Positions 1-64,000 of a DNA stretch of 64,000 nt are shown here, piece by piece. Numbering within the stretch: the first letter of the stretch is position 1; each line of letters opens with the position of its first letter. The stretch is from the IMG/VR virus record IMGVR_UViG_3300029798_000001. One strand, given 5' to 3'. Under the pieces are notes generated by a model. It did not search any database. It saw only the letters and a list, made by a program, of their open reading frames with translations, and was not told the origin of the DNA. Position numbers and translations under genes: made by a program. The DNA is from a virus. Taxonomy: Duplodnaviria; Caudoviricetes.

Positions 1-420
1 GCACAGAGTCTTTGCCGTGTATGGCCCAGCCATTTTACCGCAGATATTGCTGACCAATACGCACACAATCCCGAACGCATTGCCAATCGTGCCTATGCTG
101 GCCGTATGGGCAACGGTGACGAAGCGTCAGGTGATGGATGGAATTATTGCGGTCGCGGACTTATTCAGATTACTGGCCGCAACAACTATCAGGCCTTTGC
201 AGATAGCCTACAGATGAACATTGCGGATGTTCCTGCCTTCCTACAAACATTTGAAGGTGCTATACAATCAGCGACCGCATTTTGGGAAACCAATAATCTT
301 AATCAGTTTGCAGATAGTTGGAACATTCAAAAGCTAAGTATTAAGATCAATGGCGGAGAGTTGGGCTTACCAGAGCGTATTGCTCAATGTAACCATGCAC
401 TTCAAGTATTAAACACGTAA
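1..420 (+). CDS. GH19 chitinase/lysozyme-family endolysin, 5' partial
   Basis: Frame 1 is open from base 1 (AQSLCRVWPSHF...ANRAYAGRMGNGDEASGDGWNYCGRGLIQITGRNNY), with the GH19 GRGxIQxTGxxNY signature; followed by spanin-like genes. Confidence 0.9.
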   Translation, partial: AQSLCRVWPSHFTADIADQYAHNPERIANRAYAGRMGNGDEASGDGWNYCGRGLIQITGRNNYQAFADSLQMNIADVPAFLQTFEGAIQSATAFWETNNLNQFADSWNIQKLSIKINGGELGLPERIAQCNHALQVLNT

Positions 421-422
421 TT

Positions 423-557
423 ATGACAATAGCATTTTTATATCGATGGACTCAAAAATCTACAGGAATGTGGTATGAAGGCTCACGGACTGCTAACGGT
501 AAAGAAATGGATATCGATAATTTTAATAAATGGCTTAAGCGACAAGGAAGTGCATAA
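423..557 (+). pseudogene. Internally deleted GIY-YIG (Seg-like) homing endonuclease remnant
   Basis: 44-aa ORF MTIAFLYRWTQKSTGMWYEGSRTANG...; the start resembles the YxW...TGxxYxGSR opening of Seg-type nucleases but lacks the rest of the domain. Confidence 0.5.
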
Positions 558-1039
558 TGTTAGATATTATCATAAAATACGCAGTTGGTGGTTTTCCAAT
601 TTGGATGTGGCCTGCCTGTGCCGGCGGCAGTGCTGTGATATATTTTTTATTTCATGTTCTTAGTTCGTTACCACAAATTCGTCCATATGCTTTTTTAATC
701 AAACCAGTCAGTGCTATTGTGTTTATGATTAGTATTTTTATGTATGGTGGTGCTGGAGTAGATGCCATCTATAAAGCGGCATTTAAAGAACAACAACAGC
801 AACTTGAGCTGGCCCAACAGGCCAGCACCGATGCTACAAAACAGTTAACAGATGCTTTGGCCGCCAATGAACATTTAGTCAAAGGCCGTAATTATGGAGT
901 TAGTCAAATTATTATAAAAGACACAACCAAGATCAACGCAGATTGTAATCGAATCAACAACGATGCCTGGGAAGATTATAATCGTGCGGTAAAAAATACA
1001 GGTAGCAAACAATTGCCTGCTGCAGGAGCCAAACAATGA
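557..1039 (+). CDS. Inner-membrane spanin-like (Rz) protein
   Basis: N-terminal TM helices, Q/A-rich coiled coil, located after the endolysin and overlapping a lipoprotein gene. Confidence 0.6.
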   Translation: MLDIIIKYAVGGFPIWMWPACAGGSAVIYFLFHVLSSLPQIRPYAFLIKPVSAIVFMISIFMYGGAGVDAIYKAAFKEQQQQLELAQQASTDATKQLTDALAANEHLVKGRNYGVSQIIIKDTTKINADCNRINNDAWEDYNRAVKNTGSKQLPAAGAKQ

Positions 1040-1305
1040 AACAATTAATTGTTATTTTTGTATTTTTATTGACCGCTTGCGCCAACAATAAACCACCTGC
1101 TATTCCCAACTGGCCAACTGTGCCTGCTGATCTGCAACAGCCTGCTGCGGATCTAACACCCCTGGGCGCCAACCAGCATAATTTGTCCGATTTGATCAGC
1201 AATTCAAACGACAATTACACTCAATACTATATTTTAAAAGAAAAGTATGAAGGCTGGCAAAATTGGTATAATGGTCAACAAAAGATATGGCAAGGTCTTA
1301 AATGA
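1036..1305 (+). CDS. Outer-membrane spanin-like (Rz1) lipoprotein
   Basis: Signal peptide with lipobox LTAC, Pro-rich linker (KPPAIPNWPTVP); ATGA overlap with the Rz-like gene. Confidence 0.7.
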   Translation: MKQLIVIFVFLLTACANNKPPAIPNWPTVPADLQQPAADLTPLGANQHNLSDLISNSNDNYTQYYILKEKYEGWQNWYNGQQKIWQGLK

Positions 1306-1706
1306 AAAAGTTATTGTCGGCGGTATTTGTTCTTGCCCTCAACGGATGTGTTGCGTATGATGCTTACATGCTAACATCATTTGACTCAAATGAATACCAA
1401 CTAATGGCACAGATCCGTATTGATGCCAGGCATTTTGCCACCGCTTGTGCCAACCCTGTCATGGGCAAACCCAATGCTGTTGCCATGGCCAATGAAACAG
1501 AGCTGTTTGTGGCCTACAGCGAATACTTGCCACACAATAGCGATGCTGTCAACGCCGCTCGAGCATTGAATGAAATAGCACAAGGACTCAAAGATAGATA
1601 CAACTCGGGCGGTGCTGTTAGCCCGTTATTCTGCAGGTTAAAGTTCAACGGAATAGAACACAGCGCAGATTTAATACAACAAACCTTAGGAAATAGACCA
1701 AGATGA
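1302..1706 (+). CDS. Hypothetical lipoprotein
   Basis: Lipobox LNGC after a hydrophobic stretch. Confidence 0.6.
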   Translation: MKKLLSAVFVLALNGCVAYDAYMLTSFDSNEYQLMAQIRIDARHFATACANPVMGKPNAVAMANETELFVAYSEYLPHNSDAVNAARALNEIAQGLKDRYNSGGAVSPLFCRLKFNGIEHSADLIQQTLGNRPR

Positions 1707-1963
1707 CCATAGATGAAATTAACCAGCAATTGGCCGCATTGGCCAACTGCGGAGACCCACAATTTGCTCAGGCTGCACAGTATGTGGCACAGGCTACTGC
1801 TGCTGCTCAAGCAGGACAAATGAGCCCGCAAGAATTAACAGAAACTCTGCAGGACATGCAACGGCAGATGCAAATCATACAGGACATGGGTCAACTACAA
1901 TTGAAAGAAACCCTGAATACTGTAATCAATGGCCTGATCTTGATTGCCGCTGCGGCAACATGA
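1703..1963 (+). CDS. Hypothetical protein (Q/A-rich helical)
   Basis: ATGA-coupled ORF in the operon. Confidence 0.6.
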   Translation: MTIDEINQQLAALANCGDPQFAQAAQYVAQATAAAQAGQMSPQELTETLQDMQRQMQIIQDMGQLQLKETLNTVINGLILIAAAAT

Positions 1964-1997
1964 ATTTGTAATATAACAACACATAAATAGACGCACC

Positions 1998-3080
1998 ATG
2001 ACAAATAAAGTATTATTCATCCTTAAACGCAGAGAAGATTACAACGCAGTGGAGCACAGTCCACAGGGACTTAGCACGGGCCTGTATAACTCGGCCAGCT
2101 TCATGAAAAACATGTTGGTCAACGCCGGGATTGACGCTGAACTTGAAGTTGCCATTGACAATAATGATATCGATCGACTGGTCACATTACACAAACCAAC
2201 TCATGTGATCATTGAAGCATTATGGGTGGTGCCCAGCAAATTTGCGGTATTGATTCCACTACACCCCACAGTTAGATGGATTGTTCGTCTACACAGTGAA
2301 ATGCCTTTTATGGCCGGCGAAGGCATGGCCATGGATTGGCTTGGAGAATACATTAAATTTCCTGAAATCAGTATTGGGGTAAATGCTCCTAGAATGCTGG
2401 ATGAAATTCGAACATATCTAGCCACTACAACAGATCATACGGAAGAAGAAACAGAAAGTCGCGTGTTTTATTTGCCCAACTACTATCCACAACAGTATAA
2501 CAGCAAAGATCTAGACGAACACAATCGTTATCGTGGCTACAAGTATTGGATTGATGTGGCCTGCTTTGGAGCGGTTCGTCCACTTAAAAACCACATGGTG
2601 CAGGCCGTAGCAGCCATCAAGTATGCTAACCAATACGGTAAACAGCTACGCTTCCACATCAATGCTGGCCGCATTGAAATGAAGGGCGATCCTGTGCTAA
2701 ACAACCTGCGCGGCATGTTTGAGCATCTAAGTGAGCATGGGCATCAACTAATAGCACATCAATGGGCAGTTAGAGAAGAATTCTTAGAACTATGTGCCGA
2801 CATGGACATAGGACTACAAACAAATTTTAGCGAAACATTTAACATTGTTTCGGCTGACTTGATTAGCCAAGGTGTTCCTATTGTTACCAGTAGAGAAATA
2901 CCCTGGAGCAACTGTATATTCAACGCTCGCCCTACAGAAAGTGACGAAATATATCATGCCATGACTAGAGCCTTGGTTTTTCCCAAGGCCAATGTGTGGT
3001 TGCATCAACACAATTTGACCCGTTATACCAATCGAACAGAAAAAATTTGGGTCAAATATTTTAAGGAGCCACAAAAATGA
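1998..3080 (+). CDS. GT-B fold (GT4-like) glycosyltransferase
   Basis: C-terminal GAVRPLKN and ETFNIVSADLISQGVPIV motifs; TAAATA at 1984. Confidence 0.7.
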   Translation: MTNKVLFILKRREDYNAVEHSPQGLSTGLYNSASFMKNMLVNAGIDAELEVAIDNNDIDRLVTLHKPTHVIIEALWVVPSKFAVLIPLHPTVRWIVRLHSEMPFMAGEGMAMDWLGEYIKFPEISIGVNAPRMLDEIRTYLATTTDHTEEETESRVFYLPNYYPQQYNSKDLDEHNRYRGYKYWIDVACFGAVRPLKNHMVQAVAAIKYANQYGKQLRFHINAGRIEMKGDPVLNNLRGMFEHLSEHGHQLIAHQWAVREEFLELCADMDIGLQTNFSETFNIVSADLISQGVPIVTSREIPWSNCIFNARPTESDEIYHAMTRALVFPKANVWLHQHNLTRYTNRTEKIWVKYFKEPQK

Positions 3081-3274
3081 GTAAACATCACTACAAAGTA
3101 AAAACACACCACTGGAGACAAGGTATTTTACACACAGCCGAGCAGGTATTTGAATCATTAGAAGAAGCCATGCAATACGCATTACACGCTGGCGGACACT
3201 CGGTTAAAGTTTATAACGAAAACGATCAATTGATACATCAGACCTCCGGTCAATCCAGCGATACCTATGCTTAG
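3077..3274 (+). CDS. Hypothetical protein
   Basis: Coupled 65-aa ORF. Confidence 0.6.
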   Translation: MSKHHYKVKTHHWRQGILHTAEQVFESLEEAMQYALHAGGHSVKVYNENDQLIHQTSGQSSDTYA

Positions 3275-3314
3275 TTTATTGTAGTAAATATAATAATAAT
3301 AAAAAGGAGCAGGT

Positions 3315-3965
3315 ATGTCACAGTTAAGTGAATACAATCACTCTACCGACAGCGAAAAGAAAAAAGAAGACTGGATGAACAGCAAATGGCGTCCAATGAT
3401 GGGTTGGATGTATATGTGTATCTGTATGTTTGATTTTATGATTGCACCAATTCTTTGGTCCACGATACAAGCACTATTCCACGGTGGTATTACAACACAA
3501 TGGCAACCCCTGACCCTTCAAGGCGGTGGCTTGTTCCATGTGGCCATGGGTGCTGTTATTGGTATTAGCGCATACGGTCGCACACAAGAAAAACTAGAAG
3601 GTGTGGCCGGGTCCAATCAACCCATGGGCACACAGTATGTTCCGCCTGGCGGTATGGGCGGTATGGGCGGTATGGGCAGTATGAACTCAGGACAGGGTGG
3701 AGGATTTAACAATGGCGGATTTAACAATGGGTCGCAGTCAATGGGCAGTGGGTCAACATTTGGCGCACCTTCAACAGGAGGATTCGGAAGTCCAGCACCA
3801 GCATTTGGTAGCACACCGTCTCCAACATTTGGTTCAGCCCCAGCACCAGCATTTGGATCTACGCCAGCACCAGCATTTGGCGCAGCACCAACATTTAATA
3901 CAACACCACCGGTAACTGCCGCAGGCGGGCCAAGTGGTCCAGCGCAATCTTTTCCAGCACTATAA
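3315..3965 (+). CDS. 3-TM holin-family membrane protein with FG-repeat low-complexity tail
   Basis: WRPMMGWMY...LTLQGGGLFHVAMGAVIGISAYGRTQEK typical of the 3-TM holin family; RBS AGGAG; TAAATA at 3285. Confidence 0.7.
   Translation: MSQLSEYNHSTDSEKKKEDWMNSKWRPMMGWMYMCICMFDFMIAPILWSTIQALFHGGITTQWQPLTLQGGGLFHVAMGAVIGISAYGRTQEKLEGVAGSNQPMGTQYVPPGGMGGMGGMGSMNSGQGGGFNNGGFNNGSQSMGSGSTFGAPSTGGFGSPAPAFGSTPSPTFGSAPAPAFGSTPAPAFGAAPTFNTTPPVTAAGGPSGPAQSFPAL
3648..3880 (+). repeat. Coding repeats in the holin tail
   Basis: GGCGGTATG x3 at 3648-3674; CCAGCACCAGCATTTGG x3 at 3792, 3840 and 3864 (PAPAFG). Confidence 0.95.
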
Positions 3966-3975
3966 GGATACAAAA

Positions 3976-4179
3976 ATGATAAAATTATTAGTAACATCGA
4001 ACATAGCCGTTTGGTTATTTGTTGGATTCGAAGTAGCACACGCTGTTGAAACAAAGCAAGTGTGTCACGATGTTGTGGTTAAGGGCAAAACGGTTAATCA
4101 ATGTAAGACTGTTAAAATACACAAAAAAGTAGAAGGTACTCCTGTACCAGACGCACCTGCCAAAAAAGCCAAGAAGTAA
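3976..4179 (+). CDS. Small secreted, Lys-rich protein
   Basis: Signal-like N-terminus ending AHA; two Cys; RBS AAGGA. Confidence 0.55.
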   Translation: MIKLLVTSNIAVWLFVGFEVAHAVETKQVCHDVVVKGKTVNQCKTVKIHKKVEGTPVPDAPAKKAKK

Positions 4180-4208
4180 TTGACATCACCTCAAGCAGAC
4201 AGTATAAT
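4180..4208 (+). promoter_or_regulatory. sigma70 promoter (perfect consensus) for dnaJ
   Basis: TTGACA-17 nt-TATAAT. Confidence 0.9.
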
Positions 4209-4235
4209 TAATATGCTGTCTGCTTTTTCTTTTAT

Positions 4236-5036
4236 ATGACTAACCACTACCAAACTCTCGGCGTTAATCGTGACGCCACCTCGGACGACATTAAACGGGC
4301 TTATCGTCGGCTCGCTAGCCAGCATCATCCTGATAAAGGTGGTGACAAAGTTAAATTCCAAGAATTACAATCAGCATATGCTATATTAAGCGATGATCAA
4401 AAAAGAGCCGAATACGATAACCCAATGAGTAGAAGTAATGGGTTTAATTTTCATACCAATGGCGCTGGCCCGTTTAATTTTGAAAGTATTTTTGATATTT
4501 TTGGCGCCAAATTCCAAAATCCCCATCAGCAACACCATCGTAAGGCACAACATGCCGTAATGACATTATGGATCACCTTACGAGATGTCGCACAAGGCGG
4601 TAATAGAAGTATTAGTGTTGGTACCCACCAAGGCAATATGACAGTGGAAATAGAAATACCCAAGGGTATCAATGACGGCGATAGTATACAATATTCTGGA
4701 ATTGGCCCCGGAGGCATCGATTTAGTAATCACCTATAGAATACACCCAGATCCTAAATGGGCTCGTCAAGGCTCTACCTTACAAACAGAACATACTATAT
4801 CTATTTGGGATTTAATCCTAGGATGTGAGATACCAATAAAAGACATATTGGGTAATAATTTAAGTTTAGCTGTGCCAGCCGGAACACAGCCCGGAACCAC
4901 ACTACGACTACGAGGCCGTGGACTTACTCCTCGTAGCAGTGAAACTGGAGATTTATTGGTTAAGGTACAGGCACAAATCCCTACAGATATCCCACAAGAA
5001 TTATTGGATCATATTACTCAATTCCGCGGTCAATAA
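4236..5036 (+). CDS. Class B J-domain co-chaperone (DnaJ/CbpA-like, no zinc finger)
   Basis: J domain with HPD (HHPDKGGD), G/F-rich linker, DnaJ C-terminal motifs (PAGTQPGTTLRLRGRG, GDLLV). Confidence 0.9.
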   Translation: MTNHYQTLGVNRDATSDDIKRAYRRLASQHHPDKGGDKVKFQELQSAYAILSDDQKRAEYDNPMSRSNGFNFHTNGAGPFNFESIFDIFGAKFQNPHQQHHRKAQHAVMTLWITLRDVAQGGNRSISVGTHQGNMTVEIEIPKGINDGDSIQYSGIGPGGIDLVITYRIHPDPKWARQGSTLQTEHTISIWDLILGCEIPIKDILGNNLSLAVPAGTQPGTTLRLRGRGLTPRSSETGDLLVKVQAQIPTDIPQELLDHITQFRGQ

Positions 5037-5049
5037 ATACCTATAGAGC

Positions 5050-5078
5050 TTGCATTTTGTAATAAAACATAGTATAAT
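5050..5078 (+). promoter_or_regulatory. sigma70 promoter for clpA
   Basis: TTGCAT-17 nt-TATAAT. Confidence 0.75.
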
Positions 5079-5111
5079 AAACATTCGGATAACACATAAT
5101 AAAAGGAATCC

Positions 5112-7388
5112 ATGCAAACTAGTCCAGAAATTGAACAGATACTCGAAAATGCCGTTGGTTTGGCTCGTGAGTACAAACACGAATATGTATTAACCGAACA
5201 TGTGCTACTGGCCTTGATTCGATATAATCCTTTTAGAAAATGCCTAGAAAAATTTGGCACTAATGTTGAGTTGATGGATTCAGAAATATACGCATATCTA
5301 CTCAGTCTAGTTAATTTGGTTACTAATAAAGATGCGCCACCAAAAAAAACTAACGCATTAGAACGCTGTTTTAACCGAGCACTAACACAGGTATTGTTTA
5401 CTGGCCGCCGCCAAGTGGCTACCGCAGATTTATACATGGCCATGATGGCCGAAAACAATAGTCATGCTCATTATTTCCTACTCAAGTACGGAGTTAAAAA
5501 ACAAGAGTTTATGGAATTTTGGCAGGTCCATTATAATCATTCTGATGTTACCTTAAACGATCAACAGGCTACAGAAATACTCACACAGCATTGTTTAGAT
5601 CTTACTAAGTTAGCCAAAGAAGATCGACTAGAACCTATGATTGGTCGTAGTGAAGAACTTGATGAAATGATTACAGTACTAGCACGACGCTTTAAGGCCA
5701 ATGTATTGATGGTTGGTGATCCAGGGGTAGGCAAAACAGCTATCATCGAGGGCCTGGCCCAGGAAATTAATGCAGGACGGGTTCCTGAGTTTTTAAAGGA
5801 TCACGAAGTATGGAGCCTGGAAATTGGTAGCTTGCTCGCCGGTAGTAAGTATCGCGGCGAGTTTGAGGAAAAGTTTAAGGCAGTTATTACAGCTCTGGAA
5901 ACTAAAAAGAAATGTATTTTGTTTATTGACGAAGCACATACAATGATGGGTGCAGGAAGTTCAAGTAACAGCACATTAGACTTTGCAAATATGTTAAAGC
6001 CTGCTATTACCAAAGGTAATTTAAAAGTAGTAGCAAGTACTACCTGGGAAGAATATTATGGATCGTTTGAAAAAGATCGCGCTTTAATGCGTCGCTTCCA
6101 TCGTGTGAGCATTGACGAACCTACTCCAGCAGTAACTGAGCAGATCCTGATTGGACTTAGCCCTAGACTAGAAACATTCCATAATGTATTAATTGATACA
6201 GATGCTATTACAGCAGCCGTGGAGTTAAGTGGCCGCTACATACACGATCGTAAAAATCCAGATAAGAGTATTGATTTGATCGATGGTGCTTGTGCTAAAG
6301 AGCGGGTCAAAGACAAAGGTAATGTTACAGTTAATCGTGATATGATTATGGCGCAGTTAAGTCGTGTAACCAGTGTGCCGTTGGACCGATTGCAAAACGA
6401 ACGCAGTACCAATATTGTTGAGTTAGAAAGTAATATCAAACAAAAGCTCTATGGACAAGATGCCGCAGTTGATGCTGTGCTAGAGCGTGTCTATATTAAC
6501 TTCTCGGGTATTGGTAATCAAAAGCGTCCTATCGCCAGTTATCTATTCCTGGGGCCAACTGGCACAGGTAAAACAGAATTGGCCAAATTGTTAGCAGAAA
6601 ATCTAGATATGAAGTTGCTCAAGTATGATATGAGTGAGTATCAAGAACGGCATACTGTAAGTAGTTTAATCGGAGCACCCCCGGGCTATGTAGGTTTTGA
6701 AGATGGTAATATAGGCGGCGGCAAACTAATATCAGATATTAGTAAAAATCCTTTTAGCATTTTATTATTCGACGAAATCGAAAAGGCACATCCAGATGTA
6801 ATTAACATTATGTTACAAATGTTAGATGAAGCTCGTATCACCAGCAGCAACGGTAAAACCGTGGATCTTAAAAATTGTATCATTATTATGACATCTAATT
6901 TGGGTGCTCGTGATAACGAAAATAATAATATTGGATTTGGACAAAGTTTAGAAAAGACCGGCAGTGAAGACAAGGCTATGAAAGATTTCTTCAAGCCCGA
7001 ACTACGCAATCGTATTGATCAAGTATGTAAGTTTGTTAAACTTGACACCCTGGCAATTAAGAAAGTTGTTATTAAATTTGTAGATGAATTAAAAGCCAGC
7101 TTAGTTGAACGGAACATTCGATTAACTCTAGCCGAGTCAGTCATTGATATGTTAGCCGATAAAGGATATGATAGTAAGATGGGGGCTCGTCCGTTAGGTC
7201 GTAAAATTGACGAGTTAATTCGTGTACCATTGAGTAAACGCATCTTATTTGATCGCTTAGAAAATTGTACAATACATGCCGTTATGAATAATGATCAAGT
7301 TGAGTTTGTTTCGGATGAATCAATCATGCAACCCGGAGTTGATGAAGAAGGATATATAGTACTTGATCAATTTAAACCAACAGTTTAA
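5112..7388 (+). CDS. clpA: ATP-dependent Clp protease ATP-binding subunit ClpA
   Basis: Clp N-domain, two AAA+ modules (GDPGVGKT, GPTGTGKT), ClpP-docking IGF loop (NNIGFG), no ClpB coiled-coil M domain; 758 aa. Confidence 0.9.
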   Translation: MQTSPEIEQILENAVGLAREYKHEYVLTEHVLLALIRYNPFRKCLEKFGTNVELMDSEIYAYLLSLVNLVTNKDAPPKKTNALERCFNRALTQVLFTGRRQVATADLYMAMMAENNSHAHYFLLKYGVKKQEFMEFWQVHYNHSDVTLNDQQATEILTQHCLDLTKLAKEDRLEPMIGRSEELDEMITVLARRFKANVLMVGDPGVGKTAIIEGLAQEINAGRVPEFLKDHEVWSLEIGSLLAGSKYRGEFEEKFKAVITALETKKKCILFIDEAHTMMGAGSSSNSTLDFANMLKPAITKGNLKVVASTTWEEYYGSFEKDRALMRRFHRVSIDEPTPAVTEQILIGLSPRLETFHNVLIDTDAITAAVELSGRYIHDRKNPDKSIDLIDGACAKERVKDKGNVTVNRDMIMAQLSRVTSVPLDRLQNERSTNIVELESNIKQKLYGQDAAVDAVLERVYINFSGIGNQKRPIASYLFLGPTGTGKTELAKLLAENLDMKLLKYDMSEYQERHTVSSLIGAPPGYVGFEDGNIGGGKLISDISKNPFSILLFDEIEKAHPDVINIMLQMLDEARITSSNGKTVDLKNCIIIMTSNLGARDNENNNIGFGQSLEKTGSEDKAMKDFFKPELRNRIDQVCKFVKLDTLAIKKVVIKFVDELKASLVERNIRLTLAESVIDMLADKGYDSKMGARPLGRKIDELIRVPLSKRILFDRLENCTIHAVMNNDQVEFVSDESIMQPGVDEEGYIVLDQFKPTV

Positions 7389-8079
7389 ACTTATTGTTAA
7401 AGATCGATTATTTTATAATCGATTTGAATATGCCATCGGGTTTCACTTAGATGAAGTTAGTTGTCTGCGTGAGCTCGACCATGTTTATATCGATACTATG
7501 ATCGAGCGTCGTATTGCTTGGCGTGAAATAGCACAACAGCGTATTATCGGCCCAGGTAAATCTAATTTGTTTGGACAACAGACCATACTGTCTCGCAGGC
7601 AAAAGGATATTACTGAAAAAACTGTAAGTAATCTACATGAGTTGGCCGATATACTATTAACTACTTCTGCAGATTTTAAATTAGTTGTCAGTGTTAGTAA
7701 CGGGCATGTTTATACCAACGATCGAGCACTGTTTGACCAGCTGGACAATTTAGAATACATAACACACAAAGATTATAGTCGAGCGGTTATCTGTCGGCCA
7801 ACAAATACAATACAATTAAAAAATCCAAAACATCAGTTTCGTAGCTATTTTAAAATGAGTAAATTACCGTACGAACAAAAGGATTATTTAATAAGTTTTT
7901 TATTAAATCAGCCCACAGTTAGAATTAGTCCGGCCCTGGATAGTTGGTTAATTAGTAAATTTCATAGGACCCAGGATTACTTTTTTATTGATCACAACGA
8001 ACAGTCGTGGTTAACCATGCTAAGTTTAGTATGTCCTGGATTAATAAGAAAAACTATGCAGATAATTCAGGCTAAATAG
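7363..8079 (+). CDS. Hypothetical protein
   Basis: 238-aa ORF overlapping the clpA end. Confidence 0.65.
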   Translation: MINLNQQFKLIVKDRLFYNRFEYAIGFHLDEVSCLRELDHVYIDTMIERRIAWREIAQQRIIGPGKSNLFGQQTILSRRQKDITEKTVSNLHELADILLTTSADFKLVVSVSNGHVYTNDRALFDQLDNLEYITHKDYSRAVICRPTNTIQLKNPKHQFRSYFKMSKLPYEQKDYLISFLLNQPTVRISPALDSWLISKFHRTQDYFFIDHNEQSWLTMLSLVCPGLIRKTMQIIQAK

Positions 8080-8085
8080 TTGACT

Positions 8086-8250
8086 ATGGCAAAAATTAAT
8101 CAACAAAATTTGGTAGTAACTTTAAGTAGTTTGATCAAAGATTCAGACCCGGAATCCTTTATTATGTCGGCTGATGTCCTAGAACAACTAGAAGCTGTTA
8201 TTGCTGAACTTGCTGGCGCAGGTGTAATTGTGGAAATTCAACAAGTATGA
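8086..8250 (+). CDS. Small hypothetical protein
   Basis: 54-aa ORF (MAKINQQNLVV...) read manually; TAAATA at 8073; ATGA-coupled to the next gene. Confidence 0.6.
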   Translation: MAKINQQNLVVTLSSLIKDSDPESFIMSADVLEQLEAVIAELAGAGVIVEIQQV

Positions 8251-8615
8251 CAGTCTATACAAATTTAACCCTATTACCGTTAACTGTTAACGGAACACCA
8301 TCAGGTAACTACAATGGCACAAGTACTACATTCATAGGAAATCTTGTTCCTGCGGCCAATTATTATGCTGGGCAAGGAATAGTACAAACACTAACCTACA
8401 CAACCGATGGGTTGGTTGGAGTAATTACTATACAGGCCACACTAGAAGATAATACTCCGCAGGCCGCATGGTTTGATATAGACTCGTATGGCAACGCCAC
8501 AGTTGCTACTACTGGAACGCAATCCAATTCTGTTATTGGCAATTTCACTTATTTGCGGGCACTAATAACAGAGTTTACCGCTGGTAATATCACTATTGTA
8601 ACTACCTCATACTAA
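8247..8615 (+). CDS. Hypothetical beta-rich protein, possibly virion-associated
   Basis: T/G/N-rich; late-promoter operon. Confidence 0.55.
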   Translation: MTVYTNLTLLPLTVNGTPSGNYNGTSTTFIGNLVPAANYYAGQGIVQTLTYTTDGLVGVITIQATLEDNTPQAAWFDIDSYGNATVATTGTQSNSVIGNFTYLRALITEFTAGNITIVTTSY

Positions 8616-8629
8616 TTTAGAAAGATCAT

Positions 8630-9067
8630 ATGACAACTTATCAACTCTCTTGCACGATTGGATCCACCGACACCACCGCTAAACTTGGCCTAGAAATATG
8701 GCTTGATACAAATCAATTATATAATACAGATCATGTAACAGATGTCAGTTTACCGTTGACATTTGATTTAGATGAGGACGAGGCTGCTCACGAACTACGA
8801 TTTGTAATGAAAAATAAAACTGCAGAGCATACACAAATTAACGAAACTGGTGATATTATATCCGATGCGAGACTTACAATTTCCGATCTAGCATTTGATG
8901 AAATTGCGCTGGGGCAACTGTTTATTGATCTAGCAGTATACACCCACGATTTTAATGGCACTCAAGCAGAAGCTCAAACTAAATTCTACGGTGAGATGGG
9001 CTGTAATGGCTCCGTAAGTTTAAAATTTACTAGCCCAATTTATCTATGGCTTTTAGAGCACCTGTGA
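8630..9067 (+). CDS. Hypothetical protein
   Basis: 145-aa ORF in the operon. Confidence 0.6.
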   Translation: MTTYQLSCTIGSTDTTAKLGLEIWLDTNQLYNTDHVTDVSLPLTFDLDEDEAAHELRFVMKNKTAEHTQINETGDIISDARLTISDLAFDEIALGQLFIDLAVYTHDFNGTQAEAQTKFYGEMGCNGSVSLKFTSPIYLWLLEHL

Positions 9068-9083
9068 CACTAAATATGTTACA

Positions 9084-10055
9084 ATGAACTATCTTGTAAT
9101 ATATCCCGGCCGTTTTCACCCTTTTCATCGCGGACATCTAGCCAGCTACGAGTATCTGACTAAAAAATATGGGCCAGAAAATGTCTATATTGCTACTAGC
9201 GATGTACAAGCACCGATTACCAGTCCGTTTAGTTATAGCGATAAAGTAGCGATGATGACTAAGTTGGGTATCCCTGCTAGTCATATTGTGCTAGTTAAAA
9301 ATCCCTATCAGCCAAAAGAAATAACAGATAATTTGCCGGTGGAAGCAAAGAACGATACAGCATTAATATTTGCAGTCAGTGCCAAAGATGGAGATAGATT
9401 TACATTTGGTACTAAAAAGAATGGCGAGCCTAGTTACATTCAACCATTACCAGAAAATCTTAAACAATTACAACCGTTAACTAAACACGCTTATGTTGAT
9501 GTAACTCCTACAGTTAATTTTAAAATCCGAGGAGTAGATGCTAACAGTGCCAGCGAAGTCCGCAAAATGTATCTTAAAGGTAGCGACGCAGACCGTGATC
9601 AAATCATAACAGAATTATACGGTACATATTATCCAGAACTACGAGATATATTTGATAAAAAACTAGGCGTCACAGAACGGGCACAAGGATTTATTAAAGA
9701 AGCCCGTGCTAGTCGTCATCCTTGTGCTGTAATAATCCTGGAAAAAATGTTGCATTTAGAGCGCCTAGCATTAAACGAATATAACGGTATGGCAGAAGGT
9801 GAAGTGATACCCTTTCCTGGAAAAGCTATTCCGCCCGACTTAGACCAAGCACAAAAATTAGCCCGTGAATTAATTGATGCTGCCTACAATGGCCACGGTG
9901 ATCCTGGTCAAAAAACGGCAGATATACGGCAACAATTACAACGCATGGGTTATAGAGTCCGTGGTGCTGGGCGTGGATTTGAACTGGTAAATGATCGATA
10001 TACATTTAAGCAGTTAATTAAGCCCTTTGATTATCTCGAAGAAAAAAAGCATTAA
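9084..10055 (+). CDS. HxGH-family (cytidylyltransferase-like) nucleotidyltransferase with appended C-terminal module
   Basis: PGRFHPFHRGH motif; internal GMAE|G linker near 9786; TAAATA at 9071. Confidence 0.75.
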   Translation: MNYLVIYPGRFHPFHRGHLASYEYLTKKYGPENVYIATSDVQAPITSPFSYSDKVAMMTKLGIPASHIVLVKNPYQPKEITDNLPVEAKNDTALIFAVSAKDGDRFTFGTKKNGEPSYIQPLPENLKQLQPLTKHAYVDVTPTVNFKIRGVDANSASEVRKMYLKGSDADRDQIITELYGTYYPELRDIFDKKLGVTERAQGFIKEARASRHPCAVIILEKMLHLERLALNEYNGMAEGEVIPFPGKAIPPDLDQAQKLARELIDAAYNGHGDPGQKTADIRQQLQRMGYRVRGAGRGFELVNDRYTFKQLIKPFDYLEEKKH

Positions 10056-10116
10056 CAAAATTTTAGCTATCCTGTAAACTAGTGTAAATATTCTACATTT
10101 TACATAAAAGGAAATC

Positions 10117-11022
10117 ATGGCTGAAAAAGACGCAGTACCAACAACACAAACCCCACAAATTAATCAAGTAACCGAAACACCACAACCTGGTGCTAATCAA
10201 ATTCAGGTCAATGTTGATTTTCTAAAAACCACACGAGTTCATATATGTATGCCATGTTACGGGGGCATGCTCACAGAGTCATGCTTTATGAGCTATATTA
10301 AATGGTCCAATGTTTGCCGTCAATTGGGTATTGATTGGACTATGGAAACAATGACTAACGAAAGTCTTATTTCTCGTGCCCGTAATACACTTACTGCTAA
10401 ATTTCTGCATAATAAAGATTCTACACACCTAATGTTTATTGATGCCGATATTGGTTGGGAGCCATGGCATTTGTTAGCCATGTTAAACCGCGATGTGGAT
10501 GTTATTGGTGGATTATACCCAATGAAATCCCTGCCAGTTAAGTGGTGTGTTAATGGCTTTGAAGGTGCCGAAGAAGGCCCAGATGGCCTACAAGAAGTTA
10601 CTAAAACTGGTACAGGATTCTTGTTGATCAAGCGTGATGTATTCTCTAAGTTAGATGCACATCCGGCAGTTAAACCGTTTATGAATGATATTGGATTACC
10701 AGCAGAACTTAATCCGTTTATGAAAACTTACTTCGACACAGCAGTCCGTGAAAATCGCTACTACAGCGAAGATTGGACATTCTGCGAAAACTTCAGGGAT
10801 ATTGGTGGTAAGATTTGGGTAGACAAGCGTATTCTGCTCAGGCACACAGGTACCTATGTATTTGACTTTGCTACCCAGGATCAACTCTACAAAGATCTCC
10901 ATGTATTGGCCTTGGCAAATGGCGCGGCATTACCGGGTGCTGGCGGAGTAGCAGCACCAGTTGATGTACCGGCTGTACCCGCAGCTAAAGTATTAGCATC
11001 AAGTAAAAAGAAAAAGAAGTAA
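10117..11022 (+). CDS. GT-A fold glycosyltransferase-like protein
   Basis: MPCYGG, ISRARN, MFIDADIGW (DxD) and SEDWTFC motifs. Confidence 0.7.
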   Translation: MAEKDAVPTTQTPQINQVTETPQPGANQIQVNVDFLKTTRVHICMPCYGGMLTESCFMSYIKWSNVCRQLGIDWTMETMTNESLISRARNTLTAKFLHNKDSTHLMFIDADIGWEPWHLLAMLNRDVDVIGGLYPMKSLPVKWCVNGFEGAEEGPDGLQEVTKTGTGFLLIKRDVFSKLDAHPAVKPFMNDIGLPAELNPFMKTYFDTAVRENRYYSEDWTFCENFRDIGGKIWVDKRILLRHTGTYVFDFATQDQLYKDLHVLALANGAALPGAGGVAAPVDVPAVPAAKVLASSKKKKK

Positions 11023-11044
11023 TTAGTAATCCTGCTATTATACA

Positions 11045-11070
11045 AGAGCCGCTATCTAAGCGGCTTTTGT
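11045..11070 (+). terminator. Intrinsic terminator
   Basis: AGCCGC-TATCTAA-GCGGCT followed by a T-run. Confidence 0.7.
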
Positions 11071-11090
11071 TTATCCGGTAAATACATACT

Positions 11091-14000
11091 ATGAATATTC
11101 AAGAATTGGATTCCTACAACCTTGGCGATGCTGTTAAGTTTAACAAGAAGTTAAACCCTCGGCTGTGGGGCAAAGACGAACATTTACTGCCGGAAGTGCG
11201 CGATCATCTATTAAAAATAGCCGATGATTTCCGCGAGTTCCTTGGAGTGACCGACCTACAACTAAAAGATATTACTATAAGTGGTTCAAATGCTGCCTAC
11301 ACCTATACTCCACATTCCGACATTGATCTACATTTAGTTGTAGATTTACCCGAAGCAGATGGGTCGGAAGTTTACCGTGAATTATTCGATGCCAAAAAGT
11401 ACCAATATAATGATATGCACCATATTAAAATTGGTGGATATGACATTGAAGTGTATGTACAAGATGCTAACAAGCCACATCGCAGTCAAGGTATCTATTC
11501 TATATTAAACAACCGATGGGTCGATGTACCTAAGCGTCGTCGACCCGAAGTAGATGACATCAGTATACGCAGTAAGTATGAAGATTTAAACCATCGTATT
11601 GAAGACGCGATTAAATCTAATAACCCCGACACAATAGGTGCATTGGCAAAAAAGATCAGCGATCTAAGACAAGCGGGCCTAGATGAACATGGCGAGTTTG
11701 GTCCAGAAAATCTAGCATTTAAAATGTTGCGTAGCCAGGGCATCATACAAAAATTATACGATGCTCGCAATGCCGCCAAAGATCACGAACTAAGTCTTAA
11801 AGAAAAAGCACCTCCAACAAGAGTTACATATGGATTTAAGACTCCGACTGTGGTAGAAGATGTTGGCATGTCGTGGGATGGCGTTAGCCCTAGTACTAAG
11901 ATGTTCCTAAGTGAAACAGAGTCAGACGAAGAAATACTTAAAGACTTTATTGAATTTTGCGTTAAAGAATTAAAAATTGAAAAGATGCCCGCGATCAAGT
12001 TGCGTAAAGATCCGCAATGGCCAGTGGTACACAAAACATTTGGTCGTTATATAAATGACCGGCACTTATTAGAAGTAGCCTGGGGTTCCCGCCATATTAT
12101 GGATGTACTACGCACTGTAGCCCACGAACTTACACATCGTCATCAACACGAGCGTGATGGCAACCGCATGGGACCCGAAGCTGGTGAAACTGGTAGTCCA
12201 TGGGAAAACGAAGCCAATGCCCGTGCCGGCGTACTAATGCGTGACTATGCTAGACTACATCCTGACTATTTTGCTGTAGGACAAGCCCAAGGCTTACACG
12301 CCGATGAGGTAACAGAAGCTTCTGTTATACAAAATCGTTTGCCGCCTAAGTTGGTAATAGGCGGCTATACATTTGTTCTTAATCCAACTACCCGCAATGT
12401 TACTGTTACTCATGGTGGCAAACCTTTTACTACCTACCATTATACTGGACTTAACAACTACGAATCATATGCAGATATTGCTTATCGTAAAATAGATCAA
12501 ACCAAATCAAGCGAGTTGGCAGATATAGCTAAAAGAGATCGTGCCAGCCCCACAGCGGCTCAACGTAGTTTTGAATACCCAACTGATTCCAGATATCAAG
12601 TTGCCATGCCCAATCAAGATCTTGACCAACTATATCGTCAGCACGATCAAGCAACAGCGCAACACGGAATCGTGGGCGGCATTACAGATTTTGGCAAATA
12701 CAGTTCCTTGGCCAAACGACGTAGACAGGCCGCACAAGCACAGGCCGACGAAGTTAAAGAAGCCAATCCAAATCAACAGTTGTCTTTGTATCGACCTGAT
12801 GGCACCACATACCGTGGTGAAAAAATGCCAGTGTTAGATCCAAACGATTTCCACAGTGACACCAATCCTCGAAAGCGTGTTGATCAAGTTACCCATCAAG
12901 ACTTAGCCAACAGGACTGCACCTGACCTGGTGGATCCTATTGAGCGGACTGAACGCAAGATTGACTTGGACCGATTAAAAAATGTAATTCGTGCCAACAT
13001 GAAAGATCTACTGTCAACTGAAACAGCAGTATTAAACATGCGTTACTGGAAAGACTTGACCTTGGAACAAACTGCACAAGCTCTGGGACTCACTCCTGAG
13101 CGTGTAAGACAAATAGAAGCCAAGGCCTTGAGAAAATTGCGGCATTTTTCCAAGAGCGATCAATTAAAACCGTTTGTAGAACCGCGGCTCACATGGCCAG
13201 GCATAAAAGAAGCTGTGGGCTACATTCCTACCGCGGCAGAAAAAAATGATCCTAGATTCAGCATGGCACTTACACAGGATATCCGTCCAGGACAACTAGG
13301 CAAAGAAGCAAACAAATTAAAATTAAAAACCAACAGTCAAGGCCAGCCGCAGATAGCTAATCCCAATGGCCTGTTTGAGAAATTAGCACTAGAGTTAGCA
13401 CAATTTAAAACGGTATCAGAGTCAGTAGAACAGTTAGACGAAGTGCGTATGGCTCCTAGCAACCTAATGCAGTGGGCCACCAGTCCAGAAGCCAAAGGCG
13501 TCCGTGCTGGTTTTGAAGCAGAGTTAATTTTCCGTGACACACAGCGTGATGATGACGAAGACTATGAAATGGAACCCGACTATGATCAAGATGAGCGTTG
13601 CCGTAGTATCAGTCAAGTAATAGACTTTTTTGGCGGTGGTGACTATGGCATGAGTAGTCGTGCATTAAACCGATTGCAGGAACAACTAGATGAAGCCTAC
13701 ATGGAGTGGCTTGATGAACAAATGATCTCTGACTTCAAACACGAAGCCGAAGATTTAATTCGTAAAGTATTAGTTGACGAAGGCGATTGGGATCTTGACA
13801 ACGAAATACAAAAGCAGTTGGCATTGATAGACGACCTAACAGATGACCAAATGAATGCTATTATACAAGCTGGCGAGCGGGCTCCTAAGTTTACAAGCAG
13901 TAAAGAAAAGGTATTATACGCAGAAGCTAATCCGTTATATGAAAAGTATTTAGATGCACAAGAAGAAGCCGAAGACCTGTTAGATGAGTTAGTTCAAGAT

Positions 14001-15851
14001 CATCTTAAAGCACAAGATGGTATTTACGATGCTGCCCTAGATGATTTCCGCGACAATTATTACATTGATGATGATAGTGGGTTTTTTGACGATGCCGGCC
14101 TACGATATATGAGTGACATAGCCAATAACTATGATGCAGAATGGCCCTACATGACCGGCGGTAATTCAGGCTCTGGCAGTCGTGATTGGGATAGCCTTAA
14201 AGATAGTTTAGAAAATACTATTGATATGCCAGTTAAAGTTAGCTCGGGCTATCACAATGCCACACGCAAAGAAGGTTTATGGATTATTGAACCTGATTCA
14301 AGCCTAACACCCGATGACTCCGATGACATGGGACTAGAAATCGTAAGTCCACCTATGCCACTATTGATGGCCCTGGAAAAATTACAAGCAGTCACAGACT
14401 GGGCCAACAGCGATACGGGCAATGCCTACACTAATAGTTCAACTGGCCTACACATGGGCGTTAGTGTTCCATTTAAAGGTGGTGATGTTGACTATCTTAA
14501 ACTAATCCTGTTCCTAGGTGACGAATATGTATTACAGAAGTTTGGTCGCGAAGCCAATACCTACTGTAAATCAGCTATGAGCAAGTTTAAAGAAAATATC
14601 AAAGGTGGTCGTGCTGACCCAGCAGGTGCGCTAAAACTCATGCAACACGGCCTACTTGAACTGGCACATAAAGAAATACAAAAAGGTGTAGGCGATGGCA
14701 AGTATACTTCGGCACATATACAAAACGGCTATATTGAATTCCGTAGTCCAGGTGGTGATTGGTTAGCTGAAGAGTCGGCTGACCCAGAAGTATTACAAAA
14801 CACTATGTTGCGTTTTGCCCGTGCTATGAGTCTTGCCGCTAACCCCAGTGAAGAACGCAGAGAATATGCCAAGAAGTTATACAAGTTAATTGCTCCTGAA
14901 GGTGACAGCGAGTTTGCATTGTTTAGTCAGTTTGCCGCGGGCGAACTCTCAGCAGAACAACTTAAGAAGCGTTGGGCTGAAAAGACCATCGGCACTGAAA
15001 AGAAAATGAATCAGCGTTGGCAATTATTCCAATTTGATAAGATTGCTGACCAATGGTTGCCAGTTCCCGGGCAGAGCTATAATGGCTACTCCGAAGATGA
15101 AGTTAAAAATAGAATATGGAGTAAGTTTGGGCGTGAAGCACTAGACTCCGGCGAATACGAACTACGCAACATGAGTGAAGACCAGCAGTGGGAAGTCTAC
15201 GATGTAAACACTGGTGAGACACTTGAGATTGTTGCAGGTAAGAACAAGGGCGAAGTAGCCGACAAAGTCTACGACAAGTATGCGGAGCAGGGAATTGGAT
15301 TTAATGTTCGACCATACGAAGATCCGGCAACAATGACTCCTCGTGCCAAGTTGGCCAAGCGTATTGCAACCAAGAAACCAGAACCGCAAAAACCTGCACA
15401 GGCTACAAACGAACGCGGTGTTCCTTATTGGGAAGTATATGAACTTGAAACTGGACATGTTGTCCATACTTTACTAAGCGACGATCTACCAGACGCTGTC
15501 ACAGACGCATACAATTGGCTGACTAGCATTGGTGCTGAACAACCAGACCTGTTTAAAGTGCGTCCTAAAATGAATGCCGACACTCCGGTCAAAGACATTG
15601 CACCCGATGTTGCTCAGAACTTTGGAGACGATTCAATGGCCGCCTACGAGAGGAACAGTGATCGCATTGATGCTATCAGAGCCGGACAAAATGCTACAGA
15701 CAGAGTAGGGTCCTGGAGCATATACGATGTTACCTTGGGGCGTGAAATCAGCAGAATGACCGATGTTCCGTGGCAAGAAGCCAGTGATCGTGCCGACATG
15801 CTCGAACGCAGTACTGGACATAATATGTCGGTCAGAGGGTTATCAGCATGA
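11091..15851 (+). CDS. 1586-aa multidomain polyprotein: Pol-beta-type nucleotidyltransferase, HExxH peptidase, sigma70 region 4 HTH, amidoligase, C-terminal repeats
   Basis: SGSN...SDIDL; HELTH...ENEANA; LTLEQTAQALGLTPERVRQIEAKALRKL; EPDSSL/GLEIVSPP/STGLHM/IEFRSPG; TAAATA at 11079. Confidence 0.8.
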   Translation: MNIQELDSYNLGDAVKFNKKLNPRLWGKDEHLLPEVRDHLLKIADDFREFLGVTDLQLKDITISGSNAAYTYTPHSDIDLHLVVDLPEADGSEVYRELFDAKKYQYNDMHHIKIGGYDIEVYVQDANKPHRSQGIYSILNNRWVDVPKRRRPEVDDISIRSKYEDLNHRIEDAIKSNNPDTIGALAKKISDLRQAGLDEHGEFGPENLAFKMLRSQGIIQKLYDARNAAKDHELSLKEKAPPTRVTYGFKTPTVVEDVGMSWDGVSPSTKMFLSETESDEEILKDFIEFCVKELKIEKMPAIKLRKDPQWPVVHKTFGRYINDRHLLEVAWGSRHIMDVLRTVAHELTHRHQHERDGNRMGPEAGETGSPWENEANARAGVLMRDYARLHPDYFAVGQAQGLHADEVTEASVIQNRLPPKLVIGGYTFVLNPTTRNVTVTHGGKPFTTYHYTGLNNYESYADIAYRKIDQTKSSELADIAKRDRASPTAAQRSFEYPTDSRYQVAMPNQDLDQLYRQHDQATAQHGIVGGITDFGKYSSLAKRRRQAAQAQADEVKEANPNQQLSLYRPDGTTYRGEKMPVLDPNDFHSDTNPRKRVDQVTHQDLANRTAPDLVDPIERTERKIDLDRLKNVIRANMKDLLSTETAVLNMRYWKDLTLEQTAQALGLTPERVRQIEAKALRKLRHFSKSDQLKPFVEPRLTWPGIKEAVGYIPTAAEKNDPRFSMALTQDIRPGQLGKEANKLKLKTNSQGQPQIANPNGLFEKLALELAQFKTVSESVEQLDEVRMAPSNLMQWATSPEAKGVRAGFEAELIFRDTQRDDDEDYEMEPDYDQDERCRSISQVIDFFGGGDYGMSSRALNRLQEQLDEAYMEWLDEQMISDFKHEAEDLIRKVLVDEGDWDLDNEIQKQLALIDDLTDDQMNAIIQAGERAPKFTSSKEKVLYAEANPLYEKYLDAQEEAEDLLDELVQDHLKAQDGIYDAALDDFRDNYYIDDDSGFFDDAGLRYMSDIANNYDAEWPYMTGGNSGSGSRDWDSLKDSLENTIDMPVKVSSGYHNATRKEGLWIIEPDSSLTPDDSDDMGLEIVSPPMPLLMALEKLQAVTDWANSDTGNAYTNSSTGLHMGVSVPFKGGDVDYLKLILFLGDEYVLQKFGREANTYCKSAMSKFKENIKGGRADPAGALKLMQHGLLELAHKEIQKGVGDGKYTSAHIQNGYIEFRSPGGDWLAEESADPEVLQNTMLRFARAMSLAANPSEERREYAKKLYKLIAPEGDSEFALFSQFAAGELSAEQLKKRWAEKTIGTEKKMNQRWQLFQFDKIADQWLPVPGQSYNGYSEDEVKNRIWSKFGREALDSGEYELRNMSEDQQWEVYDVNTGETLEIVAGKNKGEVADKVYDKYAEQGIGFNVRPYEDPATMTPRAKLAKRIATKKPEPQKPAQATNERGVPYWEVYELETGHVVHTLLSDDLPDAVTDAYNWLTSIGAEQPDLFKVRPKMNADTPVKDIAPDVAQNFGDDSMAAYERNSDRIDAIRAGQNATDRVGSWSIYDVTLGREISRMTDVPWQEASDRADMLERSTGHNMSVRGLSA

Positions 15852-16807
15852 GAGCCCAAGAGTTTATCTTTGAAGAGTATCAACCGAAGCCTGCAACATT
15901 TGCCGACGGTACTCTTAAGCTGAGCCGTCATTTGTTGACTCGTAGTGCCCAGAGAGAAATTTCCATGCCAGATATAATGGCAGTACTACAACGACTCGAA
16001 GCATTGCGTGGCAAAGATCTACGGCAGTTACCCCCAACTGGTTTTATCGTTAAAACACCAAATGATTTTGAATTGGCTATAATTAAAAGCCAGGATATCA
16101 ATACTAAAAAAATAGAATATGTAGTAGCAACAGTTCGTAAACGATTAACACCTAGCCCAGGCCAACGAATTATATATTTAGAAGATCAAGTAGACGAAGG
16201 CTGGCGAGATGTAGCTGCTGGTGTTGCTACGGCTGGAGCACTGGCTCTAGGATCTCCACAGGCTGATGCTAAAGCTATGCCCGGGCCAGGCCCGTCAATA
16301 CAAGCGCAAGCGGCAATGACACCCGTAGACAAATTACGAACTGCCGCAAAGGCCAATGGCATTCAAGGCACAGAGTTAGCACAATTCCTAGCACAGTGCG
16401 CCCACGAAAGTGCCGATTTTAATAGCATGGAAGAACATGGTGATTCCAATTACTTTGCCAAAAAATACGATCCTAATTATGCTCCAAAGACAGCCAGGAT
16501 ACTGGGCAACACACAAGTTGGTGACGGTGAACGCTACAAGGGCCGTGGCTTTATACAACTAACTGGCCGTGACAATTATACCCGAGCCGGGAAGGCATTG
16601 AACTTACCATTGGCGGATAATCCAGCACTAGCAGCTCGTCCAGATGTTGCCGCTGTGATAGCTGTATGGTATTGGAAGAATCGTGTGGCCAGTAAAGTAA
16701 AGAATTTCCACAACACTCGACAGGTAACCCGTGCTATCAATCCTGCGGCTAAAGGCCTACAATCACGGAAGGATCAATTTAAAGCATATCAGGTGGCCCA
16801 ACGATGA
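15848..16807 (+). CDS. Two-module protein: small RNase-like (BECR/DUF4258-like) module plus GH19 lysozyme
   Basis: AQFLAQCAHES and YKGRGFIQLTGRDNY (GH19, strong); N-module HLLTRSAQREI (weak). Confidence 0.75.
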   Translation: MRAQEFIFEEYQPKPATFADGTLKLSRHLLTRSAQREISMPDIMAVLQRLEALRGKDLRQLPPTGFIVKTPNDFELAIIKSQDINTKKIEYVVATVRKRLTPSPGQRIIYLEDQVDEGWRDVAAGVATAGALALGSPQADAKAMPGPGPSIQAQAAMTPVDKLRTAAKANGIQGTELAQFLAQCAHESADFNSMEEHGDSNYFAKKYDPNYAPKTARILGNTQVGDGERYKGRGFIQLTGRDNYTRAGKALNLPLADNPALAARPDVAAVIAVWYWKNRVASKVKNFHNTRQVTRAINPAAKGLQSRKDQFKAYQVAQR

Positions 16808-17409
16808 GATTATACGAAATAGCCCGCATACCACAAAGCGAACTAGGTGACTGGGGCGATAAGGATACACTTGAGCCAATGACTACTCCGCCCAAGAATC
16901 GTCGACCCCTACCCGGTGGTAGTGGCTACACTTATGCTGTAAACCGAGGCGATCCCGAGTTTATGGAGATTATGATTTTTGAAGGTGACACATTGGCCGC
17001 AGAACTAGATTTATTTGCCACTCTTGACCCGTTAAAGACCTGGCGTGTCGAAACTGTAATAACCGATCCAGACTATCGTGGCAAGGGTTTAGGCAAAGCC
17101 TTGTATGGTATTGCTCTTAACATACTTAAACTTACAATTGAAGCCGGAGAAACACAGACCAAATTTGGACAACAGATGTGGCTTATGTTAAGCAGTATTC
17201 CCGGAGTAGAAGTCCTGGGTTATGCTATGGAATCAACTGATAGGTATCGTCCAAGACCGGGCGATCAAGTGGTAGATAAAAATGATACCTGGACTCGCTA
17301 TACATTCCCTGTAGAGCCCGGACGGCGTAGCATGCGTAGTACACGCCGCGGAACTGGCATTTATAGTAGTCAGTACGTTAGCATGATAGCAAAGTGGACA
17401 GGCCAATGA
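16804..17409 (+). CDS. GNAT-family acetyltransferase
   Basis: Motif A VITDPDYRGKGLGKALY. Confidence 0.75.
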   Translation: MRLYEIARIPQSELGDWGDKDTLEPMTTPPKNRRPLPGGSGYTYAVNRGDPEFMEIMIFEGDTLAAELDLFATLDPLKTWRVETVITDPDYRGKGLGKALYGIALNILKLTIEAGETQTKFGQQMWLMLSSIPGVEVLGYAMESTDRYRPRPGDQVVDKNDTWTRYTFPVEPGRRSMRSTRRGTGIYSSQYVSMIAKWTGQ

Positions 17410-17618
17410 GATTCCAAGAAATCCTCGAAGCTGTAAAAACCAACCCTGGTACAAATTATAAACTATGGGTGGCATCAGTTAAGATCAAACAACCTAACTA
17501 TGTGGGCTATATCGATGTCACTGCTACAGCTCCCAATATCCAAATAGCCCGTACACTAATGAAAGCCCAGTACGGTGTACAAGACTGGGAAATTGGCAGT
17601 ATCAAAGAAGTAAAATAA
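17406..17618 (+). CDS. Small protein with MRxxE(F/I) leader
   Basis: ATG at 17406 overlapping the upstream stop; MRFQEILE. Confidence 0.65.
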   Translation: MRFQEILEAVKTNPGTNYKLWVASVKIKQPNYVGYIDVTATAPNIQIARTLMKAQYGVQDWEIGSIKEVK

Positions 17619-17657
17619 GACTACATACCCACCAAGTAAAATTGCACTAAATACAGC

Positions 17658-17951
17658 ATGACCAAGCAATTTATCCGTTTGCTGTGTGATGTTGATTGTG
17701 AGTGGGAAAGTTTCCCACCCATATATCGTGCCTATGTCAACGACGAATTGTTTGCGGAACGCACCTGGCTGTGGACCGATTGTTATCTCGAAGAACTGTT
17801 TCAGATTGAAGCCGAGCCCGGTGAATACACTATACGCTATGAATTAGTTCCTCCACATCTGGCCCGGCTAACTGTGAAAAATATGCGTGTAGATCACGGC
17901 CCAGGAACCGTGGATAATAATGTATTAAGGATTACCAATGAGACTACATGA
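17658..17951 (+). CDS. Hypothetical protein
   Basis: TAAATA at 17648. Confidence 0.6.
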   Translation: MTKQFIRLLCDVDCEWESFPPIYRAYVNDELFAERTWLWTDCYLEELFQIEAEPGEYTIRYELVPPHLARLTVKNMRVDHGPGTVDNNVLRITNETT

Positions 17952-18150
17952 ATTTGTTGATTTAAAAGAAGACGGCGGTGCCAGCAGTGGAAGCACTTGT
18001 AGCGGCAGTATAGCCCCTGTAGTTACTGCGTTAGGCGGTACGATTAGTAGAAATAGCGGTAGTTTCTTTAGTGGAGTAAGCACCTCAGATCCGACCCCAA
18101 ACACACCTAAAAAATATAAAAAAAAATCTAGGTTTCAGAATAGTCTTTAA
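17938..18150 (+). CDS. Small G/S-rich protein with MRxxEF leader
   Basis: MRLHEFVDLKE; 3' end overlaps the convergent endonuclease gene. Confidence 0.55.
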   Translation: MRLHEFVDLKEDGGASSGSTCSGSIAPVVTALGGTISRNSGSFFSGVSTSDPTPNTPKKYKKKSRFQNSL

Positions 18151-18811
18151 CTATTTTCCAATCTTTATAGATTTCTCTTTTACCTTGTGCTAGTGCTCTT
18201 ATAGGGACTCTTCTAAGTTTTAATTTTTTGCTAAACTCGTAGGGAGTTTCTTTATATTCTTCTCCTGTTTTTTCGTTCTTAAAAACATAAAGGGTATGAT
18301 CATATCCGGGATTATTTTTTCCAATCTTAGATCTTGATCCAAATGTCTTTTTATAATCATCGGTAAAATATCGTCCTTTGGTCCATCCTGTTGGAATTTG
18401 GGTTGTTCCTTTGATCTTTTTGTTTTTACTGCCATTATTAATCCAAATAGTTCCATACATGGGATTATTTTTGCCAGCATTATTAATTACACATTTTTTC
18501 TTAAAGTCTTCTCCGCGATCACGACCCGCTACACCGCCAGGTCCACCGCCAGTTTCACGAATACGATTTGCCCAGGCTGGATCATTGACGATATTCCACA
18601 GATCGCTATAATAACGACCTGTTTGTTTCATTTCTTCTTTGTTTGTAGTTTCGAGTAGTATTTCGGTATTGACATCATACCCATATTCTTCTATATGAGT
18701 AGTCCAATCAACCCCAGATCCTTGGTATTTAAACGGATCTCTTTTTGTTTGTCCTAGGTATTGCAGACCTGTTTTGTTATGGGTCTTTTTGTAAAGGTAG
18801 TAAATACTCAT
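18128..18811 (-). mobile_element. Free-standing GIY-YIG (Seg-like) homing endonuclease, antisense
   Basis: YYLYKKTH...LQYLGQT...YQGSG; NUMOD-like GKNNPMYG and WINNG motifs; own TAAATA and GGAG RBS on the minus strand. Confidence 0.8.
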
Positions 18812-18874
18812 GCTGATTGCTCCTTCAAGCGTTAGAGTAGTTGGATATCCCCATATCGCGAACTACACATAAAC

Positions 18875-18893
18875 ATATTTATGGCATAAATAT
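18875..18893. promoter_or_regulatory. Back-to-back late promoters forming a perfect inverted repeat
   Basis: ATATTTATG-G-CATAAATAT gives CATAAATA on both strands, between the endonuclease (-) and dps (+). Confidence 0.7.
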
Positions 18894-18921
18894 AAAATAT
18901 AATAACATTAAAGGAACAGTT

Positions 18922-19362
18922 GTGTTAGCTGAATTATTAAAAACTCTGCTTGCTAGTCAATTTGCTTACTATTTAAAAGCTACTTTCTTCCATTGGAATT
19001 GCGAAGGAGCAGATTTTTATCAGCTACACAAATTTTTCCAAAAAATTTACGAAGATGCCTATTCTGCTGTAGATACTATAGCTGAAGAAATTCGCACTCT
19101 TGATGAATATGCCCCCGGTAGCTTTGAACGCTTTGCCGAACTTTCACAAATACAAGGACAAACTAAAGTTCCTAGAGCTAGGCTCATGATTGAGGAATTG
19201 TTGGCCGATAGTCAGACCATGATTGATCTACTCAATCAAATATTTGTTGTTGCAACCAAAGAAAACAAACAAGATATTGCTAATTTTATGGCTGAGCGGT
19301 TAACGGCGCAAAACAAATATATGTGGCAGTTAAAAAGTTTCCTAAAAGAAGCAAGGGCATGA
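18922..19362 (+). CDS. dps: Dps/ferritin-like protein
   Basis: FHWNCEGADFYQLHKFFQKIYED...DTIAEEIR; likely GTG start behind the AAGGA RBS. Confidence 0.85.
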   Translation: MLAELLKTLLASQFAYYLKATFFHWNCEGADFYQLHKFFQKIYEDAYSAVDTIAEEIRTLDEYAPGSFERFAELSQIQGQTKVPRARLMIEELLADSQTMIDLLNQIFVVATKENKQDIANFMAERLTAQNKYMWQLKSFLKEARA

Positions 19363-19365
19363 TCC

Positions 19366-20841
19366 GTGTCACAAGACCATAACGATATCTATTCTATTGT
19401 AGAACGTCTTCGTATGCTTGAAGAAGGCTTAAACACGAATCAACGAAGTGTTAATCAACTTTCGGCCACATTTCGACCAAAAACAGTAGCAGTGCTTACT
19501 GCCAAAACTGATCCTAAAAATCCCCTGGCCGGCAAGTTAGTTGGTGGTTGCGAGGAAAGTGAAGAGCTTGATGATGACAATGCTATTAATAATGCAATAG
19601 ATCCAGAAAGAGATCGCAATACTATTGCCTCTGAAAGTCGTGTAGAAGAAGATGTCCTGGATAAAGTTAAAAGTAGTTTTTCAGACTATCTAAAAAGTAT
19701 TGAGGACAAGTATCGAGATTCTCACTTGAAAGATAAAAAACACGAAGATACAGATTTACGAGCAAAAGATAAAACAGATCGGGATCTACGCCCTAAACAA
19801 GTTACTGCCGAAGGCTTAGAACAACAATATCTATGGCACGGGTCAAGACAAAAGATTCCTATGTTAGAACCACGCCAATCAGTAGATACAGGTGGTGCGG
19901 CAGGTAGCAATCAAAATGCTATCTATGCTACAAGTGATCCTAAAGTTGCTATAGCAATGGGACTTACAACTCCTGGTAGCGATACAGGTATGTTCCCTAA
20001 CGATCCTCAGATGGTCTTGTTTAGTGGCAAGATTAGAAAAGGTGAAAATGTTTACCTACACAAGGTGCCGATGAATGGACCTGATGGCAAACCGCAGTTT
20101 GTTCAAGGTGGCAACAGTAGAGAGTGGTATTCCAAGCCAGGTGTTAAAGAAATTAAGCCACTAGAAGTAAAAGCAGTTCCTGTGGACCAGTATCTGAACT
20201 TGATTAGACAAGCAACACCGCAAGATTTAGAACTACAGAAAAAGTATATGAAGCAAGGTATAGCGGAAGCCATCGATACACAGGCATATTATATTGTTAA
20301 TGCTAACAAGAATTATTCAATCTTGGCAGGTCCGTTTGCGTCACGCGAGCAAGGCCGCGCAGAATTTCAAAAAATAATACATCAATATCCTGGCGACTTG
20401 AAAGATCTTAGTTTACTACAAGGTCATGTATTACAGCAATCACAAAAAGATGCACTGGATGAACCAGATAGCAAAGAGCCGTGGCATGGTATTAAAGATC
20501 CTGAGCTATTAAAAGATTTAATTGCTGATGCACAAGTTATGGACTACGATGAGTTCTACGATGAATACAGTAGTATGTTTGATGATCCAGAAGAATTCTG
20601 GGATAACTATCATAACGACGAGCAAGATATAGTAGAAAGCGCACCAGTTAAGACTATTACCAATGAATGTGGGTTGTGGGAAGTGCATGGTGATGATCAT
20701 AGCGGGTTTGCAATTCGCCACGGTAATCGTCAACTACCCACACGCTTTAAAAATTTAGAAGAGGCCGAGTTGGCCTTAGAGATGTTTAATATTCGTCGCC
20801 GTCGGCGTGATGACGCAGCGGATTACATAGACGAAGCATAA
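19366..20841 (+). CDS. Polyprotein containing an ADP-ribosyltransferase-like module
   Basis: LWHGS...LEPR...AIYATSD (HG[ST]...Y[AF]T pattern of ART folds) bounded by TAE|G and QGIAE|A. Confidence 0.65.
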   Translation: MSQDHNDIYSIVERLRMLEEGLNTNQRSVNQLSATFRPKTVAVLTAKTDPKNPLAGKLVGGCEESEELDDDNAINNAIDPERDRNTIASESRVEEDVLDKVKSSFSDYLKSIEDKYRDSHLKDKKHEDTDLRAKDKTDRDLRPKQVTAEGLEQQYLWHGSRQKIPMLEPRQSVDTGGAAGSNQNAIYATSDPKVAIAMGLTTPGSDTGMFPNDPQMVLFSGKIRKGENVYLHKVPMNGPDGKPQFVQGGNSREWYSKPGVKEIKPLEVKAVPVDQYLNLIRQATPQDLELQKKYMKQGIAEAIDTQAYYIVNANKNYSILAGPFASREQGRAEFQKIIHQYPGDLKDLSLLQGHVLQQSQKDALDEPDSKEPWHGIKDPELLKDLIADAQVMDYDEFYDEYSSMFDDPEEFWDNYHNDEQDIVESAPVKTITNECGLWEVHGDDHSGFAIRHGNRQLPTRFKNLEEAELALEMFNIRRRRRDDAADYIDEA

Positions 20842-23800
20842 GGAAAAATAAATGTTTGCATTAGACCTATTCAACACAAAATACGAGAAGTCACTACAAG
20901 AGGGTGCCACAGATAACACGACCGAACATCTGCTTAAACCTCTCCATCTCCGTGCTGCAAACATTCTTACACAGTTGCGTTCCGGACATACTACTCCTGA
21001 AAAAGTAGCGGCCCTTACAAAAGAATATGAAGATTTAGTTGCAGAGCGTATGAGTATTCTTAAAGGTGAACACCCAGAATCAACAAACGAAATGGGTTAC
21101 GGTAGTCTAGGCGAAGATGATATGATTCCAGTTGGTCGTATGCAACCCGGTACACCAGAATATGCTGCCGCCCGTAATCGTTCTGTAAAATACGCAGAGT
21201 TGACACCAGATTACACAGGCGGGCATAAAACTGCTGGCCCTACTACTGTCGGATATAAAAAAGCAACAAACAAACCGTTGGTCCCAGGCGAAGTTGAAGT
21301 GGCGGAAGCCGGATTACCGGGCAATTTACCTCCAGAACAAATTCCGGGTAAAGAAGATTTACTAAAAGGTAAGGGTCGTCAAACTTACGAAGAAAATATA
21401 GACGAAGGGTTTGGCCCTGTTGGTAGTAAGGGATTAATGAATGGCAATTTTGCTACATTTATGAAAGCTCGCCAAAACAGGACACCAGTTACATTAGAAA
21501 TCGGTGGTGAGGAGTTTAGACTTACACCAACAATGATGGATGCTATGGCTAAGAAATATCTTGCAGATAAAGCCGCTAGTGATGCAGCCCCTACTAATCG
21601 AGATATAAAATTAATAGCTGTTAACAATTATCGTGCATTTGGTTATCCACAATTGATGAGAGCATTTATCGACGGTGTTGCTACTCACGACAACACTCCT
21701 CCGGCTAATGTGCCAGGTGAACAGTTGCCAATGTTCGAAAGAACTCAACAGGTTCAAAAAAAAAATTCTAAAAAAGCCGATCCAGATTTAGGTGCCGGTA
21801 CAGCTCGAGATGCGACGGTACAGAGAGAACTTCAAAAGGTTCGGGCCCGCCATCCTAATGCCCGTAGCGATATCGAAGCCCTGGTCAAAGACGAAATAGT
21901 TAATCAAGAACGAGTTGACCAGGAATTGTCTCAACAACAAGATAATATTCAACAACAAACAGCTCAATTAGCACAATTAGGTAGTGTAAATCGACAACAA
22001 GATACAAAAATAAACAGTTTACAGCAACAGTTAGCTACCGCGGTACAGTCTATTAAATCTGCACCCGTTACTCCAGCTACTACAAAACCCGCCAGTATGC
22101 CTGTTAGTAAGCCTGCTAGTGTTGCTCCTGCAACTACTACAGTGCCAAGTAGTATTACAGCAGCATTGCCGGTACCACAGACAGCCAAGGATCAAGAAAT
22201 TTACGATAAAGTTCAAAGTCTCGAAACAGAGCTTAAAGACAAAATTGATGCCATGGCTAGCTGGAATGCTATTGCACAAAAAGATCCTCAATCTAATAAT
22301 GAACTTACAGCACTGCGCAAAGAAGTTGAGCGCACTAAGAAAGAATTACAGCAACAAATTATTAAACTTAAACCAATTAAAAAGAAACCAACAACTCAAG
22401 CTCCGGCGTTATCAGACCCTAATGTAATTGATATAGATGCTTGGGAGGTTCCGGGGATGGCAGTACCCGAAGTGCCTGATAATATAAAAACCGAGCCAGG
22501 AACTGCTACGCCCGCAAAAGAATTACCGATTGATCAATTAGATCACCAAGTTGATACTACTCCATTCGCCGGTGGTACTAAAAACAATCAATGGGGTCCA
22601 AAAAATATGCCAGGTGGCAGATTTACAGTACAAGATGTTGACCCTTACGACATCGGAGTTCATGAAGCTGTTGAACCCGGTGAAGAAATCTCAACAAATG
22701 AATTACTATACCGTGCGGCTGTTGAGTATATGCAACACATGGGCCGCGAAGGTCAGCCAGTTGACTACGAAACAGCCGTTAAGTTGGCAGCCAAACATTA
22801 CCATATTCCTTACCGCCCAGGTATGGTTCCAGAATTACATGCCAAGCGTCAAGAACTAGATGCTAAACTTGATGCGGCTATTAGAGCTCGTCAAGCCGAG
22901 CGTGGTGCCCGTAAACAACGACAACTGGCTCGCACAGCGCCAACTACCCCAGAACAGGAAAAGAAAATGCAAGACTATTGGTCCAAGAATGCGCCACAGG
23001 CTACAAGAGTAAAAGCACCAACACGAAGTTTAGAAGAAAATCAACAGTTACATGTCGGTGATCCTATTGTTGTTACAGCACCCAACGAGTTTGAAGGTAA
23101 GACTGGTGAGATCTACGACTTTGCGCCAAGTGGCAAGTTTGTTATTGTCAACTTGTACAATCACGGCAAACACAGTATGCACCTAAGTGATGTTGAATAC
23201 AATCAATATGCCAACGACCAAGATGAGAAAGAATTTTGGAATGGTGATAAAGAAGTTAATGAAAGCAATATGAGTGAGTTAGATGCAATGCGTCAAGATC
23301 TTGAATTAATGAATGATCGCCAATTTAAAGTTGCCTATGGTATAAGCAAGGTAGCATTTAGGCAAAAGTATCGTGCATTATTGAATCCAGCACCTCAACA
23401 AGATGTTCCGGTAGAAGAAGGATGGCAAGACTTCAACAAGGTAGAGCCATATGCTGTTTGTTTAGCTGGCAAGCCTGTTAAGAAGTTTGACTACTATGAA
23501 GAAGCTCGCCGCTTCCACGATAACTGGAAGAAGAAGTTGTACCGCGAAGGCAACAAAGAAAAAGCAGATAAGATTACCTTGATGCCCATCATGGACGAAG
23601 GTGATGATCAGAATGGTCAACCTAGGGCTGGATTACCTGCAAATTTTGCAAACAGAATAATGGCATTAGATTTTCCACAAAGAAAAATATTTAGAGATTA
23701 TATAAATTCATTTAACAAAATTCGCCAGGCATCGGCCGATCTTAATAAGATGTTGGCTGGATTTCCTAAAGATATTATTGACGCTTATCAACAGTTAACT

Positions 23801-25144
23801 CCTGAGCAACAACAGTCAGTGTCAATGGTGTTAGAACCTGGTTGGGAAGAAGAAAACCAACTGGTACAAAAATATAAAAATGGAGTTGTAAAAAAACAAG
23901 GCGTGACAGAAGCTGGTAGCCCAGCACAACAGGCTGCCATCGCCATTGCTATGAAGCGGGCTGGTAAGAAACCTAAGCAAGCAGATGAGGGACAATTTAG
24001 CGTCACTGATGATCCATCTGCACATATTAAAGTATTATTTCTTAAAACAATAAACGGAAATGAATATCGTTTGGTAAAACAAGGCGGTGTGTATAAGATT
24101 TATGTAAACAGAAGTAAGAAAACCAAACAAGAATTTCCATCTTTTGACCTTGCTAAAAAAGCATTACAACAATTATTATTAAATGCAGTGAATACAGATG
24201 AAGCGTATACACCAAGTCCAGCTAAACCGTTTCGCAATCCTAGAGGCTTTAATAAACAAGGCACAGGTGTAGGCAATAAATTAGCACAACAAACTCGTGC
24301 TGAGTTAGCAAACATACAACCAAGGAAAGGTACACCGGTTCCAGCCAAAGAATTTGCTCAAGGTGTTTTGAAAGATTTAAAGAAGGTGAATGTAAAAGAA
24401 GCAGAAGGTAGTTGGATTGTGTATGATCCCGAAACCAAACAGATCAAGAAGCGTTTTAAAACACACACCGCAGGCAAGAGCTATGCTCAAACTCACGGCC
24501 TAGGATTTGCCAGTAGTGAATACTACTTTGACCGTGTTAAAGAACCGGTTAATGAACTTGATGTTAATACCTTAAAGAGTTATGCAGACAAGCGTGGAGC
24601 ACAAGTGGCCGCAATGAAGGCCGACAATCCTAATCCTCAAACAGGCAGTAAAGAATGGGTTCAACAAGCTGTTCCGGCACAACAAGTAGGTCTTGCAAAT
24701 CGTAAGATTGCTCGTAAAGAACGCCAGCAAGGTGTGGCGGAGGACTGGATTGATGACGATGCCGCAGAGCCATTGGCCAAATACTTTGCTGACTTATACT
24801 ATGGCGATTTTAGTGCTACTATGAAAGTTAAACTAACCTCACACATTTATCAAGCTATTCAAAACGGTGAGTTGAGTATTGAACAACTTAAAGCTGACAT
24901 TGATATGTTGGAAAAAGAAAAAGGCATTAAAGAGCAAGGTGTGGCGGAAGGCAAGGGTCTGGCTAAGAAGGTAAAGATTGTTAAAGGTCCAGATGCAGGC
25001 AAGACAGGTTGGATTAGAGAAGTTAAACATGGTGCTTTCAAAGGTGCTCCAAAAACTTATTATATTGATTTAGATGATGGTGGTCAGGCAAATAACTTAC
25101 CGGCCACAGCATTACGATTAGTTAAAGAACAAGGCATGGCGGAA
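20254..25144 (+). repeat. Dispersed 15-nt repeat CAAGG(T/C)RTRRC(G/A)GA(A/G) encoding QG(V/M/I)(A/T)E
   Basis: Copies at 20254, 23897, 24728, 24935 and 25130; partial copies at 21299 and 9786. Confidence 0.9.
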
Positions 25145-25930
25145 GGCTATACTCCGGATACAAACTATTCTTATACTATTGTAGGCAACGGTGACGAATC
25201 TAAAGCGTATGATAGTAAAGAAGAAGCGCGAGATGCCATGCGTAAACTTGGCGCTGGTTATAAGATTAAACGCAAGCCACGCACAAGTGCTCGTAGTGTT
25301 AAAAAACATTTTAGTAATCGCAATATGGAACTTGGTGAAACACACGAACCACAGAAGTTTATTGTTACTATCAATGGTAAAGCCACTAGCCCACTATACC
25401 CAGATATGGCAGATAAATTATACATAGCGGCCAAGCGGGCACAACCTAATGCTCGTGTTGAAAAGACTGTGGCACAAACTACGGAGCGTCAAAAAGGTAT
25501 TGATCGTGTTAAAGCTGGCTACGGTGATGAAGATGCATTAGAATTACATGAACAACTGCCATCAACACCGCCGGCTAATCGCAAAGAGTATTTAGATCAA
25601 CGCGATAAGTTATTCCGTATGTTGGCAGTTGACACCAACCCAGTTAATAAGCAGATTATTAAACAGGCATTAAAAGATTTAGACAATCGATATGGTTCTA
25701 TAAAAAATCCAGTAAATGAAGAAAATAGCACCAGCAGTGAAGCTGTTGAAATAGCCCTAATTCGTCGTGTATTAGTAGCACATACTGATTTAATCATGGA
25801 TTTTGGTCTTGACAAGGTTACACAAGCCATCGAGGAAGTTGCTTACAATGTTGGTGATGTGGATGAAATCGGCACCAGTGATGTTAGTGGCTGGATCCAT
25901 CAAGTCAAACAAATACTCGGTGTTGAATGA
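20852..25930 (+). CDS. 1692-aa modular polyprotein with many xxE|G/A/S linkers, coiled coil and two KOW/SH3-like modules
   Basis: Repeated QGVAE/QGMAE/QGVTE, VNE, VEE, IDE and MDE boundaries; VGDPIVVTAPNEFEGKTGEI and VKIVKGPDAGKTGWI resemble KOW. Confidence 0.75.
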   Translation: MFALDLFNTKYEKSLQEGATDNTTEHLLKPLHLRAANILTQLRSGHTTPEKVAALTKEYEDLVAERMSILKGEHPESTNEMGYGSLGEDDMIPVGRMQPGTPEYAAARNRSVKYAELTPDYTGGHKTAGPTTVGYKKATNKPLVPGEVEVAEAGLPGNLPPEQIPGKEDLLKGKGRQTYEENIDEGFGPVGSKGLMNGNFATFMKARQNRTPVTLEIGGEEFRLTPTMMDAMAKKYLADKAASDAAPTNRDIKLIAVNNYRAFGYPQLMRAFIDGVATHDNTPPANVPGEQLPMFERTQQVQKKNSKKADPDLGAGTARDATVQRELQKVRARHPNARSDIEALVKDEIVNQERVDQELSQQQDNIQQQTAQLAQLGSVNRQQDTKINSLQQQLATAVQSIKSAPVTPATTKPASMPVSKPASVAPATTTVPSSITAALPVPQTAKDQEIYDKVQSLETELKDKIDAMASWNAIAQKDPQSNNELTALRKEVERTKKELQQQIIKLKPIKKKPTTQAPALSDPNVIDIDAWEVPGMAVPEVPDNIKTEPGTATPAKELPIDQLDHQVDTTPFAGGTKNNQWGPKNMPGGRFTVQDVDPYDIGVHEAVEPGEEISTNELLYRAAVEYMQHMGREGQPVDYETAVKLAAKHYHIPYRPGMVPELHAKRQELDAKLDAAIRARQAERGARKQRQLARTAPTTPEQEKKMQDYWSKNAPQATRVKAPTRSLEENQQLHVGDPIVVTAPNEFEGKTGEIYDFAPSGKFVIVNLYNHGKHSMHLSDVEYNQYANDQDEKEFWNGDKEVNESNMSELDAMRQDLELMNDRQFKVAYGISKVAFRQKYRALLNPAPQQDVPVEEGWQDFNKVEPYAVCLAGKPVKKFDYYEEARRFHDNWKKKLYREGNKEKADKITLMPIMDEGDDQNGQPRAGLPANFANRIMALDFPQRKIFRDYINSFNKIRQASADLNKMLAGFPKDIIDAYQQLTPEQQQSVSMVLEPGWEEENQLVQKYKNGVVKKQGVTEAGSPAQQAAIAIAMKRAGKKPKQADEGQFSVTDDPSAHIKVLFLKTINGNEYRLVKQGGVYKIYVNRSKKTKQEFPSFDLAKKALQQLLLNAVNTDEAYTPSPAKPFRNPRGFNKQGTGVGNKLAQQTRAELANIQPRKGTPVPAKEFAQGVLKDLKKVNVKEAEGSWIVYDPETKQIKKRFKTHTAGKSYAQTHGLGFASSEYYFDRVKEPVNELDVNTLKSYADKRGAQVAAMKADNPNPQTGSKEWVQQAVPAQQVGLANRKIARKERQQGVAEDWIDDDAAEPLAKYFADLYYGDFSATMKVKLTSHIYQAIQNGELSIEQLKADIDMLEKEKGIKEQGVAEGKGLAKKVKIVKGPDAGKTGWIREVKHGAFKGAPKTYYIDLDDGGQANNLPATALRLVKEQGMAEGYTPDTNYSYTIVGNGDESKAYDSKEEARDAMRKLGAGYKIKRKPRTSARSVKKHFSNRNMELGETHEPQKFIVTINGKATSPLYPDMADKLYIAAKRAQPNARVEKTVAQTTERQKGIDRVKAGYGDEDALELHEQLPSTPPANRKEYLDQRDKLFRMLAVDTNPVNKQIIKQALKDLDNRYGSIKNPVNEENSTSSEAVEIALIRRVLVAHTDLIMDFGLDKVTQAIEEVAYNVGDVDEIGTSDVSGWIHQVKQILGVE

Positions 25931-26568
25931 GATTTGGTGAATTTAAACGAGCCAGCCAAGAACACCTTGACGAAATTCTAGTTCGTTTATGTGCTATGGT
26001 GGTTGACGGTCAGAAGAAAGACCCTGACCATTATGGCATGGTTGCTGCTGCGGTATTAGATCCTGATAATAATTGTGTTGCGGCTACTAGTTATAATGAA
26101 GATGGCAAGTGGGTGCATGCCGAGAGGGCGGCAATAGATGCATATCATAGTCGTGGTGGCCGTATTCCAGCCGGCAGTATTATTATTACAACCTGTAGTC
26201 CATGTAGTGAAAAAATGGATGACCGCTACAGTGAAAGTTGCACAGACTTAATTAATGATACAGGTGTAGACTTAGTCTATGCTGGCTATGAAGATCCCAC
26301 CCAACATGCAGAGCAGGCCAAGTTCAAGGTTGAAGTGTCCGACAATCCAAAGATACACGAACTATGCCATGTATTTGCATCAACCTTTATGGACAAAGAA
26401 GCGGCACAGTTAGATGAACTCAGCTTCTTAGGATCGCCATGCACCAAAGACTGTTCGGGTCATCGTGCTGGCTATGCCTGGAGCCAAAGCAAAGGTGGGC
26501 GTGTTGCCCAAAGTCCTTTTAGTCCTAGTTTCAATAATGGTAGCCAACTTCAAGTGGATGGTAAGTAG
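25927..26568 (+). CDS. Zn-dependent deaminase (CDA/dCMP deaminase superfamily) with C-terminal Cys module
   Basis: VHAERAA (HxE) and CSPC...C motifs; MRFGEF leader. Confidence 0.75.
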   Translation: MRFGEFKRASQEHLDEILVRLCAMVVDGQKKDPDHYGMVAAAVLDPDNNCVAATSYNEDGKWVHAERAAIDAYHSRGGRIPAGSIIITTCSPCSEKMDDRYSESCTDLINDTGVDLVYAGYEDPTQHAEQAKFKVEVSDNPKIHELCHVFASTFMDKEAAQLDELSFLGSPCTKDCSGHRAGYAWSQSKGGRVAQSPFSPSFNNGSQLQVDGK

Positions 26569-26652
26569 AGTTATGAACGAATACCCAGTATACCCAGAAC
26601 AACAAGGTGAGGAGGATCGACCAGTCCTTCCTTACTCACCTGTTTAAAGAAT

Positions 26653-26726
26653 AGCCTTAGGACCGCACTAGTTGCGAGGCTGGGTGGTTACTACCCTGGG
26701 TCATCCGATTCGCTACCGGAATCCCA
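26653..26726 (+). ncRNA. Candidate structured RNA
   Basis: GC-rich intergenic island with nested stems AGCC/GGCT, CGCA/TGCG, GGGTGG/CTACCC, TGGG/CCCA and TCCG/CGGA. Confidence 0.35.
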
Positions 26727-26750
26727 AAAAGTAACTTTACTAAAATATCA

Positions 26751-26778
26751 TTGACTTTCTAAAATAATACTGTATAAT
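26751..26778 (+). promoter_or_regulatory. sigma70 promoter
   Basis: TTGACT-16 nt-TATAAT. Confidence 0.7.
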
Positions 26779-26803
26779 AGTAAGACTTACTTAGGAGATT
26801 TAT

Positions 26804-27064
26804 ATGTCAGACCGTATTTTTACAGCAGAAGAGACCAAAAAACTTAATCAAATCATAAATGAGGGAATTCAAGTCACAATGGAAATCGAAACTCTTCAAG
26901 GTGGATTAACTGATACCGTAAAAGCAATTTCGGAAGAACTCAACATTAAACCATCTATCCTCAAAAAAGCAATCCGCCTGGCACATAAATCAGAATTTGG
27001 CCGTGAGCAGGATGATCACAGTTTGCTCGAGCAAATACTTACACAAGTAGGTAAGACACTATAA
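26804..27064 (+). CDS. Small DNA-binding protein, T4 DsbA/GapR-like
   Basis: 86-aa helical protein with LTDTVKAISEELNIKPSILKKAIRL, next to the polymerase. Confidence 0.55.
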   Translation: MSDRIFTAEETKKLNQIINEGIQVTMEIETLQGGLTDTVKAISEELNIKPSILKKAIRLAHKSEFGREQDDHSLLEQILTQVGKTL

Positions 27065-27142
27065 ATATTGTTTTACAACAGCGAGTCGCTCACGTTACGA
27101 ACATGAATCAAGGTCAGTGGGCCATAAGCCACAAGGAGAAGA

Positions 27143-29293
27143 ATGAGTTTTGTAGATGCACTTTTTGATCGTGAACACGATCGTATCCATGTAGTTGAGC
27201 GCCGAGACGGTGAGCGGGTATACAAAGAATACCCTGCAAATTTTGTATTCTATTATGAAGACCCTCGTGGCAAGTTTCAAAGTATATTTGGCACACCGGT
27301 AAGTCGTTTTAGCTCACGTAACAATAAAGAATTCCGCAAAGAACTTAGGATACAATCAGGCAAGAAATTATTTGAATCTGATATCAATCCTGTATTTCGG
27401 TGCCTTGAAGAAAACTACAAAGGGCAAGACGGTCCAAAACTTAATGTAGCGTTCTTTGACATTGAGGTGGACTTTGATCCTGAGCGCGGATTTAGCCGCC
27501 CAGAGGATCCATTTAATGCTATCACTGCCATTTCAGTTTACCTACAGTGGTTAGAGCAAATGGTCACCTTGGTAATTCCACCTAAGCATATGAGCAAAGA
27601 AACAGCTCAAGAAATTGCCAACGAGTTTGAAAACACAATCATATTCACTGAAGAAGGAGAACTGTTAAAAACATTCCTAGACTTAATCGAAGATGCAGAT
27701 GCATTGTCGGGTTGGAACTCAGAAGGATTTGATATACCGTACACTGTCAACCGTGTAACTCGTATACTAAGTAAAGATGATACCCGCAGGTTTTGCTTAT
27801 GGAATCAATATCCCAAGAAGCGTACATTTGAACGCTTTGGTGCAGAAAACGAAACTTACGATTTGATTGGTCGTGTACATATGGATTATATGCAATTGTA
27901 TCGAAAATATACATATGAAGAACGCCATAGTTACAGTTTAGATGCCATTGCTGAATATGAACTACAAGAAACTAAAACAGTGTTCGAAGGCACACTGGAT
28001 CAATTATACAATCAAAACTTTAAAACATTTATTGAGTATAATCGACAAGATACAATGATTCTTGCCAAGTTAGATAAGAAACTAAAATTTTTAGATCTAG
28101 CCAACACCTTGGCACATGAAAATACTGTGCTATTGCAAACTACTATGGGTGCCGTGGCTGTGACAGAACAGGCCATTATCAATGAGGCACACGAGCGTAG
28201 TATGGTTGTTCCTAATCGTAAGGAACGCTATTCGGATGAAGATACACAAGCGGCCGGTGCCTATGTTGCTTATCCACGCAAGGGTATACATGAGTATGTA
28301 GGATCAATTGATATTAACTCACTATATCCAAGTGCTATTCGTGCGCTTAATATGGGTCCAGAAACTATTGTGGGGCAACTCCGTCCTACAATGACCGATC
28401 GTTATATTGCCGATAAGATGCGTAGTGGAAGTAGTTTTGCCGCAGCGTGGGAAGGCCTGTTTGGATCATTAGAATATGAAGCTGTAATGGCCAGTGAGCG
28501 CGGCACAGAGATTACAGTAGATTGGCAAGGTGGTGAAGATTCTGTACACAGTGCGGCAGAAGTTTGGAAGATGATTTTTGATTCTAACCAACCATGGATG
28601 CTTAGTGCCAACGGTACAATCTTTACCTATGAAAAAGAAGCAATTATTCCGGGATTGTTAAAACGCTGGTACGCCGAGCGGAAAGAAATGCAGTCCAAAC
28701 TTAAAGAATGTAAAAATGCAGAAGACGAAGAATATTGGGATAAACGACAACTCGTTAAAAAGATTAACCTTAACAGTCTCTATGGTGCTATCCTTAACCC
28801 TGGTTGCCGCTTTTTTGATAAGCGCATTGGACAATCTACCACACTAACCGGTCGTGCTATCGCCAAGCACATGGACGCCTATGTAAATGAATGTATCACT
28901 GGCAAGTATGACCATGTAGGCGAATCAATTATTTACGGTGACAGTGTAACCGGCAATACTCTTATTAAGACTGATTCTGGAGAAATAGCTATTGAAGAAT
29001 TATTTAGACAGACTCCTGAACATTGTATTATTGGTGACAAGGAATATGCTACTGGAGCATTGGCCAAAGTTGTGGGATTTAATGCGTATGAAGATTCTCC
29101 TATAATGAGCAATATATCGTACGTAATGCGACACAAAACAAAAAAGAAACTGTACAAAATTACGCTAGAAAATAATAAGTCAGTCACTGTAACCGAAGAT
29201 CATAGTATAATGGTAGATCGTGACGGATTCCTAATGGAAGTAAAACCCAATGACATCTTGGGTAAAGATTTAATTATCAGTCTGAATACATAA
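27143..29293 (+). CDS. Family B DNA polymerase N-terminal half fused to split-intein N-fragment
   Basis: Exonuclease DIE and YNxxxFD-type motifs, SIDINSLYPS, KINLNSLYG, then IYGD followed by intein SVTG...TEDH; TATAAATA at 27060; RBS AAGGAG. Confidence 0.95.
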   Translation: MSFVDALFDREHDRIHVVERRDGERVYKEYPANFVFYYEDPRGKFQSIFGTPVSRFSSRNNKEFRKELRIQSGKKLFESDINPVFRCLEENYKGQDGPKLNVAFFDIEVDFDPERGFSRPEDPFNAITAISVYLQWLEQMVTLVIPPKHMSKETAQEIANEFENTIIFTEEGELLKTFLDLIEDADALSGWNSEGFDIPYTVNRVTRILSKDDTRRFCLWNQYPKKRTFERFGAENETYDLIGRVHMDYMQLYRKYTYEERHSYSLDAIAEYELQETKTVFEGTLDQLYNQNFKTFIEYNRQDTMILAKLDKKLKFLDLANTLAHENTVLLQTTMGAVAVTEQAIINEAHERSMVVPNRKERYSDEDTQAAGAYVAYPRKGIHEYVGSIDINSLYPSAIRALNMGPETIVGQLRPTMTDRYIADKMRSGSSFAAAWEGLFGSLEYEAVMASERGTEITVDWQGGEDSVHSAAEVWKMIFDSNQPWMLSANGTIFTYEKEAIIPGLLKRWYAERKEMQSKLKECKNAEDEEYWDKRQLVKKINLNSLYGAILNPGCRFFDKRIGQSTTLTGRAIAKHMDAYVNECITGKYDHVGESIIYGDSVTGNTLIKTDSGEIAIEELFRQTPEHCIIGDKEYATGALAKVVGFNAYEDSPIMSNISYVMRHKTKKKLYKITLENNKSVTVTEDHSIMVDRDGFLMEVKPNDILGKDLIISLNT
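28943..29293 (+). mobile_element. Split intein N-fragment (116 aa, Ser1)
   Basis: Starts after YGD with SVTGNTLI; block B VTEDHS; ends at a stop codon. Confidence 0.9.
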
Positions 29294-29320
29294 ATACTAT
29301 GAAGATAGGAGTATCATCAT

Positions 29321-30280
29321 ATGCCAACATGTTTAGAGTGCGGGTATTCAGCCCCAAGATTACAGTGGACACACTTCAAATACAAATGTACCGGAAAATT
29401 CAAAAACGGTAATGAGTATATGTCCGCACACCCCGGTAGTGAGATAATAGATCCAGAATTAAAGAAAAAATACGGGTTTACACTTGACTCGGCTGTCAAA
29501 AAGTATGGTGCTGTGGAAGGTCAAAAACGATGGAATGAGTATTGTGATGCGCAGGCAACCACTAATACTTTTGAATACAAACATGAAAAATACGGTTGGA
29601 CCCGTGAACAGTTTGACGAGTACAATTCATCAAGAGCAGTAACCATTGCAAACATGATCAAACGACATGGTGAAGAAATTGGAGTTGCTAAATGGCAAGA
29701 ATATTGCGAACGACAAGGATATACCAATACCAAAGAATATTTTATTGAAAAGTACGGTGCAATCATTGGCGTTAAAAAATATATTGAGGTTAACAAGAAA
29801 AAGAAAAACCCACACGACCCGGTGAGTATTTCTGAAAAATTAGGAATTACCTTGGACGAGGCGGTAGACATTATCTTGTCGAGAGAAAATTCTGGAAGAA
29901 GATATATTAGTAATCTTGAAGAAGAATTTACAAACATGCTTGAAGATAAAGTAGGACCACTTGACTATACCTCAGCTAAACGACCATTTGGCAAATGGTC
30001 TCATTTATTGAATACCTATGTTGTATATGATATAAAACACGGCAATTGCATTATTGAATTCAATGGTGATTACTGGCATGCTAATCCCAACATTTATGCT
30101 GGCACCGCTACAATAAGAGGTGTCCCGGCGGTTGATATATGGCGCCAGAATGTGTTAAAATTACAAACAGCACAGGATTTGGAATTCAAAACCCTAGTGG
30201 TTTGGGAAACAGAATTTCGAAATGATAAAGTTGGAACAATTAATAAGGTAGCAGAATGGATATTACAAGAACAACCGTAA
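29321..30280 (+). mobile_element. Free-standing Vsr-like/PD-(D/E)xK homing endonuclease between the polymerase halves
   Basis: N-terminal CxxC...H zinc finger, repeated KYG..G..(R/K)W.EY units, C-terminal IEFNGDYWH and VVWE; TAAATA at 29291; RBS AGGAG. Confidence 0.85.
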
Positions 30281-30381
30281 AAAGTATTGATTGTCTCGGT
30301 GAGGTGGATGACTATGTGTATGATCTCAGTATAGAAGATCAAGATCCTTATTTTTTTGCCAATGACATATTGGTGCATAAT
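30256..30381 (+). mobile_element. Split intein C-fragment (42 aa, ends HN, +1 = Thr)
   Basis: Block F VYDLSI and block G HN. Confidence 0.9.
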
Positions 30382-31239
30382 ACCGACTCGTGTTATTTCA
30401 CTGCATACCCTGTGTTGCAAAAAGAAATCGAAGCTGGTACAATGTCTTGGTCGAAAGAAATTGCGGTACAATTATATAACTCTATTGCCGACCAAGTTAA
30501 TGATAGCTTTCCAGGATTTATGGAACAAGCATTTCATGTACCTAGAGAAATGGGCGAAGTGATCAAAGGTGGGCGAGAGATTGTCGCAAGTAAAGGGCTG
30601 TTTATTACCAAGAAGCGGTATGCTGTATTGTATTATGATAAAGAAAATAAGCGTGTAGATACCCACGGTAGTCCTGGTAAAGTAAAAGCCATGGGCCTTG
30701 ATTTAAAAAGATCAGATACTCCCAAGGTTATTCAAGAATTTTTAAGCGAGATTCTCGACGAGGTACTCACAGGCTCCACCAGAGATCAGGTTATTGAAAA
30801 GATCCGCGAATTTAAGTATATTTTTAAAGAGAGGCCGGGTTGGGAGAAGGGTAGTCCTAAGCGTGTAAACAACTTAACCAAATATGGTAAGGAAGAAGAA
30901 AGATTAGGCAAAGCCAATATGCCAGGACATGTCCGTGCTGCACTTAATTGGAATAATCTTCGCAGGATGAATGGCGACAAATATAGTTTACAGATTGTTG
31001 ATGGCATGAAAACAATTGTATGTAAACTAAAATCTAATCCACTTGGCTGGACTAGCATTGGTTACCCTACTGACGAAACACATTTGCCACAATGGTTTAA
31101 AGAGTTGCCGTTTGATGACACCGAAATGGAAGCCACTGTAGTTGATCAAAAGCTAGACAATTTATTAAGTGTATTAGAATGGGACTTGGCCAGTGCTACT
31201 AACACTAAAAATATTTTTCAAACATTGTTCGAGTGGTAA
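30256..31239 (+). CDS. Split-intein C-fragment fused to DNA polymerase B C-terminal half
   Basis: VYDLSI...ILVHN then TDS completes YGDTDS; KKRYA motif downstream. Confidence 0.95.
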   Translation: MDITRTTVKSIDCLGEVDDYVYDLSIEDQDPYFFANDILVHNTDSCYFTAYPVLQKEIEAGTMSWSKEIAVQLYNSIADQVNDSFPGFMEQAFHVPREMGEVIKGGREIVASKGLFITKKRYAVLYYDKENKRVDTHGSPGKVKAMGLDLKRSDTPKVIQEFLSEILDEVLTGSTRDQVIEKIREFKYIFKERPGWEKGSPKRVNNLTKYGKEEERLGKANMPGHVRAALNWNNLRRMNGDKYSLQIVDGMKTIVCKLKSNPLGWTSIGYPTDETHLPQWFKELPFDDTEMEATVVDQKLDNLLSVLEWDLASATNTKNIFQTLFEW

Positions 31240-31240
31240 T

Positions 31241-32173
31241 ATGAAACTTAGCAACCTTATTAATTATCGTAATCAGTTAAATGCGTTATCGGCGACATCG
31301 GTATTGGAAACAGCCAATGTTGAGCTTGATAAAGTATTACATCTTGTTGACACCGAACCTGAGTTGATGAGTTTAGTTACCCATGATCTTGATCAACAAT
31401 ATGCAACTATACAACAGGCATTCATTAATTTTGAAACAGACCTTAATAATTTAAAAACCCAACTACAAGTAAAAATTGAAGAGGCAGAACGGCCATGGAT
31501 CCAAGAAGGGTATAATATGTACGACAAAGGAGAAGTAGATTATGTTAATACTATCCTTACTACCCGCAAAGATAATTCAGTAGATTCAACTCCGTTCCGT
31601 GCAAAACTGAATCAATATGCTAACTGGAAATATCCAGCAATGATCATTCGACCCGGCCTAGAAACATTTATTGAAGATATGGTAGCCTACGATCCTCTTT
31701 ACATTGTAGATCTATCCTATGATTTTTTACGACCTGCCATGGATCGATTTAATAAACAATACCAAAATCGACTGAGACTGTATGTTGTTAAAGAAGATCT
31801 TGACGCTGGAATATTAAATAAATTACCCAACGAACAATTTGGTATCTGTCTTGCTTACAATTATTTTAATTTTAGACCATTAGAAATAATTAAAAAATAT
31901 TTAGAAGAAATATATCAAAAACTTAAACCAGGTGGTATTTTTGTGTTTACCTTTAATGACTGTGATCGTCGTAGTGCAGTTGAATTAGTTGAAAACCATT
32001 ATTGTTGTTATACTCCAGGACATATTATTCGAGAATTAATTTCAACTGTAGGTTACGAAATTACCTATTCCTGGAACGACGACGGTCCGAGCACCTGGAT
32101 TGAAATACGAAAACCCGGTGAGCTGGATTCGTTAAAAGGTGGGCAAACCCTAGCAAAAATATTACCAAAGTAG
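31241..32173 (+). CDS. Class I SAM-dependent methyltransferase-like protein
   Basis: C-terminal YNYFNF...LKPGGIFVFT; N-terminal coiled coil. Confidence 0.6.
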   Translation: MKLSNLINYRNQLNALSATSVLETANVELDKVLHLVDTEPELMSLVTHDLDQQYATIQQAFINFETDLNNLKTQLQVKIEEAERPWIQEGYNMYDKGEVDYVNTILTTRKDNSVDSTPFRAKLNQYANWKYPAMIIRPGLETFIEDMVAYDPLYIVDLSYDFLRPAMDRFNKQYQNRLRLYVVKEDLDAGILNKLPNEQFGICLAYNYFNFRPLEIIKKYLEEIYQKLKPGGIFVFTFNDCDRRSAVELVENHYCCYTPGHIIRELISTVGYEITYSWNDDGPSTWIEIRKPGELDSLKGGQTLAKILPK

Positions 32174-32202
32174 TTGCAAAATCTAAATAAACCCTGTACA
32201 AT
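32174..32202 (+). promoter_or_regulatory. Nested sigma70 and late promoter
   Basis: TTGCAA-17-TACAAT with TAAATA (32184) in the spacer. Confidence 0.7.
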
Positions 32203-32222
32203 AAACAAATAAGGAGAATTAC

Positions 32223-32945
32223 ATGAGAGATCACTTACTAGACTTAGTAGAACACACTTACGACTTAGGTTGCATTGACCTAGTTAAAATTACTGGTGAT
32301 GATAAATCTACCGCAATTGCAGGAATATCTGAAGACCGTAGTGTTATTGTCGATGGAACATTTGCTGGCCCCGTGGCAGACTTTATCGGCACTTTTGGTA
32401 TGCCAAATTTAAGTAAATTGAAAATTTTATTAAATTTAGAGCCCTACAGAGAAAATGCCAAACTTGCTATTACACGCAAGGACACAGGTGCATTAGATCA
32501 ACTAACATTTGAAAATGCCACTGGCGATTTTAAAAATAGTTATCGTTTTATGGCAACTGAAGTTATTAACGAAAAGTTAAAAAATGTTAAAATGAAACCA
32601 GTTAACTGGAATTTTGAATTTGAGCCGACTGTTGCGTCTATACAGAGACTAAAAATGCAAGCTAGTGCTAATGCCGAAGAATTAAACTTTAAGGCCAAGA
32701 CAGATGGTACTGATTTGAAATTTTATTTTGGTGATCACTCAACTCATGCAGGTAACTTTGTATTCCAGGCCAGCGTAGGTGGAACACTCAAGCGTGAATG
32801 GGCATGGCCAGTTAAGACAATCATTAGTATTCTTGATTTAACCGGTGACAAAGTTATGCGCATTAGTGATGATGGTATTGCTGAAATCACTGTTGATTCG
32901 GGCCTGGCTGTTTATAGCTATAAGATTCCAGCGCAATCTAAATAA
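32223..32945 (+). CDS. Putative sliding clamp (gp45-like)
   Basis: 240-aa two-domain alpha/beta pattern in the replication cluster; no catalytic motif; call based on size and context. Confidence 0.5.
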   Translation: MRDHLLDLVEHTYDLGCIDLVKITGDDKSTAIAGISEDRSVIVDGTFAGPVADFIGTFGMPNLSKLKILLNLEPYRENAKLAITRKDTGALDQLTFENATGDFKNSYRFMATEVINEKLKNVKMKPVNWNFEFEPTVASIQRLKMQASANAEELNFKAKTDGTDLKFYFGDHSTHAGNFVFQASVGGTLKREWAWPVKTIISILDLTGDKVMRISDDGIAEITVDSGLAVYSYKIPAQSK

Positions 32946-32949
32946 GTTA

Positions 32950-34671
32950 ATGACCCAAGATAACTTAACTGCTAAACAACTCGGACCAGATGGGCAAAGC
33001 CAATATGCCGTTTTTCTCCCGGCCATCAGTGGCTTCTATGCTACTTACATAGGTAAACAGCGTGATCCTGTTAATGGTCCATATGTAGATCCCAAAACCC
33101 GCATGCCCGCTGGTATGAAAGATATGGAAATGATGAACTGGCTTAATAGTTCCAAAGGCCTATTTCCATACAAATGGTCCTTGTACTCGGGTGGCCACGC
33201 CAACTTAGACCTTACTAAGCAAGACTGGTCTGAAGACATGGTTCGTAATTGCGAACCCGGCACAGTCATGTTAGGTGACTCGGGTGGATTCCAGATTGCC
33301 AAAGGCTTATGGGAAGGTGAGTGGCGTGATCCAACTAGCCCTGCGGTGTTAGCAAAGATGGTCGAACTCAAGGCCAACGGGATCGAACATGTGCTAGATC
33401 TTAAACCAGACGGCACCGCAAAGCATGATAAAAATGGCAACAAAAAGTATGCCAAAATTGATCATGTTAAGAACTACCAGAACTTGCTAGATGCCGCACA
33501 GAAGAAACGAGAAGCAGTGGTTAAGTGGTTAGATGGTGTTTCAGATTATGGCATGACCCTAGATATACCAACTTGGGTTATACATGACAAGAATGCCAGC
33601 GACAAGTGTGGTATTACTACACTAGAAGAAGCAGTGGCCGCAACCAAGTATAATAATGATTACTATATGCGTCATCGTAAGGGTGCTCGGAACGGTGGCA
33701 TGAAGGTGTTGAATGTTCTACAAGGTGCTAACCATGCCGATGCTGATCGTTGGTATGATACTATGAAACACTATTGTGATCCTACTGTATATCCAGACAC
33801 ACACTTTGATGGTTGGTCCATGGGCGGTCAGAACATGTGTGATGTGCATTTGGTATTACGCAGACTTGTGGCACTACGGCATGATGGATTACTTAAAGAA
33901 GGTGTCCATGATTGGATGCACTTCCTAGGCACAAGTAAATTAGAATGGGCAGTATTACTCACAGACATTCAACGAGCTGTTCGCAAGTATGTTAACCCAA
34001 GTTTTACTATTAGTTTTGACTGTGCTAGTCCATTCCTTGCTACTGCCAATGGACAAGTGTATCACCACATTGATCTGCCACACAACGACAAATGGTGTTA
34101 TCGTATGAGTCCTATTGCTGATGATAAAAAGTATAGCACAGACACACGCCCATATGGTCAAGCGGTGGTGGCAGATGGATTGGTTGATCACTTTGATGAA
34201 AGTCCAATTAGTCTACAGTTACAAATGAAAGATGTTTGTTATTACCAACCCGGCATGTTAAACAAAATTGGCAAAGAAGGTAAGACATCGTGGGATAGTT
34301 TTAGTTACGCATTATTAATGGGCCATAATGTTTGGATGCACCTAGAAGCGGTTCAGCGGGCCAATCGTGAATATGATAACGGATCATATCCTGCTATGAT
34401 GTGGGATCAAAACGGTGATCATACACGATTTAAAGATATAGTTGAAGCTATTTTTGCTACTCCAGATCGTGCGGAAGCCGAAGCCATTATCGAAAGTTAT
34501 GACCGCTACTGGATGGACATTGTAGGTACTCGTGGGTTCAAAGGTAAGAAAGCCAAAAATGCACACAGCCAATTTAATGCATTGTTTGACGAAGTCGCTC
34601 CGGCACACGGCGAAAGTGAAGACGAAATAGAATTTGACGAATCAAAATTAAATAATTTAGAGGCCCTATGA
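32950..34671 (+). CDS. TGT-fold transglycosylase, DpdA-like
   Basis: DSGGFQI, TLDIP, VLQG, SMGG, HFLG and SFDCASP motifs of the tRNA-guanine transglycosylase barrel, with insertions. Confidence 0.75.
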   Translation: MTQDNLTAKQLGPDGQSQYAVFLPAISGFYATYIGKQRDPVNGPYVDPKTRMPAGMKDMEMMNWLNSSKGLFPYKWSLYSGGHANLDLTKQDWSEDMVRNCEPGTVMLGDSGGFQIAKGLWEGEWRDPTSPAVLAKMVELKANGIEHVLDLKPDGTAKHDKNGNKKYAKIDHVKNYQNLLDAAQKKREAVVKWLDGVSDYGMTLDIPTWVIHDKNASDKCGITTLEEAVAATKYNNDYYMRHRKGARNGGMKVLNVLQGANHADADRWYDTMKHYCDPTVYPDTHFDGWSMGGQNMCDVHLVLRRLVALRHDGLLKEGVHDWMHFLGTSKLEWAVLLTDIQRAVRKYVNPSFTISFDCASPFLATANGQVYHHIDLPHNDKWCYRMSPIADDKKYSTDTRPYGQAVVADGLVDHFDESPISLQLQMKDVCYYQPGMLNKIGKEGKTSWDSFSYALLMGHNVWMHLEAVQRANREYDNGSYPAMMWDQNGDHTRFKDIVEAIFATPDRAEAEAIIESYDRYWMDIVGTRGFKGKKAKNAHSQFNALFDEVAPAHGESEDEIEFDESKLNNLEAL

Positions 34672-34874
34672 ATACCCATTTAGAACATAGATTAACGCAT
34701 TTAGAAAAAGAACATGTACAGTTAGATAAGCGTATTGATGGGTTAGAAGCAACCGGTGTGTTTGACGATACTGTTTTAGAAGTTTTGAAGAAGCAACGGT
34801 TGCATATTAAAGACGAAATTGTTAAAATTAAACTTAAGATGGCCTATGATACCGGTGCTAACGAAAGTGACTAA
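34668..34874 (+). CDS. DUF465/YdcH-like small coiled-coil protein
   Basis: LEKEHVQLDKRI...LKKQRLHIKDEI. Confidence 0.7.
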   Translation: MNTHLEHRLTHLEKEHVQLDKRIDGLEATGVFDDTVLEVLKKQRLHIKDEIVKIKLKMAYDTGANESD

Positions 34875-35939
34875 TTGAACCGCAAAAACTTTTGTGCTGC
34901 TCCGTGGGCTGGACTTAGCTTAGATCCAGATGGTCAAGCTAAACTTTGTTGTATTAGTCAAGATCGAGTTCCATTGCAGGAGTTTGGTCATGCAAAATCT
35001 TTGTCTAAGTTTGTAGAAATTCGGCAGGCGTTTATTAACGACCAACAACACACAAATTGTAGTGCTTGCTGGCAACGCGAAGAAGTTAATACTAATTGGG
35101 AAAGTCGTCGTAGCATTTATCAACATGATGATTTTCATCATAATCTCAATTCGGCCACAGATTTTCAACTTGAACATTTAGATTTGCGCTGGAGCAATAC
35201 TTGTAATCTTAATTGTGTGTATTGCAGTTCAACTTTCAGTAGTCGATGGGCTGAATTACAAGGAAAAAAACAAAGTTTTAAAATATCCCCCACAGTGACA
35301 GATTTGGATTTGGCCAATCTTAAAATATTACAACTGGCAGGTGGTGAGCCTTTGTTGATTAAAGAAAATCTAGGTATATTGGAACGTTTAAATAAAGTAA
35401 ATCCTAATGTTAGTATCGAAGTCACAACCAATCTGACCATGATCAACAATAATCGTATCTATGATAATTTAAAGCAGTTTGATAATGTGACTTGGATAGT
35501 CAGTTTTGAATCAACTGAGAAACGGTTTGAATACATTAGAAATGGTGCTAGGTGGGATGACTTTTATAATAATTTAAATAAGTTGGCCATGGATTTTATG
35601 GACATACAAGTAACTATGGTTTATTTTCCACTAAGTGGGTTAGGCATTACTAATGCAATACAAGTGGCGTTGGAATTTACTTCTCCGGATAATGTGTTTT
35701 TGGTCAGTCAATCTGGAGGACACGGATTTGACAATCTAAGTCGCTCTGCGTTACAATACATAAAACAACATAATTTAGACCAACTAATACAGTTACCCGA
35801 TATTTTACAGACACGTTTACAAGATCAAATATTATCTGCTACAACGCAACAGACCGAAACACTATTACCGTTGTATGATAAATTTGATCAGCTTATTAAC
35901 CAAAATCACCGTTTACTTTTCTCGGAGTTATATGAATAG
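34875..35939 (+). CDS. Radical SAM protein with Cys-rich N-terminal (SPASM/twitch-like) region
   Basis: SNTCNLNCVYC (CxxxCxxC), AGGEPLL; TTG start. Confidence 0.85.
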   Translation: MNRKNFCAAPWAGLSLDPDGQAKLCCISQDRVPLQEFGHAKSLSKFVEIRQAFINDQQHTNCSACWQREEVNTNWESRRSIYQHDDFHHNLNSATDFQLEHLDLRWSNTCNLNCVYCSSTFSSRWAELQGKKQSFKISPTVTDLDLANLKILQLAGGEPLLIKENLGILERLNKVNPNVSIEVTTNLTMINNNRIYDNLKQFDNVTWIVSFESTEKRFEYIRNGARWDDFYNNLNKLAMDFMDIQVTMVYFPLSGLGITNAIQVALEFTSPDNVFLVSQSGGHGFDNLSRSALQYIKQHNLDQLIQLPDILQTRLQDQILSATTQQTETLLPLYDKFDQLINQNHRLLFSELYE

Positions 35940-36447
35940 AGCAGGACATGAAGAAATAAGTTTCTTTATAGGAACTGAAGTAGAGCACACCATTGCGTTT
36001 GGTCTGAAGACCTTGTTTGTGGTAGGCCTACAAGACGCACAGATCGTCCAACAAGAAGCTAAAAACAACAAGTGTGAGCATATCTATTTTGGTGCTGACC
36101 AAAGTTTTCCAGCCTTAGACAAGAATGATGGTGATGCTTGGCAGGAATGGGAATACATGGTGCAGTCATGCTTGGAGGCAGGATGGTTATGCACTCTTGA
36201 CCTAGATCATGCACAGGCAGAAGGCCTATTAGAATCCGGCCTAGTAGAGTTCCATAATTTTGTTCCAATGATCAGTGTCAAACTTCCCTATATAAAACAG
36301 TTTGGATACCATGCCACTCTTAAAATTGATGATAGAGATTTCGCGGCAACAAACCCAGGCGTGTGGTGTCACAGCCTACACGACTTACAAAATAAAGAAG
36401 TGTTTACTGACTGGTCTAAATATACCAAGGACGAAGTGATACAATGA
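35932..36447 (+). CDS. Hypothetical protein in the modification cluster
   Basis: Likely start ATG 35932 behind GGAG. Confidence 0.6.
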   Translation: MNRAGHEEISFFIGTEVEHTIAFGLKTLFVVGLQDAQIVQQEAKNNKCEHIYFGADQSFPALDKNDGDAWQEWEYMVQSCLEAGWLCTLDLDHAQAEGLLESGLVEFHNFVPMISVKLPYIKQFGYHATLKIDDRDFAATNPGVWCHSLHDLQNKEVFTDWSKYTKDEVIQ

Positions 36448-37028
36448 AGAATCCTACAAAAGTTAAAGTTTTTAAACTTGCCGGTCAATTGATCGGGCAA
36501 GAATTACCTACTAATCAAGGCGGACATGCCGGTCGTGCCGCTGAAGATTTGGTCGAACAATTACTAGGCATGTCTCTTAACAGAGGTAAAGGCACTGATG
36601 TTAAAATCTGGGGCTGGGAAATTAAAACTAGAAAACGTACAGCCACCAGTGCGCAAACAGTATGCACCGTAAGTACAAATGATGTTAAGATATTACCATA
36701 CAAACTAAGTCCAGTGTATGAAAAATTCCAACAACAGTTAAGGATTTATACTAATGCATTAGACATAATCGACGAAGCAATAGTAGTCGACTTTGATCAA
36801 CCTCACATACAAGATTTAATTGAAAAAGCATACGAGCATGGTAGGAAACAGATTATTAACAATCCTGATATAGGATATACTGAATATTCTGGCCACTGGG
36901 GATACTTTGAACAATGTCATTTACCAAATTCCACAGCATACTCTTTTAGGATTAGCGGTGCTGATATGGACAAGTTAGAAGATATGGCACAATCTACATA
37001 CAATGAATTATTTGAGGAGGCAGAATAA
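36444..37028 (+). CDS. PD-(D/E)xK restriction-endonuclease-like nuclease
   Basis: GRAAE...GTD...WEIKT pattern, similar to the MutH/Sau3AI/NaeI-type core. Confidence 0.55.
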   Translation: MKNPTKVKVFKLAGQLIGQELPTNQGGHAGRAAEDLVEQLLGMSLNRGKGTDVKIWGWEIKTRKRTATSAQTVCTVSTNDVKILPYKLSPVYEKFQQQLRIYTNALDIIDEAIVVDFDQPHIQDLIEKAYEHGRKQIINNPDIGYTEYSGHWGYFEQCHLPNSTAYSFRISGADMDKLEDMAQSTYNELFEEAE

Positions 37029-37375
37029 TGAGAAATTGGTTAAGACAGAAATTAATTAATATATTAATAGACGATGGCTCAGAGCCCGAGAAGAATGCCC
37101 GGCAACGACCTGCCACAATAAATCGTGCAAATCGAGGTAGTGGTAGTATTAGTGTTTGCTTGGATAACGGAGTTGATGATAGCCCAAGTGGAATTGATCT
37201 TCCGGATCCTATTGTGTTTAAGGTACAGGCAGTATCTGGAGGAACAGTGGTAGAAACTAAGTGGTACGACTACAAAAAAGACGAGCAACGGGTTAAACTG
37301 CATATCATCACCCAAGAGGAAAACTTATCCGAATCTATTGGTAAAATTGTAACTATGGAACTACTACAAAAATGA
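37028..37375 (+). CDS. Hypothetical protein
   Basis: Coupled ORF. Confidence 0.6.
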   Translation: MRNWLRQKLINILIDDGSEPEKNARQRPATINRANRGSGSISVCLDNGVDDSPSGIDLPDPIVFKVQAVSGGTVVETKWYDYKKDEQRVKLHIITQEENLSESIGKIVTMELLQK

Positions 37376-37815
37376 TACAAGAAGAACGCAACACCGTAGA
37401 AAGAGTTATAGCAGCTGCAGATAGGAAAATCTGGGTGACTTTCAAGAAGGAAGGAATCCATCGTTATCCTGCTGCCGCGACAGATCCGTTATTATGCACC
37501 GCTGGTGAATATGATGTTAGCTTTTTGGCTAATCCGCACAGACATATTTTCTGGTTTAAAGTTTGGATAGATGTATTTCATTCTAATAGAGATTTGGAAT
37601 TTATTCAATTTAAGCGTTGGTTAGAGAGTTTATATAGTAAAGATATTTTACAATTAGATTTTAAAAGCGTAGAGATGATTGCCGATGACCTATATATACA
37701 AATAGCCGATCGCTATCCTAATCGTGCTGTAGTAATTGAAGTATCCGAAGACGGCGAGAACGGATGCTCCATTAGTTATAACCTTACTCGTCCAACACAA
37801 TCAATTGTAATTTAA
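37372..37815 (+). CDS. QueD-like T-fold protein, DpdL-type (candidate CDG decarboxylase)
   Basis: LANPHRHIF matches LxxxHRHxF; terminal VSEDGENG T-fold motif; lacks the QueD catalytic Cys. Confidence 0.7.
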   Translation: MIQEERNTVERVIAAADRKIWVTFKKEGIHRYPAAATDPLLCTAGEYDVSFLANPHRHIFWFKVWIDVFHSNRDLEFIQFKRWLESLYSKDILQLDFKSVEMIADDLYIQIADRYPNRAVVIEVSEDGENGCSISYNLTRPTQSIVI

Positions 37816-37825
37816 AGGAAACATC

Positions 37826-38053
37826 ATGGGCAAACCCCAACACCGTGTAAACCCAAGAGCTCTTCAAGCATTTGAAGATTTGTCAACCTACTTGGAATTC
37901 TGCGTAAACTACGGATATCGTTATAACGAAGCCGACTTGTATAACTTTAAGAGTTATGCATGGCAACAGTACAACAAGTTTACACAAGGTAAGAACGCCA
38001 AGAACATGTGGGAAGAAGATACCCGCAGATTCTCAGGATATCGCCGTGCGTAA
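37826..38053 (+). CDS. Hypothetical protein
   Basis: 75-aa ORF with RBS AAGGA. Confidence 0.6.
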   Translation: MGKPQHRVNPRALQAFEDLSTYLEFCVNYGYRYNEADLYNFKSYAWQQYNKFTQGKNAKNMWEEDTRRFSGYRRA

Positions 38054-39248
38054 GTTATTCTACATGGGGATTGAAAAAATAGAATCCCGTTACACTTTAC
38101 AACTAACTGAATGGAATCGGCGTGTATTTGATCGCCGAGGATTAGATGTTGTGTATGTTGATGGTGCAAACATTGACAATACACAGAGTATCTCAGTCGG
38201 ACAAGTGTTAGATGCACACGGTCGTAGTTACTTTAGTATGAGTCAAATGATGAATCTTGTTAAGATGATGAAAGCAGGAGAAGTTACAAGCGACGATATT
38301 ATCTACTTTGAAGACATGTTTACTGTTGGTATTGAAAGCCTACCATATATCCTTGATCAAATAGATCCAAAGTATAGGCCAAAGATTTTTGTTAGATGTT
38401 TGGCCCAATCGGTGGATCCGGATGACTTTGTTCATGTGTGGGGCATGGCGGAATGGATGTCGACTTATGAAAAAATGGTCAACTGTTTTGTTACGGGCGT
38501 CTTAGCCACTAACGAAGAGATGGTGGCTCATATGCGTATTGCCGGGTGGTCAGCTCCTATCTACAATATTTCAGGCCTGGCATTTGGCAAGGAAGAAGTT
38601 CTAGAGCGTATAGGTGGCTCGCAAAATATTCGACCGTTTGACCAACGTAAAATGCGTGTGGGCTTTGCCGCTAGGTTTGACCAAGAGAAGCAACCAGGAT
38701 TCTTTATGGACTTAATTGAGATGTATTATAGTCAAGGTCGTCATAAGGATATTGAATTTGCTGTGTTCCAAGGTGGCCCATTACGCAGTAATAATCCTGA
38801 ATATATTGATCGGGCTCGTCGATTAGAAGCAGAAGGTCGACTTAAAATTTATGAAGGGTTAAAGAAAAATGACTACTATAATTTACTCAATGATACTCGT
38901 GTTTTGTTTAATTGCGCTTTACAAGACTGGGTCTCAAACACCGTTTCTGAAGCTGATACTCTTGGAAGTAATGTGCTTTATCCTGCTTATCGAAGTTTCC
39001 CAGAGACTTTTGCAGATGATCCAAACCGCTTATATGTCCCTTGGAGCATTAATGATGCTTATCACAAGTTAGAAAACTTGTTACAGGAACCCCATCACAA
39101 CCAGGGCTTGATTAGTGACTGGACTGATGGCACCGTAGATCGAGTTGTAGACATCTTAGAAGGCAAGGGCGAATCTTGGAATCGCGCAGGCAATCGTTAT
39201 CGTGATCATGTAAGTCAAGCCAAGTATCAACTAAGGAATAATAAATGA
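38046..39248 (+). CDS. GT-B fold glycosyltransferase
   Basis: FAARFDQEKQP and QDWVSNTVSEAD motifs; likely GTG start at 38046. Confidence 0.75.
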   Translation: MRKLFYMGIEKIESRYTLQLTEWNRRVFDRRGLDVVYVDGANIDNTQSISVGQVLDAHGRSYFSMSQMMNLVKMMKAGEVTSDDIIYFEDMFTVGIESLPYILDQIDPKYRPKIFVRCLAQSVDPDDFVHVWGMAEWMSTYEKMVNCFVTGVLATNEEMVAHMRIAGWSAPIYNISGLAFGKEEVLERIGGSQNIRPFDQRKMRVGFAARFDQEKQPGFFMDLIEMYYSQGRHKDIEFAVFQGGPLRSNNPEYIDRARRLEAEGRLKIYEGLKKNDYYNLLNDTRVLFNCALQDWVSNTVSEADTLGSNVLYPAYRSFPETFADDPNRLYVPWSINDAYHKLENLLQEPHHNQGLISDWTDGTVDRVVDILEGKGESWNRAGNRYRDHVSQAKYQLRNNK

Positions 39249-40198
39249 AGGTAATGGTAACTGGGGCCGCTGGATATATCGGCGGCGAAACGCTATTAAA
39301 ATTAGTGGATGCCGGGCACGAGGTGTTAGGGGTTGATATTCGCATGCCACCGGAGTATTTGTTAAGGGTGCTAGGAATCTGGTGGCACACTGGTGATTTT
39401 GCTGGCGAGGTTGGCCTAGAAACTATTAAAATGTTTCAACCTGAGGTAATTATCCATTGTGCTGGTACTAGCCTAGTAGGGCCTAGCGTACTCAATCCTA
39501 GATTGTATTATGATAATAATTTTGTTAAAACTAAAATATTATTAGATTATCTTATTGATAATAAGTTAAATCATATTCGAGTTATTTTTAGTTCTAGTGC
39601 CGCTGTGTACGGTGAACCTATAATGACACCATGTGATGAAGTAGATCCTACCTTACCGGTAAGTCCATATGGCGAAAGCAAGTTAATGATCGAGTGGATG
39701 CTATCTAATTACGCTCGGTCTTATGATTTAAATTATGTAGCATTTCGTTACTTTAATGCCTGTGGTGCAGATAGTCAAGGGCGACACGGGCAAGAACCTG
39801 GAGCGACACATATTATTGCCAGAGTACTGGAAGCTATTAAAAACGATCAAGATTTTACTTTGTACGGTACTCGGTATCCTACACCAGATGGTACTTGTAT
39901 TCGTGATTATATTCATGTGGAGGATTTAGCTGCCGCACATATTAGAGCAGTAGAAAAAGATATTACAGCAGGAATTTATAATCTTGGAAATAATACAGGC
40001 CACAGCAATCTTGAAATTATCCAGGCCGCTGCAAGAATTACAAACAAGGATGTGGGTGTATTGCATGGAGAACCAAGGACGGGCGATCCAGCGATGTTAA
40101 CCGCCCGTGCTGATAAATTCCAAAAATTATCTGGGTGGGTTCCTACATTTGGGTTAGATAGTATTATACAGCACGCCTGGAGCTGGTATAATAGATGA
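39245..40198 (+). CDS. galE: UDP-glucose 4-epimerase
   Basis: TGAAGYIG, SSSAAVYG, YGESK, FRYFNACGA and DGTCIRDYIHVEDLA. Confidence 0.9.
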   Translation: MKVMVTGAAGYIGGETLLKLVDAGHEVLGVDIRMPPEYLLRVLGIWWHTGDFAGEVGLETIKMFQPEVIIHCAGTSLVGPSVLNPRLYYDNNFVKTKILLDYLIDNKLNHIRVIFSSSAAVYGEPIMTPCDEVDPTLPVSPYGESKLMIEWMLSNYARSYDLNYVAFRYFNACGADSQGRHGQEPGATHIIARVLEAIKNDQDFTLYGTRYPTPDGTCIRDYIHVEDLAAAHIRAVEKDITAGIYNLGNNTGHSNLEIIQAAARITNKDVGVLHGEPRTGDPAMLTARADKFQKLSGWVPTFGLDSIIQHAWSWYNR

Positions 40199-40788
40199 GT
40201 TTTCAAACACTATTTGATTTTGAATTGGCATTAGCCAAATATACCGGCGCACCGTATGCGGTTGTTACTGATGGATGTACCCACGCATTGGAATTATGCT
40301 TTAGGCATGATCAAATAAAAAAAACAGCATTTACACCTTTTACCTATCTTAGCATTCCTATGCTAATGCATCATTTAGGTATTGAATACCAGTTTCATAA
40401 CGAAAGTCATAGACAACATACATGGACCGGTGAGTATCATTTTGAAGGCACTAGAATTTGGGATAGTGCTCGCAGACTAGAACACGGAATGTATAAGAAG
40501 GGATTTATGCAATGCCTAAGTTTTGGCTGGACTAAACCATTGCAAATAGGCAAGGTTGGTGCTATTTTATTAGATGATTATGAAGCATACAAAAAGTTTA
40601 GTCGTCAACGAGCAGACGGGCGCGATCTAAATATTCCATGGGAAAAAGAAACACAGTTAATCTTGGGTTACCATTACTGCCCTACATTAGAATTATGTGC
40701 TAAGGGGTTAGAGTTGTTACCAACTATTATTCCTCAATCACAATCTGCAGTTTATCCAGACTGTAGAAAAATTTCATTTGCACCTTGA
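40195..40788 (+). CDS. Short DegT/DnrJ-like PLP-dependent protein
   Basis: AVVTDGCTHAL, DSARR and CLSFGWTKPL (PLP Lys); shorter than the full-length enzymes. Confidence 0.7.
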   Translation: MSFQTLFDFELALAKYTGAPYAVVTDGCTHALELCFRHDQIKKTAFTPFTYLSIPMLMHHLGIEYQFHNESHRQHTWTGEYHFEGTRIWDSARRLEHGMYKKGFMQCLSFGWTKPLQIGKVGAILLDDYEAYKKFSRQRADGRDLNIPWEKETQLILGYHYCPTLELCAKGLELLPTIIPQSQSAVYPDCRKISFAP

Positions 40789-40813
40789 CACGGTCCTAAA
40801 TAACTGTTACAAT
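40785..40813 (+). promoter_or_regulatory. Nested sigma70 and late promoter for folE
   Basis: TTGACA-17-TACAAT with TAAATA (40797) in the spacer. Confidence 0.75.
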
Positions 40814-40833
40814 AGCAATATATCGGAGAATAA

Positions 40834-41580
40834 ATGAAATTAGAACCAGTAACACTAGATAACATCGACGAAGGTGGTTACCAAGATCACGAAATGAACT
40901 TAGCCGACTCTATCCGCCGTCAAATGAAGCGTGATAAGAAACGCTTTTGGGCAGGTGATAACATTAGCGATTATGTAGACGATTATCGCAAGCAAATATT
41001 AATCAACGAAGCAACTGTAGCATTTGAAAGTGTATTAGATGCATTGTTAATTGATCGTGAAAACGATCCTAACTCAAAAGGCACAGCACATCGCTTGGCC
41101 AAGATGTATTACAACGAAATTATGGGAGGTCGATATGATCCAGCTCCTAGCGCAACAGCTTTTCCAAACGATTCAGCGGATAGATATGAAGGTATGTTGG
41201 TTGTGCGTAGCGAGTTGCGTAGTATGTGTAGCCATCATCATCAACCTGTGTCTGGTGTTGCTTACATTGGAATTATTGCAGCCAATAAACTTATTGGCCT
41301 TAGCAAATATACTCGTATCGCTCAGTGGTGTGCTCGTCGTGGCACACTTCAAGAAGAACTATGTAATGACATTGCCCGCGAAATAATGCGAGCAACTGAT
41401 AGTGAGAATGTCGGTGTGTATATACAAGCTCAACATGGGTGTTGTGAAAATAGGGGCATAATGGCACACTCTAGTCTAACACAGACCACAGTATTAAAAG
41501 GTGTATTTCAAAGAGACCCAGGAACTAAGAAAGAGTTCATGGACAATATCAAACTACAACAGGACTTTGCCCCTAGATGA
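40834..41580 (+). CDS. folE: GTP cyclohydrolase I
   Basis: SMCSHH, GLSKY, LQE and HGCCENRG motifs. Confidence 0.95.
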   Translation: MKLEPVTLDNIDEGGYQDHEMNLADSIRRQMKRDKKRFWAGDNISDYVDDYRKQILINEATVAFESVLDALLIDRENDPNSKGTAHRLAKMYYNEIMGGRYDPAPSATAFPNDSADRYEGMLVVRSELRSMCSHHHQPVSGVAYIGIIAANKLIGLSKYTRIAQWCARRGTLQEELCNDIAREIMRATDSENVGVYIQAQHGCCENRGIMAHSSLTQTTVLKGVFQRDPGTKKEFMDNIKLQQDFAPR

Positions 41581-42296
41581 AAATATTAGACAATCTAAAT
41601 TTAGAATTTAGAGAAGCAGTATATATGAATGGCCCAGGACAATGGTTGTGGCCAAAAGATGATCAGCAGTGTTGGAATTATTTTAACACCAGTGAAAAGA
41701 CACTGTTTGACAGCAAAGGGAAAACCCCCTATCACTTACCACACGATATTATAGAATTATTACCAGTTAACAGACGAGATCTTATTTTTCAAGCAGGTGG
41801 CAATGGTGGATTGTATCCATCAATCTATGCAGAATTCTTTAAACAGGTTATAACATTTGAACCGCATTATAGATGGTTTGCTTGTTTGAGTATAAATGCC
41901 CCCGAGGATAATGTTTTTAAATATCGTGCGGCATTAGGAAATGATAACGAACCTATACAAATTGTAATACCCGATAACAATATGGGAGGTATGTATATGC
42001 AACCCGATGGTATCATTCCTAAGTTAAAAATTGATTCATTTGGATTAAATCCAGATCTAATACACCTAGATATCGAAGGTGCAGAATATGATGCCTTGTG
42101 TGGTGCTGTAGAAACCATTAAAAGATCTAGTCCGGCAATTGTTCTTGAATGGGATAGCGGCATTATGCGTAGGTTTGGATATTCAAGTGGTGTCCTTGAA
42201 CAATTTTTTAAAGATAACAATTATGTTTTACAAAAATCCTGGCCAAGAGATCGTGCCTATGTACATGAAAGTAATTATAAAGAGGAATTAAAATGA
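41577..42296 (+). CDS. FkbM-family methyltransferase
   Basis: QAGGNGG, TFEP and HLDIEGAE. Confidence 0.75.
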   Translation: MKILDNLNLEFREAVYMNGPGQWLWPKDDQQCWNYFNTSEKTLFDSKGKTPYHLPHDIIELLPVNRRDLIFQAGGNGGLYPSIYAEFFKQVITFEPHYRWFACLSINAPEDNVFKYRAALGNDNEPIQIVIPDNNMGGMYMQPDGIIPKLKIDSFGLNPDLIHLDIEGAEYDALCGAVETIKRSSPAIVLEWDSGIMRRFGYSSGVLEQFFKDNNYVLQKSWPRDRAYVHESNYKEELK

Positions 42297-42427
42297 TGAA
42301 CGCAAAAGATTTAGCAGATCAATTGATCGATTGTGCTAAAAATCTACAAGAGTTTTGTGTTCCGGCTATGACTCGGGCCGAGGCCGAAAGTCGTGTCGAT
42401 GCCCGGTTAAACGGTCAACGAGTGTGA
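42293..42427 (+). CDS. Small hypothetical protein
   Basis: 44-aa ORF behind RBS GAGGA, overlapping the ferredoxin start. Confidence 0.4.
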   Translation: MMNAKDLADQLIDCAKNLQEFCVPAMTRAEAESRVDARLNGQRV

Positions 42428-42750
42428 CCTATGTTGTAGCAGAAGGATGTATTCTCTGTAAGCATACTGATTGTGTTGATGTTTGTCCGGTAGATTGTTT
42501 TGTAGAGGGGCCAAACTTTTTGGCTATTGATCCTGACGGGTGTATTGACTGTGCGGTGTGTGTTCCAGAATGTCCAGAAAATGCCATCTACGCCGAAGAC
42601 GATGTTCCGGAAGATCAAAAGCAATTTATTGCAATCAATGCCGAACTGGCTAAGATTTGGAAACCTATTACCAAATCTAAAGACTCTATGCCCGAAGCTG
42701 AAAAATGGGCCGGTGTTGCTAATAAACTACAGTATCTAAAACGCAGTTGA
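42424..42750 (+). CDS. fdxA: 7Fe ferredoxin (FdxA family)
   Basis: TYVV..C..CK.TDCVDVCPVDCF...CIDCAVCVPECP; GTG start. Confidence 0.9.
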   Translation: MTYVVAEGCILCKHTDCVDVCPVDCFVEGPNFLAIDPDGCIDCAVCVPECPENAIYAEDDVPEDQKQFIAINAELAKIWKPITKSKDSMPEAEKWAGVANKLQYLKRS

Positions 42751-42775
42751 CCCAAAAATAGTTATTTGTTATAAT
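42747..42775 (+). promoter_or_regulatory. sigma70 promoter
   Basis: TTGACC-17-TATAAT. Confidence 0.8.
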
Positions 42776-42807
42776 AGTTGTATGATCAATTATTATAGAC
42801 TATAATC

Positions 42808-45420
42808 GTGAAGAAAAAAACTGTATTCCGTCGTACTGCCATGGCCATAGCGGTATCTACCGTTTTCTTATTATCAGCTTGTGGTGGAGGAGGTGGTGGA
42901 GGAGGAGGTGGAGGTTCCAGCCCTTCATATACTAAACCAGATACACCTACTCAGTATTATAGTTCTGGCACCCTGGCCAATTATGGATTTACCGCTGGGT
43001 CACGCTCGACGGTTCCTTACAGCACTCCTACTCTAGTCAGCACATTTAATCCTTACTCTGCGGATTCTAAGACCACTAACGTCAGCCAACAATATGTAGT
43101 AAATAATTTAACCGGCGATGGCGCCGATGATATGATTATCACTGGTCGTGCCACCCAACCGACTACTGCCGCAAACTGGACCAATTCTTCTATACAACTG
43201 TTCAATTGGGAAAACGGTCAGTTTGTTAATAATACAGCCAAGTGGTTTGCTTCTGGCACCAACTCTATTTTGGGGACTGATCCTACAGTGCAGTTTGCTG
43301 ATTTTTTCCATACCGGTCATACTGACATGTTGATCAGTCCCAGCACCGATATGCAATGGTTTGGATCCAGTGGTATTAGCCAAGCATGGTTATTTAAAAA
43401 TACAGGTAATCAATTTAATTTAAACACTATCGATCTTGGTGCACAAGTATGGGGGCACGGTGCTACCATTGCCGACTTGACCAAGACCGGCTGGATGGAT
43501 GCTATTATCACCGACTATGGTCCCAATACCACTTTCTTAATGAACAATCGCGTAAACGGATTTACAGTATATCAAGCAACCGGTAAAAATGATCTTTACT
43601 GGGGCACAAGTAGTATAGCAGCCGCAGACTTTATGAACAATGGTTCAACACAAATAGTAGCCACAGACAGCACCTGTGCAAATGGTAGTAATATGCTTGG
43701 TTGCGGAGCATCTACTACTAAAATGTATTCTTGGGCTATTGATCCTGTTACTAATAAACTTAGTATTAACTGGGCACAGGACTTACCAACTCCTATTCTA
43801 GGTAACAGTAGTCATAATTATCTGGTTATTAACTACGACTTCCTTAGCAACGGAAATCAAGATTTAATTGTGTTTAGCCAACCTAATTTGAGTTCTGTTA
43901 AACAATCAGCCATACAATTTTTACAAAACGACGGGCATGGCAATTTTACCGACGTGACCAGCAGTATGTTAGTGGGCTACAATACCAATACCTACGGCAC
44001 ATACCATCCACAATTTGTAGATCTTGGCAATGGTCAAATGAGTATGATAGTAAGTCAGCAAGATTATTCGGGCACAGCAAATAGTAGCACACAAATCTTA
44101 ATTAAACAAAGTGCCACAGGTCCGTATGTGTCAGCGTTTCAAAATATTATCACAGATTTTGCCAGCCAGGCCAATTTGATTGCCAGCAGTAGTAACAGTG
44201 GAAATCAAGTTGCTATAGTTAAAGATGCTAGTAAAAATTTATATCTAGTAAGCACTCTACAGTTCCAAGGTAACGCTAATAGTCCAATGCGGATGAGCAC
44301 CTATCTGAGTTTAATTGGCGGCAGTATAAGCACTACTACTGCCCAGGCCGCATTTAATCAAGTCAAGGCCGTGTGGCCTTGGATGAGTCCGGCCCAGGTC
44401 AACCAAGTTTTAGCGCAAACATCTAGTAGCTACATGACCGACGCCGGCGTCGGATTGGTATTAAATCCTGATAAGATGCTGAACCCAGTGGGCGCAATGA
44501 GCGTAGCTACTAGATCTGGTGCCATGCCCTTGTCTGGAGGTATTGCCGGTGTTAATCTTGGCGGCATGAATCAGCTACAGGCCTTTGACAGTCTTGGTCG
44601 CAACTATACAGTAAATTTTGCTAACAGTAATTACACAGGCCCTAACAGTTTTAACACCAACACCGAACATATCGATCAGTATAATATGACCAGTCACACA
44701 GAATACTTGTTAAACGGCCCTACTAATACAGTATATTCACCCATAGGTGCCATGCGCCTAGGGTATGAAAATCGTAATCCGTTTAACACCATGGGTGCTC
44801 CTGTAGCTCCTCGAGAGTTCGGTGACCAGTCCGGTAATCAAGGATTGTACTTGGGTATGACGCAACCTAAGCAGTGGAGTTTTGGCCTGCCCGAAATATA
44901 CCGTAATGGTAACTTCTCAACTGGCCTACAATATACCAGCCTTAACACCAACCCCTGGGTAAACTTCACTGGAGCATTTGGTTCAGTTAGTAATAGTGGC
45001 ACTCTTGAACAAGTAGCGACCTACGCACGAGACGGATTTAGTGTGCAGGGTGCCATCATGCGGACCACTACTAATTTTAGATCTGGTATGGTCACTGACG
45101 TAACTCCAATTACAGCGGCCTGGGCTGAAACCGGTTATAGATATCGCGAAGATCCGTTTGGTGATCTGGGTGTTTATGTGGGTGTTAAACCGGTAGTCCT
45201 AAATGGTAGTGTAACAGCGATCTTGCCAACCGGTGTTGACAATGCTGGCAATACCGTATATACTACAAACAAGATGGGTATTGCGAGTAACACTACTCCA
45301 TACCTTAGAGTTTTATACACTGGTGTTATTGATCGCAACAATGGCTATAGATTAAGTGGAATGACCACTCAAGACGGTTTCTACCGCGCAATGGCCGAAT
45401 ATAGATATACATTTAATTAA
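42808..45420 (+). CDS. Large surface lipoprotein: Gly linker, FG-GAP/VCBS-like repeats, probable C-terminal beta-barrel
   Basis: Lipobox LSAC plus 11 Gly; LTGDGADDMII, DFFHTGHTDML, DFMNNGSTQIV and DFLSNGNQDLI repeats; ends in amphipathic strands AEYRYTFN. Confidence 0.65.
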   Translation: MKKKTVFRRTAMAIAVSTVFLLSACGGGGGGGGGGGSSPSYTKPDTPTQYYSSGTLANYGFTAGSRSTVPYSTPTLVSTFNPYSADSKTTNVSQQYVVNNLTGDGADDMIITGRATQPTTAANWTNSSIQLFNWENGQFVNNTAKWFASGTNSILGTDPTVQFADFFHTGHTDMLISPSTDMQWFGSSGISQAWLFKNTGNQFNLNTIDLGAQVWGHGATIADLTKTGWMDAIITDYGPNTTFLMNNRVNGFTVYQATGKNDLYWGTSSIAAADFMNNGSTQIVATDSTCANGSNMLGCGASTTKMYSWAIDPVTNKLSINWAQDLPTPILGNSSHNYLVINYDFLSNGNQDLIVFSQPNLSSVKQSAIQFLQNDGHGNFTDVTSSMLVGYNTNTYGTYHPQFVDLGNGQMSMIVSQQDYSGTANSSTQILIKQSATGPYVSAFQNIITDFASQANLIASSSNSGNQVAIVKDASKNLYLVSTLQFQGNANSPMRMSTYLSLIGGSISTTTAQAAFNQVKAVWPWMSPAQVNQVLAQTSSSYMTDAGVGLVLNPDKMLNPVGAMSVATRSGAMPLSGGIAGVNLGGMNQLQAFDSLGRNYTVNFANSNYTGPNSFNTNTEHIDQYNMTSHTEYLLNGPTNTVYSPIGAMRLGYENRNPFNTMGAPVAPREFGDQSGNQGLYLGMTQPKQWSFGLPEIYRNGNFSTGLQYTSLNTNPWVNFTGAFGSVSNSGTLEQVATYARDGFSVQGAIMRTTTNFRSGMVTDVTPITAAWAETGYRYREDPFGDLGVYVGVKPVVLNGSVTAILPTGVDNAGNTVYTTNKMGIASNTTPYLRVLYTGVIDRNNGYRLSGMTTQDGFYRAMAEYRYTFN

Positions 45421-45421
45421 T

Positions 45422-45790
45422 ATGACAACATTACTAGACACACAAGAAGCAGGCATTGCACCCTGGATTGATAAGATAAAAGATCATCCATTGGTTGCAG
45501 TATACCTAGACCGATATCCTTGCACTCCCGGACATAGATTATATGTGCCTAAAGACGATAATCCAAATTGGATTGTGCAGGCCATGGAACAAGCCCTAGC
45601 CGACGGTAATCATATGGTAGAACAAGGTGAGTGTGATGGGTTTAACATTGGTTTTAATTCTGGCACAGCAGCTGGACAGACTGTTATGTATCCTCACGTT
45701 CATCTTATTCCACGCAGAGCGGGCGATGTAGAAGATCCAGTAGGTGGCGTTAGAAATACAATACCCGGTAAAGGAAACTATAAGAAATGA
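45422..45790 (+). CDS. HIT-family nucleotide hydrolase
   Basis: AGQTVMYPHVHLIPR. Confidence 0.9.
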   Translation: MTTLLDTQEAGIAPWIDKIKDHPLVAVYLDRYPCTPGHRLYVPKDDNPNWIVQAMEQALADGNHMVEQGECDGFNIGFNSGTAAGQTVMYPHVHLIPRRAGDVEDPVGGVRNTIPGKGNYKK

Positions 45791-45948
45791 TTATTGAATT
45801 AATTGGAACTTGGATAGTTATTGGATTCTTTACAGCAATTGGATGGGGCACTGCTCAAAAAACTGTAGTGGAGCCATACATTAATCCAGCAATTGACAAA
45901 GTAATGCCTCCAGTAAAACCAGAAGCACCTACTGAACAAACTAAATAA
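45787..45948 (+). CDS. Small membrane protein
   Basis: 53-aa ORF with one TM segment, read manually. Confidence 0.5.
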   Translation: MIIELIGTWIVIGFFTAIGWGTAQKTVVEPYINPAIDKVMPPVKPEAPTEQTK

Positions 45949-45969
45949 ATTCACTAAGAAAGAGATTAA

Positions 45970-46203
45970 ATGGCACAAGACAGAACTTTTACACTCGAAT
46001 TGAAAAATGATCAAACGATCACTTTGAAGTTTTCACCGATTGAATCTACCGGCGATCGCTTATGGCAGATGTTTGCAACTACAGAAGCACTCGATATTGT
46101 GGAACAACTGATTAGTCAAGGTGCTGATACTAGCACTAAGTCGGCTAGAAAAACAGCGCCAGATCCTGGTGCAGTCACAGTCACACCCAAAAAGAAAAAG
46201 TAA
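45970..46203 (+). CDS. Hypothetical protein
   Basis: 77-aa ORF. Confidence 0.55.
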   Translation: MAQDRTFTLELKNDQTITLKFSPIESTGDRLWQMFATTEALDIVEQLISQGADTSTKSARKTAPDPGAVTVTPKKKK

Positions 46204-46208
46204 ACAAC

Positions 46209-46275
46209 ACCGGCCTTTACGGCGTCACCCCGGTATACAAACTCTGCCGCCTATGCTATAATCTAACATAGGAGA
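46209..46275 (+). promoter_or_regulatory. Candidate structured leader (pseudoknot plus SD-sequestering hairpin), or extended -10 promoter
   Basis: ACCGG/CCGGT stem; loop GGCG complementary to CGCC at 46248; CCTATG/CATAGG hairpin covering AGGAG; TGCTATAAT at 46254. Confidence 0.4.
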
Positions 46276-46330
46276 ATATATTTAAAACTACCATAGTATG
46301 ATAAATAAAGTTAGACTATGGAGAGTTGAA

Positions 46331-47179
46331 ATGTATTATCTTATGATAAAAGAGATTGAACAAACAGGGTTAAAATACCTCTGTAAACGAAAACAATACA
46401 AAGACCCATTAGACCACATCAAATACAAGGGGTCCGGTAAACTTTGGAGACGCACTTTAAATGCTCATCCAGAGTATACACTAAAAACAACTGTATTAGG
46501 ATTGTATGATAAAAACGACCTAGCAAAATATGGTCTATATTATAGCAATCTATACAACATAGTTGAATCAAAAGAGTGGGCAAACTTGATGCCTGAAGTA
46601 GGAGCCGGCGGACAAACTCACAAAGGAACCCATCCATACAAGAATATTGAAACAGGTGCTATTGTGTATAGAACGGAATGCCCAGAGGGACACGAGCCAT
46701 TCTTTAACACACAAAAAGAAACCAGAGTTATACACAACCCATTGACAGGCGAGTCTAAAAAGGTCGAGCCAACTGCTATTACTCCAGAAGGGTGGGTAGA
46801 TGGCGGTGTTAAAGGCAAATCATATGGACCAAAAAAAGGACAGACTAAAGTTTATCATAATGGCAAACATAAGATTTATATCAAACACGGAGATCCTGTT
46901 CCGGAAGGATTTGAGCCCGGTGTCCATTATACAGGAACTACCAAAGGAAGAGTAGGGTGCCATAATCCACTTACTAAAGAAAAACGGTATATTGATAAAA
47001 ATGATCTTGTCCCGGAAGGATTTGTAGTAGGGCTCACTCCGACTACTGGCAAAAAAATAAGCACTCCGTTTGGAGTATTTAATAGCGTAACTGAGTGTAT
47101 GGCAAATACAAAGTTGACAAGATACGCTATTGAGTGTAAAATTAAAACAGAAAACAATTGGTTTTATATAAAGGATTAA
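46331..47179 (+). mobile_element. Free-standing GIY-YIG (Seg-like) homing endonuclease
   Basis: YYLMIK...TGLKYLCK...YKGSGKLW; three HN...PEG(W/F)..G repeats; TAAATA at 46302. Confidence 0.75.
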
Positions 47180-47180
47180 A

Positions 47181-47678
47181 ATGACATACCCAGCAATTCA
47201 AAAAAAGTATATGAGCACAAAAGAATATAAAGATGCCTTTCCTGTGGCATATCGCCAATGGCGAGATGATGGCAAATGTTCTATCGTTCACGGCTATGCG
47301 TTAACCGTTCGATTCTTTTTTGAATCGGATGAGTTAGATGTCCGGAACTGGGTTCAAGATTACGGCGGACTTCGCCCACTTAAAGAGCAATTAGAAGAAT
47401 GGTTTGATCATCGTTTATTAGTAGCCATTGACGACCCTCATAAAGATTTATTAGTAGCATTACACGATGCCGGTATTGCTAAGATTACAGAAGTAGAAAA
47501 GACCGGATGCGAAGGTATTGCTGACTTCTTATACGAATATGTAAACACTATCTTCTTACCAAGTTATGGTAAAGCAGAAGCAGAGCGTATTTGGTGTTGT
47601 CGAGTAGAGGTTCGTGAAACACAAAGCAATATGGCAATGCGGCAAGGGCATCGAGAGTGGAATGAATTCACAGATTAA
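47181..47678 (+). CDS. queD: 6-carboxy-5,6,7,8-tetrahydropterin synthase
   Basis: CSIVHGY, WVQDYGGL, FDHRLL, GCEGIA and VRETQSN. Confidence 0.85.
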   Translation: MTYPAIQKKYMSTKEYKDAFPVAYRQWRDDGKCSIVHGYALTVRFFFESDELDVRNWVQDYGGLRPLKEQLEEWFDHRLLVAIDDPHKDLLVALHDAGIAKITEVEKTGCEGIADFLYEYVNTIFLPSYGKAEAERIWCCRVEVRETQSNMAMRQGHREWNEFTD

Positions 47679-47687
47679 GAAAAATAT

Positions 47688-47912
47688 ATGAACGAGAAGA
47701 TTAATGGACTTTGGGACAAGGCTGTTACCTTGGTTGAACAAGAACCAGATGGGGATTGGTCGTTAGATACAATTAAAGACAAGTTCGCCGAGTTGATTGT
47801 TAAAGAATGTATTGGTATTTTAGAACCGAAAAGTAGATATATGGGCGAAGGTCCCGAAGTATTAAAAGATAAGATTAGACAGATTAACCGACATTTCGGA
47901 GTTGAAGAATGA
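47688..47912 (+). CDS. Hypothetical protein
   Basis: 74-aa ORF between queD and the queD remnant. Confidence 0.55.
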   Translation: MNEKINGLWDKAVTLVEQEPDGDWSLDTIKDKFAELIVKECIGILEPKSRYMGEGPEVLKDKIRQINRHFGVEE

Positions 47913-48007
47913 AGATATGGTGCTACTGTGTTGAAGTTCGTGAAACACAAAGCAATATGGCATTTCGTGAAAGCCACAGAGAGTGGTGCGAAGATTTATT
48001 TGCTTAA
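47909..48007 (+). pseudogene. Orphaned 3' end of a second queD allele
   Basis: KIWCYCVEVRETQSNMAFRESHREW versus queD RIWCCRVEVRETQSNMAMRQGHREW; 27-nt identity between 47610-47636 and 47936-47962. Confidence 0.85.
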
Positions 48008-48034
48008 TAAACGGCGCATATAAATATTCGCACT

Positions 48035-48853
48035 ATGTCAAATGAATACAAAATAGCAGTTATACTACCTACACGGGGCCGCACTGCGGCATTAACACAC
48101 AGTCTCGTCGGACTATTAGAAAAAGCCGCGGATCTGGACCAGATACAGGTATTGTTAGGCTTGGACACGGACGATACAGTAGGCATTAAACATTTCCAAG
48201 AATCATTACAACCCCAGTTAGATGATATGGGCGTGGCCTATACCGCCATGACATTCGAACCCATGGGCTACAGTCGTCTTAACGAATACATCAATACCCT
48301 GAGTAAAGAGTCTAGTGCAGATTGGATCTTTTTTTGGAACGATGATGCCTTGATGGAGAGTGACAATTGGGATTTAGAAATTGTTAAACGCACCGGTGAA
48401 TTTAAATTACTAGCAGTTCACACCCATAACGACCATCCTTATAGTATATTTCCAATCGTTCCAAGAGAATGGTTAGATGTCGTCGGCCATTTAAGTTTAC
48501 ACAGTATGACTGATGCTTGGCTAAGTCAAATTGCTTTCATGATAGATATTTGGGAACGTATCGATGTGCATGTTGTCCATGATCGGGCCGACCTTACTGG
48601 TAATAATTTAGATGCTACTTATAAACAAAGAGAACTACTAGAAGGCAATCCTAGTAATCCTAGAGATTTTCATAATCCTAGCATGACTGTATTGCGTATG
48701 CAAGAATGTGAAAAATTATCAATTTATATGAAATCGATAGGATTAGATACTACCTGGTGGAAAAATGTTAAACTTAGCAAACAAGACCCTTGGGAAAAAT
48801 TAAACCTTAACGATCCAAATGGCCAAATGAGACAGTTTCAATTTAAACCCTGA
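48035..48853 (+). CDS. GT2-family glycosyltransferase
   Basis: VILPTRGR, LDTDD and FFWNDD; TATAAATA at 48019. Confidence 0.8.
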   Translation: MSNEYKIAVILPTRGRTAALTHSLVGLLEKAADLDQIQVLLGLDTDDTVGIKHFQESLQPQLDDMGVAYTAMTFEPMGYSRLNEYINTLSKESSADWIFFWNDDALMESDNWDLEIVKRTGEFKLLAVHTHNDHPYSIFPIVPREWLDVVGHLSLHSMTDAWLSQIAFMIDIWERIDVHVVHDRADLTGNNLDATYKQRELLEGNPSNPRDFHNPSMTVLRMQECEKLSIYMKSIGLDTTWWKNVKLSKQDPWEKLNLNDPNGQMRQFQFKP

Positions 48854-49566
48854 TGAAATACCAAGTCACCACCCGGCATGGTCAAATGATACTGCCCTAC
48901 GCTAATGATTACATTGCACAACAATTAATTAGTAATGGCGAGTATGAATGGTATGTAGTAGATATTATTAAACAGCTTAGTCAAGGACATGCCACAGGAA
49001 TCATATTAGATATTGGGGCAAATATTGGAACAATGTGTTTGCCGTTAGCAAGAGATTTTCCTAATTATCAAATACATGCATTTGAAATACAGCCAAGATT
49101 GCTCAAAACTATAAAAGAAAATATCCAGCTCAATGGATTAACTAATATTGTATTATACGAACACGGGCTTGGAAATATAGTTGATATTATATCCATCAGA
49201 CAACCGGTTTATGATTCTGCTACCAATATCGGAGCACTCAGTTTAAATCCATTGGTGTGGGAACATAGTGATATTAGTGTTGGGCACGGTGATGCTATTG
49301 ACATTAATGTCGTTCCTCTTGATTCTATAAAGTTTGATATTCCTATTAGATGTATAAAATTAGATGTCGAAGGATATGAACGATTGGTGATTGAGGGTGC
49401 TGTTGAAACTCTTAAACAACATAACTACCCGCCAATAGTTTACGAACTATGGGGATACAATGCTTGGTGGAAAGAGGAAGCTAAAAAATTAAAAGACCTA
49501 TTGATTCAGTTAGGATATACTGATTTTAAACAAATCGATGATACCGGAATTGCTATACACCCATGA
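48853..49566 (+). CDS. FkbM-family methyltransferase
   Basis: LDIGANIG, AFE and IKLDVEGYE. Confidence 0.85.
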   Translation: MKYQVTTRHGQMILPYANDYIAQQLISNGEYEWYVVDIIKQLSQGHATGIILDIGANIGTMCLPLARDFPNYQIHAFEIQPRLLKTIKENIQLNGLTNIVLYEHGLGNIVDIISIRQPVYDSATNIGALSLNPLVWEHSDISVGHGDAIDINVVPLDSIKFDIPIRCIKLDVEGYERLVIEGAVETLKQHNYPPIVYELWGYNAWWKEEAKKLKDLLIQLGYTDFKQIDDTGIAIHP

Positions 49567-50288
49567 AAAATTATCTTGTAAAAAGTCTTTTTAAAATTAA
49601 AGATCCTGATTGGAAAATATTAGATCGAAGTTACGAAAAAAATATGTATGAAAACTACATAGAGATGCATCGTCTTAGTGTTGCCAGTTATAAAAAATAT
49701 TTAAAAGGCGACTGGGAATTAAAATTTATAACTGGTAATTGTGATCATATTAATCAGGCTTTTGAAAATACTTTCTGGGCTATACATGATTTGTGGCACA
49801 AAGAACCATGTAATATTCTGTATACCGACCCAGATACAGTAGCCATCAAGGATGTTGATCTGTGGGATCAATACGACCGTTTTATGATGTTTAATCATAC
49901 AGATCCAAAGTCATTGACTACTAATAACATATACAATAAACAGTTTGATAATTTTTTCAATGCTGGTGTACGATATTTTCCATCTACAATGACCGCAGAT
50001 ACTTGGAAATTAGGGACAGCGATTGCAAAAAACTGGGATTATACAACCTACAATACTGAACAAATTATCCTAAATGACATGTTATGGAATCAAGGTATCG
50101 GCCTAAAAGAAATTATAGACCCAACTATGGCTTATCAGGTTTTAACTTTAGACGAAGCGCAAAGTGATATATGGAATAACAGTAAGTTGAGCCAGGCAAA
50201 AATTCTACATTTTCATAGCAGCAGAGATTCGTTTTCCCGGCGAGAAATTATGAAACAAATTTCTCAAGCCCACGGAACAATTTGTTGA
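49563..50288 (+). CDS. Nucleotide-diphospho-sugar transferase-like protein
   Basis: LYTDPD (DxD), FNAGV, EQIILN and ILHF. Confidence 0.65.
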   Translation: MKNYLVKSLFKIKDPDWKILDRSYEKNMYENYIEMHRLSVASYKKYLKGDWELKFITGNCDHINQAFENTFWAIHDLWHKEPCNILYTDPDTVAIKDVDLWDQYDRFMMFNHTDPKSLTTNNIYNKQFDNFFNAGVRYFPSTMTADTWKLGTAIAKNWDYTTYNTEQIILNDMLWNQGIGLKEIIDPTMAYQVLTLDEAQSDIWNNSKLSQAKILHFHSSRDSFSRREIMKQISQAHGTIC

Positions 50289-50313
50289 CTTTATCTTAAT
50301 ATTGCGTTATAAT
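50285..50313 (+). promoter_or_regulatory. sigma70 promoter
   Basis: TTGACT-17-TATAAT. Confidence 0.8.
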
Positions 50314-50319
50314 AGTAAC

Positions 50320-50868
50320 ATGAAAAAAGTATATTACTCCTGGCAAGATGTTGAGAATCAGACTCAAGAGATCCTACGTCAGCTACAGCGTGATGCTTGG
50401 GTTCCTGATTATGTAGTCGGACTCACCCGGGGCGGATTGGTTCCGGCTAACCTAATTAGTCAGTACTTAGAATGCCCAATGGAAACTCTTAAAGTAAGCC
50501 TACGAGATGATAATAGCTCTCCCGAAAGTAACTTATGGATGGCCGAAGAAGCATTTGGGTATGTTCCAAAAGATGAACAGATATTATCTGAATTTGATTA
50601 TGCTATTACAGCCAAAAAAATCCTCATTATTGATGACATCAATGATAGCGGTGCCACATTAAATTGGATCAAGCAAGATTGGATGAGTGGGTGCTTGCCA
50701 GGGCATGAGCGTTGGAAAGGTGTTTGGGGTAATAATGTCCGTGTCGCCACCTTAGTAGATAACGAAGCAAGTGCTAGTGAATTAAATGTTAGTTATTCAG
50801 CCGTCGGCCTAAATAAGGCTGAAGAAGATTCGTGGATTGTTTTTCCTTGGGAAGATTGGTGGAAGTGA
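50320..50868 (+). CDS. Type I phosphoribosyltransferase (Gpt/Hpt-like)
   Basis: VVGLTRGGLVP, PRPP loop ILIIDDINDSGAT and WIVFPWE. Confidence 0.85.
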   Translation: MKKVYYSWQDVENQTQEILRQLQRDAWVPDYVVGLTRGGLVPANLISQYLECPMETLKVSLRDDNSSPESNLWMAEEAFGYVPKDEQILSEFDYAITAKKILIIDDINDSGATLNWIKQDWMSGCLPGHERWKGVWGNNVRVATLVDNEASASELNVSYSAVGLNKAEEDSWIVFPWEDWWK

Positions 50869-51296
50869 GATTACTAGCTAAAATTATATTGATTTTTTTA
50901 TTTGGTCTAAATACATCCTGGGCCGACACCTGGATTAGCATTGGCGGTGGCACTTATCATACTTGTGAAACTTGTGGGTATAACGGTGTTAATCCGGGAT
51001 TAGGAATACAAACCGACTATTCAAAAGACTTGCGTTTTGTGGCAGGTGGATATTATAATAGCTACTATAAAGCTAGTTTTTATGGTGGCGGTGCTTGGCA
51101 ACCAATACAGTACGAAATAATTAAAGTTGGAATAGTTGGCGGTGTAATATCAAACTATAATAATCTACGGGTGCCACTAATGGCATTACCCGTTATTAGT
51201 ATAGAAGGTGAGCTACTAGGTATTGACATTATGGGTATTCCGACAATAACAAACCATTCTGGTATTATAACTGCAAATTTAAAATTTAAATTATGA
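50865..51296 (+). CDS. Small outer-membrane beta-barrel (PagP-like)
   Basis: Signal peptide, NPGLG and GYYNSY strands, terminal FKL; GTG start. Confidence 0.45.
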   Translation: MRLLAKIILIFLFGLNTSWADTWISIGGGTYHTCETCGYNGVNPGLGIQTDYSKDLRFVAGGYYNSYYKASFYGGGAWQPIQYEIIKVGIVGGVISNYNNLRVPLMALPVISIEGELLGIDIMGIPTITNHSGIITANLKFKL

Positions 51297-52153
51297 AAAT
51301 TAAAGTAAGCGAATTATTTTATAGTCTACAAGGCGAGGGTCGCTTTGTTGGAGTGCCTAGTGTATTCTTACGCACTTATGGTTGCAATTTTACCTGCTCC
51401 GGATTCGGTTGCAAGCCCGGCGAAAAATCTACAGGCGCAGACGATGTAGCTGAAGTGGTTCATATGTATAATAACTTCTTAGAGTTGCCACTGGTTGAAA
51501 CCGGCTGTGATAGCTACGCATCTTGGCATCCAGCATTCAAGCATCTGAGCCCTACATACGAAACAGCAGATCTAGTAGAAAAGATGCTAGAACTAACTCC
51601 TAACAATATGTGGGCCCAGAATAATGGCAATGATGTACATTTGGTAATTACAGGTGGTGAACCTTTGCTAGGGTGGCAACGTGCCTATGCAGAATTATTA
51701 AGTCATCCACGTATGGCAGATTTAAAGAATATTACATTTGAAACAAATGGTACTCAAGAATTACACGCAGACTTTAAACTGTATTTGATTAAATGGGCTC
51801 AAGAGGTTCCGGGTCGCGAAGTTACATTTAGTGTTAGTGCCAAATTAAGTGCGTCGGGAGAAACTTGGGCGGATGCAATTAAGCCAGAGATTGTGAAGAG
51901 CTATCAATTATATGGACACACCTATCTTAAGTTTGTTGTTGAAACCGAAGAACATGTGGATGAAGCTGTTCGTGCTGTGGATGCGTTTCGCAAAGGTGGG
52001 TTTACTGGTGTAGTTTATTTGATGCCGCAAGGCGGTGTCGTTAAACCGTATGAAAGTAATAAACTAAACATTGCCAACATCTGCGTTGAGCGTGGGTGGA
52101 ACTATAGTCCACGTCTACACGTTGACCTTTGGGGCAACGGATGGGGCAAGTAA
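51293..52153 (+). CDS. queE: 7-carboxy-7-deazaguanine synthase (radical SAM)
   Basis: FYSLQGEG..VG.PSVFLR..GCNFTC...CD, ITGGEPL, ETNGT and SPRLH. Confidence 0.9.
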   Translation: MKIKVSELFYSLQGEGRFVGVPSVFLRTYGCNFTCSGFGCKPGEKSTGADDVAEVVHMYNNFLELPLVETGCDSYASWHPAFKHLSPTYETADLVEKMLELTPNNMWAQNNGNDVHLVITGGEPLLGWQRAYAELLSHPRMADLKNITFETNGTQELHADFKLYLIKWAQEVPGREVTFSVSAKLSASGETWADAIKPEIVKSYQLYGHTYLKFVVETEEHVDEAVRAVDAFRKGGFTGVVYLMPQGGVVKPYESNKLNIANICVERGWNYSPRLHVDLWGNGWGK

Positions 52154-52443
52154 AAGTAAGGTACGGAATGTTCCCACAAGGATTATACAATATAAATCAT
52201 ATGCCAATGCCCATGGAAATTTACATGCCAACTGACTACGATGACAAACGATTTCTAAGTCAAAATGATATAGAACTTGTCTGGTGCTTGTGGCCAAGGC
52301 GTTGTCAGGTTAGTCGCAAATGGATGTGGCTAACATTAGCTTACCGTGCCAGGTATGTTATAACTGGACCAGGGGATCCTGCTATATGGACACGGTGGTA
52401 CAGCAACACAGAAATGTTAATATTAAAATTAAAAGGGTATTAA
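52129..52443 (+). CDS. Hypothetical protein (start uncertain)
   Basis: ORF filling the queE-nadE gap. Confidence 0.5.
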   Translation: MGQRMGQVKVRYGMFPQGLYNINHMPMPMEIYMPTDYDDKRFLSQNDIELVWCLWPRRCQVSRKWMWLTLAYRARYVITGPGDPAIWTRWYSNTEMLILKLKGY

Positions 52444-53232
52444 ATGACTACATTCACAACAGAAGATAGATTATCAGCAACTAATCTACTACAAGATCGC
52501 ATTACCGACTGGATCAAAAACTATGCTCAACAGGCTGGTATGAAGTCATTAGTGATAGGTATCAGTGGTGGCATTGATAGTGCTGTAGTTAGTGCCTTAT
52601 GTGCTCGCACTGGATTGAATACGGTTGCTGTGTCTATGCCCATTCGCCAGCGTCCGGATCTACACGATTTAAGTATGCGTCAAGGTGCTTGGCTAGCCAA
52701 CAACTTTGATAATGTTCGTCACGAAATTATTGATTTAACTACAACCTTCGATGAGTTTGAACGTCGTCTTGCTACCTATCCTAACGAACTAGGACTAGCA
52801 AACAGTCGTAGTCGCTTGCGTATGGTTACGCTGTATCAAATTGCACAGAGCGTACAAGGAATCGTAGTAGGCACAGGCAACAAAGTAGAAGATTTTGGTG
52901 TAGGATTCTATACCAAGTATGGCGATGGTGGTGTAGACATTAGTCCTATTGCTGACTGTTACAAAACTGAAGTATGGCAAATGGGCCGTGAGCTTGGTGT
53001 ACTCGAAGACATCATCAATGCGGCTCCTACAGATGGACTTTGGGATGATGGTCGCACTGACGAAGATCAACTAGGTGGACTTAGCTACGCTGATTTAGAA
53101 ATGGCAATGCAAGTAGACGAGGCTGGTATGACCATATATGATCCAGCAATACAGGATATTGTAGAGAAATATCGTGCGATCCGTAGTCGCAGTCTACACA
53201 AGATGAATCCAATTCCGATATTTAAGAAGTAG
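52444..53232 (+). CDS. nadE: NH3-dependent NAD+ synthetase
   Basis: ISGGIDS, RSRLRM, GTGNKVE, FYTKYGDGGVD and PTDGL. Confidence 0.9.
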   Translation: MTTFTTEDRLSATNLLQDRITDWIKNYAQQAGMKSLVIGISGGIDSAVVSALCARTGLNTVAVSMPIRQRPDLHDLSMRQGAWLANNFDNVRHEIIDLTTTFDEFERRLATYPNELGLANSRSRLRMVTLYQIAQSVQGIVVGTGNKVEDFGVGFYTKYGDGGVDISPIADCYKTEVWQMGRELGVLEDIINAAPTDGLWDDGRTDEDQLGGLSYADLEMAMQVDEAGMTIYDPAIQDIVEKYRAIRSRSLHKMNPIPIFKK

Positions 53233-53304
53233 AAATTTTGGTCTGGTATCAAAACTACGATAAATTATAGTCTGTAGTATTCAAATATCATATCAAGGAC
53301 AAAA

Positions 53305-54549
53305 ATGAAACGATGCAAGGTGGGGTTTGTAGGAATTGGAAAATTAGGGCTCGATTGTGCCGAAGTATTTGCTGAAAAACACGAAGTTCGCGGTTACGAT
53401 ATATATCCACGCACTAGTGACACTGTAACAGTATGTAGTATCGAGGAAGTAGTCAACGAAAGCGAATGGATTTTTATCGCTGTTCCTACTCCGCATGCTG
53501 AAGGCTACGATGGATCTGTTCCGTCAAGTCACATGACTCCAAAAGACTTTGGGCATGATGCTGTTATTGATTCTATTAATAATATAAACAAGTATGCTAC
53601 AACTCCTAAAAAAGTTGTATTGATTAGTACAGTATTACCAGGCACTACTCGCAAGAAGTTTGTACCACTACTAGATCCCAAACATCAGTTTGTTTACAAT
53701 CCGTATTTGATTGCCATGGGGTCGGTTAAGTGGGATATGGTTAATCCTGAAATGATTATGTTGGGCACAGAGGATGGTAGTTTAACTGGGGTTGCTGGTG
53801 AACTCAAAGAACTGTATGAAACCATCATGCAAAATAACCCACGCTACGAAGTTGGCACATGGGACGAGTGTGAAGCTATTAAGATTTTCTACAACACATT
53901 TATTAGTGCCAAGGTTGGCCTAGTTAATATGGTACAAGACTTTGCTATGAAGATTGGTAATATCAATGTTGATGTGGTTACAGATGCCTTGGCTAAAAGT
54001 ACAATGCGTATCATGGGGCCCAAGTATATGACAGCGGGCATGGGTGATGCTGGCGCTTGTCATCCTCGTGATAACATTGCCCTGCGTTGGTTAGCTGAAG
54101 AATACGACATCGGCTATGACTTGTTTGACACAGTCATGCATGCCAGAGAAATACAGGCAAGAAACTTAGCTGAATTTTTAGTTATACAAGCTACCAAATC
54201 CAATTTGCCTATTGTAATTCACGGTAAAGCCTATAAACCAGATGTTGAATATTGTATTGGTAGTTACAGTACTCTTGTTGGGTTCTATGTTAAAGAATGT
54301 GGATTTGCTGTAAGTTATGTTGATCCGCTTGCTGACAATCAAGATGAGGTAGTTGCCACAGTAGATACCCCGGCAGTATTTTTATGGGCACATAATCGTA
54401 AGATCACTTACGAGTATACTGGCGACCAATTAGATACCCAACCATATTGTCCAATTTTGCCAGGATCGATTATTGTTGATCCATGGCGCAAATTACCCAT
54501 TGACATGCCGGGTATTAATGTAGTACACTATGGTAATACACGACAATAG
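53305..54549 (+). CDS. UDP-glucose/GDP-mannose dehydrogenase family
   Basis: GIGKLG, IAVPTP, IKIFYNTF, GAC and AYKPD. Confidence 0.85.
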   Translation: MKRCKVGFVGIGKLGLDCAEVFAEKHEVRGYDIYPRTSDTVTVCSIEEVVNESEWIFIAVPTPHAEGYDGSVPSSHMTPKDFGHDAVIDSINNINKYATTPKKVVLISTVLPGTTRKKFVPLLDPKHQFVYNPYLIAMGSVKWDMVNPEMIMLGTEDGSLTGVAGELKELYETIMQNNPRYEVGTWDECEAIKIFYNTFISAKVGLVNMVQDFAMKIGNINVDVVTDALAKSTMRIMGPKYMTAGMGDAGACHPRDNIALRWLAEEYDIGYDLFDTVMHAREIQARNLAEFLVIQATKSNLPIVIHGKAYKPDVEYCIGSYSTLVGFYVKECGFAVSYVDPLADNQDEVVATVDTPAVFLWAHNRKITYEYTGDQLDTQPYCPILPGSIIVDPWRKLPIDMPGINVVHYGNTRQ

Positions 54550-54557
54550 GAAACCCC

Positions 54558-54947
54558 ATGGGAATATTTGACATATTTAAAAAGAAAAAATCAGAAGTTA
54601 AAGCAGAGCCAAAACCAAAAAAAGCTCCTGTAAAAACTGAAAAAGAGATAGCCACAGAAAAAGGCGAAGCGTATGTTAATATTCTAAGCATGGATGTTGA
54701 TCCTGAAAATATCAGCGCAGGAGCATTTGAATTAGATTGGAATGAAAAGTTTGTAGCTGATCTAGTTCGCCACGGTTACATGATGGATAAAAACGATACC
54801 GATGCTGATATTGTTGACCGTTGGTTCACTGCTGTATGCCGTAATGTTGTACTTGAAACTTGGGAACAAGAACAAGCAATGAATCCCGAGCGTGATCGCG
54901 TAGTTAAAAGTCGCAACATAGGTGACGGTCTTTCTGAGGTTAGCTAA
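54558..54947 (+). CDS. Hypothetical protein
   Basis: 129-aa ORF with RBS AGGA. Confidence 0.6.
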   Translation: MGIFDIFKKKKSEVKAEPKPKKAPVKTEKEIATEKGEAYVNILSMDVDPENISAGAFELDWNEKFVADLVRHGYMMDKNDTDADIVDRWFTAVCRNVVLETWEQEQAMNPERDRVVKSRNIGDGLSEVS

Positions 54948-55001
54948 TGCGACCGTTGCCAGTTGAGCCGTATCTAAAAGTTTACATGTTAGTCAAGCAA
55001 G

Positions 55002-55109
55002 ATGGAACATATCATAAAAAATAATAAAGAATTTAAATACAAACCCCATTTGTCTATGAATGGTGGCAAAACTGAATGCTTATCAAAGGAAATTAAAAAT
55101 GATTTTTAA
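55002..55109 (+). pseudogene. Possible C-terminal remnant of a T5orf172/MUG113-type nuclease
   Basis: 35-aa ORF ...FKYKP...GGKTECL resembles the family C-terminal G.TE.F motif. Confidence 0.3.
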
Positions 55110-55578
55110 CAAGATTGCTGAATTAAAAAAGCAAGGTAAGAAAATTGGCATTACTTTTAGTACGTTTGATTTAGGGCCACACGCAGGGCACGTGGCTATG
55201 CTTGCCGAAGCAAAGAATCACTGTGATTACTTAATATGCGGCTTGCAAACTGATCCAACTATTGATCGTCCAGATACTAAAAATGCACCTGTGCAAAGTA
55301 TCGTAGAGCGTCAAATTCAATTGGCTGCTTGCCGTTATGTAGACGAGGTAGTAGTGTATCAAACAGAACAAGATTTAATTGACTTACTATTAATCCTCCC
55401 ATTGGATATTCGTGTACTTGGTGTTGAGTACGAAGCCAAAGAGTTTACTGGCAAGCGTGAAGGATATAGTCGTGGTATTGAACATATCTTTAACGGTCGT
55501 GATCACTCATTCTCTAGTTCAGGTCTACGTAGTCGTGTGGTAGAGGCTGAAACTATAAAACTACTCAAGAAACAATGA
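55099..55578 (+). CDS. Cytidylyltransferase (TagD-like)
   Basis: TFDLGPHAGH (HxGH), CRYVDEVV and SSSGLR. Confidence 0.85.
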   Translation: MIFNKIAELKKQGKKIGITFSTFDLGPHAGHVAMLAEAKNHCDYLICGLQTDPTIDRPDTKNAPVQSIVERQIQLAACRYVDEVVVYQTEQDLIDLLLILPLDIRVLGVEYEAKEFTGKREGYSRGIEHIFNGRDHSFSSSGLRSRVVEAETIKLLKKQ

Positions 55579-56279
55579 TTCTATTTGTAAATGGCGACAG
55601 TCATACCGCAGCGGCCGAAGCAGTTAATCCTCATGCCTTTGCCATGGACGATGGTGCTTTATTTTATCTAGGTCGTAGTCCACACCCTGATAATTTATCG
55701 GTTAGTTGGGGGAAATTATTAAGTCTAGCATTACACAGTGGGTTTCATTGTGCCGCAGAAAGTGCCAGCTCAAATGCTAGAATCTTAAGAACTACTCGTG
55801 CTTGGGTAGCAGAACATAAAAATAATCTACAAGATATTTTAATTGTTATACAATGGTCTACTTGGGAACGAGAAGAATGGGAATACAATGGTATTACCTA
55901 TCAAGTTAACGGTAGTGGCATTGACCATATTCCGCAGGAATTGCAAGAGAAATATAAACAATATATTATCGGAATAGACTGGCATCAAAAGACCCAAGAA
56001 GCGCATAATCAAATTTGGGAATTCCACCAAGAACTAATAGTCCAAAATATACCTCATATATTCTTTAATGGTAACAATGATTTTTCATCCATTACAGATC
56101 AAAAGGAATGGGGCAATAACTATATCGGCCCATACGATCCAGCCAGTACATACGATGCTCAAATTCGTAATGCTGGATTTGAAACTGTAGCCCCCAATTC
56201 ATGCCATTTTGGTAAAGATGCCCATGCATGGTGGTTTAAATATATCCTTAATTACATTATCAAACATAAGTTTATTTGA
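55575..56279 (+). CDS. SGNH-hydrolase-like protein
   Basis: NGDSHT, SN..I and a late D..H-like motif. Confidence 0.55.
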   Translation: MILFVNGDSHTAAAEAVNPHAFAMDDGALFYLGRSPHPDNLSVSWGKLLSLALHSGFHCAAESASSNARILRTTRAWVAEHKNNLQDILIVIQWSTWEREEWEYNGITYQVNGSGIDHIPQELQEKYKQYIIGIDWHQKTQEAHNQIWEFHQELIVQNIPHIFFNGNNDFSSITDQKEWGNNYIGPYDPASTYDAQIRNAGFETVAPNSCHFGKDAHAWWFKYILNYIIKHKFI

Positions 56280-56304
56280 CAAAGTCAGTAGAATCTGTTA
56301 TACT
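56276..56304 (+). promoter_or_regulatory. sigma70 promoter
   Basis: TTGACA-17-TATACT. Confidence 0.8.
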
Positions 56305-56310
56305 AGTATT

Positions 56311-57312
56311 ATGAAATATGTCTTAATTGATACCGCAAATCTCTTCTTCCGTGCCAGACACGGTGCTTTCCGTGCCAGCGATACTTGGGAAAAGATTGGA
56401 TTTGCACTTCATATTACCCTAATGGCCGCTAACAAAATGGCCCGTAGGTTTGAAGCAGATCACGTGGTTTTTGCCTTAGAAGGGCGTAGTTGGCGTAAGG
56501 ATATGTATAAACCTTACAAAAATAACCGTGCTGTAGCCCGAGCTGCCCTAACTGAAGAGCAAGCAGAAGAAGATAAGATGTTCTGGGAAACGTATGATTC
56601 TTTGACTAAATACTTGTCTGAAAGGACCAATTGCTCAGTCATTAGGTGCCCAACAGCAGAAGGTGACGATATCATTGCTCGCTGGATTGCATTACATCCC
56701 CGAGACGAACATGTAGTAATTTCAAGCGATACTGACTTTGTGCAGTTGCTTGCTTCAAATGTTAAACAATATAACGGAATTACAGACGAATTACACACTA
56801 TAGAAGGAATCTTCGATGCCAAAGGTAAACCAGTTATTGACAAAAAAAGCAAGGAGCCTAAGACTATTCCTGATCCGCAGTGGCTTCTCTTCGAGAAGTG
56901 TATGCGCGGTGACAGCTCAGATAATGTCTTCTCGGCATTCCCTGGCGTTCGGACGAAAGGTACCAAAAACAAAGTCGGCCTACAAGAAGCGTATTCTGAC
57001 AAGGATAAAAAAGGTTACAGTTGGAACAACCTTATGCTGCAAAGATGGACTGACCCAGACGGTGTTGAGCATCGTGTCCTAGATGATTACGAACGCAATC
57101 GTACGCTAATTGATTTAACAGCACAACCAGAAGAAATTAAACAAGTAGTAGACACTTGCATTCGTGAGCAGATTAGTCACAAAGACATTGGGCAAGTCGG
57201 TGTGCGTTTTATGCAGTTCTGCGGAAAATATGAATTAAACAAGTGTAGCGAGTCAGCCGATTCATTTGGTCGGTGGTTGAATGAAACTTATAAAGGCGTG
57301 TTAAATGGCTAA
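56311..57312 (+). CDS. rnh: T4-type RNase H / 5'-3' flap exonuclease
   Basis: LIDTAN, EGDDII, SSDTDF and GDSSDNV. Confidence 0.9.
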   Translation: MKYVLIDTANLFFRARHGAFRASDTWEKIGFALHITLMAANKMARRFEADHVVFALEGRSWRKDMYKPYKNNRAVARAALTEEQAEEDKMFWETYDSLTKYLSERTNCSVIRCPTAEGDDIIARWIALHPRDEHVVISSDTDFVQLLASNVKQYNGITDELHTIEGIFDAKGKPVIDKKSKEPKTIPDPQWLLFEKCMRGDSSDNVFSAFPGVRTKGTKNKVGLQEAYSDKDKKGYSWNNLMLQRWTDPDGVEHRVLDDYERNRTLIDLTAQPEEIKQVVDTCIREQISHKDIGQVGVRFMQFCGKYELNKCSESADSFGRWLNETYKGVLNG

Positions 57313-57496
57313 GGACATTTTTTGGGTCACAGTGACATTTGGTATTTTAATTGCAATATTAACATTAGTATTACTACCAGGTAGCAACGGTAGTGTAGTT
57401 GTTGTACAATATGATTGCCGGATATTGATCGGTGGTTGGCATCCAGATGTGCCAGTAGCAGTACAAGAAGAATGTAGGAAAAGGAGTAACAAATGA
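57305..57496 (+). CDS. Small membrane protein
   Basis: One TM segment, coupled ORF. Confidence 0.5.
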   Translation: MAKDIFWVTVTFGILIAILTLVLLPGSNGSVVVVQYDCRILIGGWHPDVPVAVQEECRKRSNK

Positions 57497-57945
57497 CACT
57501 AATAGCTCTACCAGTAGTAGACAAACAATATTGGATTTTAAAAGATAACGACCGCAAGGTTGGTAATGTAGAAGCCTGTGCAGGCGGCTATCAAGTTAAA
57601 ATCAACAATCAGATAGCACAATATAAAACTATCAAGATGGTCGAACAGCGAGTTAACATACATTTTGAACCATTGGCTAAACCTATAAAAATAAAAACAC
57701 CAACTAACTTAGTACACGGGTATCCTGTGCCGGGTCGCATGTATAATCCTATGTGGGATCTTTCACAAAAATTACCTGTCTATACCAAGACTGCCAAAAG
57801 TAAAAGTTGGTTTTCTGCTGGATGGTATCGGGTAAAGAAAGGTCGTGCGTGGCAAGTACTACAAGGACCAAAACTAATTATGTTACAACGATATCCATAT
57901 CACGGTCCGTTCCATTTAAAAGAGGAAGCACAGAGTCATGACTAA
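57493..57945 (+). CDS. Hypothetical protein
   Basis: Coupled ORF. Confidence 0.6.
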   Translation: MTLIALPVVDKQYWILKDNDRKVGNVEACAGGYQVKINNQIAQYKTIKMVEQRVNIHFEPLAKPIKIKTPTNLVHGYPVPGRMYNPMWDLSQKLPVYTKTAKSKSWFSAGWYRVKKGRAWQVLQGPKLIMLQRYPYHGPFHLKEEAQSHD

Positions 57946-58306
57946 TCCATTCCGTGATTCAGAAAAATTTATGATTTCTTGTGGACAAACAGTAGGCGAG
58001 GAAAATGTCAATCAGTATAAACTATACCTAGACTTAATCAACGAAGAAGTACAAGAGCTTAAAGACTCAACCACACCAGTAGACGACCTTGATGCATTAG
58101 TTGATATTTTAGTTGTTACTATAGGTGCTATCCATTCGATGGGTGCCGACGGTGAAGGTGCCTGGAGAGAAGTCATGTCAACTAACTTTGCTAAGATCGA
58201 TAGGGTAACCGGTAAAGTTCGCAAGCGTGAAGATGGTAAGGTATTAAAACCCGAAGGGTGGACTGCTCCTGACTTAATGAAATATGTAAACAGGAATCAT
58301 CAATGA
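57938..58306 (+). CDS. MazG-like all-alpha NTP pyrophosphohydrolase
   Basis: LINEEVQEL, DALVDILVV, STNFAK and DGKVLKP. Confidence 0.8.
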   Translation: MTNPFRDSEKFMISCGQTVGEENVNQYKLYLDLINEEVQELKDSTTPVDDLDALVDILVVTIGAIHSMGADGEGAWREVMSTNFAKIDRVTGKVRKREDGKVLKPEGWTAPDLMKYVNRNHQ

Positions 58307-58512
58307 GCATTTACCTACAAAAGTTTGTGGACCGTGTTAGAGGGCTAGAGGCTCGCGGAGCCAAAGACTTTACTATGAGCATGGCAGATGCCAAAGACTT
58401 GCACGCCGATATTACTAGACTGCTTATTGACCTGCAAACCCTGCGTGAACAAGCACTAACAACACCAACAGAAGAAGTAATTACAATTAAAATGGACGGT
58501 GGAACTTTCTAA
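58303..58512 (+). CDS. Hypothetical protein
   Basis: Coupled ORF. Confidence 0.6.
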   Translation: MSIYLQKFVDRVRGLEARGAKDFTMSMADAKDLHADITRLLIDLQTLREQALTTPTEEVITIKMDGGTF

Positions 58513-58554
58513 AAGTACCTATATTTTAGCATAAATAAATGTAGGAGTATTATA

Positions 58555-58842
58555 ATGTCCAGACCAAAGCCTACAGTACTAGTCGAAATAACTAACAAGT
58601 CTACCTATAAGACCGAGCAGGTATTGTCCAGCGAGGGTATATGGGCGGTATTTTTTGATAGTAACCCGATTAACCTCAAGACCAGCAATTTATTGGTGCA
58701 ATATCCCGGTCCCAAATATAAAAAAGTTTCGTTCTCTAATCCTGGGCATGCTATTAACCTCGCCCGCAAACTTAACACACAATTTAAAACAGAAAAGTTT
58801 TCTGTGGTATTACTCACAGCCGGCGACAAAGTTTATCCATAA
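58555..58842 (+). CDS. Hypothetical protein
   Basis: RBS AGGAG; TAAATA at 58532. Confidence 0.65.
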   Translation: MSRPKPTVLVEITNKSTYKTEQVLSSEGIWAVFFDSNPINLKTSNLLVQYPGPKYKKVSFSNPGHAINLARKLNTQFKTEKFSVVLLTAGDKVYP

Positions 58843-58843
58843 T

Positions 58844-59215
58844 GTGCGTAATAAAAAGAAACTTACAGAAGAACTAGTTAAGCAACTAGATCCTGAACTC
58901 GGACGTACAGTCAAGAGATCATTACATACCTGGTGGTTTAATATACGAAATAACGGCGGCATGAGATTAACCACTGCTGGCTATCGTGTATTTTGTGATG
59001 AGTTAGATCTTACTTATTATGAATTTTCTATCAATAATCCGCACGATTTTAATCAACATATGATATTAGAATTAGATAGCAAATTACAAATGCCGTACTA
59101 CATTCACGCGACTAAAGGGATACCCAAAAAGATTGTATTTTTTGGTAGCCAGGAAGCTATTATGGTTAATTTGTACGGCGATCTTAAAAAGTATCTTGAC
59201 AACTACGAGCCCTAG
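58844..59215 (+). CDS. Hypothetical protein
   Basis: Likely GTG start at 58844, immediately after the upstream stop. Confidence 0.55.
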   Translation: MRNKKKLTEELVKQLDPELGRTVKRSLHTWWFNIRNNGGMRLTTAGYRVFCDELDLTYYEFSINNPHDFNQHMILELDSKLQMPYYIHATKGIPKKIVFFGSQEAIMVNLYGDLKKYLDNYEP

Positions 59216-59224
59216 TGTTATACT
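59196..59224 (+). promoter_or_regulatory. sigma70 promoter for the tRNA
   Basis: TTGACA-17-TATACT, ending 10 nt upstream of the tRNA. Confidence 0.85.
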
Positions 59225-59233
59225 GTTATTGTT

Positions 59234-59311
59234 GGGCGGTTAGCATAGTAGGTTAATGCCGGCGACTCATAATCGTCAGAGTGATAGGTTCAAATCCTTC
59301 ACCGCCCACCA
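59234..59311 (+). tRNA. tRNA with CAT anticodon (elongator Met or lysidine Ile2)
   Basis: GGGCGGT/ACCGCCC acceptor stem, GCAT/ATGC D-stem, anticodon loop CTCATAA, TTCAAAT T-loop, encoded CCA; G1:C72 excludes the initiator. Confidence 0.9.
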
Positions 59312-59331
59312 AATAAGGTAAATACTAGACC

Positions 59332-59499
59332 GTGGAACAGCAAAAGAAACCCGTTAACCAGTATTACTATTCCGAAAAAGAATGGGCAAGATTGGGTTGT
59401 GGCCCGTTGCCCGACGAGCGTGATCGTTCTAAATTACTAGATGCTCATGCAAAAGGTAATCCAAAGGTTGACAATAATATAGTAAAAGGATATAATTAA
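59332..59499 (+). CDS. Small hypothetical protein
   Basis: 55-aa GTG-start ORF read manually; TAAATA at 59319. Confidence 0.45.
   Translation: MEQQKKPVNQYYYSEKEWARLGCGPLPDERDRSKLLDAHAKGNPKVDNNIVKGYN
59468..59496 (+). promoter_or_regulatory. sigma70 promoter (perfect consensus) upstream of cspA
   Basis: TTGACA-17-TATAAT. Confidence 0.85.
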
Positions 59500-59618
59500 C
59501 GATCATGATATGGTTAGCTATTTTTATTATCGGCGCTGTTGCAATGTATTTGTTAATTGAGCTAAAAGATTGGCTCGACAATGATCAGTAGTTAAAATTT
59601 AAAAGGAAGTATAGTAAA

Positions 59619-59822
59619 ATGGCATTTGGTAAAGTAAAATGGTTTAACGACGCAAAAGGTTTTGGTTTTATTACCCCCGATGGTGGTGGTGAAGATTTGT
59701 TTGCACATTTCTCAGCAATCGGTGGAAGTGGATTTAAAACTCTTAAAGAGAATCAAGCGGTACAGTTTGATGTAACGCAAGGCCCAAAAGGCAAACAAGC
59801 ATCGAATATTATACCTGCGTAA
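59619..59822 (+). CDS. cspA: Cold-shock protein
   Basis: [15 protein letters not shown] (RNP1) and LFAHFSAI (RNP2). Confidence 0.97.
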
Positions 59823-59919
59823 GCTGGTACTAACAGAATTGTTGTAACGTGGGCGCAGGGGTTAAATCCTGCGGACCATTTAGGTTGATTTTTAATTCGT
59901 TTTCTGCTACAATAGTAGT

Positions 59920-60531
59920 ATGAGAGTAAAGAATTTTGAGGTCGATTTAGATTCTGTAGAAGATTGCCAAAAGCTAATTAATCGACTTAAAAGTAATATA
60001 GGCGAACTTCGAATATTAACACACGGCTCTAAAAAGCAAAGAGTCCGTTCTGTATTTGAAGCTTGTCAAAAGATATACAATACCGATATCAGCGACTTGT
60101 ATCGTCATTTAGATTTGGATCCAAACCCGATTTATTATGTCTATACACATTCGGAACCTTCTAAAAAGATTGCTATAGGCAAAAACGGTATCAGTACTTT
60201 TGCGGCGACATTAGGAATGGAGTTAATTCCGTTCTATGTAGGCAAGGGTGTTGGCGATAGAGCTTACGATTTAAACCGCAACGAGACGCATCGTAAAGTA
60301 AGACAAAAACTTCAGCAGTTCGGGCAGGAAGTATCTGTTAAAATATTAAAATCTGGACTTACTGAGATGGGAGCATTAATATTAGAATCTAAATTAATCG
60401 ATATGTTCGGACTAATAGCTTCGGGCGGTAAATTAGTAAATTTGGACGAAGGTGTAAATAGTAAAGAACGACGCTTAAAATATAAAGACGAGCTTCGTGA
60501 GATAAGTATGTTATATAAGAATTCTGTCTGA
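59920..60531 (+). mobile_element. GIY-YIG nuclease adjacent to the tmRNA gene
   Basis: YYVY...PFYVGKG.G.RA...ALILE..LI...LVN; promoter TTGATT-17-TACAAT at 59885-59913. Confidence 0.75.
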
Positions 60532-60870
60532 AGTTAGACTGAAAGCTATGCAAGACGCGGAGTGGTGCCCGCCACCTCCACCACAAGCATACTGTGATGC
60601 GTTACCCAGCGTGAAGTTAAGAGGGTGAAAACAGTATGCTTTTGATGGGGGTGTATAATCCTTTCGATTGTGTAGGAAGTAAGAATAATTAGGAATCGGT
60701 AGGCGATGACCGTATAAATCAAGCAAATCTCGTAAATGCAAACGCAAATACAGGCGAAGTAACTGTTTCGGGCAAGGGCGTTAAGTTCTCTGCTCGTACA
60801 GCGAAAGCCGAATCTTTCGCAGTTTAATCACCGCGATTGCGGAGTTATCCGTAGAAACAGAAAATAACAG
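60520..60870 (+). ncRNA. ssrA: Circularly permuted two-piece tmRNA (outer ends approximate)
   Basis: Acceptor piece ...GACGCGG-AGTGGTGC-CCGC-CACCTCC-A-CCA (to 60583) precedes the coding piece GGGGGTG (60647); G3.U70 pair; CTATGCAA/TTGTGTAG helix; resume context TAAAT|GCAAAC; tag ORF 60738-60827. Confidence 0.85.
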
Positions 60871-60896
60871 ATAGGGGCTTCGGCCCCTATTCTTTT
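60871..60896 (+). terminator. Intrinsic terminator after the tmRNA
   Basis: ATAGGGGC-TTCG-GCCCCTAT followed by TCTTTT. Confidence 0.85.
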
Positions 60897-60927
60897 GACA
60901 AAATAATACAAAAATAAGACTTTTCTA

Positions 60928-60956
60928 TTGCTCTGCAACGACAAATACTATATACT
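60928..60956 (+). promoter_or_regulatory. sigma70-like promoter for glnK-amtB
   Basis: TTGCTC-17-TATACT. Confidence 0.6.
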
Positions 60957-60983
60957 AGTAGTATTAATCACGAAAGGCATATT

Positions 60984-61322
60984 ATGAAATTAATCACAGC
61001 AGTAATCAAGCCCTTTAAACTAGACGAAGTTCGAGAAGGTCTAGCCGAGGTTGGCATCACTGGGTTAACTGTAACAGAAGTCAAAGGCGTTGGGCGGCAA
61101 AAAGGCCATACCGAGTTGTATCGCGGTGCTGAGTATGTAGTAGATTTTTTACCCAAGGTTAAAGTCGAAGCAATCGTTGAGGAGGGCTTAGTTGATCGTG
61201 CTATTGAGGCCATTATCAAATCTTCCAAGACCGGTAAAATTGGTGACGGTAAGATTTGGGTTACCGCAATTGAAGGCCTGGTTCGTATTCGTACAGGTGA
61301 ATCTGGAAAGGATGCAGTATAA
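60984..61322 (+). CDS. glnK: P-II nitrogen regulatory protein
   Basis: 112 aa; KPFKLDEV, RQKGHTELYRGAEY (Tyr51), TGKIGDGKI and RIRTGE; directly upstream of amtB. Confidence 0.97.
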   Translation: MKLITAVIKPFKLDEVREGLAEVGITGLTVTEVKGVGRQKGHTELYRGAEYVVDFLPKVKVEAIVEEGLVDRAIEAIIKSSKTGKIGDGKIWVTAIEGLVRIRTGESGKDAV

Positions 61323-62698
61323 TGAAAAAATTACTAACAGCATTAGCATTGTTCGCAGTATCGGCAGTGGCATTGGCCGCAGATGCTCCGGTGCCTAACC
61401 CGGGTAATACCGCTTGGGTATTGACTAGTACAATCTTAGTAACACTCATGGCTATTCCAGGCCTTGCATTGTTCTATGGTGGACTAGTTCGTAGTAAAAA
61501 TATGTTGAGTGTGCTCATGCAGACCTTTGTAGTATTTGCTCTCATGGGTGTTCTTTGGACGGTGTTTGGTTACACACTAGCATTTACAGCAGGTACACCA
61601 TTTATTGGTAGTATTGACAAGTTGTTCTTGTTGGGTATTACTCCGGACTCTGTAGCGGCAACATTTAGTAAAGGTGTTGTTATTCCTGAGTTTAGTTTTG
61701 TAGCCTTTCAACTTACCTTTGCCGCAATCACTCCGGCACTGATTATTGGTGCGTTTGCCGAGCGTGTTAAGTTTGGCGCCTTGTTGGCATTTATTACCAT
61801 TTGGTTTATCTTTGCTTACTTGCCCATGGCACACATGGTTTGGTATTGGGACGGCCCTGATGCTATTACCAGTGCCGCCACATTAGAAGCAGTCACTAAT
61901 TCAGCAGGCTGGTTGTGGGCCAAGGGTGCTTTAGACTTTGCCGGAGGTACAGTAGTTCATATCAATGCTGGTATTGCTGGCTTGGTTGGTGCTATCATGT
62001 TAGGCCGTCGTGTTGGTCTTGGTAAAGAAAATATGAGTCCACACTCATTGACACTTACTATGGTTGGTGCCGCATTGTTGTGGGTAGGTTGGTTTGGCTT
62101 CAACGCTGGATCTAATCTCGAAGCCACAGGTGTTGCTGCTCTTGCAGTTGTAAACACAATGGTTGCCACAGCAATGGCTGTATTAAGTTGGTCTGGAGTT
62201 GAGAAGTTGTTCAAAGGTAAAGCAAGTATGTTAGGGGCCGCATCTGGTGCTGTAGCAGGCTTGGTTGCGATTACTCCTGCTGCTGGTTTTGTAGGACCGA
62301 TTGGTGCGTTAGTAATTGGGTTGGTTGTTAGTCCGATTTGTTTTTTCTTTGTTGACAAAGTTAAACGCACATTTGGGTACGATGACGCACTTGATGTATT
62401 TGGTATTCACGGTGTAGGTGGTATTGTTGGTGCTATCCTCACTGGAGTGTTTGTTGCTCCATACCTAGGTGGTACTGGTGTATACGACTATGTGGCCAAC
62501 AAGGTAGCAGACTTCGATATGGTGGCTCAACTTACAGCTCAATTATGGGCAGTGGGTACAGCCGTAGTGTTAAGCGGTGTAGTATCCGTAGTAGCATTCA
62601 AGTTAATTGACCTAGTCATTGGCCTGCGTGTTCCAGAAGAAGATGAACGAGAAGGGTTGGACATCACTTCACACGGTGAAACAGCGTATCACAATTAA
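61322..62698 (+). CDS. amtB: Ammonium transporter
   Basis: Signal peptide; FQLTFA, HMVW, DFAGGTVVH, WFGFNAGS, DVFGIHG and EREGLD...HGE. Confidence 0.97.
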   Translation: MKKLLTALALFAVSAVALAADAPVPNPGNTAWVLTSTILVTLMAIPGLALFYGGLVRSKNMLSVLMQTFVVFALMGVLWTVFGYTLAFTAGTPFIGSIDKLFLLGITPDSVAATFSKGVVIPEFSFVAFQLTFAAITPALIIGAFAERVKFGALLAFITIWFIFAYLPMAHMVWYWDGPDAITSAATLEAVTNSAGWLWAKGALDFAGGTVVHINAGIAGLVGAIMLGRRVGLGKENMSPHSLTLTMVGAALLWVGWFGFNAGSNLEATGVAALAVVNTMVATAMAVLSWSGVEKLFKGKASMLGAASGAVAGLVAITPAAGFVGPIGALVIGLVVSPICFFFVDKVKRTFGYDDALDVFGIHGVGGIVGAILTGVFVAPYLGGTGVYDYVANKVADFDMVAQLTAQLWAVGTAVVLSGVVSVVAFKLIDLVIGLRVPEEDEREGLDITSHGETAYHN

Positions 62699-62711
62699 AG
62701 TAGTCGTTAAT

Positions 62712-62745
62712 GATAAAAAGGTGGCATTTCTGCCACCTTTTTATC
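62712..62745. terminator. Bidirectional terminator-like hairpin
   Basis: 15-bp perfect stem GATAAAAAGGTGGCA-TTTC-TGCCACCTTTTTATC. Confidence 0.85.
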
Positions 62746-62820
62746 GTGGGTCAGTAAAAACCACTAAATATTATTCACGGGACATATATCTATGCCCTAT
62801 CTTAAAAGGAAATAAATCAA

Positions 62821-63564
62821 ATGAAAAAAGTACTATTAGCAATTCTTGCTCTGGCTGGCATTACCGCGGCTCACGCTCAGGTAACTGGCAATTTAGGGTT
62901 AGCTTCTGACTACCGCTTCCGTGGTATCAGTCAAAGCCAAAATGCTCCTGCTGTTCAGGGCGGCGTTGACTATGCTCACTCTAGTGGTTTGTATATTGGT
63001 AACTGGAACTCATCAGTTTCTAGCCAAGTATATACAAATGGCGCTGGTGTTGAGTCTGACTTGTACGCAGGTTGGAAAAAAGATATTTACAAAGGTCTGA
63101 CATTGGATGTTGGTTCTTATAACTATTTCTATCCTCGTGCTACAGCAGCAAAAACTGGTTCAAACTTTGATACTTATGAAGCATTCTTAGGTTTAGGGTA
63201 TGGTCCTTTAGCTGTTAAGTATAGCCAAACACTGGGCAACGGTTACTTCGGTACTGTTAATGCCAAAAACTCAAACTACACAGGTGCTGATGTAAATCAA
63301 TCCTTTGAGCCACTAAGTGATACGTTGAAAGACTTGAGCTTCCTAGCTCACTATGGTCATACTTCGGTTGCTAATAGTTCTAACTTAAACTACAACGACA
63401 TGAATGTTGGTCTAGGTTATGTATTGCCAAAAGATTGGAATATTGCTGCCAGGTACTATACTAATAGTTCAATGACCAGCACTTTCCAAAATGCTAACAA
63501 TGTAAATGGACAGAAACTTTACAAAAATGCAGTTGTCGCAACATTGACAAAAACATTTGAATAA
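62821..63564 (+). CDS. TorF-family (TIGR02001-like) outer-membrane porin
   Basis: Signal peptide, SDYRFRGISQS...PAVQGGVDY, GNWNSSV, ESDLYAG and terminal TKTF; TAAATA at 62765. Confidence 0.85.
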   Translation: MKKVLLAILALAGITAAHAQVTGNLGLASDYRFRGISQSQNAPAVQGGVDYAHSSGLYIGNWNSSVSSQVYTNGAGVESDLYAGWKKDIYKGLTLDVGSYNYFYPRATAAKTGSNFDTYEAFLGLGYGPLAVKYSQTLGNGYFGTVNAKNSNYTGADVNQSFEPLSDTLKDLSFLAHYGHTSVANSSNLNYNDMNVGLGYVLPKDWNIAARYYTNSSMTSTFQNANNVNGQKLYKNAVVATLTKTFE

Positions 63565-63579
63565 TTATTCAATGTAACC

Positions 63580-63606
63580 AAAAAGGGCTCTTCGGAGCCT
63601 TTTTTT
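63580..63606 (+). terminator. Intrinsic terminator
   Basis: GGCTC-TTCG-GAGCC core stem followed by a T-run. Confidence 0.85.
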
Positions 63607-63614
63607 ACGGCTGG

Positions 63615-63643
63615 TTGACCTTATACACTAACTAGTATATACT
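63615..63643 (+). promoter_or_regulatory. sigma70 promoter
   Basis: TTGACC-17-TATACT. Confidence 0.7.
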
Positions 63644-63714
63644 GAGCACTTAGTTAAAAATATTTTAGGAAATTAGCAAATATAGGGGTTGACAAAGTAT
63701 AAATAACCCTACAT

Positions 63715-64000
63715 ATGAAACGAGCAATAATTCTAGGATGTAGTCACGCAGCCGGTACCGAAATAGATAATGGCCGTACCTGTAGTTACCCAGTTAAAAT
63801 TGCAGAACAGCTAGGATACACTCCGGAAAATTATGCCATTGCCGGTGGCAGTAATGATGCGATGTTTCGCATATATGAAGAACAACACCCAAGTCTTGAT
63901 AGTGCTGATATAATTATAGCCTGTTGGTCTGGCTACAATCGTACAGAGATTTGGAATGATAAAATCAAAAACTGGCAAGCTCTTGCTCCCGGTAAAACAG
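63715..64000 (+). CDS. SGNH-hydrolase-like protein, 3' partial
   Basis: ILGCSHAAG, GGSND and WSGYNR; TATAAATA at 63698. Confidence 0.6.
   Translation, partial: MKRAIILGCSHAAGTEIDNGRTCSYPVKIAEQLGYTPENYAIAGGSNDAMFRIYEEQHPSLDSADIIIACWSGYNRTEIWNDKIKNWQALAPGKT

Follow-up and report, generated by a model that had tools for sequence, protein, structure and literature searches.

A family-B DNA polymerase gene of an uncultured freshwater phage, broken at the pol-c site by a predicted split intein and a Vsr-like endonuclease gene

Introduction

Fractured genes, in which a split intein interrupts a host gene and a free-standing Vsr-like endonuclease ORF lies between the two halves, were described by Dassa, London, Stoddard, Schueler-Furman and Pietrokovski in 2009 (PMC2677866). 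A hairpin and a late-promoter element precede the endonuclease in most, but not all, of the published fractured loci (PMC2677866). The endonucleases of the EDxHD family, with I-Bth0305I as the prototype (PMC3239194), combine a DNA-binding N-terminal region with a C-terminal Vsr fold. Among phage polymerases, the Aes123 PolB1 intein is the source of the cysteine-less tools CL and CLm, and its structure is available as 9HTH (PMC11923092, PMC13014065).

Inteins that carry Ser1 and Thr+1 at YGD/TDS (slashes mark junctions throughout) have been known for a long time as the pol-c allele (PMC549080). The same pair of nucleophiles occurs in Nanoarchaeum equitans, in the split Neq Pol intein (PMC11766414). 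The NX-motif class comprises cysteine-independent Ser1/Ser(Thr)+1 inteins in which a His is preceded by Arg or Lys (PMC10189870). Cysteine-less split inteins permit protein ligation in oxidising conditions and beside thiol chemistry. Those from phage PolB are already characterised tools (PMC11923092, PMC12707363); as of 2026, four usable cysteine-less split inteins had been reported, all with Ser+1, and the authors of that work want more candidates (PMC13014065).

Results

Organization of the locus

The locus lies in a 64-kb stretch of DNA, the whole of which was analysed and is referred to as the window, and comprises three ORFs: a PolB N-fragment ORF at 27143-29293 (716 aa, PolB residues 1-600 followed by a 116-aa IntN), a middle ORF at 29321-30280 encoding a 319-aa endonuclease, and a C-fragment ORF at 30256-31239 (327 aa), in which a 42-aa IntC ending in HN is followed by TDSCYF. 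All three ORFs were found where the preliminary description had placed them. The N-fragment junction reads HVGESIIYGD/SVTGNTLIK, with the fragment ending in LIISLNT and a stop codon, and the C-fragment junction reads MDITRTTVKSIDCLGEVDDYVYDLSIEDQDPYFFANDILVHN/TDSCYFTAYP. The features, with the evidence for each, are as follows.

27143..28942, plus strand: N-terminal extein of PolB (residues 1-600, up to IIYGD), with the exonuclease domain and the larger part of the polymerase domain (Pfam DNA_pol_B_exo1 and DNA_pol_B)
28943..29293, plus strand: IntN, 116 aa and TAA stop (TIGR01445; phmmer to 9HTH)
29289..29297, plus strand: T4-type late-promoter-like motif CATAAATAC, 7/8 (sequence)
29308..29311, plus strand: GGAG, likely ribosome-binding site of the endonuclease gene (sequence, conservation)
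29321..30280, plus strand: free-standing homing-endonuclease gene, 319 aa (homology, AF2 model, fold match)
30256..30381, plus strand: IntC, 42 aa (TIGR01443; alignment with the Aes123, PA5oct and metagenome IntCs)
30382..31239, plus strand: PolB C-extein, 285 aa and stop, first residue Thr+1 (Pfam DNA_pol_B)

As in the fractured genes of 2009, the halves of a split intein lie on adjacent ORFs of a host gene with a free-standing endonuclease ORF between them, and the 3' end of the latter overlaps the IntC ORF, IntC starting inside it with an overlap of 25 nt (30256-30280) against 6-69 bp in the published loci (PMC2677866). Although the N fragment and the endonuclease share one reading frame, read-through between them is excluded because three in-frame stops (TAA, TGA, TAG) separate them. 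Very likely, in our view, the locus encodes the replicative family-B DNA polymerase of a T4-related, uncultured jumbo phage from fresh water, and an IntN/endonuclease/IntC cassette that splices has fractured the gene at the pol-c site. A megablast of the locus against GenBank phages gave no match, and its relatives were reached at the protein level only.

The Aes123 PolB1 locus (T4-like Aeromonas salmonicida phages, JN377899) resembles the window in a PolB broken within the catalytic DTDS by a naturally split Ser1 intein, in the NX Arg/Lys-His and block B His, in halves of similar size (IntN about 116-120 aa, IntC about 39-42 aa) and in a Vsr-like endonuclease gene that lies between the halves and overlaps the IntC gene. 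In Aes123, however, the insertion lies two residues downstream, at DTD/S with Ser+1 (YIDTD/SVVGDT ... LVHN/SVYLN), whereas the window has YGD/TDS with Thr+1; the two inteins are homologous but represent different alleles, with 35% (IntN) and 48% (IntC) identity. The Aes123 intein has no Cys, whereas that of the window has one per half. No N-terminal CxxC...H...C motif is present in the Aes123 endonuclease, which retains the catalytic Asp, and the Aes123 polB gene has an additional intein-less split.

The window insertion, IIYGD/.../TDSCYF, falls between D and T of YGDTDS (YxDTDG), which is the insertion point of the pol-c allele in archaeal PolI (position III, YxD/TDG), Mimivirus PolB and Neq Pol (PMC549080, PMC11766414, PMC10189870), and the nucleophile set Ser1/Asn/Thr+1 is also the same. 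An interpretation of the two-residue offset from Aes123 and PA5oct as a "slid" intein was dropped, YGD/TDS being the classical pol-c site (PMC549080). The archaeal and Mimivirus inteins differ in being contiguous and in carrying LAGLIDADG domains; Neq Pol is likewise naturally split, but consists of two separate gene pieces (98+30 aa) without an endonuclease between them and needs 50-70 degrees C, whereas the window intein belongs to a mesophilic phage of fresh water.

Among cultured phages, the nearest polymerase (about 50% identity) is that of the Pseudomonas jumbo phages PA5oct and vB_PaeM_MIJ3 (PMC6892783). These share the order pol-N/endonuclease/pol-C but have DTD/S with Ser+1, and their endonuclease measures 560 aa and their IntC 85 aa. 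Klebsiella phage KP13-7 also shows the Thr+1 layout (YGD/SVTGDS..., a 326-aa Vsr-like ORF, ...LVHN/TDS), although its genes are annotated as hypothetical only and some 120 residues precede HN in its C fragment. Salicola phage SCTP-2 has a mini-intein at YGD/TDS, but this is contiguous, unsplit, and ends in Lys-Asn.

Intein halves and splicing residues

Both halves matched Pfam Intein_splicing and the corresponding NCBIfam models (intein_Nterm TIGR01445, 50.8 bits against a cut-off of 24.5; intein_Cterm TIGR01443, 21.7 bits against 15.6). IntN matched 9HTH, the structure of the Aes123 PolB1 intein, by phmmer (E 8.7e-14); splicing by that intein has been shown in experiments. In sequence the window intein resembles the Aes123 group more than it does PI-PkoII (E 9e-14 vs 1e-3).

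The class-1 splicing residues are complete. Ser1 (codon 28943-28945, in SVTGNTLI) directly follows YGD; almost all of the best 120 homologues listed share it, while P0338 has Arg. The NX motif Arg63-His64 (29129-29134, within YVMRHKTKKK) is invariant in relatives, and the block B motif Thr84-Glu-Asp-His87 (29192-29203, TVTEDHSIMV) is kept in them; overall, 116 of these 120 homologues retain the IntN residues. IntC contributes Val21-Tyr-Asp23 of block F (VYDLSI) and His41-Asn42 of block G (30376-30381, ILVHN/TDS), followed by Thr+1 (ACC, 30382-30384). More than 100 protein clusters maintain Ser1, the NX Arg-His, T-x-x-H, the block F Asp, His-Asn and Thr+1. The proposal of a polB gene fractured at YGD/TDS by a naturally split Ser1/Thr+1 intein is upheld. 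With an Arg before the His upstream of block B and no Cys at positions 1 or +1, the intein has the features of the cysteine-independent NX-motif class.

IntC is acidic (net charge -8) and IntN bears a basic RHKTKKK patch. The two-chain IntN/IntC model scored 0.86 (best control 0.00), its runs sharing at least 89% of contacts with partner pLDDT of at least 71, and residues 662-664 contact IntC 21-22, beside the block F Asp. The mark used is reached by 51/78 solved complexes and 2/108 mismatched pairs, and passing it may reflect likeness to solved split-intein complexes rather than binding by this copy.

The preliminary description had both catalytic nucleophiles as hydroxyls and a single Cys in each fragment, and the sequence bears this out: apart from Ser1 and Thr+1, there is Cys28 in IntN (29024-29026) and Cys13 in IntC. 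Cys28 is replaced by Ser in relatives. Cys13 is conserved in the clade, yet some relatives that look active have Asn or Ser instead (P0313, P0343), and the two-chain model places it in a strand pairing with IntN 70-71, distant from the junctions. Both residues look non-catalytic. A class-3 mechanism, raised by the conserved Cys13, was dropped: the intein has both Ser1 and the block F Asp, 10 residues separate Cys13 from block F position 4 downstream of it, the two relatives have another residue in its place, and in the model it contacts IntN 70-71.

The endonuclease gene and its upstream region

The N-terminus of the endonuclease carries a zinc-finger-like motif (Cys4-Cys7-His18-Cys23) followed by three helical YG..G..W..Y repeats, and the Vsr-like catalytic domain spans residues 194-319 (nt 29900-30277). 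The protein is 38-39% identical to the "putative VSR endonuclease" of Aes123-type phages. Pfam and NCBIfam yielded no family for it, phmmer against PDB sequences returned nothing meaningful, and its PHROGs match is phrog_22677, of unknown function. The AF2 model (pLDDT 85.5) had Vsr and I-Bth0305I as its top Foldseek matches, although every Foldseek E-value was above 0.001. Fold comparison of residues 194-319 confirmed the Vsr-like assignment made earlier, with Z 11.9, rmsd 2.9 and 113 aligned residues for Vsr (1cw0_A) and Z 11.1 with 96/97 aligned for I-Bth0305I (3r3p_A).

In the columns equivalent to Vsr Asp51, His64/Asn and His69, the residues Asp237, Asn248 and His253 are present. In the column of the catalytic Asp, Vsr Asp97, 117 of 126 sequences have Asp and 7 have Glu, but the window has Asn277 (30149-30151; Gln276-Asn277), a substitution found among these sequences only here and in a 98% relative. 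Judged by these alignments, the endonuclease is an EDxHD/Vsr-like family member by descent with an incomplete catalytic set; it differs from the EDxHD family in the Asn at the last motif residue and in an N-terminal region of zinc-finger-like motif and helical repeats rather than a recognised NUMOD. The endonuclease of this lineage may be weakened or dead and homing may no longer operate in it, and cleavage of an intein-less YGDTDS allele by this copy might fail because of the Asn at the catalytic Asp position. Intein-less alleles that could serve as substrates are available (L010, L011).

Upstream of the endonuclease, CATAAATA (29289-29296) matches the T4 late-promoter consensus TATAAATA at 7/8 positions, overlaps the IntN stop codon and lies 31 nt before the endonuclease ATG; a T4-late-promoter-like element upstream of the endonuclease is likewise known from the fractured genes of 2009. 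The promoter that had been proposed over the IntN stop is therefore supported as a conserved motif in that place but not as an exact match: TATAAATA itself does not occur at the site, and the window as a whole has fewer copies than expected (3 vs 7.4). Two observations make a late promoter for the endonuclease plausible: between -60 and -6 of gene starts no hexamer is more enriched than TAAATA (14/36, p 9e-11), and ACATAAATA is conserved in the homologous loci L003, L004 and L005. The same loci conserve GATAGGAGTAT, with GGAG 9 nt before the endonuclease ATG. Unlike most of the loci of 2009, the window has no convincing hairpin sequestering the ribosome-binding site, and this candidate was rejected (fold of -8.9 kcal/mol, z 0.02 vs shuffles, with GGAG in a loop).

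Polymerase relatives and alternative readings

The N-extein matched phrog_262, DNA polymerase (E 2e-142), and the joined exteins form an 885-aa protein that is colinear with intein-less alleles across IIYGDTDSCYF. The relatives comprise intein-less, contiguous and split alleles. L003, on an independent 70-kb contig, has the same 716/319/327-aa layout with 77% identity in the C fragment. One further locus with a fragmented polB (L009), probably due to sequencing errors, was left out. On the C-extein tree, intein-bearing and intein-less alleles interleave, with 12 changes on the best tree, of which well-supported branches force at least three; this fits a mobile element.

The split polymerase arrangement is probably functional, but the fragments might also work unspliced, with the intein halves acting as the docking module of a two-subunit polymerase, as in the intein-less split gp43A/gp43B of some Aeromonas phages. 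PolB genes split without inteins are known, those of Aes123 being annotated as subunits (gp43A/gp43B1), the relatives L004 and L005 have a further intein-less break upstream in polB, and Aes-type split inteins can be inefficient in vitro (about 30% spliced; PMC11923092). The break in the window, however, separates the two Asp of YGDTDS that bind metal, and without splicing a domain of about 160 aa would stay in the active site of the complex, and docking needs none of the residues that serve splicing only (Ser1, block B His, terminal Asn, Thr+1), which are conserved in more than 100 clusters. We regard docking as improbable.

Very improbable is a decaying polB inactivated by a selfish cassette, with another polymerase replicating the phage. 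The substitution at the catalytic position of the endonuclease would fit such decay, and only 64 kb of the genome is in view. Against it, both exteins are full length and share up to 91% of their protein sequence with intein-less alleles (for the C-extein, with the same region of alleles reading IIYGDTDSCYF) while the DNA is only about 80% identical, which points to purifying selection on the exteins. The split layout also persists in lake samples dated 2012 to 2023 and in lineages down to 67% identity, and the window holds no second polB, intein or endonuclease copy.

The assembly artefact that the preliminary description had named as a possible refutation, or a chimera of intein-bearing and endonuclease-bearing molecules, has a negligible probability even for a metagenome-derived window, and is ruled out because independent metagenome contigs bridge all junctions. 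Two contigs from independent freshwater runs cover 28762-30500 and 28912-30428 gaplessly with 0 differences, and a third covers 28745-30500, also gaplessly, with 29 differences. IntN, endonuclease, IntC and extein are spanned without gaps by single contigs from separate samples and studies (X1 record 4, X8 record 25, X10 record 9), the stretch is present in 20 runs from 10 studies, and the independent assemblies L003, L004 and L005 keep the gene order. Two minor contigs with alternative joints, 28941 to 30433 (X8) and 29292 to 30110 (X5), are single, short and flanked by sides of about 30 nt; they are hints only, better explained as co-occurring alleles.

Discussion

Trans-splicing at the pol-c site would proceed as follows. 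A mobile cassette of IntN, homing-endonuclease gene and IntC would have broken polB, leaving two polypeptides, PolB(1-600)-IntN(116) and IntC(42)-PolB(285). The acidic IntC and the basic patch of IntN would associate into a HINT fold, and class-1 oxyester splicing would begin with an N-to-O acyl shift at Ser1, aided by Thr84/His87 and the NX His64, continue with transesterification to Thr+1 and cyclisation of Asn42, and end with an O-to-N shift, giving a polymerase of 885 aa in which the metal-binding motif YGDTDS is whole. The Vsr-like EDxHD endonuclease would have spread the cassette into intein-less alleles. An essential replication enzyme of an abundant lake phage clade would then depend on a selfish element.

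Loci of this kind have been described before and have been exploited for protein ligation; the present one adds another case. In the earlier proposal of a cysteine-independent tool, Ser1/Thr+1 and the non-catalytic appearance of the cysteines hold, but the novelty was overrated, given the age of the pol-c allele, the Ser1/Thr+1 pair of the split Neq Pol intein and the phage PolB inteins already in use. As one more candidate cysteine-less split intein, here with Thr+1, it extends known families and leaves current understanding unchanged. Since the published phage PolB tools compared insert elsewhere (Aes123 at DTD/S), the native junction here is YGD/TDS, and together with hundreds of metagenomic relatives the locus makes up a family of naturally split mesophilic Ser1/Thr+1 candidates.

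A stronger reading is tentative and, in our estimate, somewhat unlikely: that, among naturally split Ser1/Thr+1 (pol-c) inteins of mesophilic origin, this would be the first shown to splice efficiently in trans when no reductant is present, orthogonal to the Aes123-derived CL/CLm and to LCGC14, and that its clade offers a natural series for testing the gene-breaking model of Dassa and co-workers. If true, a Thr+1 junction would be added to the present toolbox of four. Alleles at several stages of the intein/endonuclease life cycle coexist in the clade, which includes intein-less, contiguous, split, possibly endonuclease-impaired and tandem-intein forms.

Organization of the split polymerase locus

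The DNA polymerase locus of the window comprises three consecutive ORFs on one strand, at the coordinates and in the order (polymerase, Vsr-like endonuclease, polymerase) of the preliminary description, whose observation and main interpretation were right:

27143–29293, + strand: PolB N fragment, 716 aa, with the exonuclease and polymerase domains of a family-B DNA polymerase (Pfam; phrog_262)
29321–30280, + strand: endonuclease ORF, 319 aa
30256–31239, + strand: PolB C fragment, the C-terminal third of the polymerase after IntC

The N fragment reads ...HVGESIIYGD, then SVTGNTLIKTDSGE...DLIISLNT and a stop codon, and the C fragment reads MDITRTTVKSIDCLGEVDDYVYDLSIEDQDPYFFANDILVHN, then TDSCYFTAYP..., its ORF starting within the endonuclease ORF with an overlap of 25 nt. 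Read-through from the N fragment into the endonuclease can be dismissed, since the two ORFs share a frame in which TAA, TGA, and TAG lie between them. Joined, the exteins (the flanking PolB parts) give a protein of 885 aa, colinear over IIYGDTDSCYF with relatives that lack the intein.

An assembly artefact, raised earlier as an alternative, is excluded for practical purposes. Near-identical copies of a 1.8-kb stretch over all junctions occur in 20 runs, which come from 10 freshwater and lake metagenome studies (2012–2023); eight of these runs, belonging to three studies, are potential sources of the window DNA itself and not independent of it. The intervals 28762–30500 and 28912–30428 are each spanned by a single contig with 0 differences and a third contig spans 28745–30500 without gaps and with 29 substitutions, while the gene order is identical in independent assemblies of the related loci L003 (a 70-kb contig) and L004/L005. 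Two further contigs, each with sides of ~30 nt, join distant positions: a short one from metagenome run X8 links 28941 to 30433, as would an intein-less allele from the same lake sample, and one of 102 nt from run X5 links 29292 to 30110, as would a variant without most of the endonuclease ORF.

The intein halves

Curated thresholds were applied to both halves and both pass, IntN with 50.8 bits against TIGR01445 (cut-off 24.5) and IntC with 21.7 bits against TIGR01443 (cut-off 15.6). Intein blocks were assigned by alignment to the inteins of Aes123, a T4-like Aeromonas phage, and of the Pseudomonas jumbo phage PA5oct. IntN comprises block A (Ser1-Val-Thr-Gly-Asn-Thr), block B (Thr84-Glu-Asp-His87), and the NX motif Arg63-His64, described as the signature of cysteine-independent inteins (PMC10189870); IntC comprises block F (Val-Tyr-Asp23) and block G (His41-Asn42), followed by Thr+1, the first C-extein residue. 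The alignment bears out the hydroxyl nucleophiles Ser1 and Thr+1 and the single, non-terminal Cys ascribed to each half. In IntN it is at position 28, where L003 and L004 have Ser; in IntC it is at position 13 and is retained in nearly all close relatives, with Asn or Ser in the related proteins P0313 and P0343.

IntN and IntC were modeled as two chains, extended by ten and 18 extein residues, respectively; the model scored 0.86 (best control 0.00). Of 78 solved complexes, 51 reach this mark, as do 2 of 108 mismatched pairs. The model runs concur in at least 89% of contacts, with a partner pLDDT of at least 71. This pass may stem from likeness to solved split-intein complexes and not from binding by the window's own copy. 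As modeled, Cys13 of IntC lies in a strand paired with IntN 70–71, and the NX residues contact IntC 21–22, adjoining the block F Asp.

Relation to known inteins and fractured genes

Insertion at YGD/TDS with Ser1, a terminal Asn, and Thr+1 characterizes the pol-c allele, found at position III of archaeal PolI and in Mimivirus, and the split intein of Nanoarchaeum equitans occupies the same position (PMC549080). The window has the same site and the same Ser1/Asn/Thr+1 set. The Neq Pol intein (Ser1/Thr+1, fragments of 98 + 30 aa; PMC11766414, PMC10189870) is likewise naturally split with Thr+1, but is thermophilic whereas that of the window is from a mesophilic phage.

Fractured genes that enclose a Vsr-like endonuclease have been a defined class since 2009 (PMC2677866); the endonuclease family of such genes has been characterized as EDxHD (PMC3239194). 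According to its GenBank annotation, polB of Aes123 has the same fractured layout as the window; its PolB1 intein, the parent of the CL and CLm tools (structure 9HTH; PMC11923092, PMC13014065), is inserted two residues downstream of the window's, at DTD/S with Ser+1. The closest cultured polymerases, those of the jumbo phages PA5oct and MIJ3, also have DTD/S and Ser+1, unlike the window (PMC6892783), and the characterized CP21, LCGC14, GOM-OPS-1, and PolB16 inteins are all Ser+1 (PMC12707363, PMC10189870). The layout YGD/Ser1 ... Vsr-like ORF ... HN/TDS recurs in the cultured jumbo Klebsiella phage KP13-7 (OP617745; L015:3504–8267), where all three genes are annotated as hypothetical proteins and the C fragment has ~120 residues ahead of HN. 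Salicola phage SCTP-2 carries a contiguous mini-intein at the window's insertion site.

Site, nucleophiles, and layout together place the window intein in the pol-c allele and the fractured-gene class, as a relative and not a member of the Aes123 allele. The element belongs to kinds already known, and is of modest interest as part of a candidate mesophilic, naturally split, cysteine-independent Thr+1 intein family with many natural variants.

Alleles among relatives

Among the best 120 of the >3,000 relatives of the C fragment, 41 begin with an IntC ending HN/TDS, two begin with a different IntC ending HN/SCYF, and 73 are intein-less, reading IIYGDTDSCYF, with extein identity of up to 91%. Intein-bearing and intein-less alleles are interleaved on the C-extein tree, which includes 42 IntC-HN/TDS rows counting the window's own (12 changes on the best tree, at least 3 forced by well-supported branches); of the rows in the supported clade that contains the window, 4 bear an intein and 12 lack one. 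Among the best 120 IntN homologues, 116 have Ser1 immediately after YGD or YAD, with no TD in between as at the DTD/S site; of the remaining 4, three have Ser after a variant motif and P0338 has Arg at position 1. Ten of these 120 are contiguous mini-inteins without endonuclease, and contiguous forms are scattered among split ones on the IntN tree (7 changes, at least 3 forced). This interleaving and scattering is in keeping with the model of Dassa et al. (2009), in which the endonuclease gene and the entire cassette are gained and lost repeatedly. That all stages of the intein life cycle stand side by side in one clade is also of modest interest.

Four of the 120 IntN homologues (P0263, P0276, P0298, and P0308) have a contiguous pol-c intein, then only TDS, then a second intein starting with Cys (YGD/intein/TDS/C...); counting the DTD/S allele as well, inteins enter the catalytic motif at three points in a space of seven residues. 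A distinct second split intein is found at YGDTD/S in the same polymerase clade (related loci L008:203–2217 and L007:94–1610), with an IntC 52% identical to the window's and a Vsr-like endonuclease subtype of its own. One motif is therefore contested, in the window's polymerase clade, by two intein alleles that lie two codons apart. In L004:1578–6987 and L005:1272–6987 the polymerase has an additional, intein-less break farther upstream, made by a 400-aa ORF that carries an HNH-like “HHILPRK” motif, leaving pieces of 442/544, 63, 140, and 328 aa; the 63-aa and 140-aa pieces are separated by a gap that lacks ~30 conserved residues.

The endonuclease

By tblastn, the free-standing endonuclease is 38–39% identical over 84% of its length to an ORF annotated “putative VSR endonuclease” that separates the polymerase pieces in Aes123, Aes508, and other Aeromonas phages, with further matches in Lak megaphages, Campylobacter phage CP21, and Klebsiella phages. 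Its AlphaFold model (45 homologues) has a mean pLDDT of 85.5, exceeding 92 over the last 120 residues. Vsr (1cw0, 1vsr) and I-Bth0305I (3r3p) were the highest-ranked Foldseek hits, though the E-values, which refer to the entire multi-domain model, were weak. A second structural aligner matched residues 194–319 to Vsr (Z 11.9, rmsd 2.9 Å, 113 residues) and to the catalytic domain of I-Bth0305I (Z 11.1, 96/97 residues), in agreement with the Vsr-like nature first proposed.

The N-terminal part contains three helical repeats, and we infer that it binds DNA. A Cys4-x2-Cys7 ... His18-x4-Cys23 set (window 29330–29389) is nearly invariant among window-type endonucleases (121–124 of 126 aligned) and absent from the Aes123-type and L008-type endonucleases that serve the DTD/S allele; possibly it forms a zinc finger with a part in target specificity.

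Profile alignment matches a conserved Arg-Asp of the family to Vsr Arg96-Asp97. The Asp97-equivalent column holds Asp in 117 of 126 members and Glu in 7; Asn occurs there in the window (Gln276-Asn277) and in its 98%-identical relative alone. The remaining catalytic columns (Asp237, Asn248, His253) are intact, and matching contigs of four metagenome runs revealed no variant of the Asn277 codon. With Asn277 in place of the catalytic Asp, the endonuclease of the window's lineage may, to judge from this one residue, be attenuated or inactive; this loss in one lineage is likewise of modest interest.

Putative promoter motif upstream of the endonuclease

The late promoter that the preliminary description placed over the IntN stop stands in part: a related conserved motif, CATAAATA, is found there, but the exact TATAAATA is not, and use of the motif as a promoter is putative. 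The exact TATAAATA octamer has three copies in the window, below chance expectation. Of 2,952 hexamers, TAAATA shows the strongest enrichment at −60 to −6 of gene starts in the window: this zone, 4.2% of the sequence, holds 14 of its 36 copies (p = 9e-11). The copy at the IntN stop lies 30 nt ahead of the endonuclease ATG, like the other copies. Both ACATAAATA and GATAGGAGTAT are kept in L003, L004, and L005 despite inteins that are only 58–68% identical. This enrichment, spacing, and conservation make a late-type promoter, imported with the endonuclease, plausible; a similar late-promoter element occurs in 10 loci of Dassa et al. (PMC2677866). A small hairpin by the endonuclease start folds no better than shuffled sequence.

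Across the window, the TAAATA enrichment points to late promoters of the T4 type whose first half is relaxed. One exact TATAAATA, at 27060–27067, overlaps the stop of ORF 26804–27064, 76 nt before the polB start. The sole tRNA gene in the window is a tRNA-Met (anticodon CAT) at 59234–59311.

What the first reader, a model, noticed from the sequence alone, without database searches (positions are those of the whole stretch)
32950..52153. Dispersed 7-deazaguanine pathway pointing to unsubstituted 7-deazaguanine (dDG) in DNA
Seen: a TGT-fold gene (32950), a QueD-like protein with LxxxHRHxF (37372), folE (40834), queD (47181) and queE (51293), with no queC or queF in the window. Established: FolE, QueD and QueE make CDG; DpdA-type transglycosylases insert deazaguanines into phage DNA; as I recall, the LxxxHRHxF QueD paralog (DpdL) is linked to CDG decarboxylation to dDG. 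Inference: this genome is dDG- (or dCDG-) modified to resist restriction, using an unusually long (573-aa) transglycosylase.
Basis: partly seen in the sequence, partly recalled or inferred. Interest (0 to 1): 0.75.

Follow-up and report, generated by a model that had tools for sequence, protein, structure and literature searches.

The report
Deazaguanine DNA module with built-in sugar transferase
This uncultured lake jumbo phage carries the published gene set for swapping guanine in its DNA for 7-deazaguanine, and a sugar-transferring enzyme with a sugar-activating partner is locked inside that set, so the final base may be a sugar-bearing purine that no paper I found describes.

Summary
Observation confirmed. 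All five genes are real. The 573-aa protein has a TGT/DpdA fold, with Z 15-18 to arcTGT, TGT and the DNA insertase DpdA. The 147-aa protein is a DpdL homolog (LANPHRHIF). FolE, QueD and QueE are clear. I found no QueC or QueF in the window, nor in two relatives' contigs that are 89-92% complete.

Interpretation partly supported. The gene set matches the published signature for unsubstituted 7-deazaguanine (dDG) from Cellulophaga phage phiST. However, the pathway is only "dispersed" here because variable genes were inserted. In 31 of 31 relatives with enough flank it is one block: DpdA, a 171-aa unknown, DpdL, a 75-aa protein, a GT4-fold glycosyltransferase, GalE, a mini-DegT, FolE and QueD. 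A purine phosphoribosyltransferase and QueE follow where the contig reaches.

The glycosyltransferase also sits beside DpdL or DpdA in PA5oct, ACP17, BUCT-ZZ01, Xanthomonas X1, BCSR5 and, weakly, Phosso. It is absent from phiST, the phage group in which dDG was measured. Plain dDG is therefore possible, but a sugar-decorated derivative is at least as likely.

The transglycosylase is not an oddity. It belongs to a large unannotated family, mostly 420-620 aa long.

This scan has already flagged the same glycosyltransferase-in-module pattern in at least 99 other genomes. I found no paper describing it. Everything here is genomic inference; no chemistry was done.

The parts
32950..34671 (+). DpdA-like transglycosylase (573 aa), directly after the DNA polymerase and sliding-clamp genes
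   Evidence: TGT fold. hhalign to the ACP17 424-aa DpdA gives 96.6% probability, E 6e-10; to the BUCT-ZZ01 416-aa protein 93%; to phiST DpdA3 78%. D110 (in GDSGGFQ), D205, H324, G327 and D357 (in FDC) are invariant or nearly so across 76 family members. No cysteine is invariant.
35932..36447 (+). Y: conserved 171-aa protein of unknown family (the ORF may start at 35875)
   Evidence: Present in 31/31 relatives right after DpdA. 48% identical to a PA5oct-group protein and 32% to ACP17 ASD50402, which lies directly upstream of the ACP17 DpdA. No Pfam or PDB match.
37028..37375 (+). 115-aa protein, in about half of the relatives
   Evidence: 14/31 relatives; no family match.
37372..37815 (+). DpdL, a QueD paralog with LxxxHRHxF; proposed 7-carboxy-7-deazaguanine (CDG) decarboxylase
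   Evidence: paper. H30, H56 and H58 are kept in all DpdL rows and the QueD cysteine is replaced by L52. Present in 31/31 relatives.
37826..38053 (+). 75-aa conserved protein between DpdL and the glycosyltransferase
   Evidence: 31/31 relatives; no family match.
38046..39248 (+). X: GT4-type (GT-B fold) glycosyltransferase. The start is uncertain: the longest ORF begins at 37956, while relatives are 392-405 aa long.
   Evidence: AlphaFold2 pLDDT 76. Foldseek hits to BshA, MshA, PimA and glycogen synthase, E 1e-9 to 1e-10. Glycos_transf_1 is matched below threshold by 18/25 members. R210, K215, D294 and E302 are invariant. Present in 31/31 relatives. Homologs lie next to DpdL or DpdA in PA5oct, ACP17, BUCT-ZZ01, X1, BCSR5 and Phosso.
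39245..40198 (+). UDP-glucose 4-epimerase GalE
   Evidence: TIGR01179 at 292.5 bits, cut-off 262.3. Present in 31/31 relatives directly after X.
40195..40788 (+). Mini DegT-like protein (197 aa)
   Evidence: Pfam DegT N-terminal part, 36 bits. ESM Atlas lists virus-only clusters of about 197-aa DegT proteins. Present in 30/31 relatives.
40834..41580 (+). FolE, GTP cyclohydrolase I
   Evidence: 30/31 relatives.
47181..47678 (+). QueD (CxxxHGY form)
   Evidence: 64% identical to ACP17 QueD.
50302..50868 (+). 6-oxopurine (xanthine/guanine-type) phosphoribosyltransferase, two genes upstream of QueE
   Evidence: Pfam Pribosyltran, 58.8 bits. PDB purine PRTases at 2.5e-8. Xanthine PRTase model at 45 bits, below its cut-off. 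A homolog lies directly next to QueE in BUCT-ZZ01 (1e-17) and in PA5oct EST35_0321 (3e-7). It is 0.6 kb upstream of QueE in G001.
51293..52153 (+). QueE, CDG synthase (radical SAM)
54558..54947 (+). 129-aa protein that follows QueE in other lineages too
   Evidence: Homologs lie downstream of QueE in PA5oct (EST35_0324), Phosso and G001. No family match.
34875..35939 (+). Twitch-domain radical SAM gene: a variable insert, not a core part
   Evidence: NF033640 at 196 bits; only 4/31 relatives, in varying positions.
36444..37028 (+). 194-aa nuclease-like ORF: a variable insert, not a core part
   Evidence: 3/31 relatives; no family match.

Best explanation
This is a QueC-independent 7-deazaguanine DNA-modification module of the DpdL type, extended by a sugar-transfer branch.

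Proposed steps:
1. FolE, QueD and QueE turn GTP into 7-carboxy-7-deazaguanine (CDG). This is established chemistry for these families.
2. DpdL processes CDG. The published proposal is decarboxylation to 7-deazaguanine; it is unproven.
3. The TGT-fold DpdA-like enzyme, encoded next to the polymerase and clamp genes, exchanges guanine in phage DNA for that base. This is inferred from the fold, the conserved aspartates and PA5oct's restriction-resistant DNA.
4. The GT4 glycosyltransferase then adds a sugar to the deazaguanine, either in DNA or on the free base. GalE would supply a 4-epimerised UDP-hexose, possibly amino-modified by the mini-DegT. This step rests on synteny alone, and the acceptor atom is unknown.
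5. The purine phosphoribosyltransferase beside QueE most simply recycles the guanine released by base exchange into GMP and GTP, the pathway's own precursor. This is inference.

My odds: about 0.75 that phage DNA carries a QueC-independent deazaguanine, and about 0.45 that the final base bears a sugar.
For: - All five known parts are verified.
- QueC and QueF are absent from the window and from relatives that are 89-92% complete.
- The core order DpdA>Y>DpdL>p75>X>GalE>miniDegT>FolE holds in 30-31 of 31 relatives with at least 6 kb of flank, and in the 317-kb contig G001.
- X homologs sit inside or beside the deazaguanine genes of unrelated cultured phages. In ACP17 and PA5oct X lies between DpdA and DpdL. 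In Xanthomonas X1 it is just upstream of DpdA. In BUCT-ZZ01 and Phosso it follows DpdL. In BCSR5 it lies beside a 446-aa protein, 2.7 kb from DpdL.
- X has a GT4 fold and invariant R210, K215, D294 and E302. From my own knowledge of GT4 enzymes, these fit the donor-binding R/K pair and the (D/E)x7E motif.
- GalE passes NCBI's equivalog cut-off.
- There is precedent for glycosyltransferases acting on 7-deazaguanine bases: HuiG in huimycin biosynthesis. The ESM Atlas also lists QTMAN-like clusters among X's neighbours, which is a lead only.
Against: - There is no chemistry for this phage or any X-bearing relative.
- Unsubstituted 7-deazaguanine offers no obvious O or N acceptor in the major groove, so the sugar step needs either unusual chemistry (a C-glycoside, an ester on CDG, or N2) or a different DpdL product.
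- X is absent genome-wide from phiST, RHph_I1_18 and Ahp1. DpdL systems therefore work without it, and X could serve another target.
- X scores below Pfam thresholds, and its model is only moderately confident (pLDDT 76).
- DpdL plus DpdA from ACP17, an X-bearing phage, gave no product in E. coli, so even the basal steps are unverified.
- Palindromes such as ACGT (observed/expected 0.23), GTGCAC and AAGCTT are still avoided. Protection is incomplete or context-limited.
Confidence: 0.45

Rival explanations
1. Plain dDG. DpdL decarboxylates CDG and the DpdA-like enzyme inserts unsubstituted 7-deazaguanine. The glycosyltransferase, GalE and mini-DegT serve something else, such as a cell-envelope or protein target, and merely share the operon.
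For: - The gene set equals the published dDG signature.
- phiST, with DpdL, is about 100% dDG (302,000 per 10^6 nucleotides).
- 7-Deazaguanine has no evident sugar acceptor.
- The window holds other sugar genes that look unrelated to DNA: FkbM methyltransferases, a UDP-glucose dehydrogenase, and a possible GT-A-like ORF judged only by my reading of its sequence.
Against: - X, GalE and mini-DegT sit strictly between DpdL and FolE in 30-31 of 31 relatives.
- X lies between DpdA and DpdL in ACP17 and PA5oct.
- phiST, the phage group with measured dDG, lacks X.
- The UDP-glucose dehydrogenase is not linked to the module in G001, and NadE found no match there, whereas X and GalE stay inside it.
Confidence: 0.3
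2. Nucleotide-level route. The purine phosphoribosyltransferase next to QueE converts CDG or 7-deazaguanine plus PRPP into a ribonucleotide, as in tubercidin biosynthesis. That nucleotide is reduced and phosphorylated to a dNTP, and the phage polymerase incorporates it. The TGT-fold protein then has a secondary or different role.
For: - A 6-oxopurine phosphoribosyltransferase is adjacent or near to QueE in three lineages: this family, BUCT-ZZ01 and PA5oct.
- The tubercidin pathway uses CDG, a phosphoribosyltransferase and a decarboxylase, without QueC.
- The module adjoins the replication genes.
Against: - A conserved TGT-fold enzyme with intact catalytic aspartates is present in every relative.
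- Cui et al. argue that all known deazaguanine DNA modifications are made after replication.
- No dedicated kinase, reductase or dGTP-removing enzyme was identified within the core block.
- The phosphoribosyltransferase is equally explained as salvage of released guanine.
Confidence: 0.1
3. tRNA target. The TGT-fold enzyme inserts the deazaguanine into tRNA (phage or host GUN-anticodon tRNAs), and the glycosyltransferase decorates it, as animal QTMAN and QTGAL glycosylate queuosine.
For: - The fold is shared with tRNA transglycosylases; arcTGT gives the top Z of 17.9.
- The ESM Atlas lists QTMAN-like clusters near X.
Against: - PA5oct, with homologs of DpdA, X and DpdL, has restriction-resistant virion DNA.
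- The gene sits in the replication module.
- No cysteine is invariant across the family, so a TGT-type zinc site (known to me from TGT structures) is not conserved family-wide.
- The QTMAN_N domain was not detected in any of 25 X members.
- DpdL phages with measured chemistry carry the base in DNA.
Confidence: 0.07
4. dCDG or another non-decarboxylated product. DpdL is not a decarboxylase, CDG itself is inserted, and its carboxyl group is the handle that X esterifies.
For: - DpdL's activity has never been shown.
- dCDG exists in nature, in Sulfolobus virus STSV-2.
- A carboxylate would give X an acceptor.
Against: - phiST carries DpdL and has dDG with no detectable dCDG.
- DpdL keeps the metal-binding histidines, so it is probably an enzyme.
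- As far as I know, GT4 enzymes are not known to form acyl glycosides.
Confidence: 0.08

Closest known systems
DpdL-type dDG system of Cellulophaga phage phiST (Cui, Hutinet et al., Nucleic Acids Res 2023, PMC10516641)
   Same: Both have FolE, QueD, QueE, a DpdL with LxxxHRHxF (34% identity), a TGT-superfamily transglycosylase and no QueC. In phiST the DNA guanines are replaced by 7-deazaguanine.
   Different: The phiST transglycosylase is the 259-aa DpdA3, related only distantly and partially (hhalign 78% probability over 82 columns). phiST has no X glycosyltransferase anywhere in its genome. I saw no match to GalE, mini-DegT, Y or the phosphoribosyltransferase in its 24-kb cluster region. 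It has a MazG-like gene next to DpdL.
Pseudomonas jumbo phage PA5oct (Wroclawvirus), genes EST35_0316-0324
   Same: PA5oct has the closest cultured homolog of the 573-aa protein (28% identity over 97%), followed by X (24%), DpdL (52%), a phosphoribosyltransferase-like gene next to QueE and the 129-aa protein's homolog. All lie beside the DNA polymerase. Y is encoded elsewhere in that genome (48%). Its virion DNA resists several restriction enzymes, which the authors read as a modified G.
   Different: The gene order differs (DpdA-X-DpdL), and no GalE or mini-DegT lies in the cluster. In PA5oct the chemical identity of the base is still unknown, and the DpdA, X and DpdL genes are annotated as hypothetical.
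Compact operons of Acidovorax phage ACP17, Synechococcus phage BUCT-ZZ01 and Xanthomonas phage X1
   Same: DpdL (38-55% identity) and X (64% in BUCT-ZZ01) sit inside FolE/QueD/QueE/DpdA operons. ACP17 also has Y, and BUCT-ZZ01 also has the phosphoribosyltransferase beside QueE.
   Different: Their transglycosylases are a 416-437-aa type that only profile comparison links to this family. ACP17 DpdA plus DpdL gave no dDG in E. coli.
T4-type glucosylation of 5-hydroxymethylcytosine (alpha- and beta-glucosyltransferases)
   Same: Works like it in concept: a non-canonical base is placed in phage DNA and then decorated with a UDP-sugar by a GT-B-fold enzyme, as an optional second layer that some relatives lack.
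   Different: In T4 the base is a pyrimidine with a hydroxymethyl handle made at the nucleotide level. Here the base is a purine analogue, probably installed by base exchange, with no known handle. X is of GT4 type and did not match the T4 enzymes in the listed fold hits.
Glycosyltransferases acting on 7-deazaguanine bases: HuiG (huimycin) and tRNA-queuosine mannosyltransferase QTMAN
   Same: These are glycosyltransferases of the GT4 Pfam clan that attach a sugar to a 7-deazaguanine-derived base (for HuiG; Atlas lead for QTMAN).
   Different: Their substrates are a free secondary-metabolite base or queuosine in tRNA. The QTMAN_N domain is not detected in X. No direct sequence comparison with HuiG or QTMAN could be made.
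Tubercidin biosynthesis (CDG + phosphoribosyltransferase + UbiD decarboxylase, no QueC)
   Same: It uses CDG as the building block without QueC, and includes a phosphoribosyltransferase and a decarboxylation step giving an unsubstituted 7-deazapurine.
   Different: The decarboxylase there is UbiD-type and acts on the nucleotide. Here the candidate is a T-fold QueD paralog, a DNA transglycosylase is present, and the product is DNA, not an antibiotic.

Membership tests
DpdL-type dDG DNA-modification system (Cui et al. 2023) | DpdA-family transglycosylase encoded with the pathway | tested here: met
   TGT/DpdA fold with Z 15.0 to DpdA 7ui4 and 17.9 to arcTGT; hhalign 96.6% to ACP17 DpdA.
DpdL-type dDG DNA-modification system (Cui et al. 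2023) | FolE, QueD and QueE present (route to CDG) | tested here: met
   Pfam, PHROG and NCBIfam hits.
DpdL-type dDG DNA-modification system (Cui et al. 2023) | DpdL: QueD paralog with LxxxHRHxF in place of CxxxHGH | tested here: met
   LANPHRHIF at residues 52-60; aligned with phiST and ACP17 DpdL; motif as in the paper.
DpdL-type dDG DNA-modification system (Cui et al. 2023) | No QueC (and no QueF) in the genome | tested here: inconclusive
   None in the window and none in relatives 89% and 92% complete. The window's own full genome is not held.
DpdL-type dDG DNA-modification system (Cui et al. 2023) | dDG actually present in virion DNA | not testable with these tools
   Needs LC-MS/MS. The phage is uncultured.
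TGT/DpdA superfamily | TIM-barrel TGT fold | tested here: met
TGT/DpdA superfamily | Catalytic aspartates (DSGGxQ motif and the downstream nucleophile Asp) | tested here: met
   D110 in GDSGGFQ and D357 in FDC are invariant in 76 members. They align to DSGGLQ and ISYD of ACP17 DpdA. Equating them with TGT D102 and D280 rests on my own knowledge of the motifs.
TGT/DpdA superfamily | Match to the Pfam TGT model PF01702 | tested here: not met
   No hit for the protein or for any of 76 family members. Kinship is visible only by profile-profile comparison and by fold.
DpdA3 subfamily | Close kinship to phiST CGPG_00065 or the Campylobacter phage DpdA3 (about 260 aa) | tested here: inconclusive
   hhalign 77.8% probability over 82 columns only; 573 aa against 259 aa. 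The paper's supplementary lists were not available, so I cannot say whether PA5oct-type proteins were counted as DpdA3.
GT4 retaining glycosyltransferases (GT-B fold), for protein X | Two-Rossmann GT-B fold resembling GT4 enzymes | tested here: met
   BshA, MshA, PimA and glycogen synthase at E 1e-9 to 1e-10, TM 0.55-0.65.
GT4 retaining glycosyltransferases (GT-B fold), for protein X | Pfam Glycos_transf_1 above its gathering score | tested here: not met
   13.6 bits against a cut-off of 26.4 for the window's protein. 18 of 25 relatives match at E up to 1, best 5e-5.
GT4 retaining glycosyltransferases (GT-B fold), for protein X | Donor-binding R/K pair and (D/E)x7E motif | tested here: inconclusive
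   R210, K215, D294 and E302 are invariant in 25 sequences. Their mapping onto the GT4 motifs is by eye and from memory.
tRNA-queuosine mannosyltransferase QTMAN, for protein X | QTMAN_N domain (PF12038) | tested here: not met
   Not among the hits of any of 25 members at E up to 1. There is only a language-model neighbourhood lead.
Tubercidin-type nucleotide route | Phosphoribosyltransferase that accepts CDG or 7-deazaguanine, plus a UbiD decarboxylase | not tested
   A 6-oxopurine phosphoribosyltransferase is present, but its substrate cannot be told from sequence. No UbiD-family hit appeared among the ORFs scanned.

The most novel reading that the evidence does not exclude
These phages make the first natural sugar-bearing purine in DNA. 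A 7-deazaguanine is installed by a new DpdA subfamily and then glycosylated by a dedicated GT4 enzyme fed by GalE, giving a galactose-configured, possibly amino, sugar. Released guanine is recycled by a module-encoded phosphoribosyltransferase. The conserved unknowns Y (171 aa) and p75 would be new accessory factors, and DpdL may create the handle for the sugar rather than simply decarboxylate.
Probability: 0.4. Interest if true: 0.9.

Novelty: new variant of a known kind. Interest (0 to 1): 0.65.

Why it matters
All glycosylated DNA bases I know of in phages are pyrimidines (hydroxymethyl-C or hydroxymethyl-U derivatives). A sugar on a 7-deazapurine would be a new class of DNA hypermodification, with consequences for restriction, CRISPR and modification-dependent nucleases, and for sequencing these phages.

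The family is large. The transglycosylase has over 6,400 relatives in metagenomes and 1,038 representatives at the 50% clustering level, so this concerns abundant freshwater jumbo phages. PA5oct, a related phage, was effective against P. aeruginosa in airway infection models.

The analysis also points to genes missing from the published model: X, Y, p75 and the phosphoribosyltransferase. These could explain why DpdA plus DpdL alone failed in E. coli. Cultured phages with and without X exist, so the question is directly testable.

Tried and rejected
- Direct family searches on the 573-aa protein gave nothing: Pfam, PHROGs, NCBIfam and a PDB sequence profile. Only fold and profile-profile comparison worked.
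- The window's own genome is not held. Its DNA was not found in the phage collection or in IMG/VR by an exact 41-mer. QueC and QueF absence was therefore tested in relatives only.
- NadE (52444-53232) as a QueC substitute or ADG-forming amidase: rejected. It scores 164 bits to NAD synthase against 22 bits to QueC, and found no match in G001.
- The radical SAM gene (34875-35939) as the conserved about-350-aa partner seen in PA5oct and ACP17: rejected. It shows no similarity to them and is present in only 4/31 relatives. The conserved partner is X.
- The nuclease-like ORF 36444-37028 as a core part: rejected (3/31 relatives).
- X as a glycosyltransferase for hydroxymethyl-pyrimidines: a thymidylate-synthase-family gene is found in only 1 of 3 large relatives, and there it looks like ordinary ThyA. 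This is weak evidence against.
- Complex prediction of the DpdA-like protein with Y: no answer (score 0.00). It says nothing either way.
- Y: no match in Pfam, the PDB profile search or the Atlas.
- Context-specific modification (idea: sites holding GA or GG are protected, after the PA5oct paper): 6-mer palindromes with and without GA/GG do not differ significantly (p 0.11 in the window, 0.19 in G001).
- Literature: no paper in the library goes beyond Cui et al. 2023 on DpdL, and none describes a glycosylated deazaguanine in DNA. That paper's supplementary tables were not available.

Full report
**Setting.** The window comes from an uncultured freshwater jumbo phage related to T4; this is from earlier notes of this scan. 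No whole genome is held for it. Its DNA is in neither the phage collection nor IMG/VR. The region of the finding starts directly after a family-B DNA polymerase split by an intein (27143-31239), a methyltransferase-like ORF and a sliding-clamp-like gene. It therefore belongs to the replication module.

**Observation.**
- FolE (40834-41580) scores 133.5 bits to GTP cyclohydrolase I.
- QueD (47181-47678) scores 60 bits to PTPS and matches the phage QueD-like PHROG.
- QueE (51293-52153) scores 181 bits to the QueE-like PHROG.
- The 147-aa protein (37372-37815) has no Pfam hit. It is 52-65% identical to proteins of PA5oct, ACP17, RHph_I1_18 and Phosso, and 34% identical to phiST CGPG_00067.
- In the alignment it carries LANPHRHIF and three conserved histidines, with leucine where QueD has its catalytic cysteine.
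- Cui et al. 2023 named exactly this protein family DpdL, gave LxxxHRHxF as its signature, and proposed it as the CDG decarboxylase behind the dDG found in phiST.

**The 573-aa protein.**
- It matched no sequence library.
- A profile search of 1.84 billion representatives found a large family: 1,038 representatives, mostly 420-620 aa. None of 76 members hits any relevant Pfam model.
- With that alignment, AlphaFold2 gave a confident model (pLDDT 91.4).
- All 50 Foldseek rows listed are tRNA-guanine transglycosylase.
- An exhaustive structural search ranks arcTGT, QTRT2, bacterial TGT, the DNA preQ0 insertase DpdA and Cap10 first (Z 13.8-17.9), clear of generic TIM barrels at 11.6 or less.
- Profile-profile comparison links the family to the ACP17 DpdA (96.6%), a BUCT-ZZ01 protein (93%) and, weakly, phiST DpdA3 (78%).
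- The aspartates of GDSGGFQ and FDC are invariant. No cysteine is invariant, so a TGT-like zinc site is not a family feature.
- The protein is therefore a TGT/DpdA-superfamily enzyme of a distinct, unannotated subfamily. Its length is normal for that subfamily.

**Absence of QueC and QueF.** In the window the only PP-loop enzyme is a plain NAD synthase, and the other large ORFs hold neither gene. Relatives' contigs of 317 and 321 kb (89% and 92% complete) have no QueC and no QueF. The two weak QueC-model matches, in other and less complete relatives, are short N-terminal PP-loop stretches that I read as NadE-type proteins without checking.

- I compared the window with 80 related IMG/VR contigs. 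In all 31 that extend at least 6 kb past the transglycosylase gene, the order is DpdA, Y (171 aa, unknown), sometimes a 115-aa protein, DpdL, a 75-aa protein, X, GalE, a 197-aa DegT-like protein and FolE. QueD follows wherever the contig reaches (19 of 31), and a purine phosphoribosyltransferase and QueE appear in the few that reach further.
- The full 317-kb contig G001 shows the same order, with the phosphoribosyltransferase just before QueE.
- The window's "dispersed" look comes from variable inserts. These include a twitch radical SAM gene, a nuclease-like ORF, FkbM methyltransferases, a ferredoxin, an 870-aa FG-GAP protein and what I read, from its sequence only, as a GIY-YIG-like endonuclease.
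- X (about 38046-39248) folds as a GT-B, GT4-type glycosyltransferase. Its nearest structures are BshA, MshA, PimA and glycogen synthase. Pfam Glycos_transf_1 hits are below threshold, and residues that fit the GT4 donor-binding motifs are invariant.
- The next gene passes NCBI's equivalog cut-off for GalE.

**X is linked to DpdL in unrelated phages.**
- ACP17: Y, DpdA, X, DpdL, QueE.
- PA5oct: DpdA, X, DpdL, then QueE a few genes on with a phosphoribosyltransferase-like gene next to it.
- Xanthomonas X1: X, DpdA, DpdL, QueE.
- BUCT-ZZ01: QueE, phosphoribosyltransferase, a small ORF, QueD, FolE, a 447-aa protein, DpdA, DpdL, X.
- BCSR5: X beside a 446-aa protein that I did not test, 2.7 kb from DpdL.
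- Phosso: DpdL followed by a glycosyltransferase that matches the X profile weakly.
- Sources for these orders.
- X is absent genome-wide from phiST, RHph_I1_18 and Ahp1.
- DpdL systems thus come with or without X, and phiST, the only phage group with measured dDG, is of the X-less kind.
- For X-bearing phages the only experimental data are from PA5oct. Its DNA resists several restriction enzymes, and it is attacked by nucleases that recognise hypermodified DNA, including one that hits phages with modified G. The base has not been identified.
- ACP17's DpdA plus DpdL gave no dDG in E. coli, and the authors themselves suggested that further enzymes may be needed.

**Mechanism.**
- Established for the families: FolE, QueD and QueE make CDG.
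- Inferred: DpdL converts CDG (proposed decarboxylation), and the DpdA-like enzyme swaps the product for guanine in DNA.
- From synteny only: X adds a sugar supplied through GalE, perhaps with the mini-DegT. The acceptor is the weak point, because 7-deazaguanine has no obvious handle. Options are a C-glycoside at the electron-rich C7 or C8, N2 as in huimycin-type metabolites (my recollection; one search confirms only that HuiG glycosylates a deazapurine base), an ester on CDG, or a DpdL product other than 7-deazaguanine.
- The 6-oxopurine phosphoribosyltransferase near QueE in three lineages is most simply a salvage enzyme that returns displaced guanine to GMP and GTP, the pathway's precursor. 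The alternative is a tubercidin-like nucleotide route.

**Caveats.**
- No chemistry exists for this phage group.
- G-containing palindromes are still avoided: ACGT has observed/expected 0.23 in the window but 0.94 in G001, and GTGCAC, AAGCTT and AGCGCT are depleted in both. The modification is therefore partial, context-limited or not protective against some enzymes. A GA/GG context model was not significant.
- A tRNA target cannot be excluded, but the PA5oct DNA data and the replication-module position make it unlikely.

**Novelty.**
- The conserved glycosyltransferase-GalE branch, the Y and p75 unknowns, the phosphoribosyltransferase and the distinct DpdA subfamily make it a new variant.
- I found no paper describing a glycosylated deazaguanine in DNA or any follow-up on DpdL.
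- This scan has noted the same glycosyltransferase-in-module pattern in at least 99 other genomes. I reached it independently before that look-up.

Noticed in passing
window 27143-31239: The family-B DNA polymerase gene is split. The N-terminal part ends in an intein splicing domain (27143-29293). A 319-aa ORF follows (29321-30280). An ORF beginning with the end of an intein splicing domain then carries the polymerase C-terminal part (30256-31239). PA5oct's polymerase is likewise interrupted by a homing endonuclease gene.
   Followed up: partly
whole window, compared with contig G001 (L093-L108): ACGT is 4-fold under-represented in the window (62 seen, 275 expected) but normal in the 317-kb relative (0.94). 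GTGCAC, AAGCTT and AGCGCT are depleted in both. Restriction-type site avoidance persists despite the G-modification genes.
   Followed up: partly
window 34875-35939: A twitch-domain radical SAM gene (NF033640, 196 bits) is inserted between the transglycosylase and Y. It is present in only 4 of 31 relatives, at varying positions, and a 32%-identical copy lies elsewhere in G001. Function unknown.
   Followed up: partly
window 40195-40788: A 197-aa mini version of a DegT-type sugar aminotransferase. By eye it keeps an SF..TK stretch that may correspond to the PLP-lysine motif. The ESM Atlas shows large virus-only clusters of the same size (510 and 176 members).
   Followed up: partly
window 50832-51296: A small protein with a signal-peptide-like start matches the C-terminal part of a PagP-like outer-membrane PHROG. 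It sits between the phosphoribosyltransferase and QueE.
   Followed up: no
window 45422-45790: A HIT-domain protein (HVHLIP motif) lies close to QueD in G001 as well (about 0.3 kb upstream; here 1.4 kb upstream, with the endonuclease-like ORF between). It may be a nucleotide hydrolase or transferase linked to the module.
   Followed up: no
window 60984-63564: A host-like nitrogen set: a P-II-like protein, an ammonium-transporter-like membrane protein and a porin-like outer-membrane protein in a row. Judged from the translations only.
   Followed up: no
window 4236-7388: The phage encodes a DnaJ and a ClpB-type double AAA+ chaperone side by side.
   Followed up: no
window 52444-53232 and 9084-10055: An NAD synthase (NadE) and a cytidylyltransferase-like protein, possibly of NMNAT type. 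These are candidate NAD-metabolism genes and are not linked to the deazaguanine module in G001.
   Followed up: partly
window 55060-55578 and 57938-58306: A heptose-1-phosphate adenylyltransferase or glycerol-3-phosphate cytidylyltransferase-like gene; Xanthomonas X1 has a similarly annotated gene 8 kb from its DpdL. Also a MazG-like ORF, judged from its sequence only; phiST has a MazG-like gene next to DpdL.
   Followed up: no

What the first reader, a model, noticed from the sequence alone, without database searches (positions are those of the whole stretch)
60520..60870. Circularly permuted two-piece tmRNA in a phage
Seen: the acceptor piece (CCA at 60581-60583) precedes the coding piece (G1 at 60647). 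The 63-nt intervening segment closes with an 11-bp perfect stem (AAGCATACTGT/ACAGTATGCTT). G3.U70 is present, and the T-loop is non-canonical (AGTGGTGC rather than TTCRA). Established: permuted tmRNAs occur in Alphaproteobacteria, some cyanobacteria and some Betaproteobacteria, and the alpha type has a GGCRGUA-like T-loop. A phage-borne permuted form is unusual and informs host range and the origin of the permutation.
Basis: partly seen in the sequence, partly recalled or inferred. Interest (0 to 1): 0.75.

Follow-up and report, generated by a model that had tools for sequence, protein, structure and literature searches.

The report
Mosaic two-piece tmRNA in lake phage
This uncultured lake jumbo phage carries a real split ("two-piece") ribosome-rescue RNA gene, a kind of phage cargo already known, but its tRNA-like half has an unusual elbow and appears to have been swapped in as a cassette together with a neighbouring nuclease gene.

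Summary
Window 60516-60896 (+) is a circularly permuted tmRNA gene (Rfam RF04321, 60.7 bits against a cut-off of 47). It has a G3.U70 acceptor stem, an encoded ACCA end, a 63-nt spacer with an 11-bp stem, a 29-codon tag (ANANTGEVTVSGKGVKFSARTAKAESFAV), a covarying post-tag hairpin and a terminator.

Phage-borne permuted tmRNAs are not unusual. A 2022 survey listed 53 forms, this scan has met many on other DNA, and one metagenome scan here returned 120 or more lake-phage relatives. Most relatives tested pass the beta-lineage model, so the permutation was inherited rather than newly arisen.

Three things are particular to this window.
- Its elbow lacks both the T-loop UUC and the D-loop GG (GUGGUG with AAUCC). 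ARAGORN and all three lineage models miss it.
- The gene is a mosaic. Positions 59824-60698, which hold a GIY-YIG-like ORF plus the tRNA-like half, form a near-identical cassette. It is absent from syntenic relatives, which have canonical tmRNAs.
- GIY-YIG genes sit beside tmRNAs with non-canonical T-loops far more often than beside canonical ones (8 of 12 against 1 of 52).

Homing-endonuclease-driven module exchange, as with T4 SegB, is my inference and is not shown. Expression and processing remain untested.

The parts
59824..60698 (+). Replaced cassette, made up of the ORF203 promoter region, ORF203, the acceptor piece, the spacer, the 5' acceptor strand, the D-loop and P2.
   Evidence: Homology to L071, L150, L111 and L147 stops at about 59810-59823 (the end of csp) and resumes at 60697-60699 in all four comparisons. 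Among the window and its 4 close relatives, about 59850-60727 is nearly invariant, while 15-40% of flanking columns vary.
59920..60531 (+). ORF203, a GIY-YIG-like nuclease gene. Its last codons overlap the 5' start of the tmRNA.
   Evidence: It has the motif IYYVY...FYVGKGxGxR...H...E...N, with Y75, Y106, R114, H124, E156 and N174 invariant in 28 homologues. The Pfam match to PF22945 is weak (E 0.039). The profile matches the PDB GIY-YIG entry 9u75 (E 0.07). The AlphaFold2 model has pLDDT 89.6 and its top Foldseek hits are all GIY-YIG enzymes, at weak E-values.
60516..60583 (+). Acceptor piece. It holds the P2-outer strand AUUCU (60521-25), a local hairpin (60526-39), the P2a strand UAUGCAA (60547-53), GAC, the T-arm (60557-72), the 3' acceptor strand (60573-79) and ACCA (60580-83).
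   Evidence: Rfam alignment. The family's 5' boundary AAAGAAUU is conserved over unrelated upstream DNA. P2a covaries across the family.
60557..60572 (+). Non-canonical T-arm. It has 4 G-C pairs plus an A.C mismatch and a GUGGUG loop of 6 nt, with no U54, U55 or C56 equivalents.
   Evidence: Direct reading. The same loop occurs with perfect, compensated stems in L218 (GCGGG/CCCGC) and L304 (CCGGG/CCCGG).
60584..60646 (+). Intervening segment, presumed to be excised. Its closing stem is 60586-96 / 60632-42, and UUUUGAU is the leader before G1.
   Evidence: Direct reading. The fold recovers the stem. The AAGCAUA...UAUGCUUUUGAU ends recur in relatives with spacers of 18-171 nt.
60647..60737 (+). 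5' part of the coding piece. It holds the 5' acceptor strand (60647-53), a D-loop analogue UAUAAUCCUUUCGA with no G before UCGA (60654-67), the P2a strand UUGUGUA (60668-74), the P2-outer strand GGAAU (60692-96), the PK1 hairpin (60697-60712) and the resume context.
60738..60827 (+). Tag reading frame. It runs from the GCA resume codon to TAA and encodes ANANTGEVTVSGKGVKFSARTAKAESFAV.
   Evidence: The frame is kept in relatives, including an in-frame 3-nt deletion. ARAGORN independently calls the same frame in L111 and L150. Purifying selection is weak: pN/pS is 0.72, against 0.88 and 1.16 in the other two frames.
60838..60853 (+). Post-tag hairpin UGCGGA-GUUA-UCCGUA.
   Evidence: Pair count on alignment A2: 3 of 6 pairs show compensatory changes.
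60871..60896 (+). Intrinsic terminator. The stem is 60871-78 / 60883-90 with a UUCG loop and a U-run. It marks the 3' end of the coding piece.
   Evidence: Terminator scan. 7 of 8 pairs show compensatory changes and 99.4% of cells are paired. The beta_tmRNA model also ends in this hairpin.

Best explanation
The stretch is a genuine two-piece (circularly permuted) tmRNA gene of an uncultured freshwater jumbo phage. It belongs to a large family of such genes in lake T4-like and jumbo phages.

Inferred mechanism, following the textbook two-piece pathway:
1. A precursor is probably co-transcribed with the upstream ORF from a promoter-like site at 59885-59913 and ends at the terminator at 60871-96.
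2. RNase P cuts before G60647, and tRNA 3' processing exposes CCA at 60583. The 63-nt spacer hairpin is discarded.
3. The two pieces stay paired through the acceptor stem and P2.
4. Alanyl-tRNA synthetase charges the RNA through G3.U70 and A73.
5. With SmpB, it enters stalled ribosomes. Translation resumes at GCA 60738 and adds a 29-residue tag ending in Ala-Val.

The gene is a mosaic. The message half, from the PK1 hairpin onward, is the local ancestral module and is 88-96% identical to relatives. The tRNA-like half arrived with the GIY-YIG-like ORF as an ~875-bp cassette (59824-60698). That half has an elbow in which T-loop UUC and D-loop GG are replaced by GUGGUG and AAUCC.

I infer that the ORF is a Seg-type homing endonuclease that spreads the cassette. 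What is shown: gene identity, anatomy, mosaic boundaries, and the association with GIY-YIG genes. What is inferred: processing, charging, tagging and homing.
For: - RF04321 matches at 60.7 bits, above its cut-off of 47.
- Direct reading gives a 7-bp acceptor stem with G3.U70, ACCA, and the UCGA and GAC motifs.
- P2a covaries across the family (CUG/CAG, GUG/CAU, GCG/CGU, CAA/UUG), and the window keeps 7 pairs.
- A P2-outer helix and an acceptor-piece hairpin are kept with different letters.
- In the 3' module, 93.9% of cells are paired and 10 of 14 pairs are compensatory. None of 500 shuffles reaches that.
- The tag frame is conserved, and ARAGORN calls the same frame in relatives.
- Family members with the same tag class pass beta_tmRNA at 110-115 bits.
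- The same GUGGUG/AAUCC elbow occurs in L218 and L304 with compensated T-stems and acceptor stems and ordinary ...LAA tags.
- The mosaic breakpoints are the same in four comparisons, and the block is near-identical.
- Syntenic relatives L111, L147 and L168 lack the ORF and have canonical tmRNAs.
- ORF homologues lie next to a permuted tmRNA in 15 of 22 IMG/VR loci and in 8 of 8 other loci.
- Pfam-confirmed Seg-type GIY-YIG genes occupy the same spot in L071, L105 and L182.
- An adjacent GIY-YIG gene accompanies non-canonical T-loops in 8 of 12 loci, against 1 of 52 canonical ones.
- T4 SegB is a precedent. Its recognition site centres on the TpsiC stem-loop DNA, and it drives co-inheritance of flanking tRNA genes (PMC2330249).
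Against: - There is no evidence of transcription, processing or charging for this gene.
- It scores lowest of the family members scanned with the generic model and fails all three lineage models. Beta gives 38.5 bits against a cut-off of 84, barely above the 34.5-bit maximum that other genomes' best matches reached in 151 sampled genomes.
- The window's clade has an A.C mismatch in the T-stem that L218 and L304 lack.
- The excised spacer is as invariant as the functional parts, so the invariance reflects recent sharing rather than RNA constraint.
- No promoter-like site lies directly upstream of the acceptor piece, so the 5' end needs an unshown cleavage.
- Selection on the tag frame is weak.
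- The GIY-YIG assignment of the ORF rests on weak scores (E 0.04-0.09).
- ORF-linked tmRNAs include canonical T-loops (L301, L302, L231, L240), and in L303 the ORF is translationally overlapped with smpB. Both fit a functional partner as well as a selfish gene.
Confidence: 0.75

Rival explanations
1. The tRNA-like half is a damaged passenger. The cassette was dragged in by gene conversion, the altered elbow no longer works in trans-translation, and the RNA is inert. At most it acts as a decoy that soaks up SmpB, like the TLD-only RNA of mycobacteriophage DS6A.
For: - It has the lowest model score in the family and fails ARAGORN and the lineage models.
- Both elbow partners have lost their conserved letters.
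- The T-stem has an A.C mismatch, found in this elbow class only in the window's clade.
- The invariance is explained by recent sharing rather than by selection.
- The inhibitory TLD-only DS6A RNA is on record (PMC4131195).
Against: - All helices (P1, P2a, P2-outer, T-stem) are kept. Between the window, L218 and L304 they differ by compensatory changes while the GUGGUG and AAUCC loops stay fixed.
- L218 and L304 join this elbow to ordinary ...LAA degradation tags.
- G3.U70, A73-CCA, UCGA and GAC are intact.
- The tag frame stays open in every relative.
Confidence: 0.12
2. ORF203 is not a selfish homing endonuclease. It is a working partner of the tmRNA, for example a nuclease that makes the 5' end of the acceptor piece or a cofactor adapted to the odd elbow. 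The pair is inherited together because it functions together.
For: - Adjacency is kept down to 47% protein identity.
- The ORF's C-terminal codons always overlap the tmRNA's 5' start.
- In L303, smpB, the ORF and the tmRNA form one tight array with overlapping stop and start codons.
- The window has no separate promoter-like site for the tmRNA.
Against: - Most family tmRNAs lack the ORF and have their own sigma70-like promoter.
- Presence and absence vary between close syntenic relatives.
- An unrelated, Pfam-confirmed Seg-type GIY-YIG gene fills the same position in other members.
- In IMG/VR loci the ORF can lie upstream of the tmRNA or divergent from it.
- The cassette has sharp, shared breakpoints.
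Confidence: 0.25
3. The permutation arose independently in this phage lineage, making it a fourth permuted lineage, as its failure on the alpha, beta and cyano models might suggest.
For: Only the generic model passes. Beta gives 38.5 bits and alpha and cyano score lower.
Against: - The message half is 88-96% identical to relatives that pass beta_tmRNA at 110-115 bits.
- The spacer ends, PK1 hairpin, resume context and terminal hairpin align with the beta model.
- A graded series of relatives connects the window to standard beta-type members.
Confidence: 0.03

Closest known systems
Phage-encoded two-piece tmRNAs of aquatic T4-like myophages (Methylophilales phage Melnitz, pelagimyophages; Buchholz et al. 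2022, PMC9004378)
   Same: It is a permuted ssrA carried by a large aquatic phage in a region rich in tRNA and auxiliary genes. The same functions are proposed, namely keeping ribosomes running during takeover.
   Different: Melnitz's gene is alpha-type and sits under a glutamine riboswitch. This one sits in a beta-type family, has a non-canonical elbow that ARAGORN misses, carries a 29-residue tag ending in Ala-Val, and is a recombinant linked to a nuclease gene.
Betaproteobacterial two-piece tmRNA (Rfam RF01850; Sharkady and Williams 2004)
   Same: The gene order, the spacer start CAAG..CAU, the PK1 hairpin AGGCGA, the UAAAUGC.AAC resume context and the terminal terminator hairpin all align. 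Close relatives pass this model.
   Different: The window itself scores 38.5 bits against a cut-off of 84. P2, the D-loop (UGG becomes UCC) and the T-loop differ, and the tag is about three times longer and does not end in Ala-Ala.
Alphaproteobacterial two-piece tmRNA (Rfam RF01849), with its GGCRGUR T-loop
   Same: The T-loop is non-TpsiC. The T-stem and flanks are almost letter for letter those of the alpha-type phage tmRNA L024. The CAAGAC/CGAUUG form of P2a is shared with family members that pass the alpha model.
   Different: The loop is one base shorter and lacks the C of GGC. The D-loop lacks the AGG that genuine alpha types keep. The score is below the alpha cut-off.
T4 SegB, a free-standing GIY-YIG homing endonuclease in the tRNA gene cluster (Brok-Volchanskaya et al. 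2008, PMC2330249)
   Same: It is a GIY-YIG-type gene embedded among tRNA-like genes of a T4-related phage. It is present or absent between relatives, and flanking RNA-gene sequence is co-inherited. SegB's recognition site centres on TpsiC stem-loop DNA, which is the very part altered here.
   Different: ORF203 is not a sequence relative of SegB. Its GIY-YIG domain is central rather than N-terminal and has a long insert between the GIY and YIG motifs. No cleavage or homing has been shown, and the partner is a tmRNA rather than tRNAs.

Membership tests
Two-piece (permuted) tmRNA, Rfam RF04321 | The covariance-model score reaches the gathering score. | tested here: met
   60.7 bits against 47, full model 1-213.
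Two-piece (permuted) tmRNA, Rfam RF04321 | Permuted order: the T-arm, 3' acceptor strand and CCA lie upstream of the 5' acceptor strand, with a spacer between them. | tested here: met
   ACCA is at 60580-83, G1 is at 60647, and the spacer is 63 nt.
Two-piece (permuted) tmRNA, Rfam RF04321 | Alanine identity: G3.U70 in a 7-bp acceptor stem, with A73. | tested here: met
   GGGGGUG pairs with CACCUCC, followed by A60580.
Two-piece (permuted) tmRNA, Rfam RF04321 | A T-arm with a T-loop (UUCRA, or GGCRGUR in alpha types) and a D-loop GG for the elbow contact. | tested here: not met
   The loop is GUGGUG (6 nt), the stem is 4 bp plus an A.C mismatch, and the D-loop UAUAAUCC has no G. The same variant recurs in L218 and L304.
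Two-piece (permuted) tmRNA, Rfam RF04321 | A P2 helix joins the acceptor piece to the coding piece. | tested here: met
   P2a is 60547-53 with 60668-74 (7 bp) and covaries across the family. P2-outer is 60521-25 with 60692-96.
Two-piece (permuted) tmRNA, Rfam RF04321 | Pseudoknot PK1 lies upstream of the resume codon. | tested here: inconclusive
   The hairpin at 60697-60712 is present and family-wide. The second stem could be drawn only with a 2-nt bulge, and the columns never vary (direct reading).
Two-piece (permuted) tmRNA, Rfam RF04321 | A tag reading frame with an Ala resume codon and an in-frame stop, conserved in relatives. | tested here: met
   GCA is at 60738 and TAA at 60825-27. The frame is kept, including an in-frame deletion. 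ARAGORN calls the same frame in L111 and L150.
Two-piece (permuted) tmRNA, Rfam RF04321 | The tag ends in a hydrophobic ...(L/V/I)AA degradation signal. | tested here: not met
   It ends in ...SFAV. 21 of 102 unique family tags end in AV, all of them in the window-like class.
Two-piece (permuted) tmRNA, Rfam RF04321 | Processing into two pieces, alanylation, SmpB binding and tagging. | not testable with these tools
   RNA-library contigs matched only relatives' tmRNAs.
beta_tmRNA lineage (RF01850) | The lineage model score reaches 84 bits. | tested here: not met
   38.5 bits. Relatives with the same message half score 110-115 bits.
alpha_tmRNA lineage (RF01849) | The lineage model score reaches 50 bits. 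| tested here: not met
   It scored below the beta match and was dropped by clan competition.
GIY-YIG nuclease superfamily (ORF203) | The catalytic set is present: Tyr of GIY, Tyr of YIG, Arg, His/Tyr, Glu and Asn. | tested here: met
   Y75, Y106, R114, H124, E156 and N174 are invariant in 28 homologues.
GIY-YIG nuclease superfamily (ORF203) | A significant profile or fold match. | tested here: inconclusive
   Pfam PF22945 gives 14.4 bits against 27. The PDB profile gives E 0.07. The top Foldseek hits are all GIY-YIG enzymes, but at E 0.09-0.5.
Free-standing homing endonuclease (Seg-type behaviour) | Presence/absence polymorphism at one locus, with co-converted flanks. | tested here: met
   Filled and empty sites between csp and the tmRNA, shared breakpoints and a near-identical block.
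Free-standing homing endonuclease (Seg-type behaviour) | Site-specific cleavage of ORF-less alleles and biased inheritance. | not testable with these tools
   This needs purified protein and phage crosses.

The most novel reading that the evidence does not exclude
GIY-YIG homing endonucleases of at least two unrelated families target phage tmRNA genes around the conserved TpsiC and acceptor DNA, as T4 SegB does with tRNA genes. On this reading, the window's odd elbow is a cleavage-immune allele. It stays functional through a reciprocal swap of the elbow contact: D-loop GG with T-loop UC becomes D-loop CC with T-loop GG. Homing then shuffles tRNA-like halves and tag-encoding halves of tmRNA as separate modules among lake phages, which also spreads non-standard tags such as ...FAV.
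Probability: 0.3. Interest if true: 0.7.

Novelty: new variant of a known kind. Interest (0 to 1): 0.5.

Why it matters
Phage tmRNAs are usually found with ARAGORN and read as host markers. Both habits fail here. ARAGORN missed all 11 members with non-canonical T-loops, and the gene is a recombinant whose two halves have different histories.

A natural tmRNA class that has lost both conserved elbow partners yet keeps every helix is a ready-made test of what the T-loop/D-loop contact contributes to SmpB binding and ribosome entry.

If the neighbouring nuclease is a homing enzyme, this would extend the SegB principle from tRNA to tmRNA genes. It would also explain how tag modules, including ones lacking the Ala-Ala degradation signal, move between phages.

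The basic fact, a two-piece tmRNA in a phage, is already known in print and has been found repeatedly by this scan.

Tried and rejected
- **ARAGORN on the window:** it found no tmRNA. This is explained by its blindness to non-canonical T-loops.
- **Expression and processing:** two run searches and one read-laying gave only lake metatranscriptome contigs. They match 60697-60802 at 90-95% and then run on into unlike sequence, so they come from relatives' tmRNAs. There is no verdict for this gene.
- **Bacterial source of the T-arm:** the pattern GAGTGGTGCC-N6-CTCCACCA hit 17 species-representative genomes, all coding-sequence coincidences without a T-stem.
- **Bacterial beta-type references:** none were obtained. 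In a class-level sample, 0 of 151 genomes passed RF01850. The sample included one unpublished genome, G042, and nothing here rests on it. The search served only to calibrate background scores (34.5 bits at most).
- **Leader-tail helix:** UGUUAU (60509-14) with AUAACA (60866-71), suggested by the MFE fold, is rejected. It lies outside the family's conserved 5' boundary and is not shared by the family.
- **PK1 second stem:** not resolved.
- **SmpB:** not found among 10 SmpB-sized or neighbouring window ORFs, nor in three viral records, two of them incomplete and only one (10% complete) from this phage's relatives. This gives no conclusion for this phage.
- **Tag frame selection:** pN/pS is only weakly below the other two frames.
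- **Wider search for the GUGGUG T-arm in IMG/VR:** it returned only the window's own clade.
- **blastn of the tmRNA against cultured phages:** only terminator-like scraps matched. A canonical family member weakly matched the annotated tmRNAs of Stenotrophomonas phages and XacN1.
- **GIY-YIG regex:** my first regex missed two Pfam-confirmed cases, so I replaced it with tblastn.
Full report
**Observation.**
- ACCA is at 60580-83 and the 3' acceptor strand CACCUCC at 60573-79.
- The 5' strand GGGGGUG is at 60647-53, giving seven pairs with G3.U70 and A73.
- The intervening segment is 63 nt, with a perfect 11-bp stem at 60586-96 / 60632-42.
- The T-arm is GCGG-A-GUGGUG-C-CCGC, without the UUCRA motif.

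Rfam's generic permuted-tmRNA model RF04321 matches 60520-60827 at 60.7 bits (gathering score 47). ARAGORN reports only a tRNA-Met at 59234-59311.

**Context.** Nearly all ORFs in the window are on the + strand and tightly packed.
- It encodes an intein-split family-B DNA polymerase about 51% identical to those of jumbo phages PA5oct, Phosso and Atu_ph07.
- It also encodes a full-length ClpA-like ATPase next to a DnaJ, a cold-shock protein, and glnK-amtB just downstream of the tmRNA.
- No whole genome is held.
- The DNA occurs in freshwater and lake metagenomes of 14 studies.
- Earlier notes of this scan describe the same genome as an uncultured freshwater jumbo phage related to T4.

**What is already known.**
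- Buchholz et al. 2022 (PMC9004378) described the two-piece tmRNA of phage Melnitz. Among 402 tmRNA-bearing phage genomes they counted 53 unique two-piece forms, 50 of them aquatic.
- The 2025 tmRNA database lists 79 phage tmRNAs and is the source of RF04321 (PMC11915505).
- Huge phages with tmRNA and SmpB were reported in 2020, found with ARAGORN (PMC7162821).
- This scan has met phage two-piece tmRNAs many times on other DNA. Examples include cyanophage tags ending in valine and protein genes inside the excised spacer.

So a phage-borne permuted tmRNA is not unusual in itself.

**Relatives.** Four IMG/VR contigs carry the same element at 92-96% identity.
- I could parse a clear permuted order in 83 of 125 sequences, with spacers of 18-171 nt.
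- All contigs whose flanks I annotated are phage. They carry gp32, PhoH, a CobS-like ATPase, ribonucleotide reductase and tail genes.
- Tags fall into three classes:
  - short ANDxxxALAA tags;
  - long tags of 22-34 residues ending in (L/I/M)AA;
  - the window's class, A(N/K)A(N/S)TGEVTVSGK...(F/L)AV.
- 21 of 102 unique tags end in AV, all in the window-like class.

**Lineage.** Of 20 representative members, 15 pass the beta-lineage model at 95-170 bits. These include L111 and L150, which carry the window's own tag class (115 and 110 bits). Members with a GGCAGUG T-loop pass the alpha model instead (L064 88, L182 87, L071 54.6 bits).

The window is the outlier. It scores 38.5 bits on beta (cut-off 84), with alpha and cyano lower. 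That is barely above the 34.5-bit maximum among best matches in 151 sampled genomes, none of which passed the cut-off. The beta model nevertheless aligns end to end. It shares the spacer start, the PK1 hairpin, the resume context and the terminal hairpin. The permutation is therefore inherited, not a fourth independent event.

**Anatomy and support.**
- *P2a* (60547-53 with 60668-74) covaries across the family: CUG/CAG, GUG/CAU, GCG/CGU and CAA/UUG. The window has seven pairs.
- *P2-outer* abuts the PK1 hairpin. It is AUUCU/GGAAU in the window and UGUUGU/GCAACA in most relatives. A local hairpin in the acceptor piece is likewise kept with different letters.
- *The 5' boundary* of the family is a conserved AAAGAAUU start lying over unrelated upstream DNA.
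- *The 3' module*, which the Rfam model does not cover, was tested by a pair count on 20 sequences. 93.9% of cells are paired and 10 of 14 pairs have compensatory changes. No shuffle of 500 reaches this, and sliding the partner columns collapses the signal.
- *The tag frame* is kept in relatives, including an in-frame 3-nt deletion. ARAGORN independently calls the same frame in L111 and L150. Purifying selection on it is weak.

**The elbow.**
- Canonical family members pair a UUCGA-type T-loop with a D-loop containing GG.
- Genuine alpha types pair GGCRGUR with AGG. L183 has GGCGGUA.
- The window has GUGGUG, one base short and with no C56 equivalent. Its D-loop is UAUAAUCC, with no G.

The same pair of loops occurs in L218/L219 and L304. 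There the T-stems (GCGGG/CCCGC, CCGGG/CCCGG) and acceptor stems (GGGCCGG, GGGCCUG) differ from the window's by compensatory changes, and the tags are ordinary (ANASNDEVYSLAA, ANDSTFALAA). That is the pattern of a constrained, working variant. The reciprocal change (GG with UC becoming CC with GG) suggests a swapped tertiary pair, which is inference. ARAGORN found 62 of 68 canonical members and none of the 11 non-canonical ones.

**Mosaic.** Taken segment by segment:
- The window's tag is 96% identical to L150's.
- Its post-tag region is 95% identical to L071's.
- Its acceptor piece and TLD/P2 segment have no relative above 77% outside its own clade.

Among the five close contigs, about 59850-60727 is nearly invariant while 15-40% of flanking columns vary. 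This block includes the excised spacer and the whole upstream ORF, so it reflects recent sharing rather than RNA constraint alone. Against L071, L150, L111 and L147, homology ends at the end of csp (about 59810-59823) and resumes at 60697-60699, the start of the PK1 hairpin.

Across the family, csp lies upstream of the tmRNA, abutting it in many members. Syntenic relatives L111, L147 and L168 lack the ORF and carry canonical tmRNAs with the same tag class.

**The ORF (59920-60531).**
- It carries a GIY-YIG-like signature whose catalytic positions are invariant in 28 homologues.
- It has weak Pfam and PDB-profile matches to GIY-YIG proteins.
- A confident AlphaFold2 model (pLDDT 89.6) has top Foldseek hits that are all GIY-YIG enzymes, at weak E-values.
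- Homologues at 47-68% identity lie beside a permuted tmRNA in 15 of 22 IMG/VR loci. The tmRNA is downstream in 12, upstream in L238, and divergent in L232 and L236. None of 58 domain-only matches has one. All 8 loci fetched by exact protein look-up have one too.
- In L303 the ORF is overlapped by smpB.

Independently, L071, L105 and L182 have Pfam-confirmed Seg-type GIY-YIG genes in the same position. An adjacent GIY-YIG gene accompanies 8 of 12 loci with non-canonical T-loops against 1 of 52 canonical ones (Fisher p about 1e-6). Counting the window's clade once gives 4 of 8 lineages. The rule is not absolute. L301, L302, L231 and L240 have canonical T-loops next to an ORF203-family gene, and L069 and L134 next to a Seg-type one.

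T4 SegB is a published parallel. It is a GIY-YIG homing endonuclease whose site centres on TpsiC stem-loop DNA and which carries flanking tRNA genes with it (PMC2330249). I found no paper on such genes beside phage tmRNAs in the library searched.

**Verdict.** This is a real two-piece tmRNA gene of a known kind, in a phage. It has a rare elbow variant and a recombinant structure linked to a probable homing nuclease. Expression, processing, charging, tagging and nuclease activity are all untested. The only RNA data I could lay belonged to relatives.

Noticed in passing
L111 and L101 (spacer between CCA and G1; sequences printed): The excised intervening segments of some relatives contain small ORFs with hydrophobic products: about 23 codons in L111 and about 39 in L101. 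This agrees with earlier scan notes of protein genes inside phage tmRNA spacers.
   Followed up: partly
L303:779-1812: In one relative, an SmpB gene (PF01668) overlaps the start of the ORF203 homologue and a permuted tmRNA follows, forming a compact smpB-ORF-ssrA array in a phage-like contig.
   Followed up: partly
window 5112-7388 and 4236-5036: There is a full-length ClpA-like ATPase (TIGR02639 best hit at 800 bits, below the equivalog cut-off) directly after a DnaJ gene. Together with a tag that lacks the Ala-Ala end, this raises the untested idea of a phage-specific degradation route.
   Followed up: partly
window 60984-63564: glnK (P-II), amtB (ammonium transporter) and a Gcw_chp outer-membrane-type gene lie directly downstream of the tmRNA. 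Only L026, L071 and L068 share glnK there, so it is variable cargo.
   Followed up: partly
window 27143-31239: The family-B DNA polymerase is split by an intein (Intein_splicing halves at the end of 27143-29293 and the start of 30256-31239), with a separate ORF (29321-30280) between them.
   Followed up: no
L002:10069-10156 and L031:4831-4918: Two viral contigs carry an 88-nt match to the standard tmRNA model (68 bits) inside a tRNA array. It looks like a TLD-only mini-tmRNA of the kind known from mycobacteriophage DS6A.
   Followed up: no
L090 / L154 and L069: Seg-adjacent family tmRNAs whose acceptor piece ends ACC-G or ACC-U instead of ACCA, so the terminal A would have to be added after transcription. 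L090 and L154 also have an imperfect T-stem.
   Followed up: no
L064, L181, L182: tmRNAs that lack the ORF203-type gene have a near-consensus sigma70-type promoter (TTGACA, 17 nt, TATAAT) placed just before the conserved 5' start (L182 has a Seg-type gene upstream of it). The window has none there and probably relies on the promoter-like site before ORF203 (59885-59913).
   Followed up: partly
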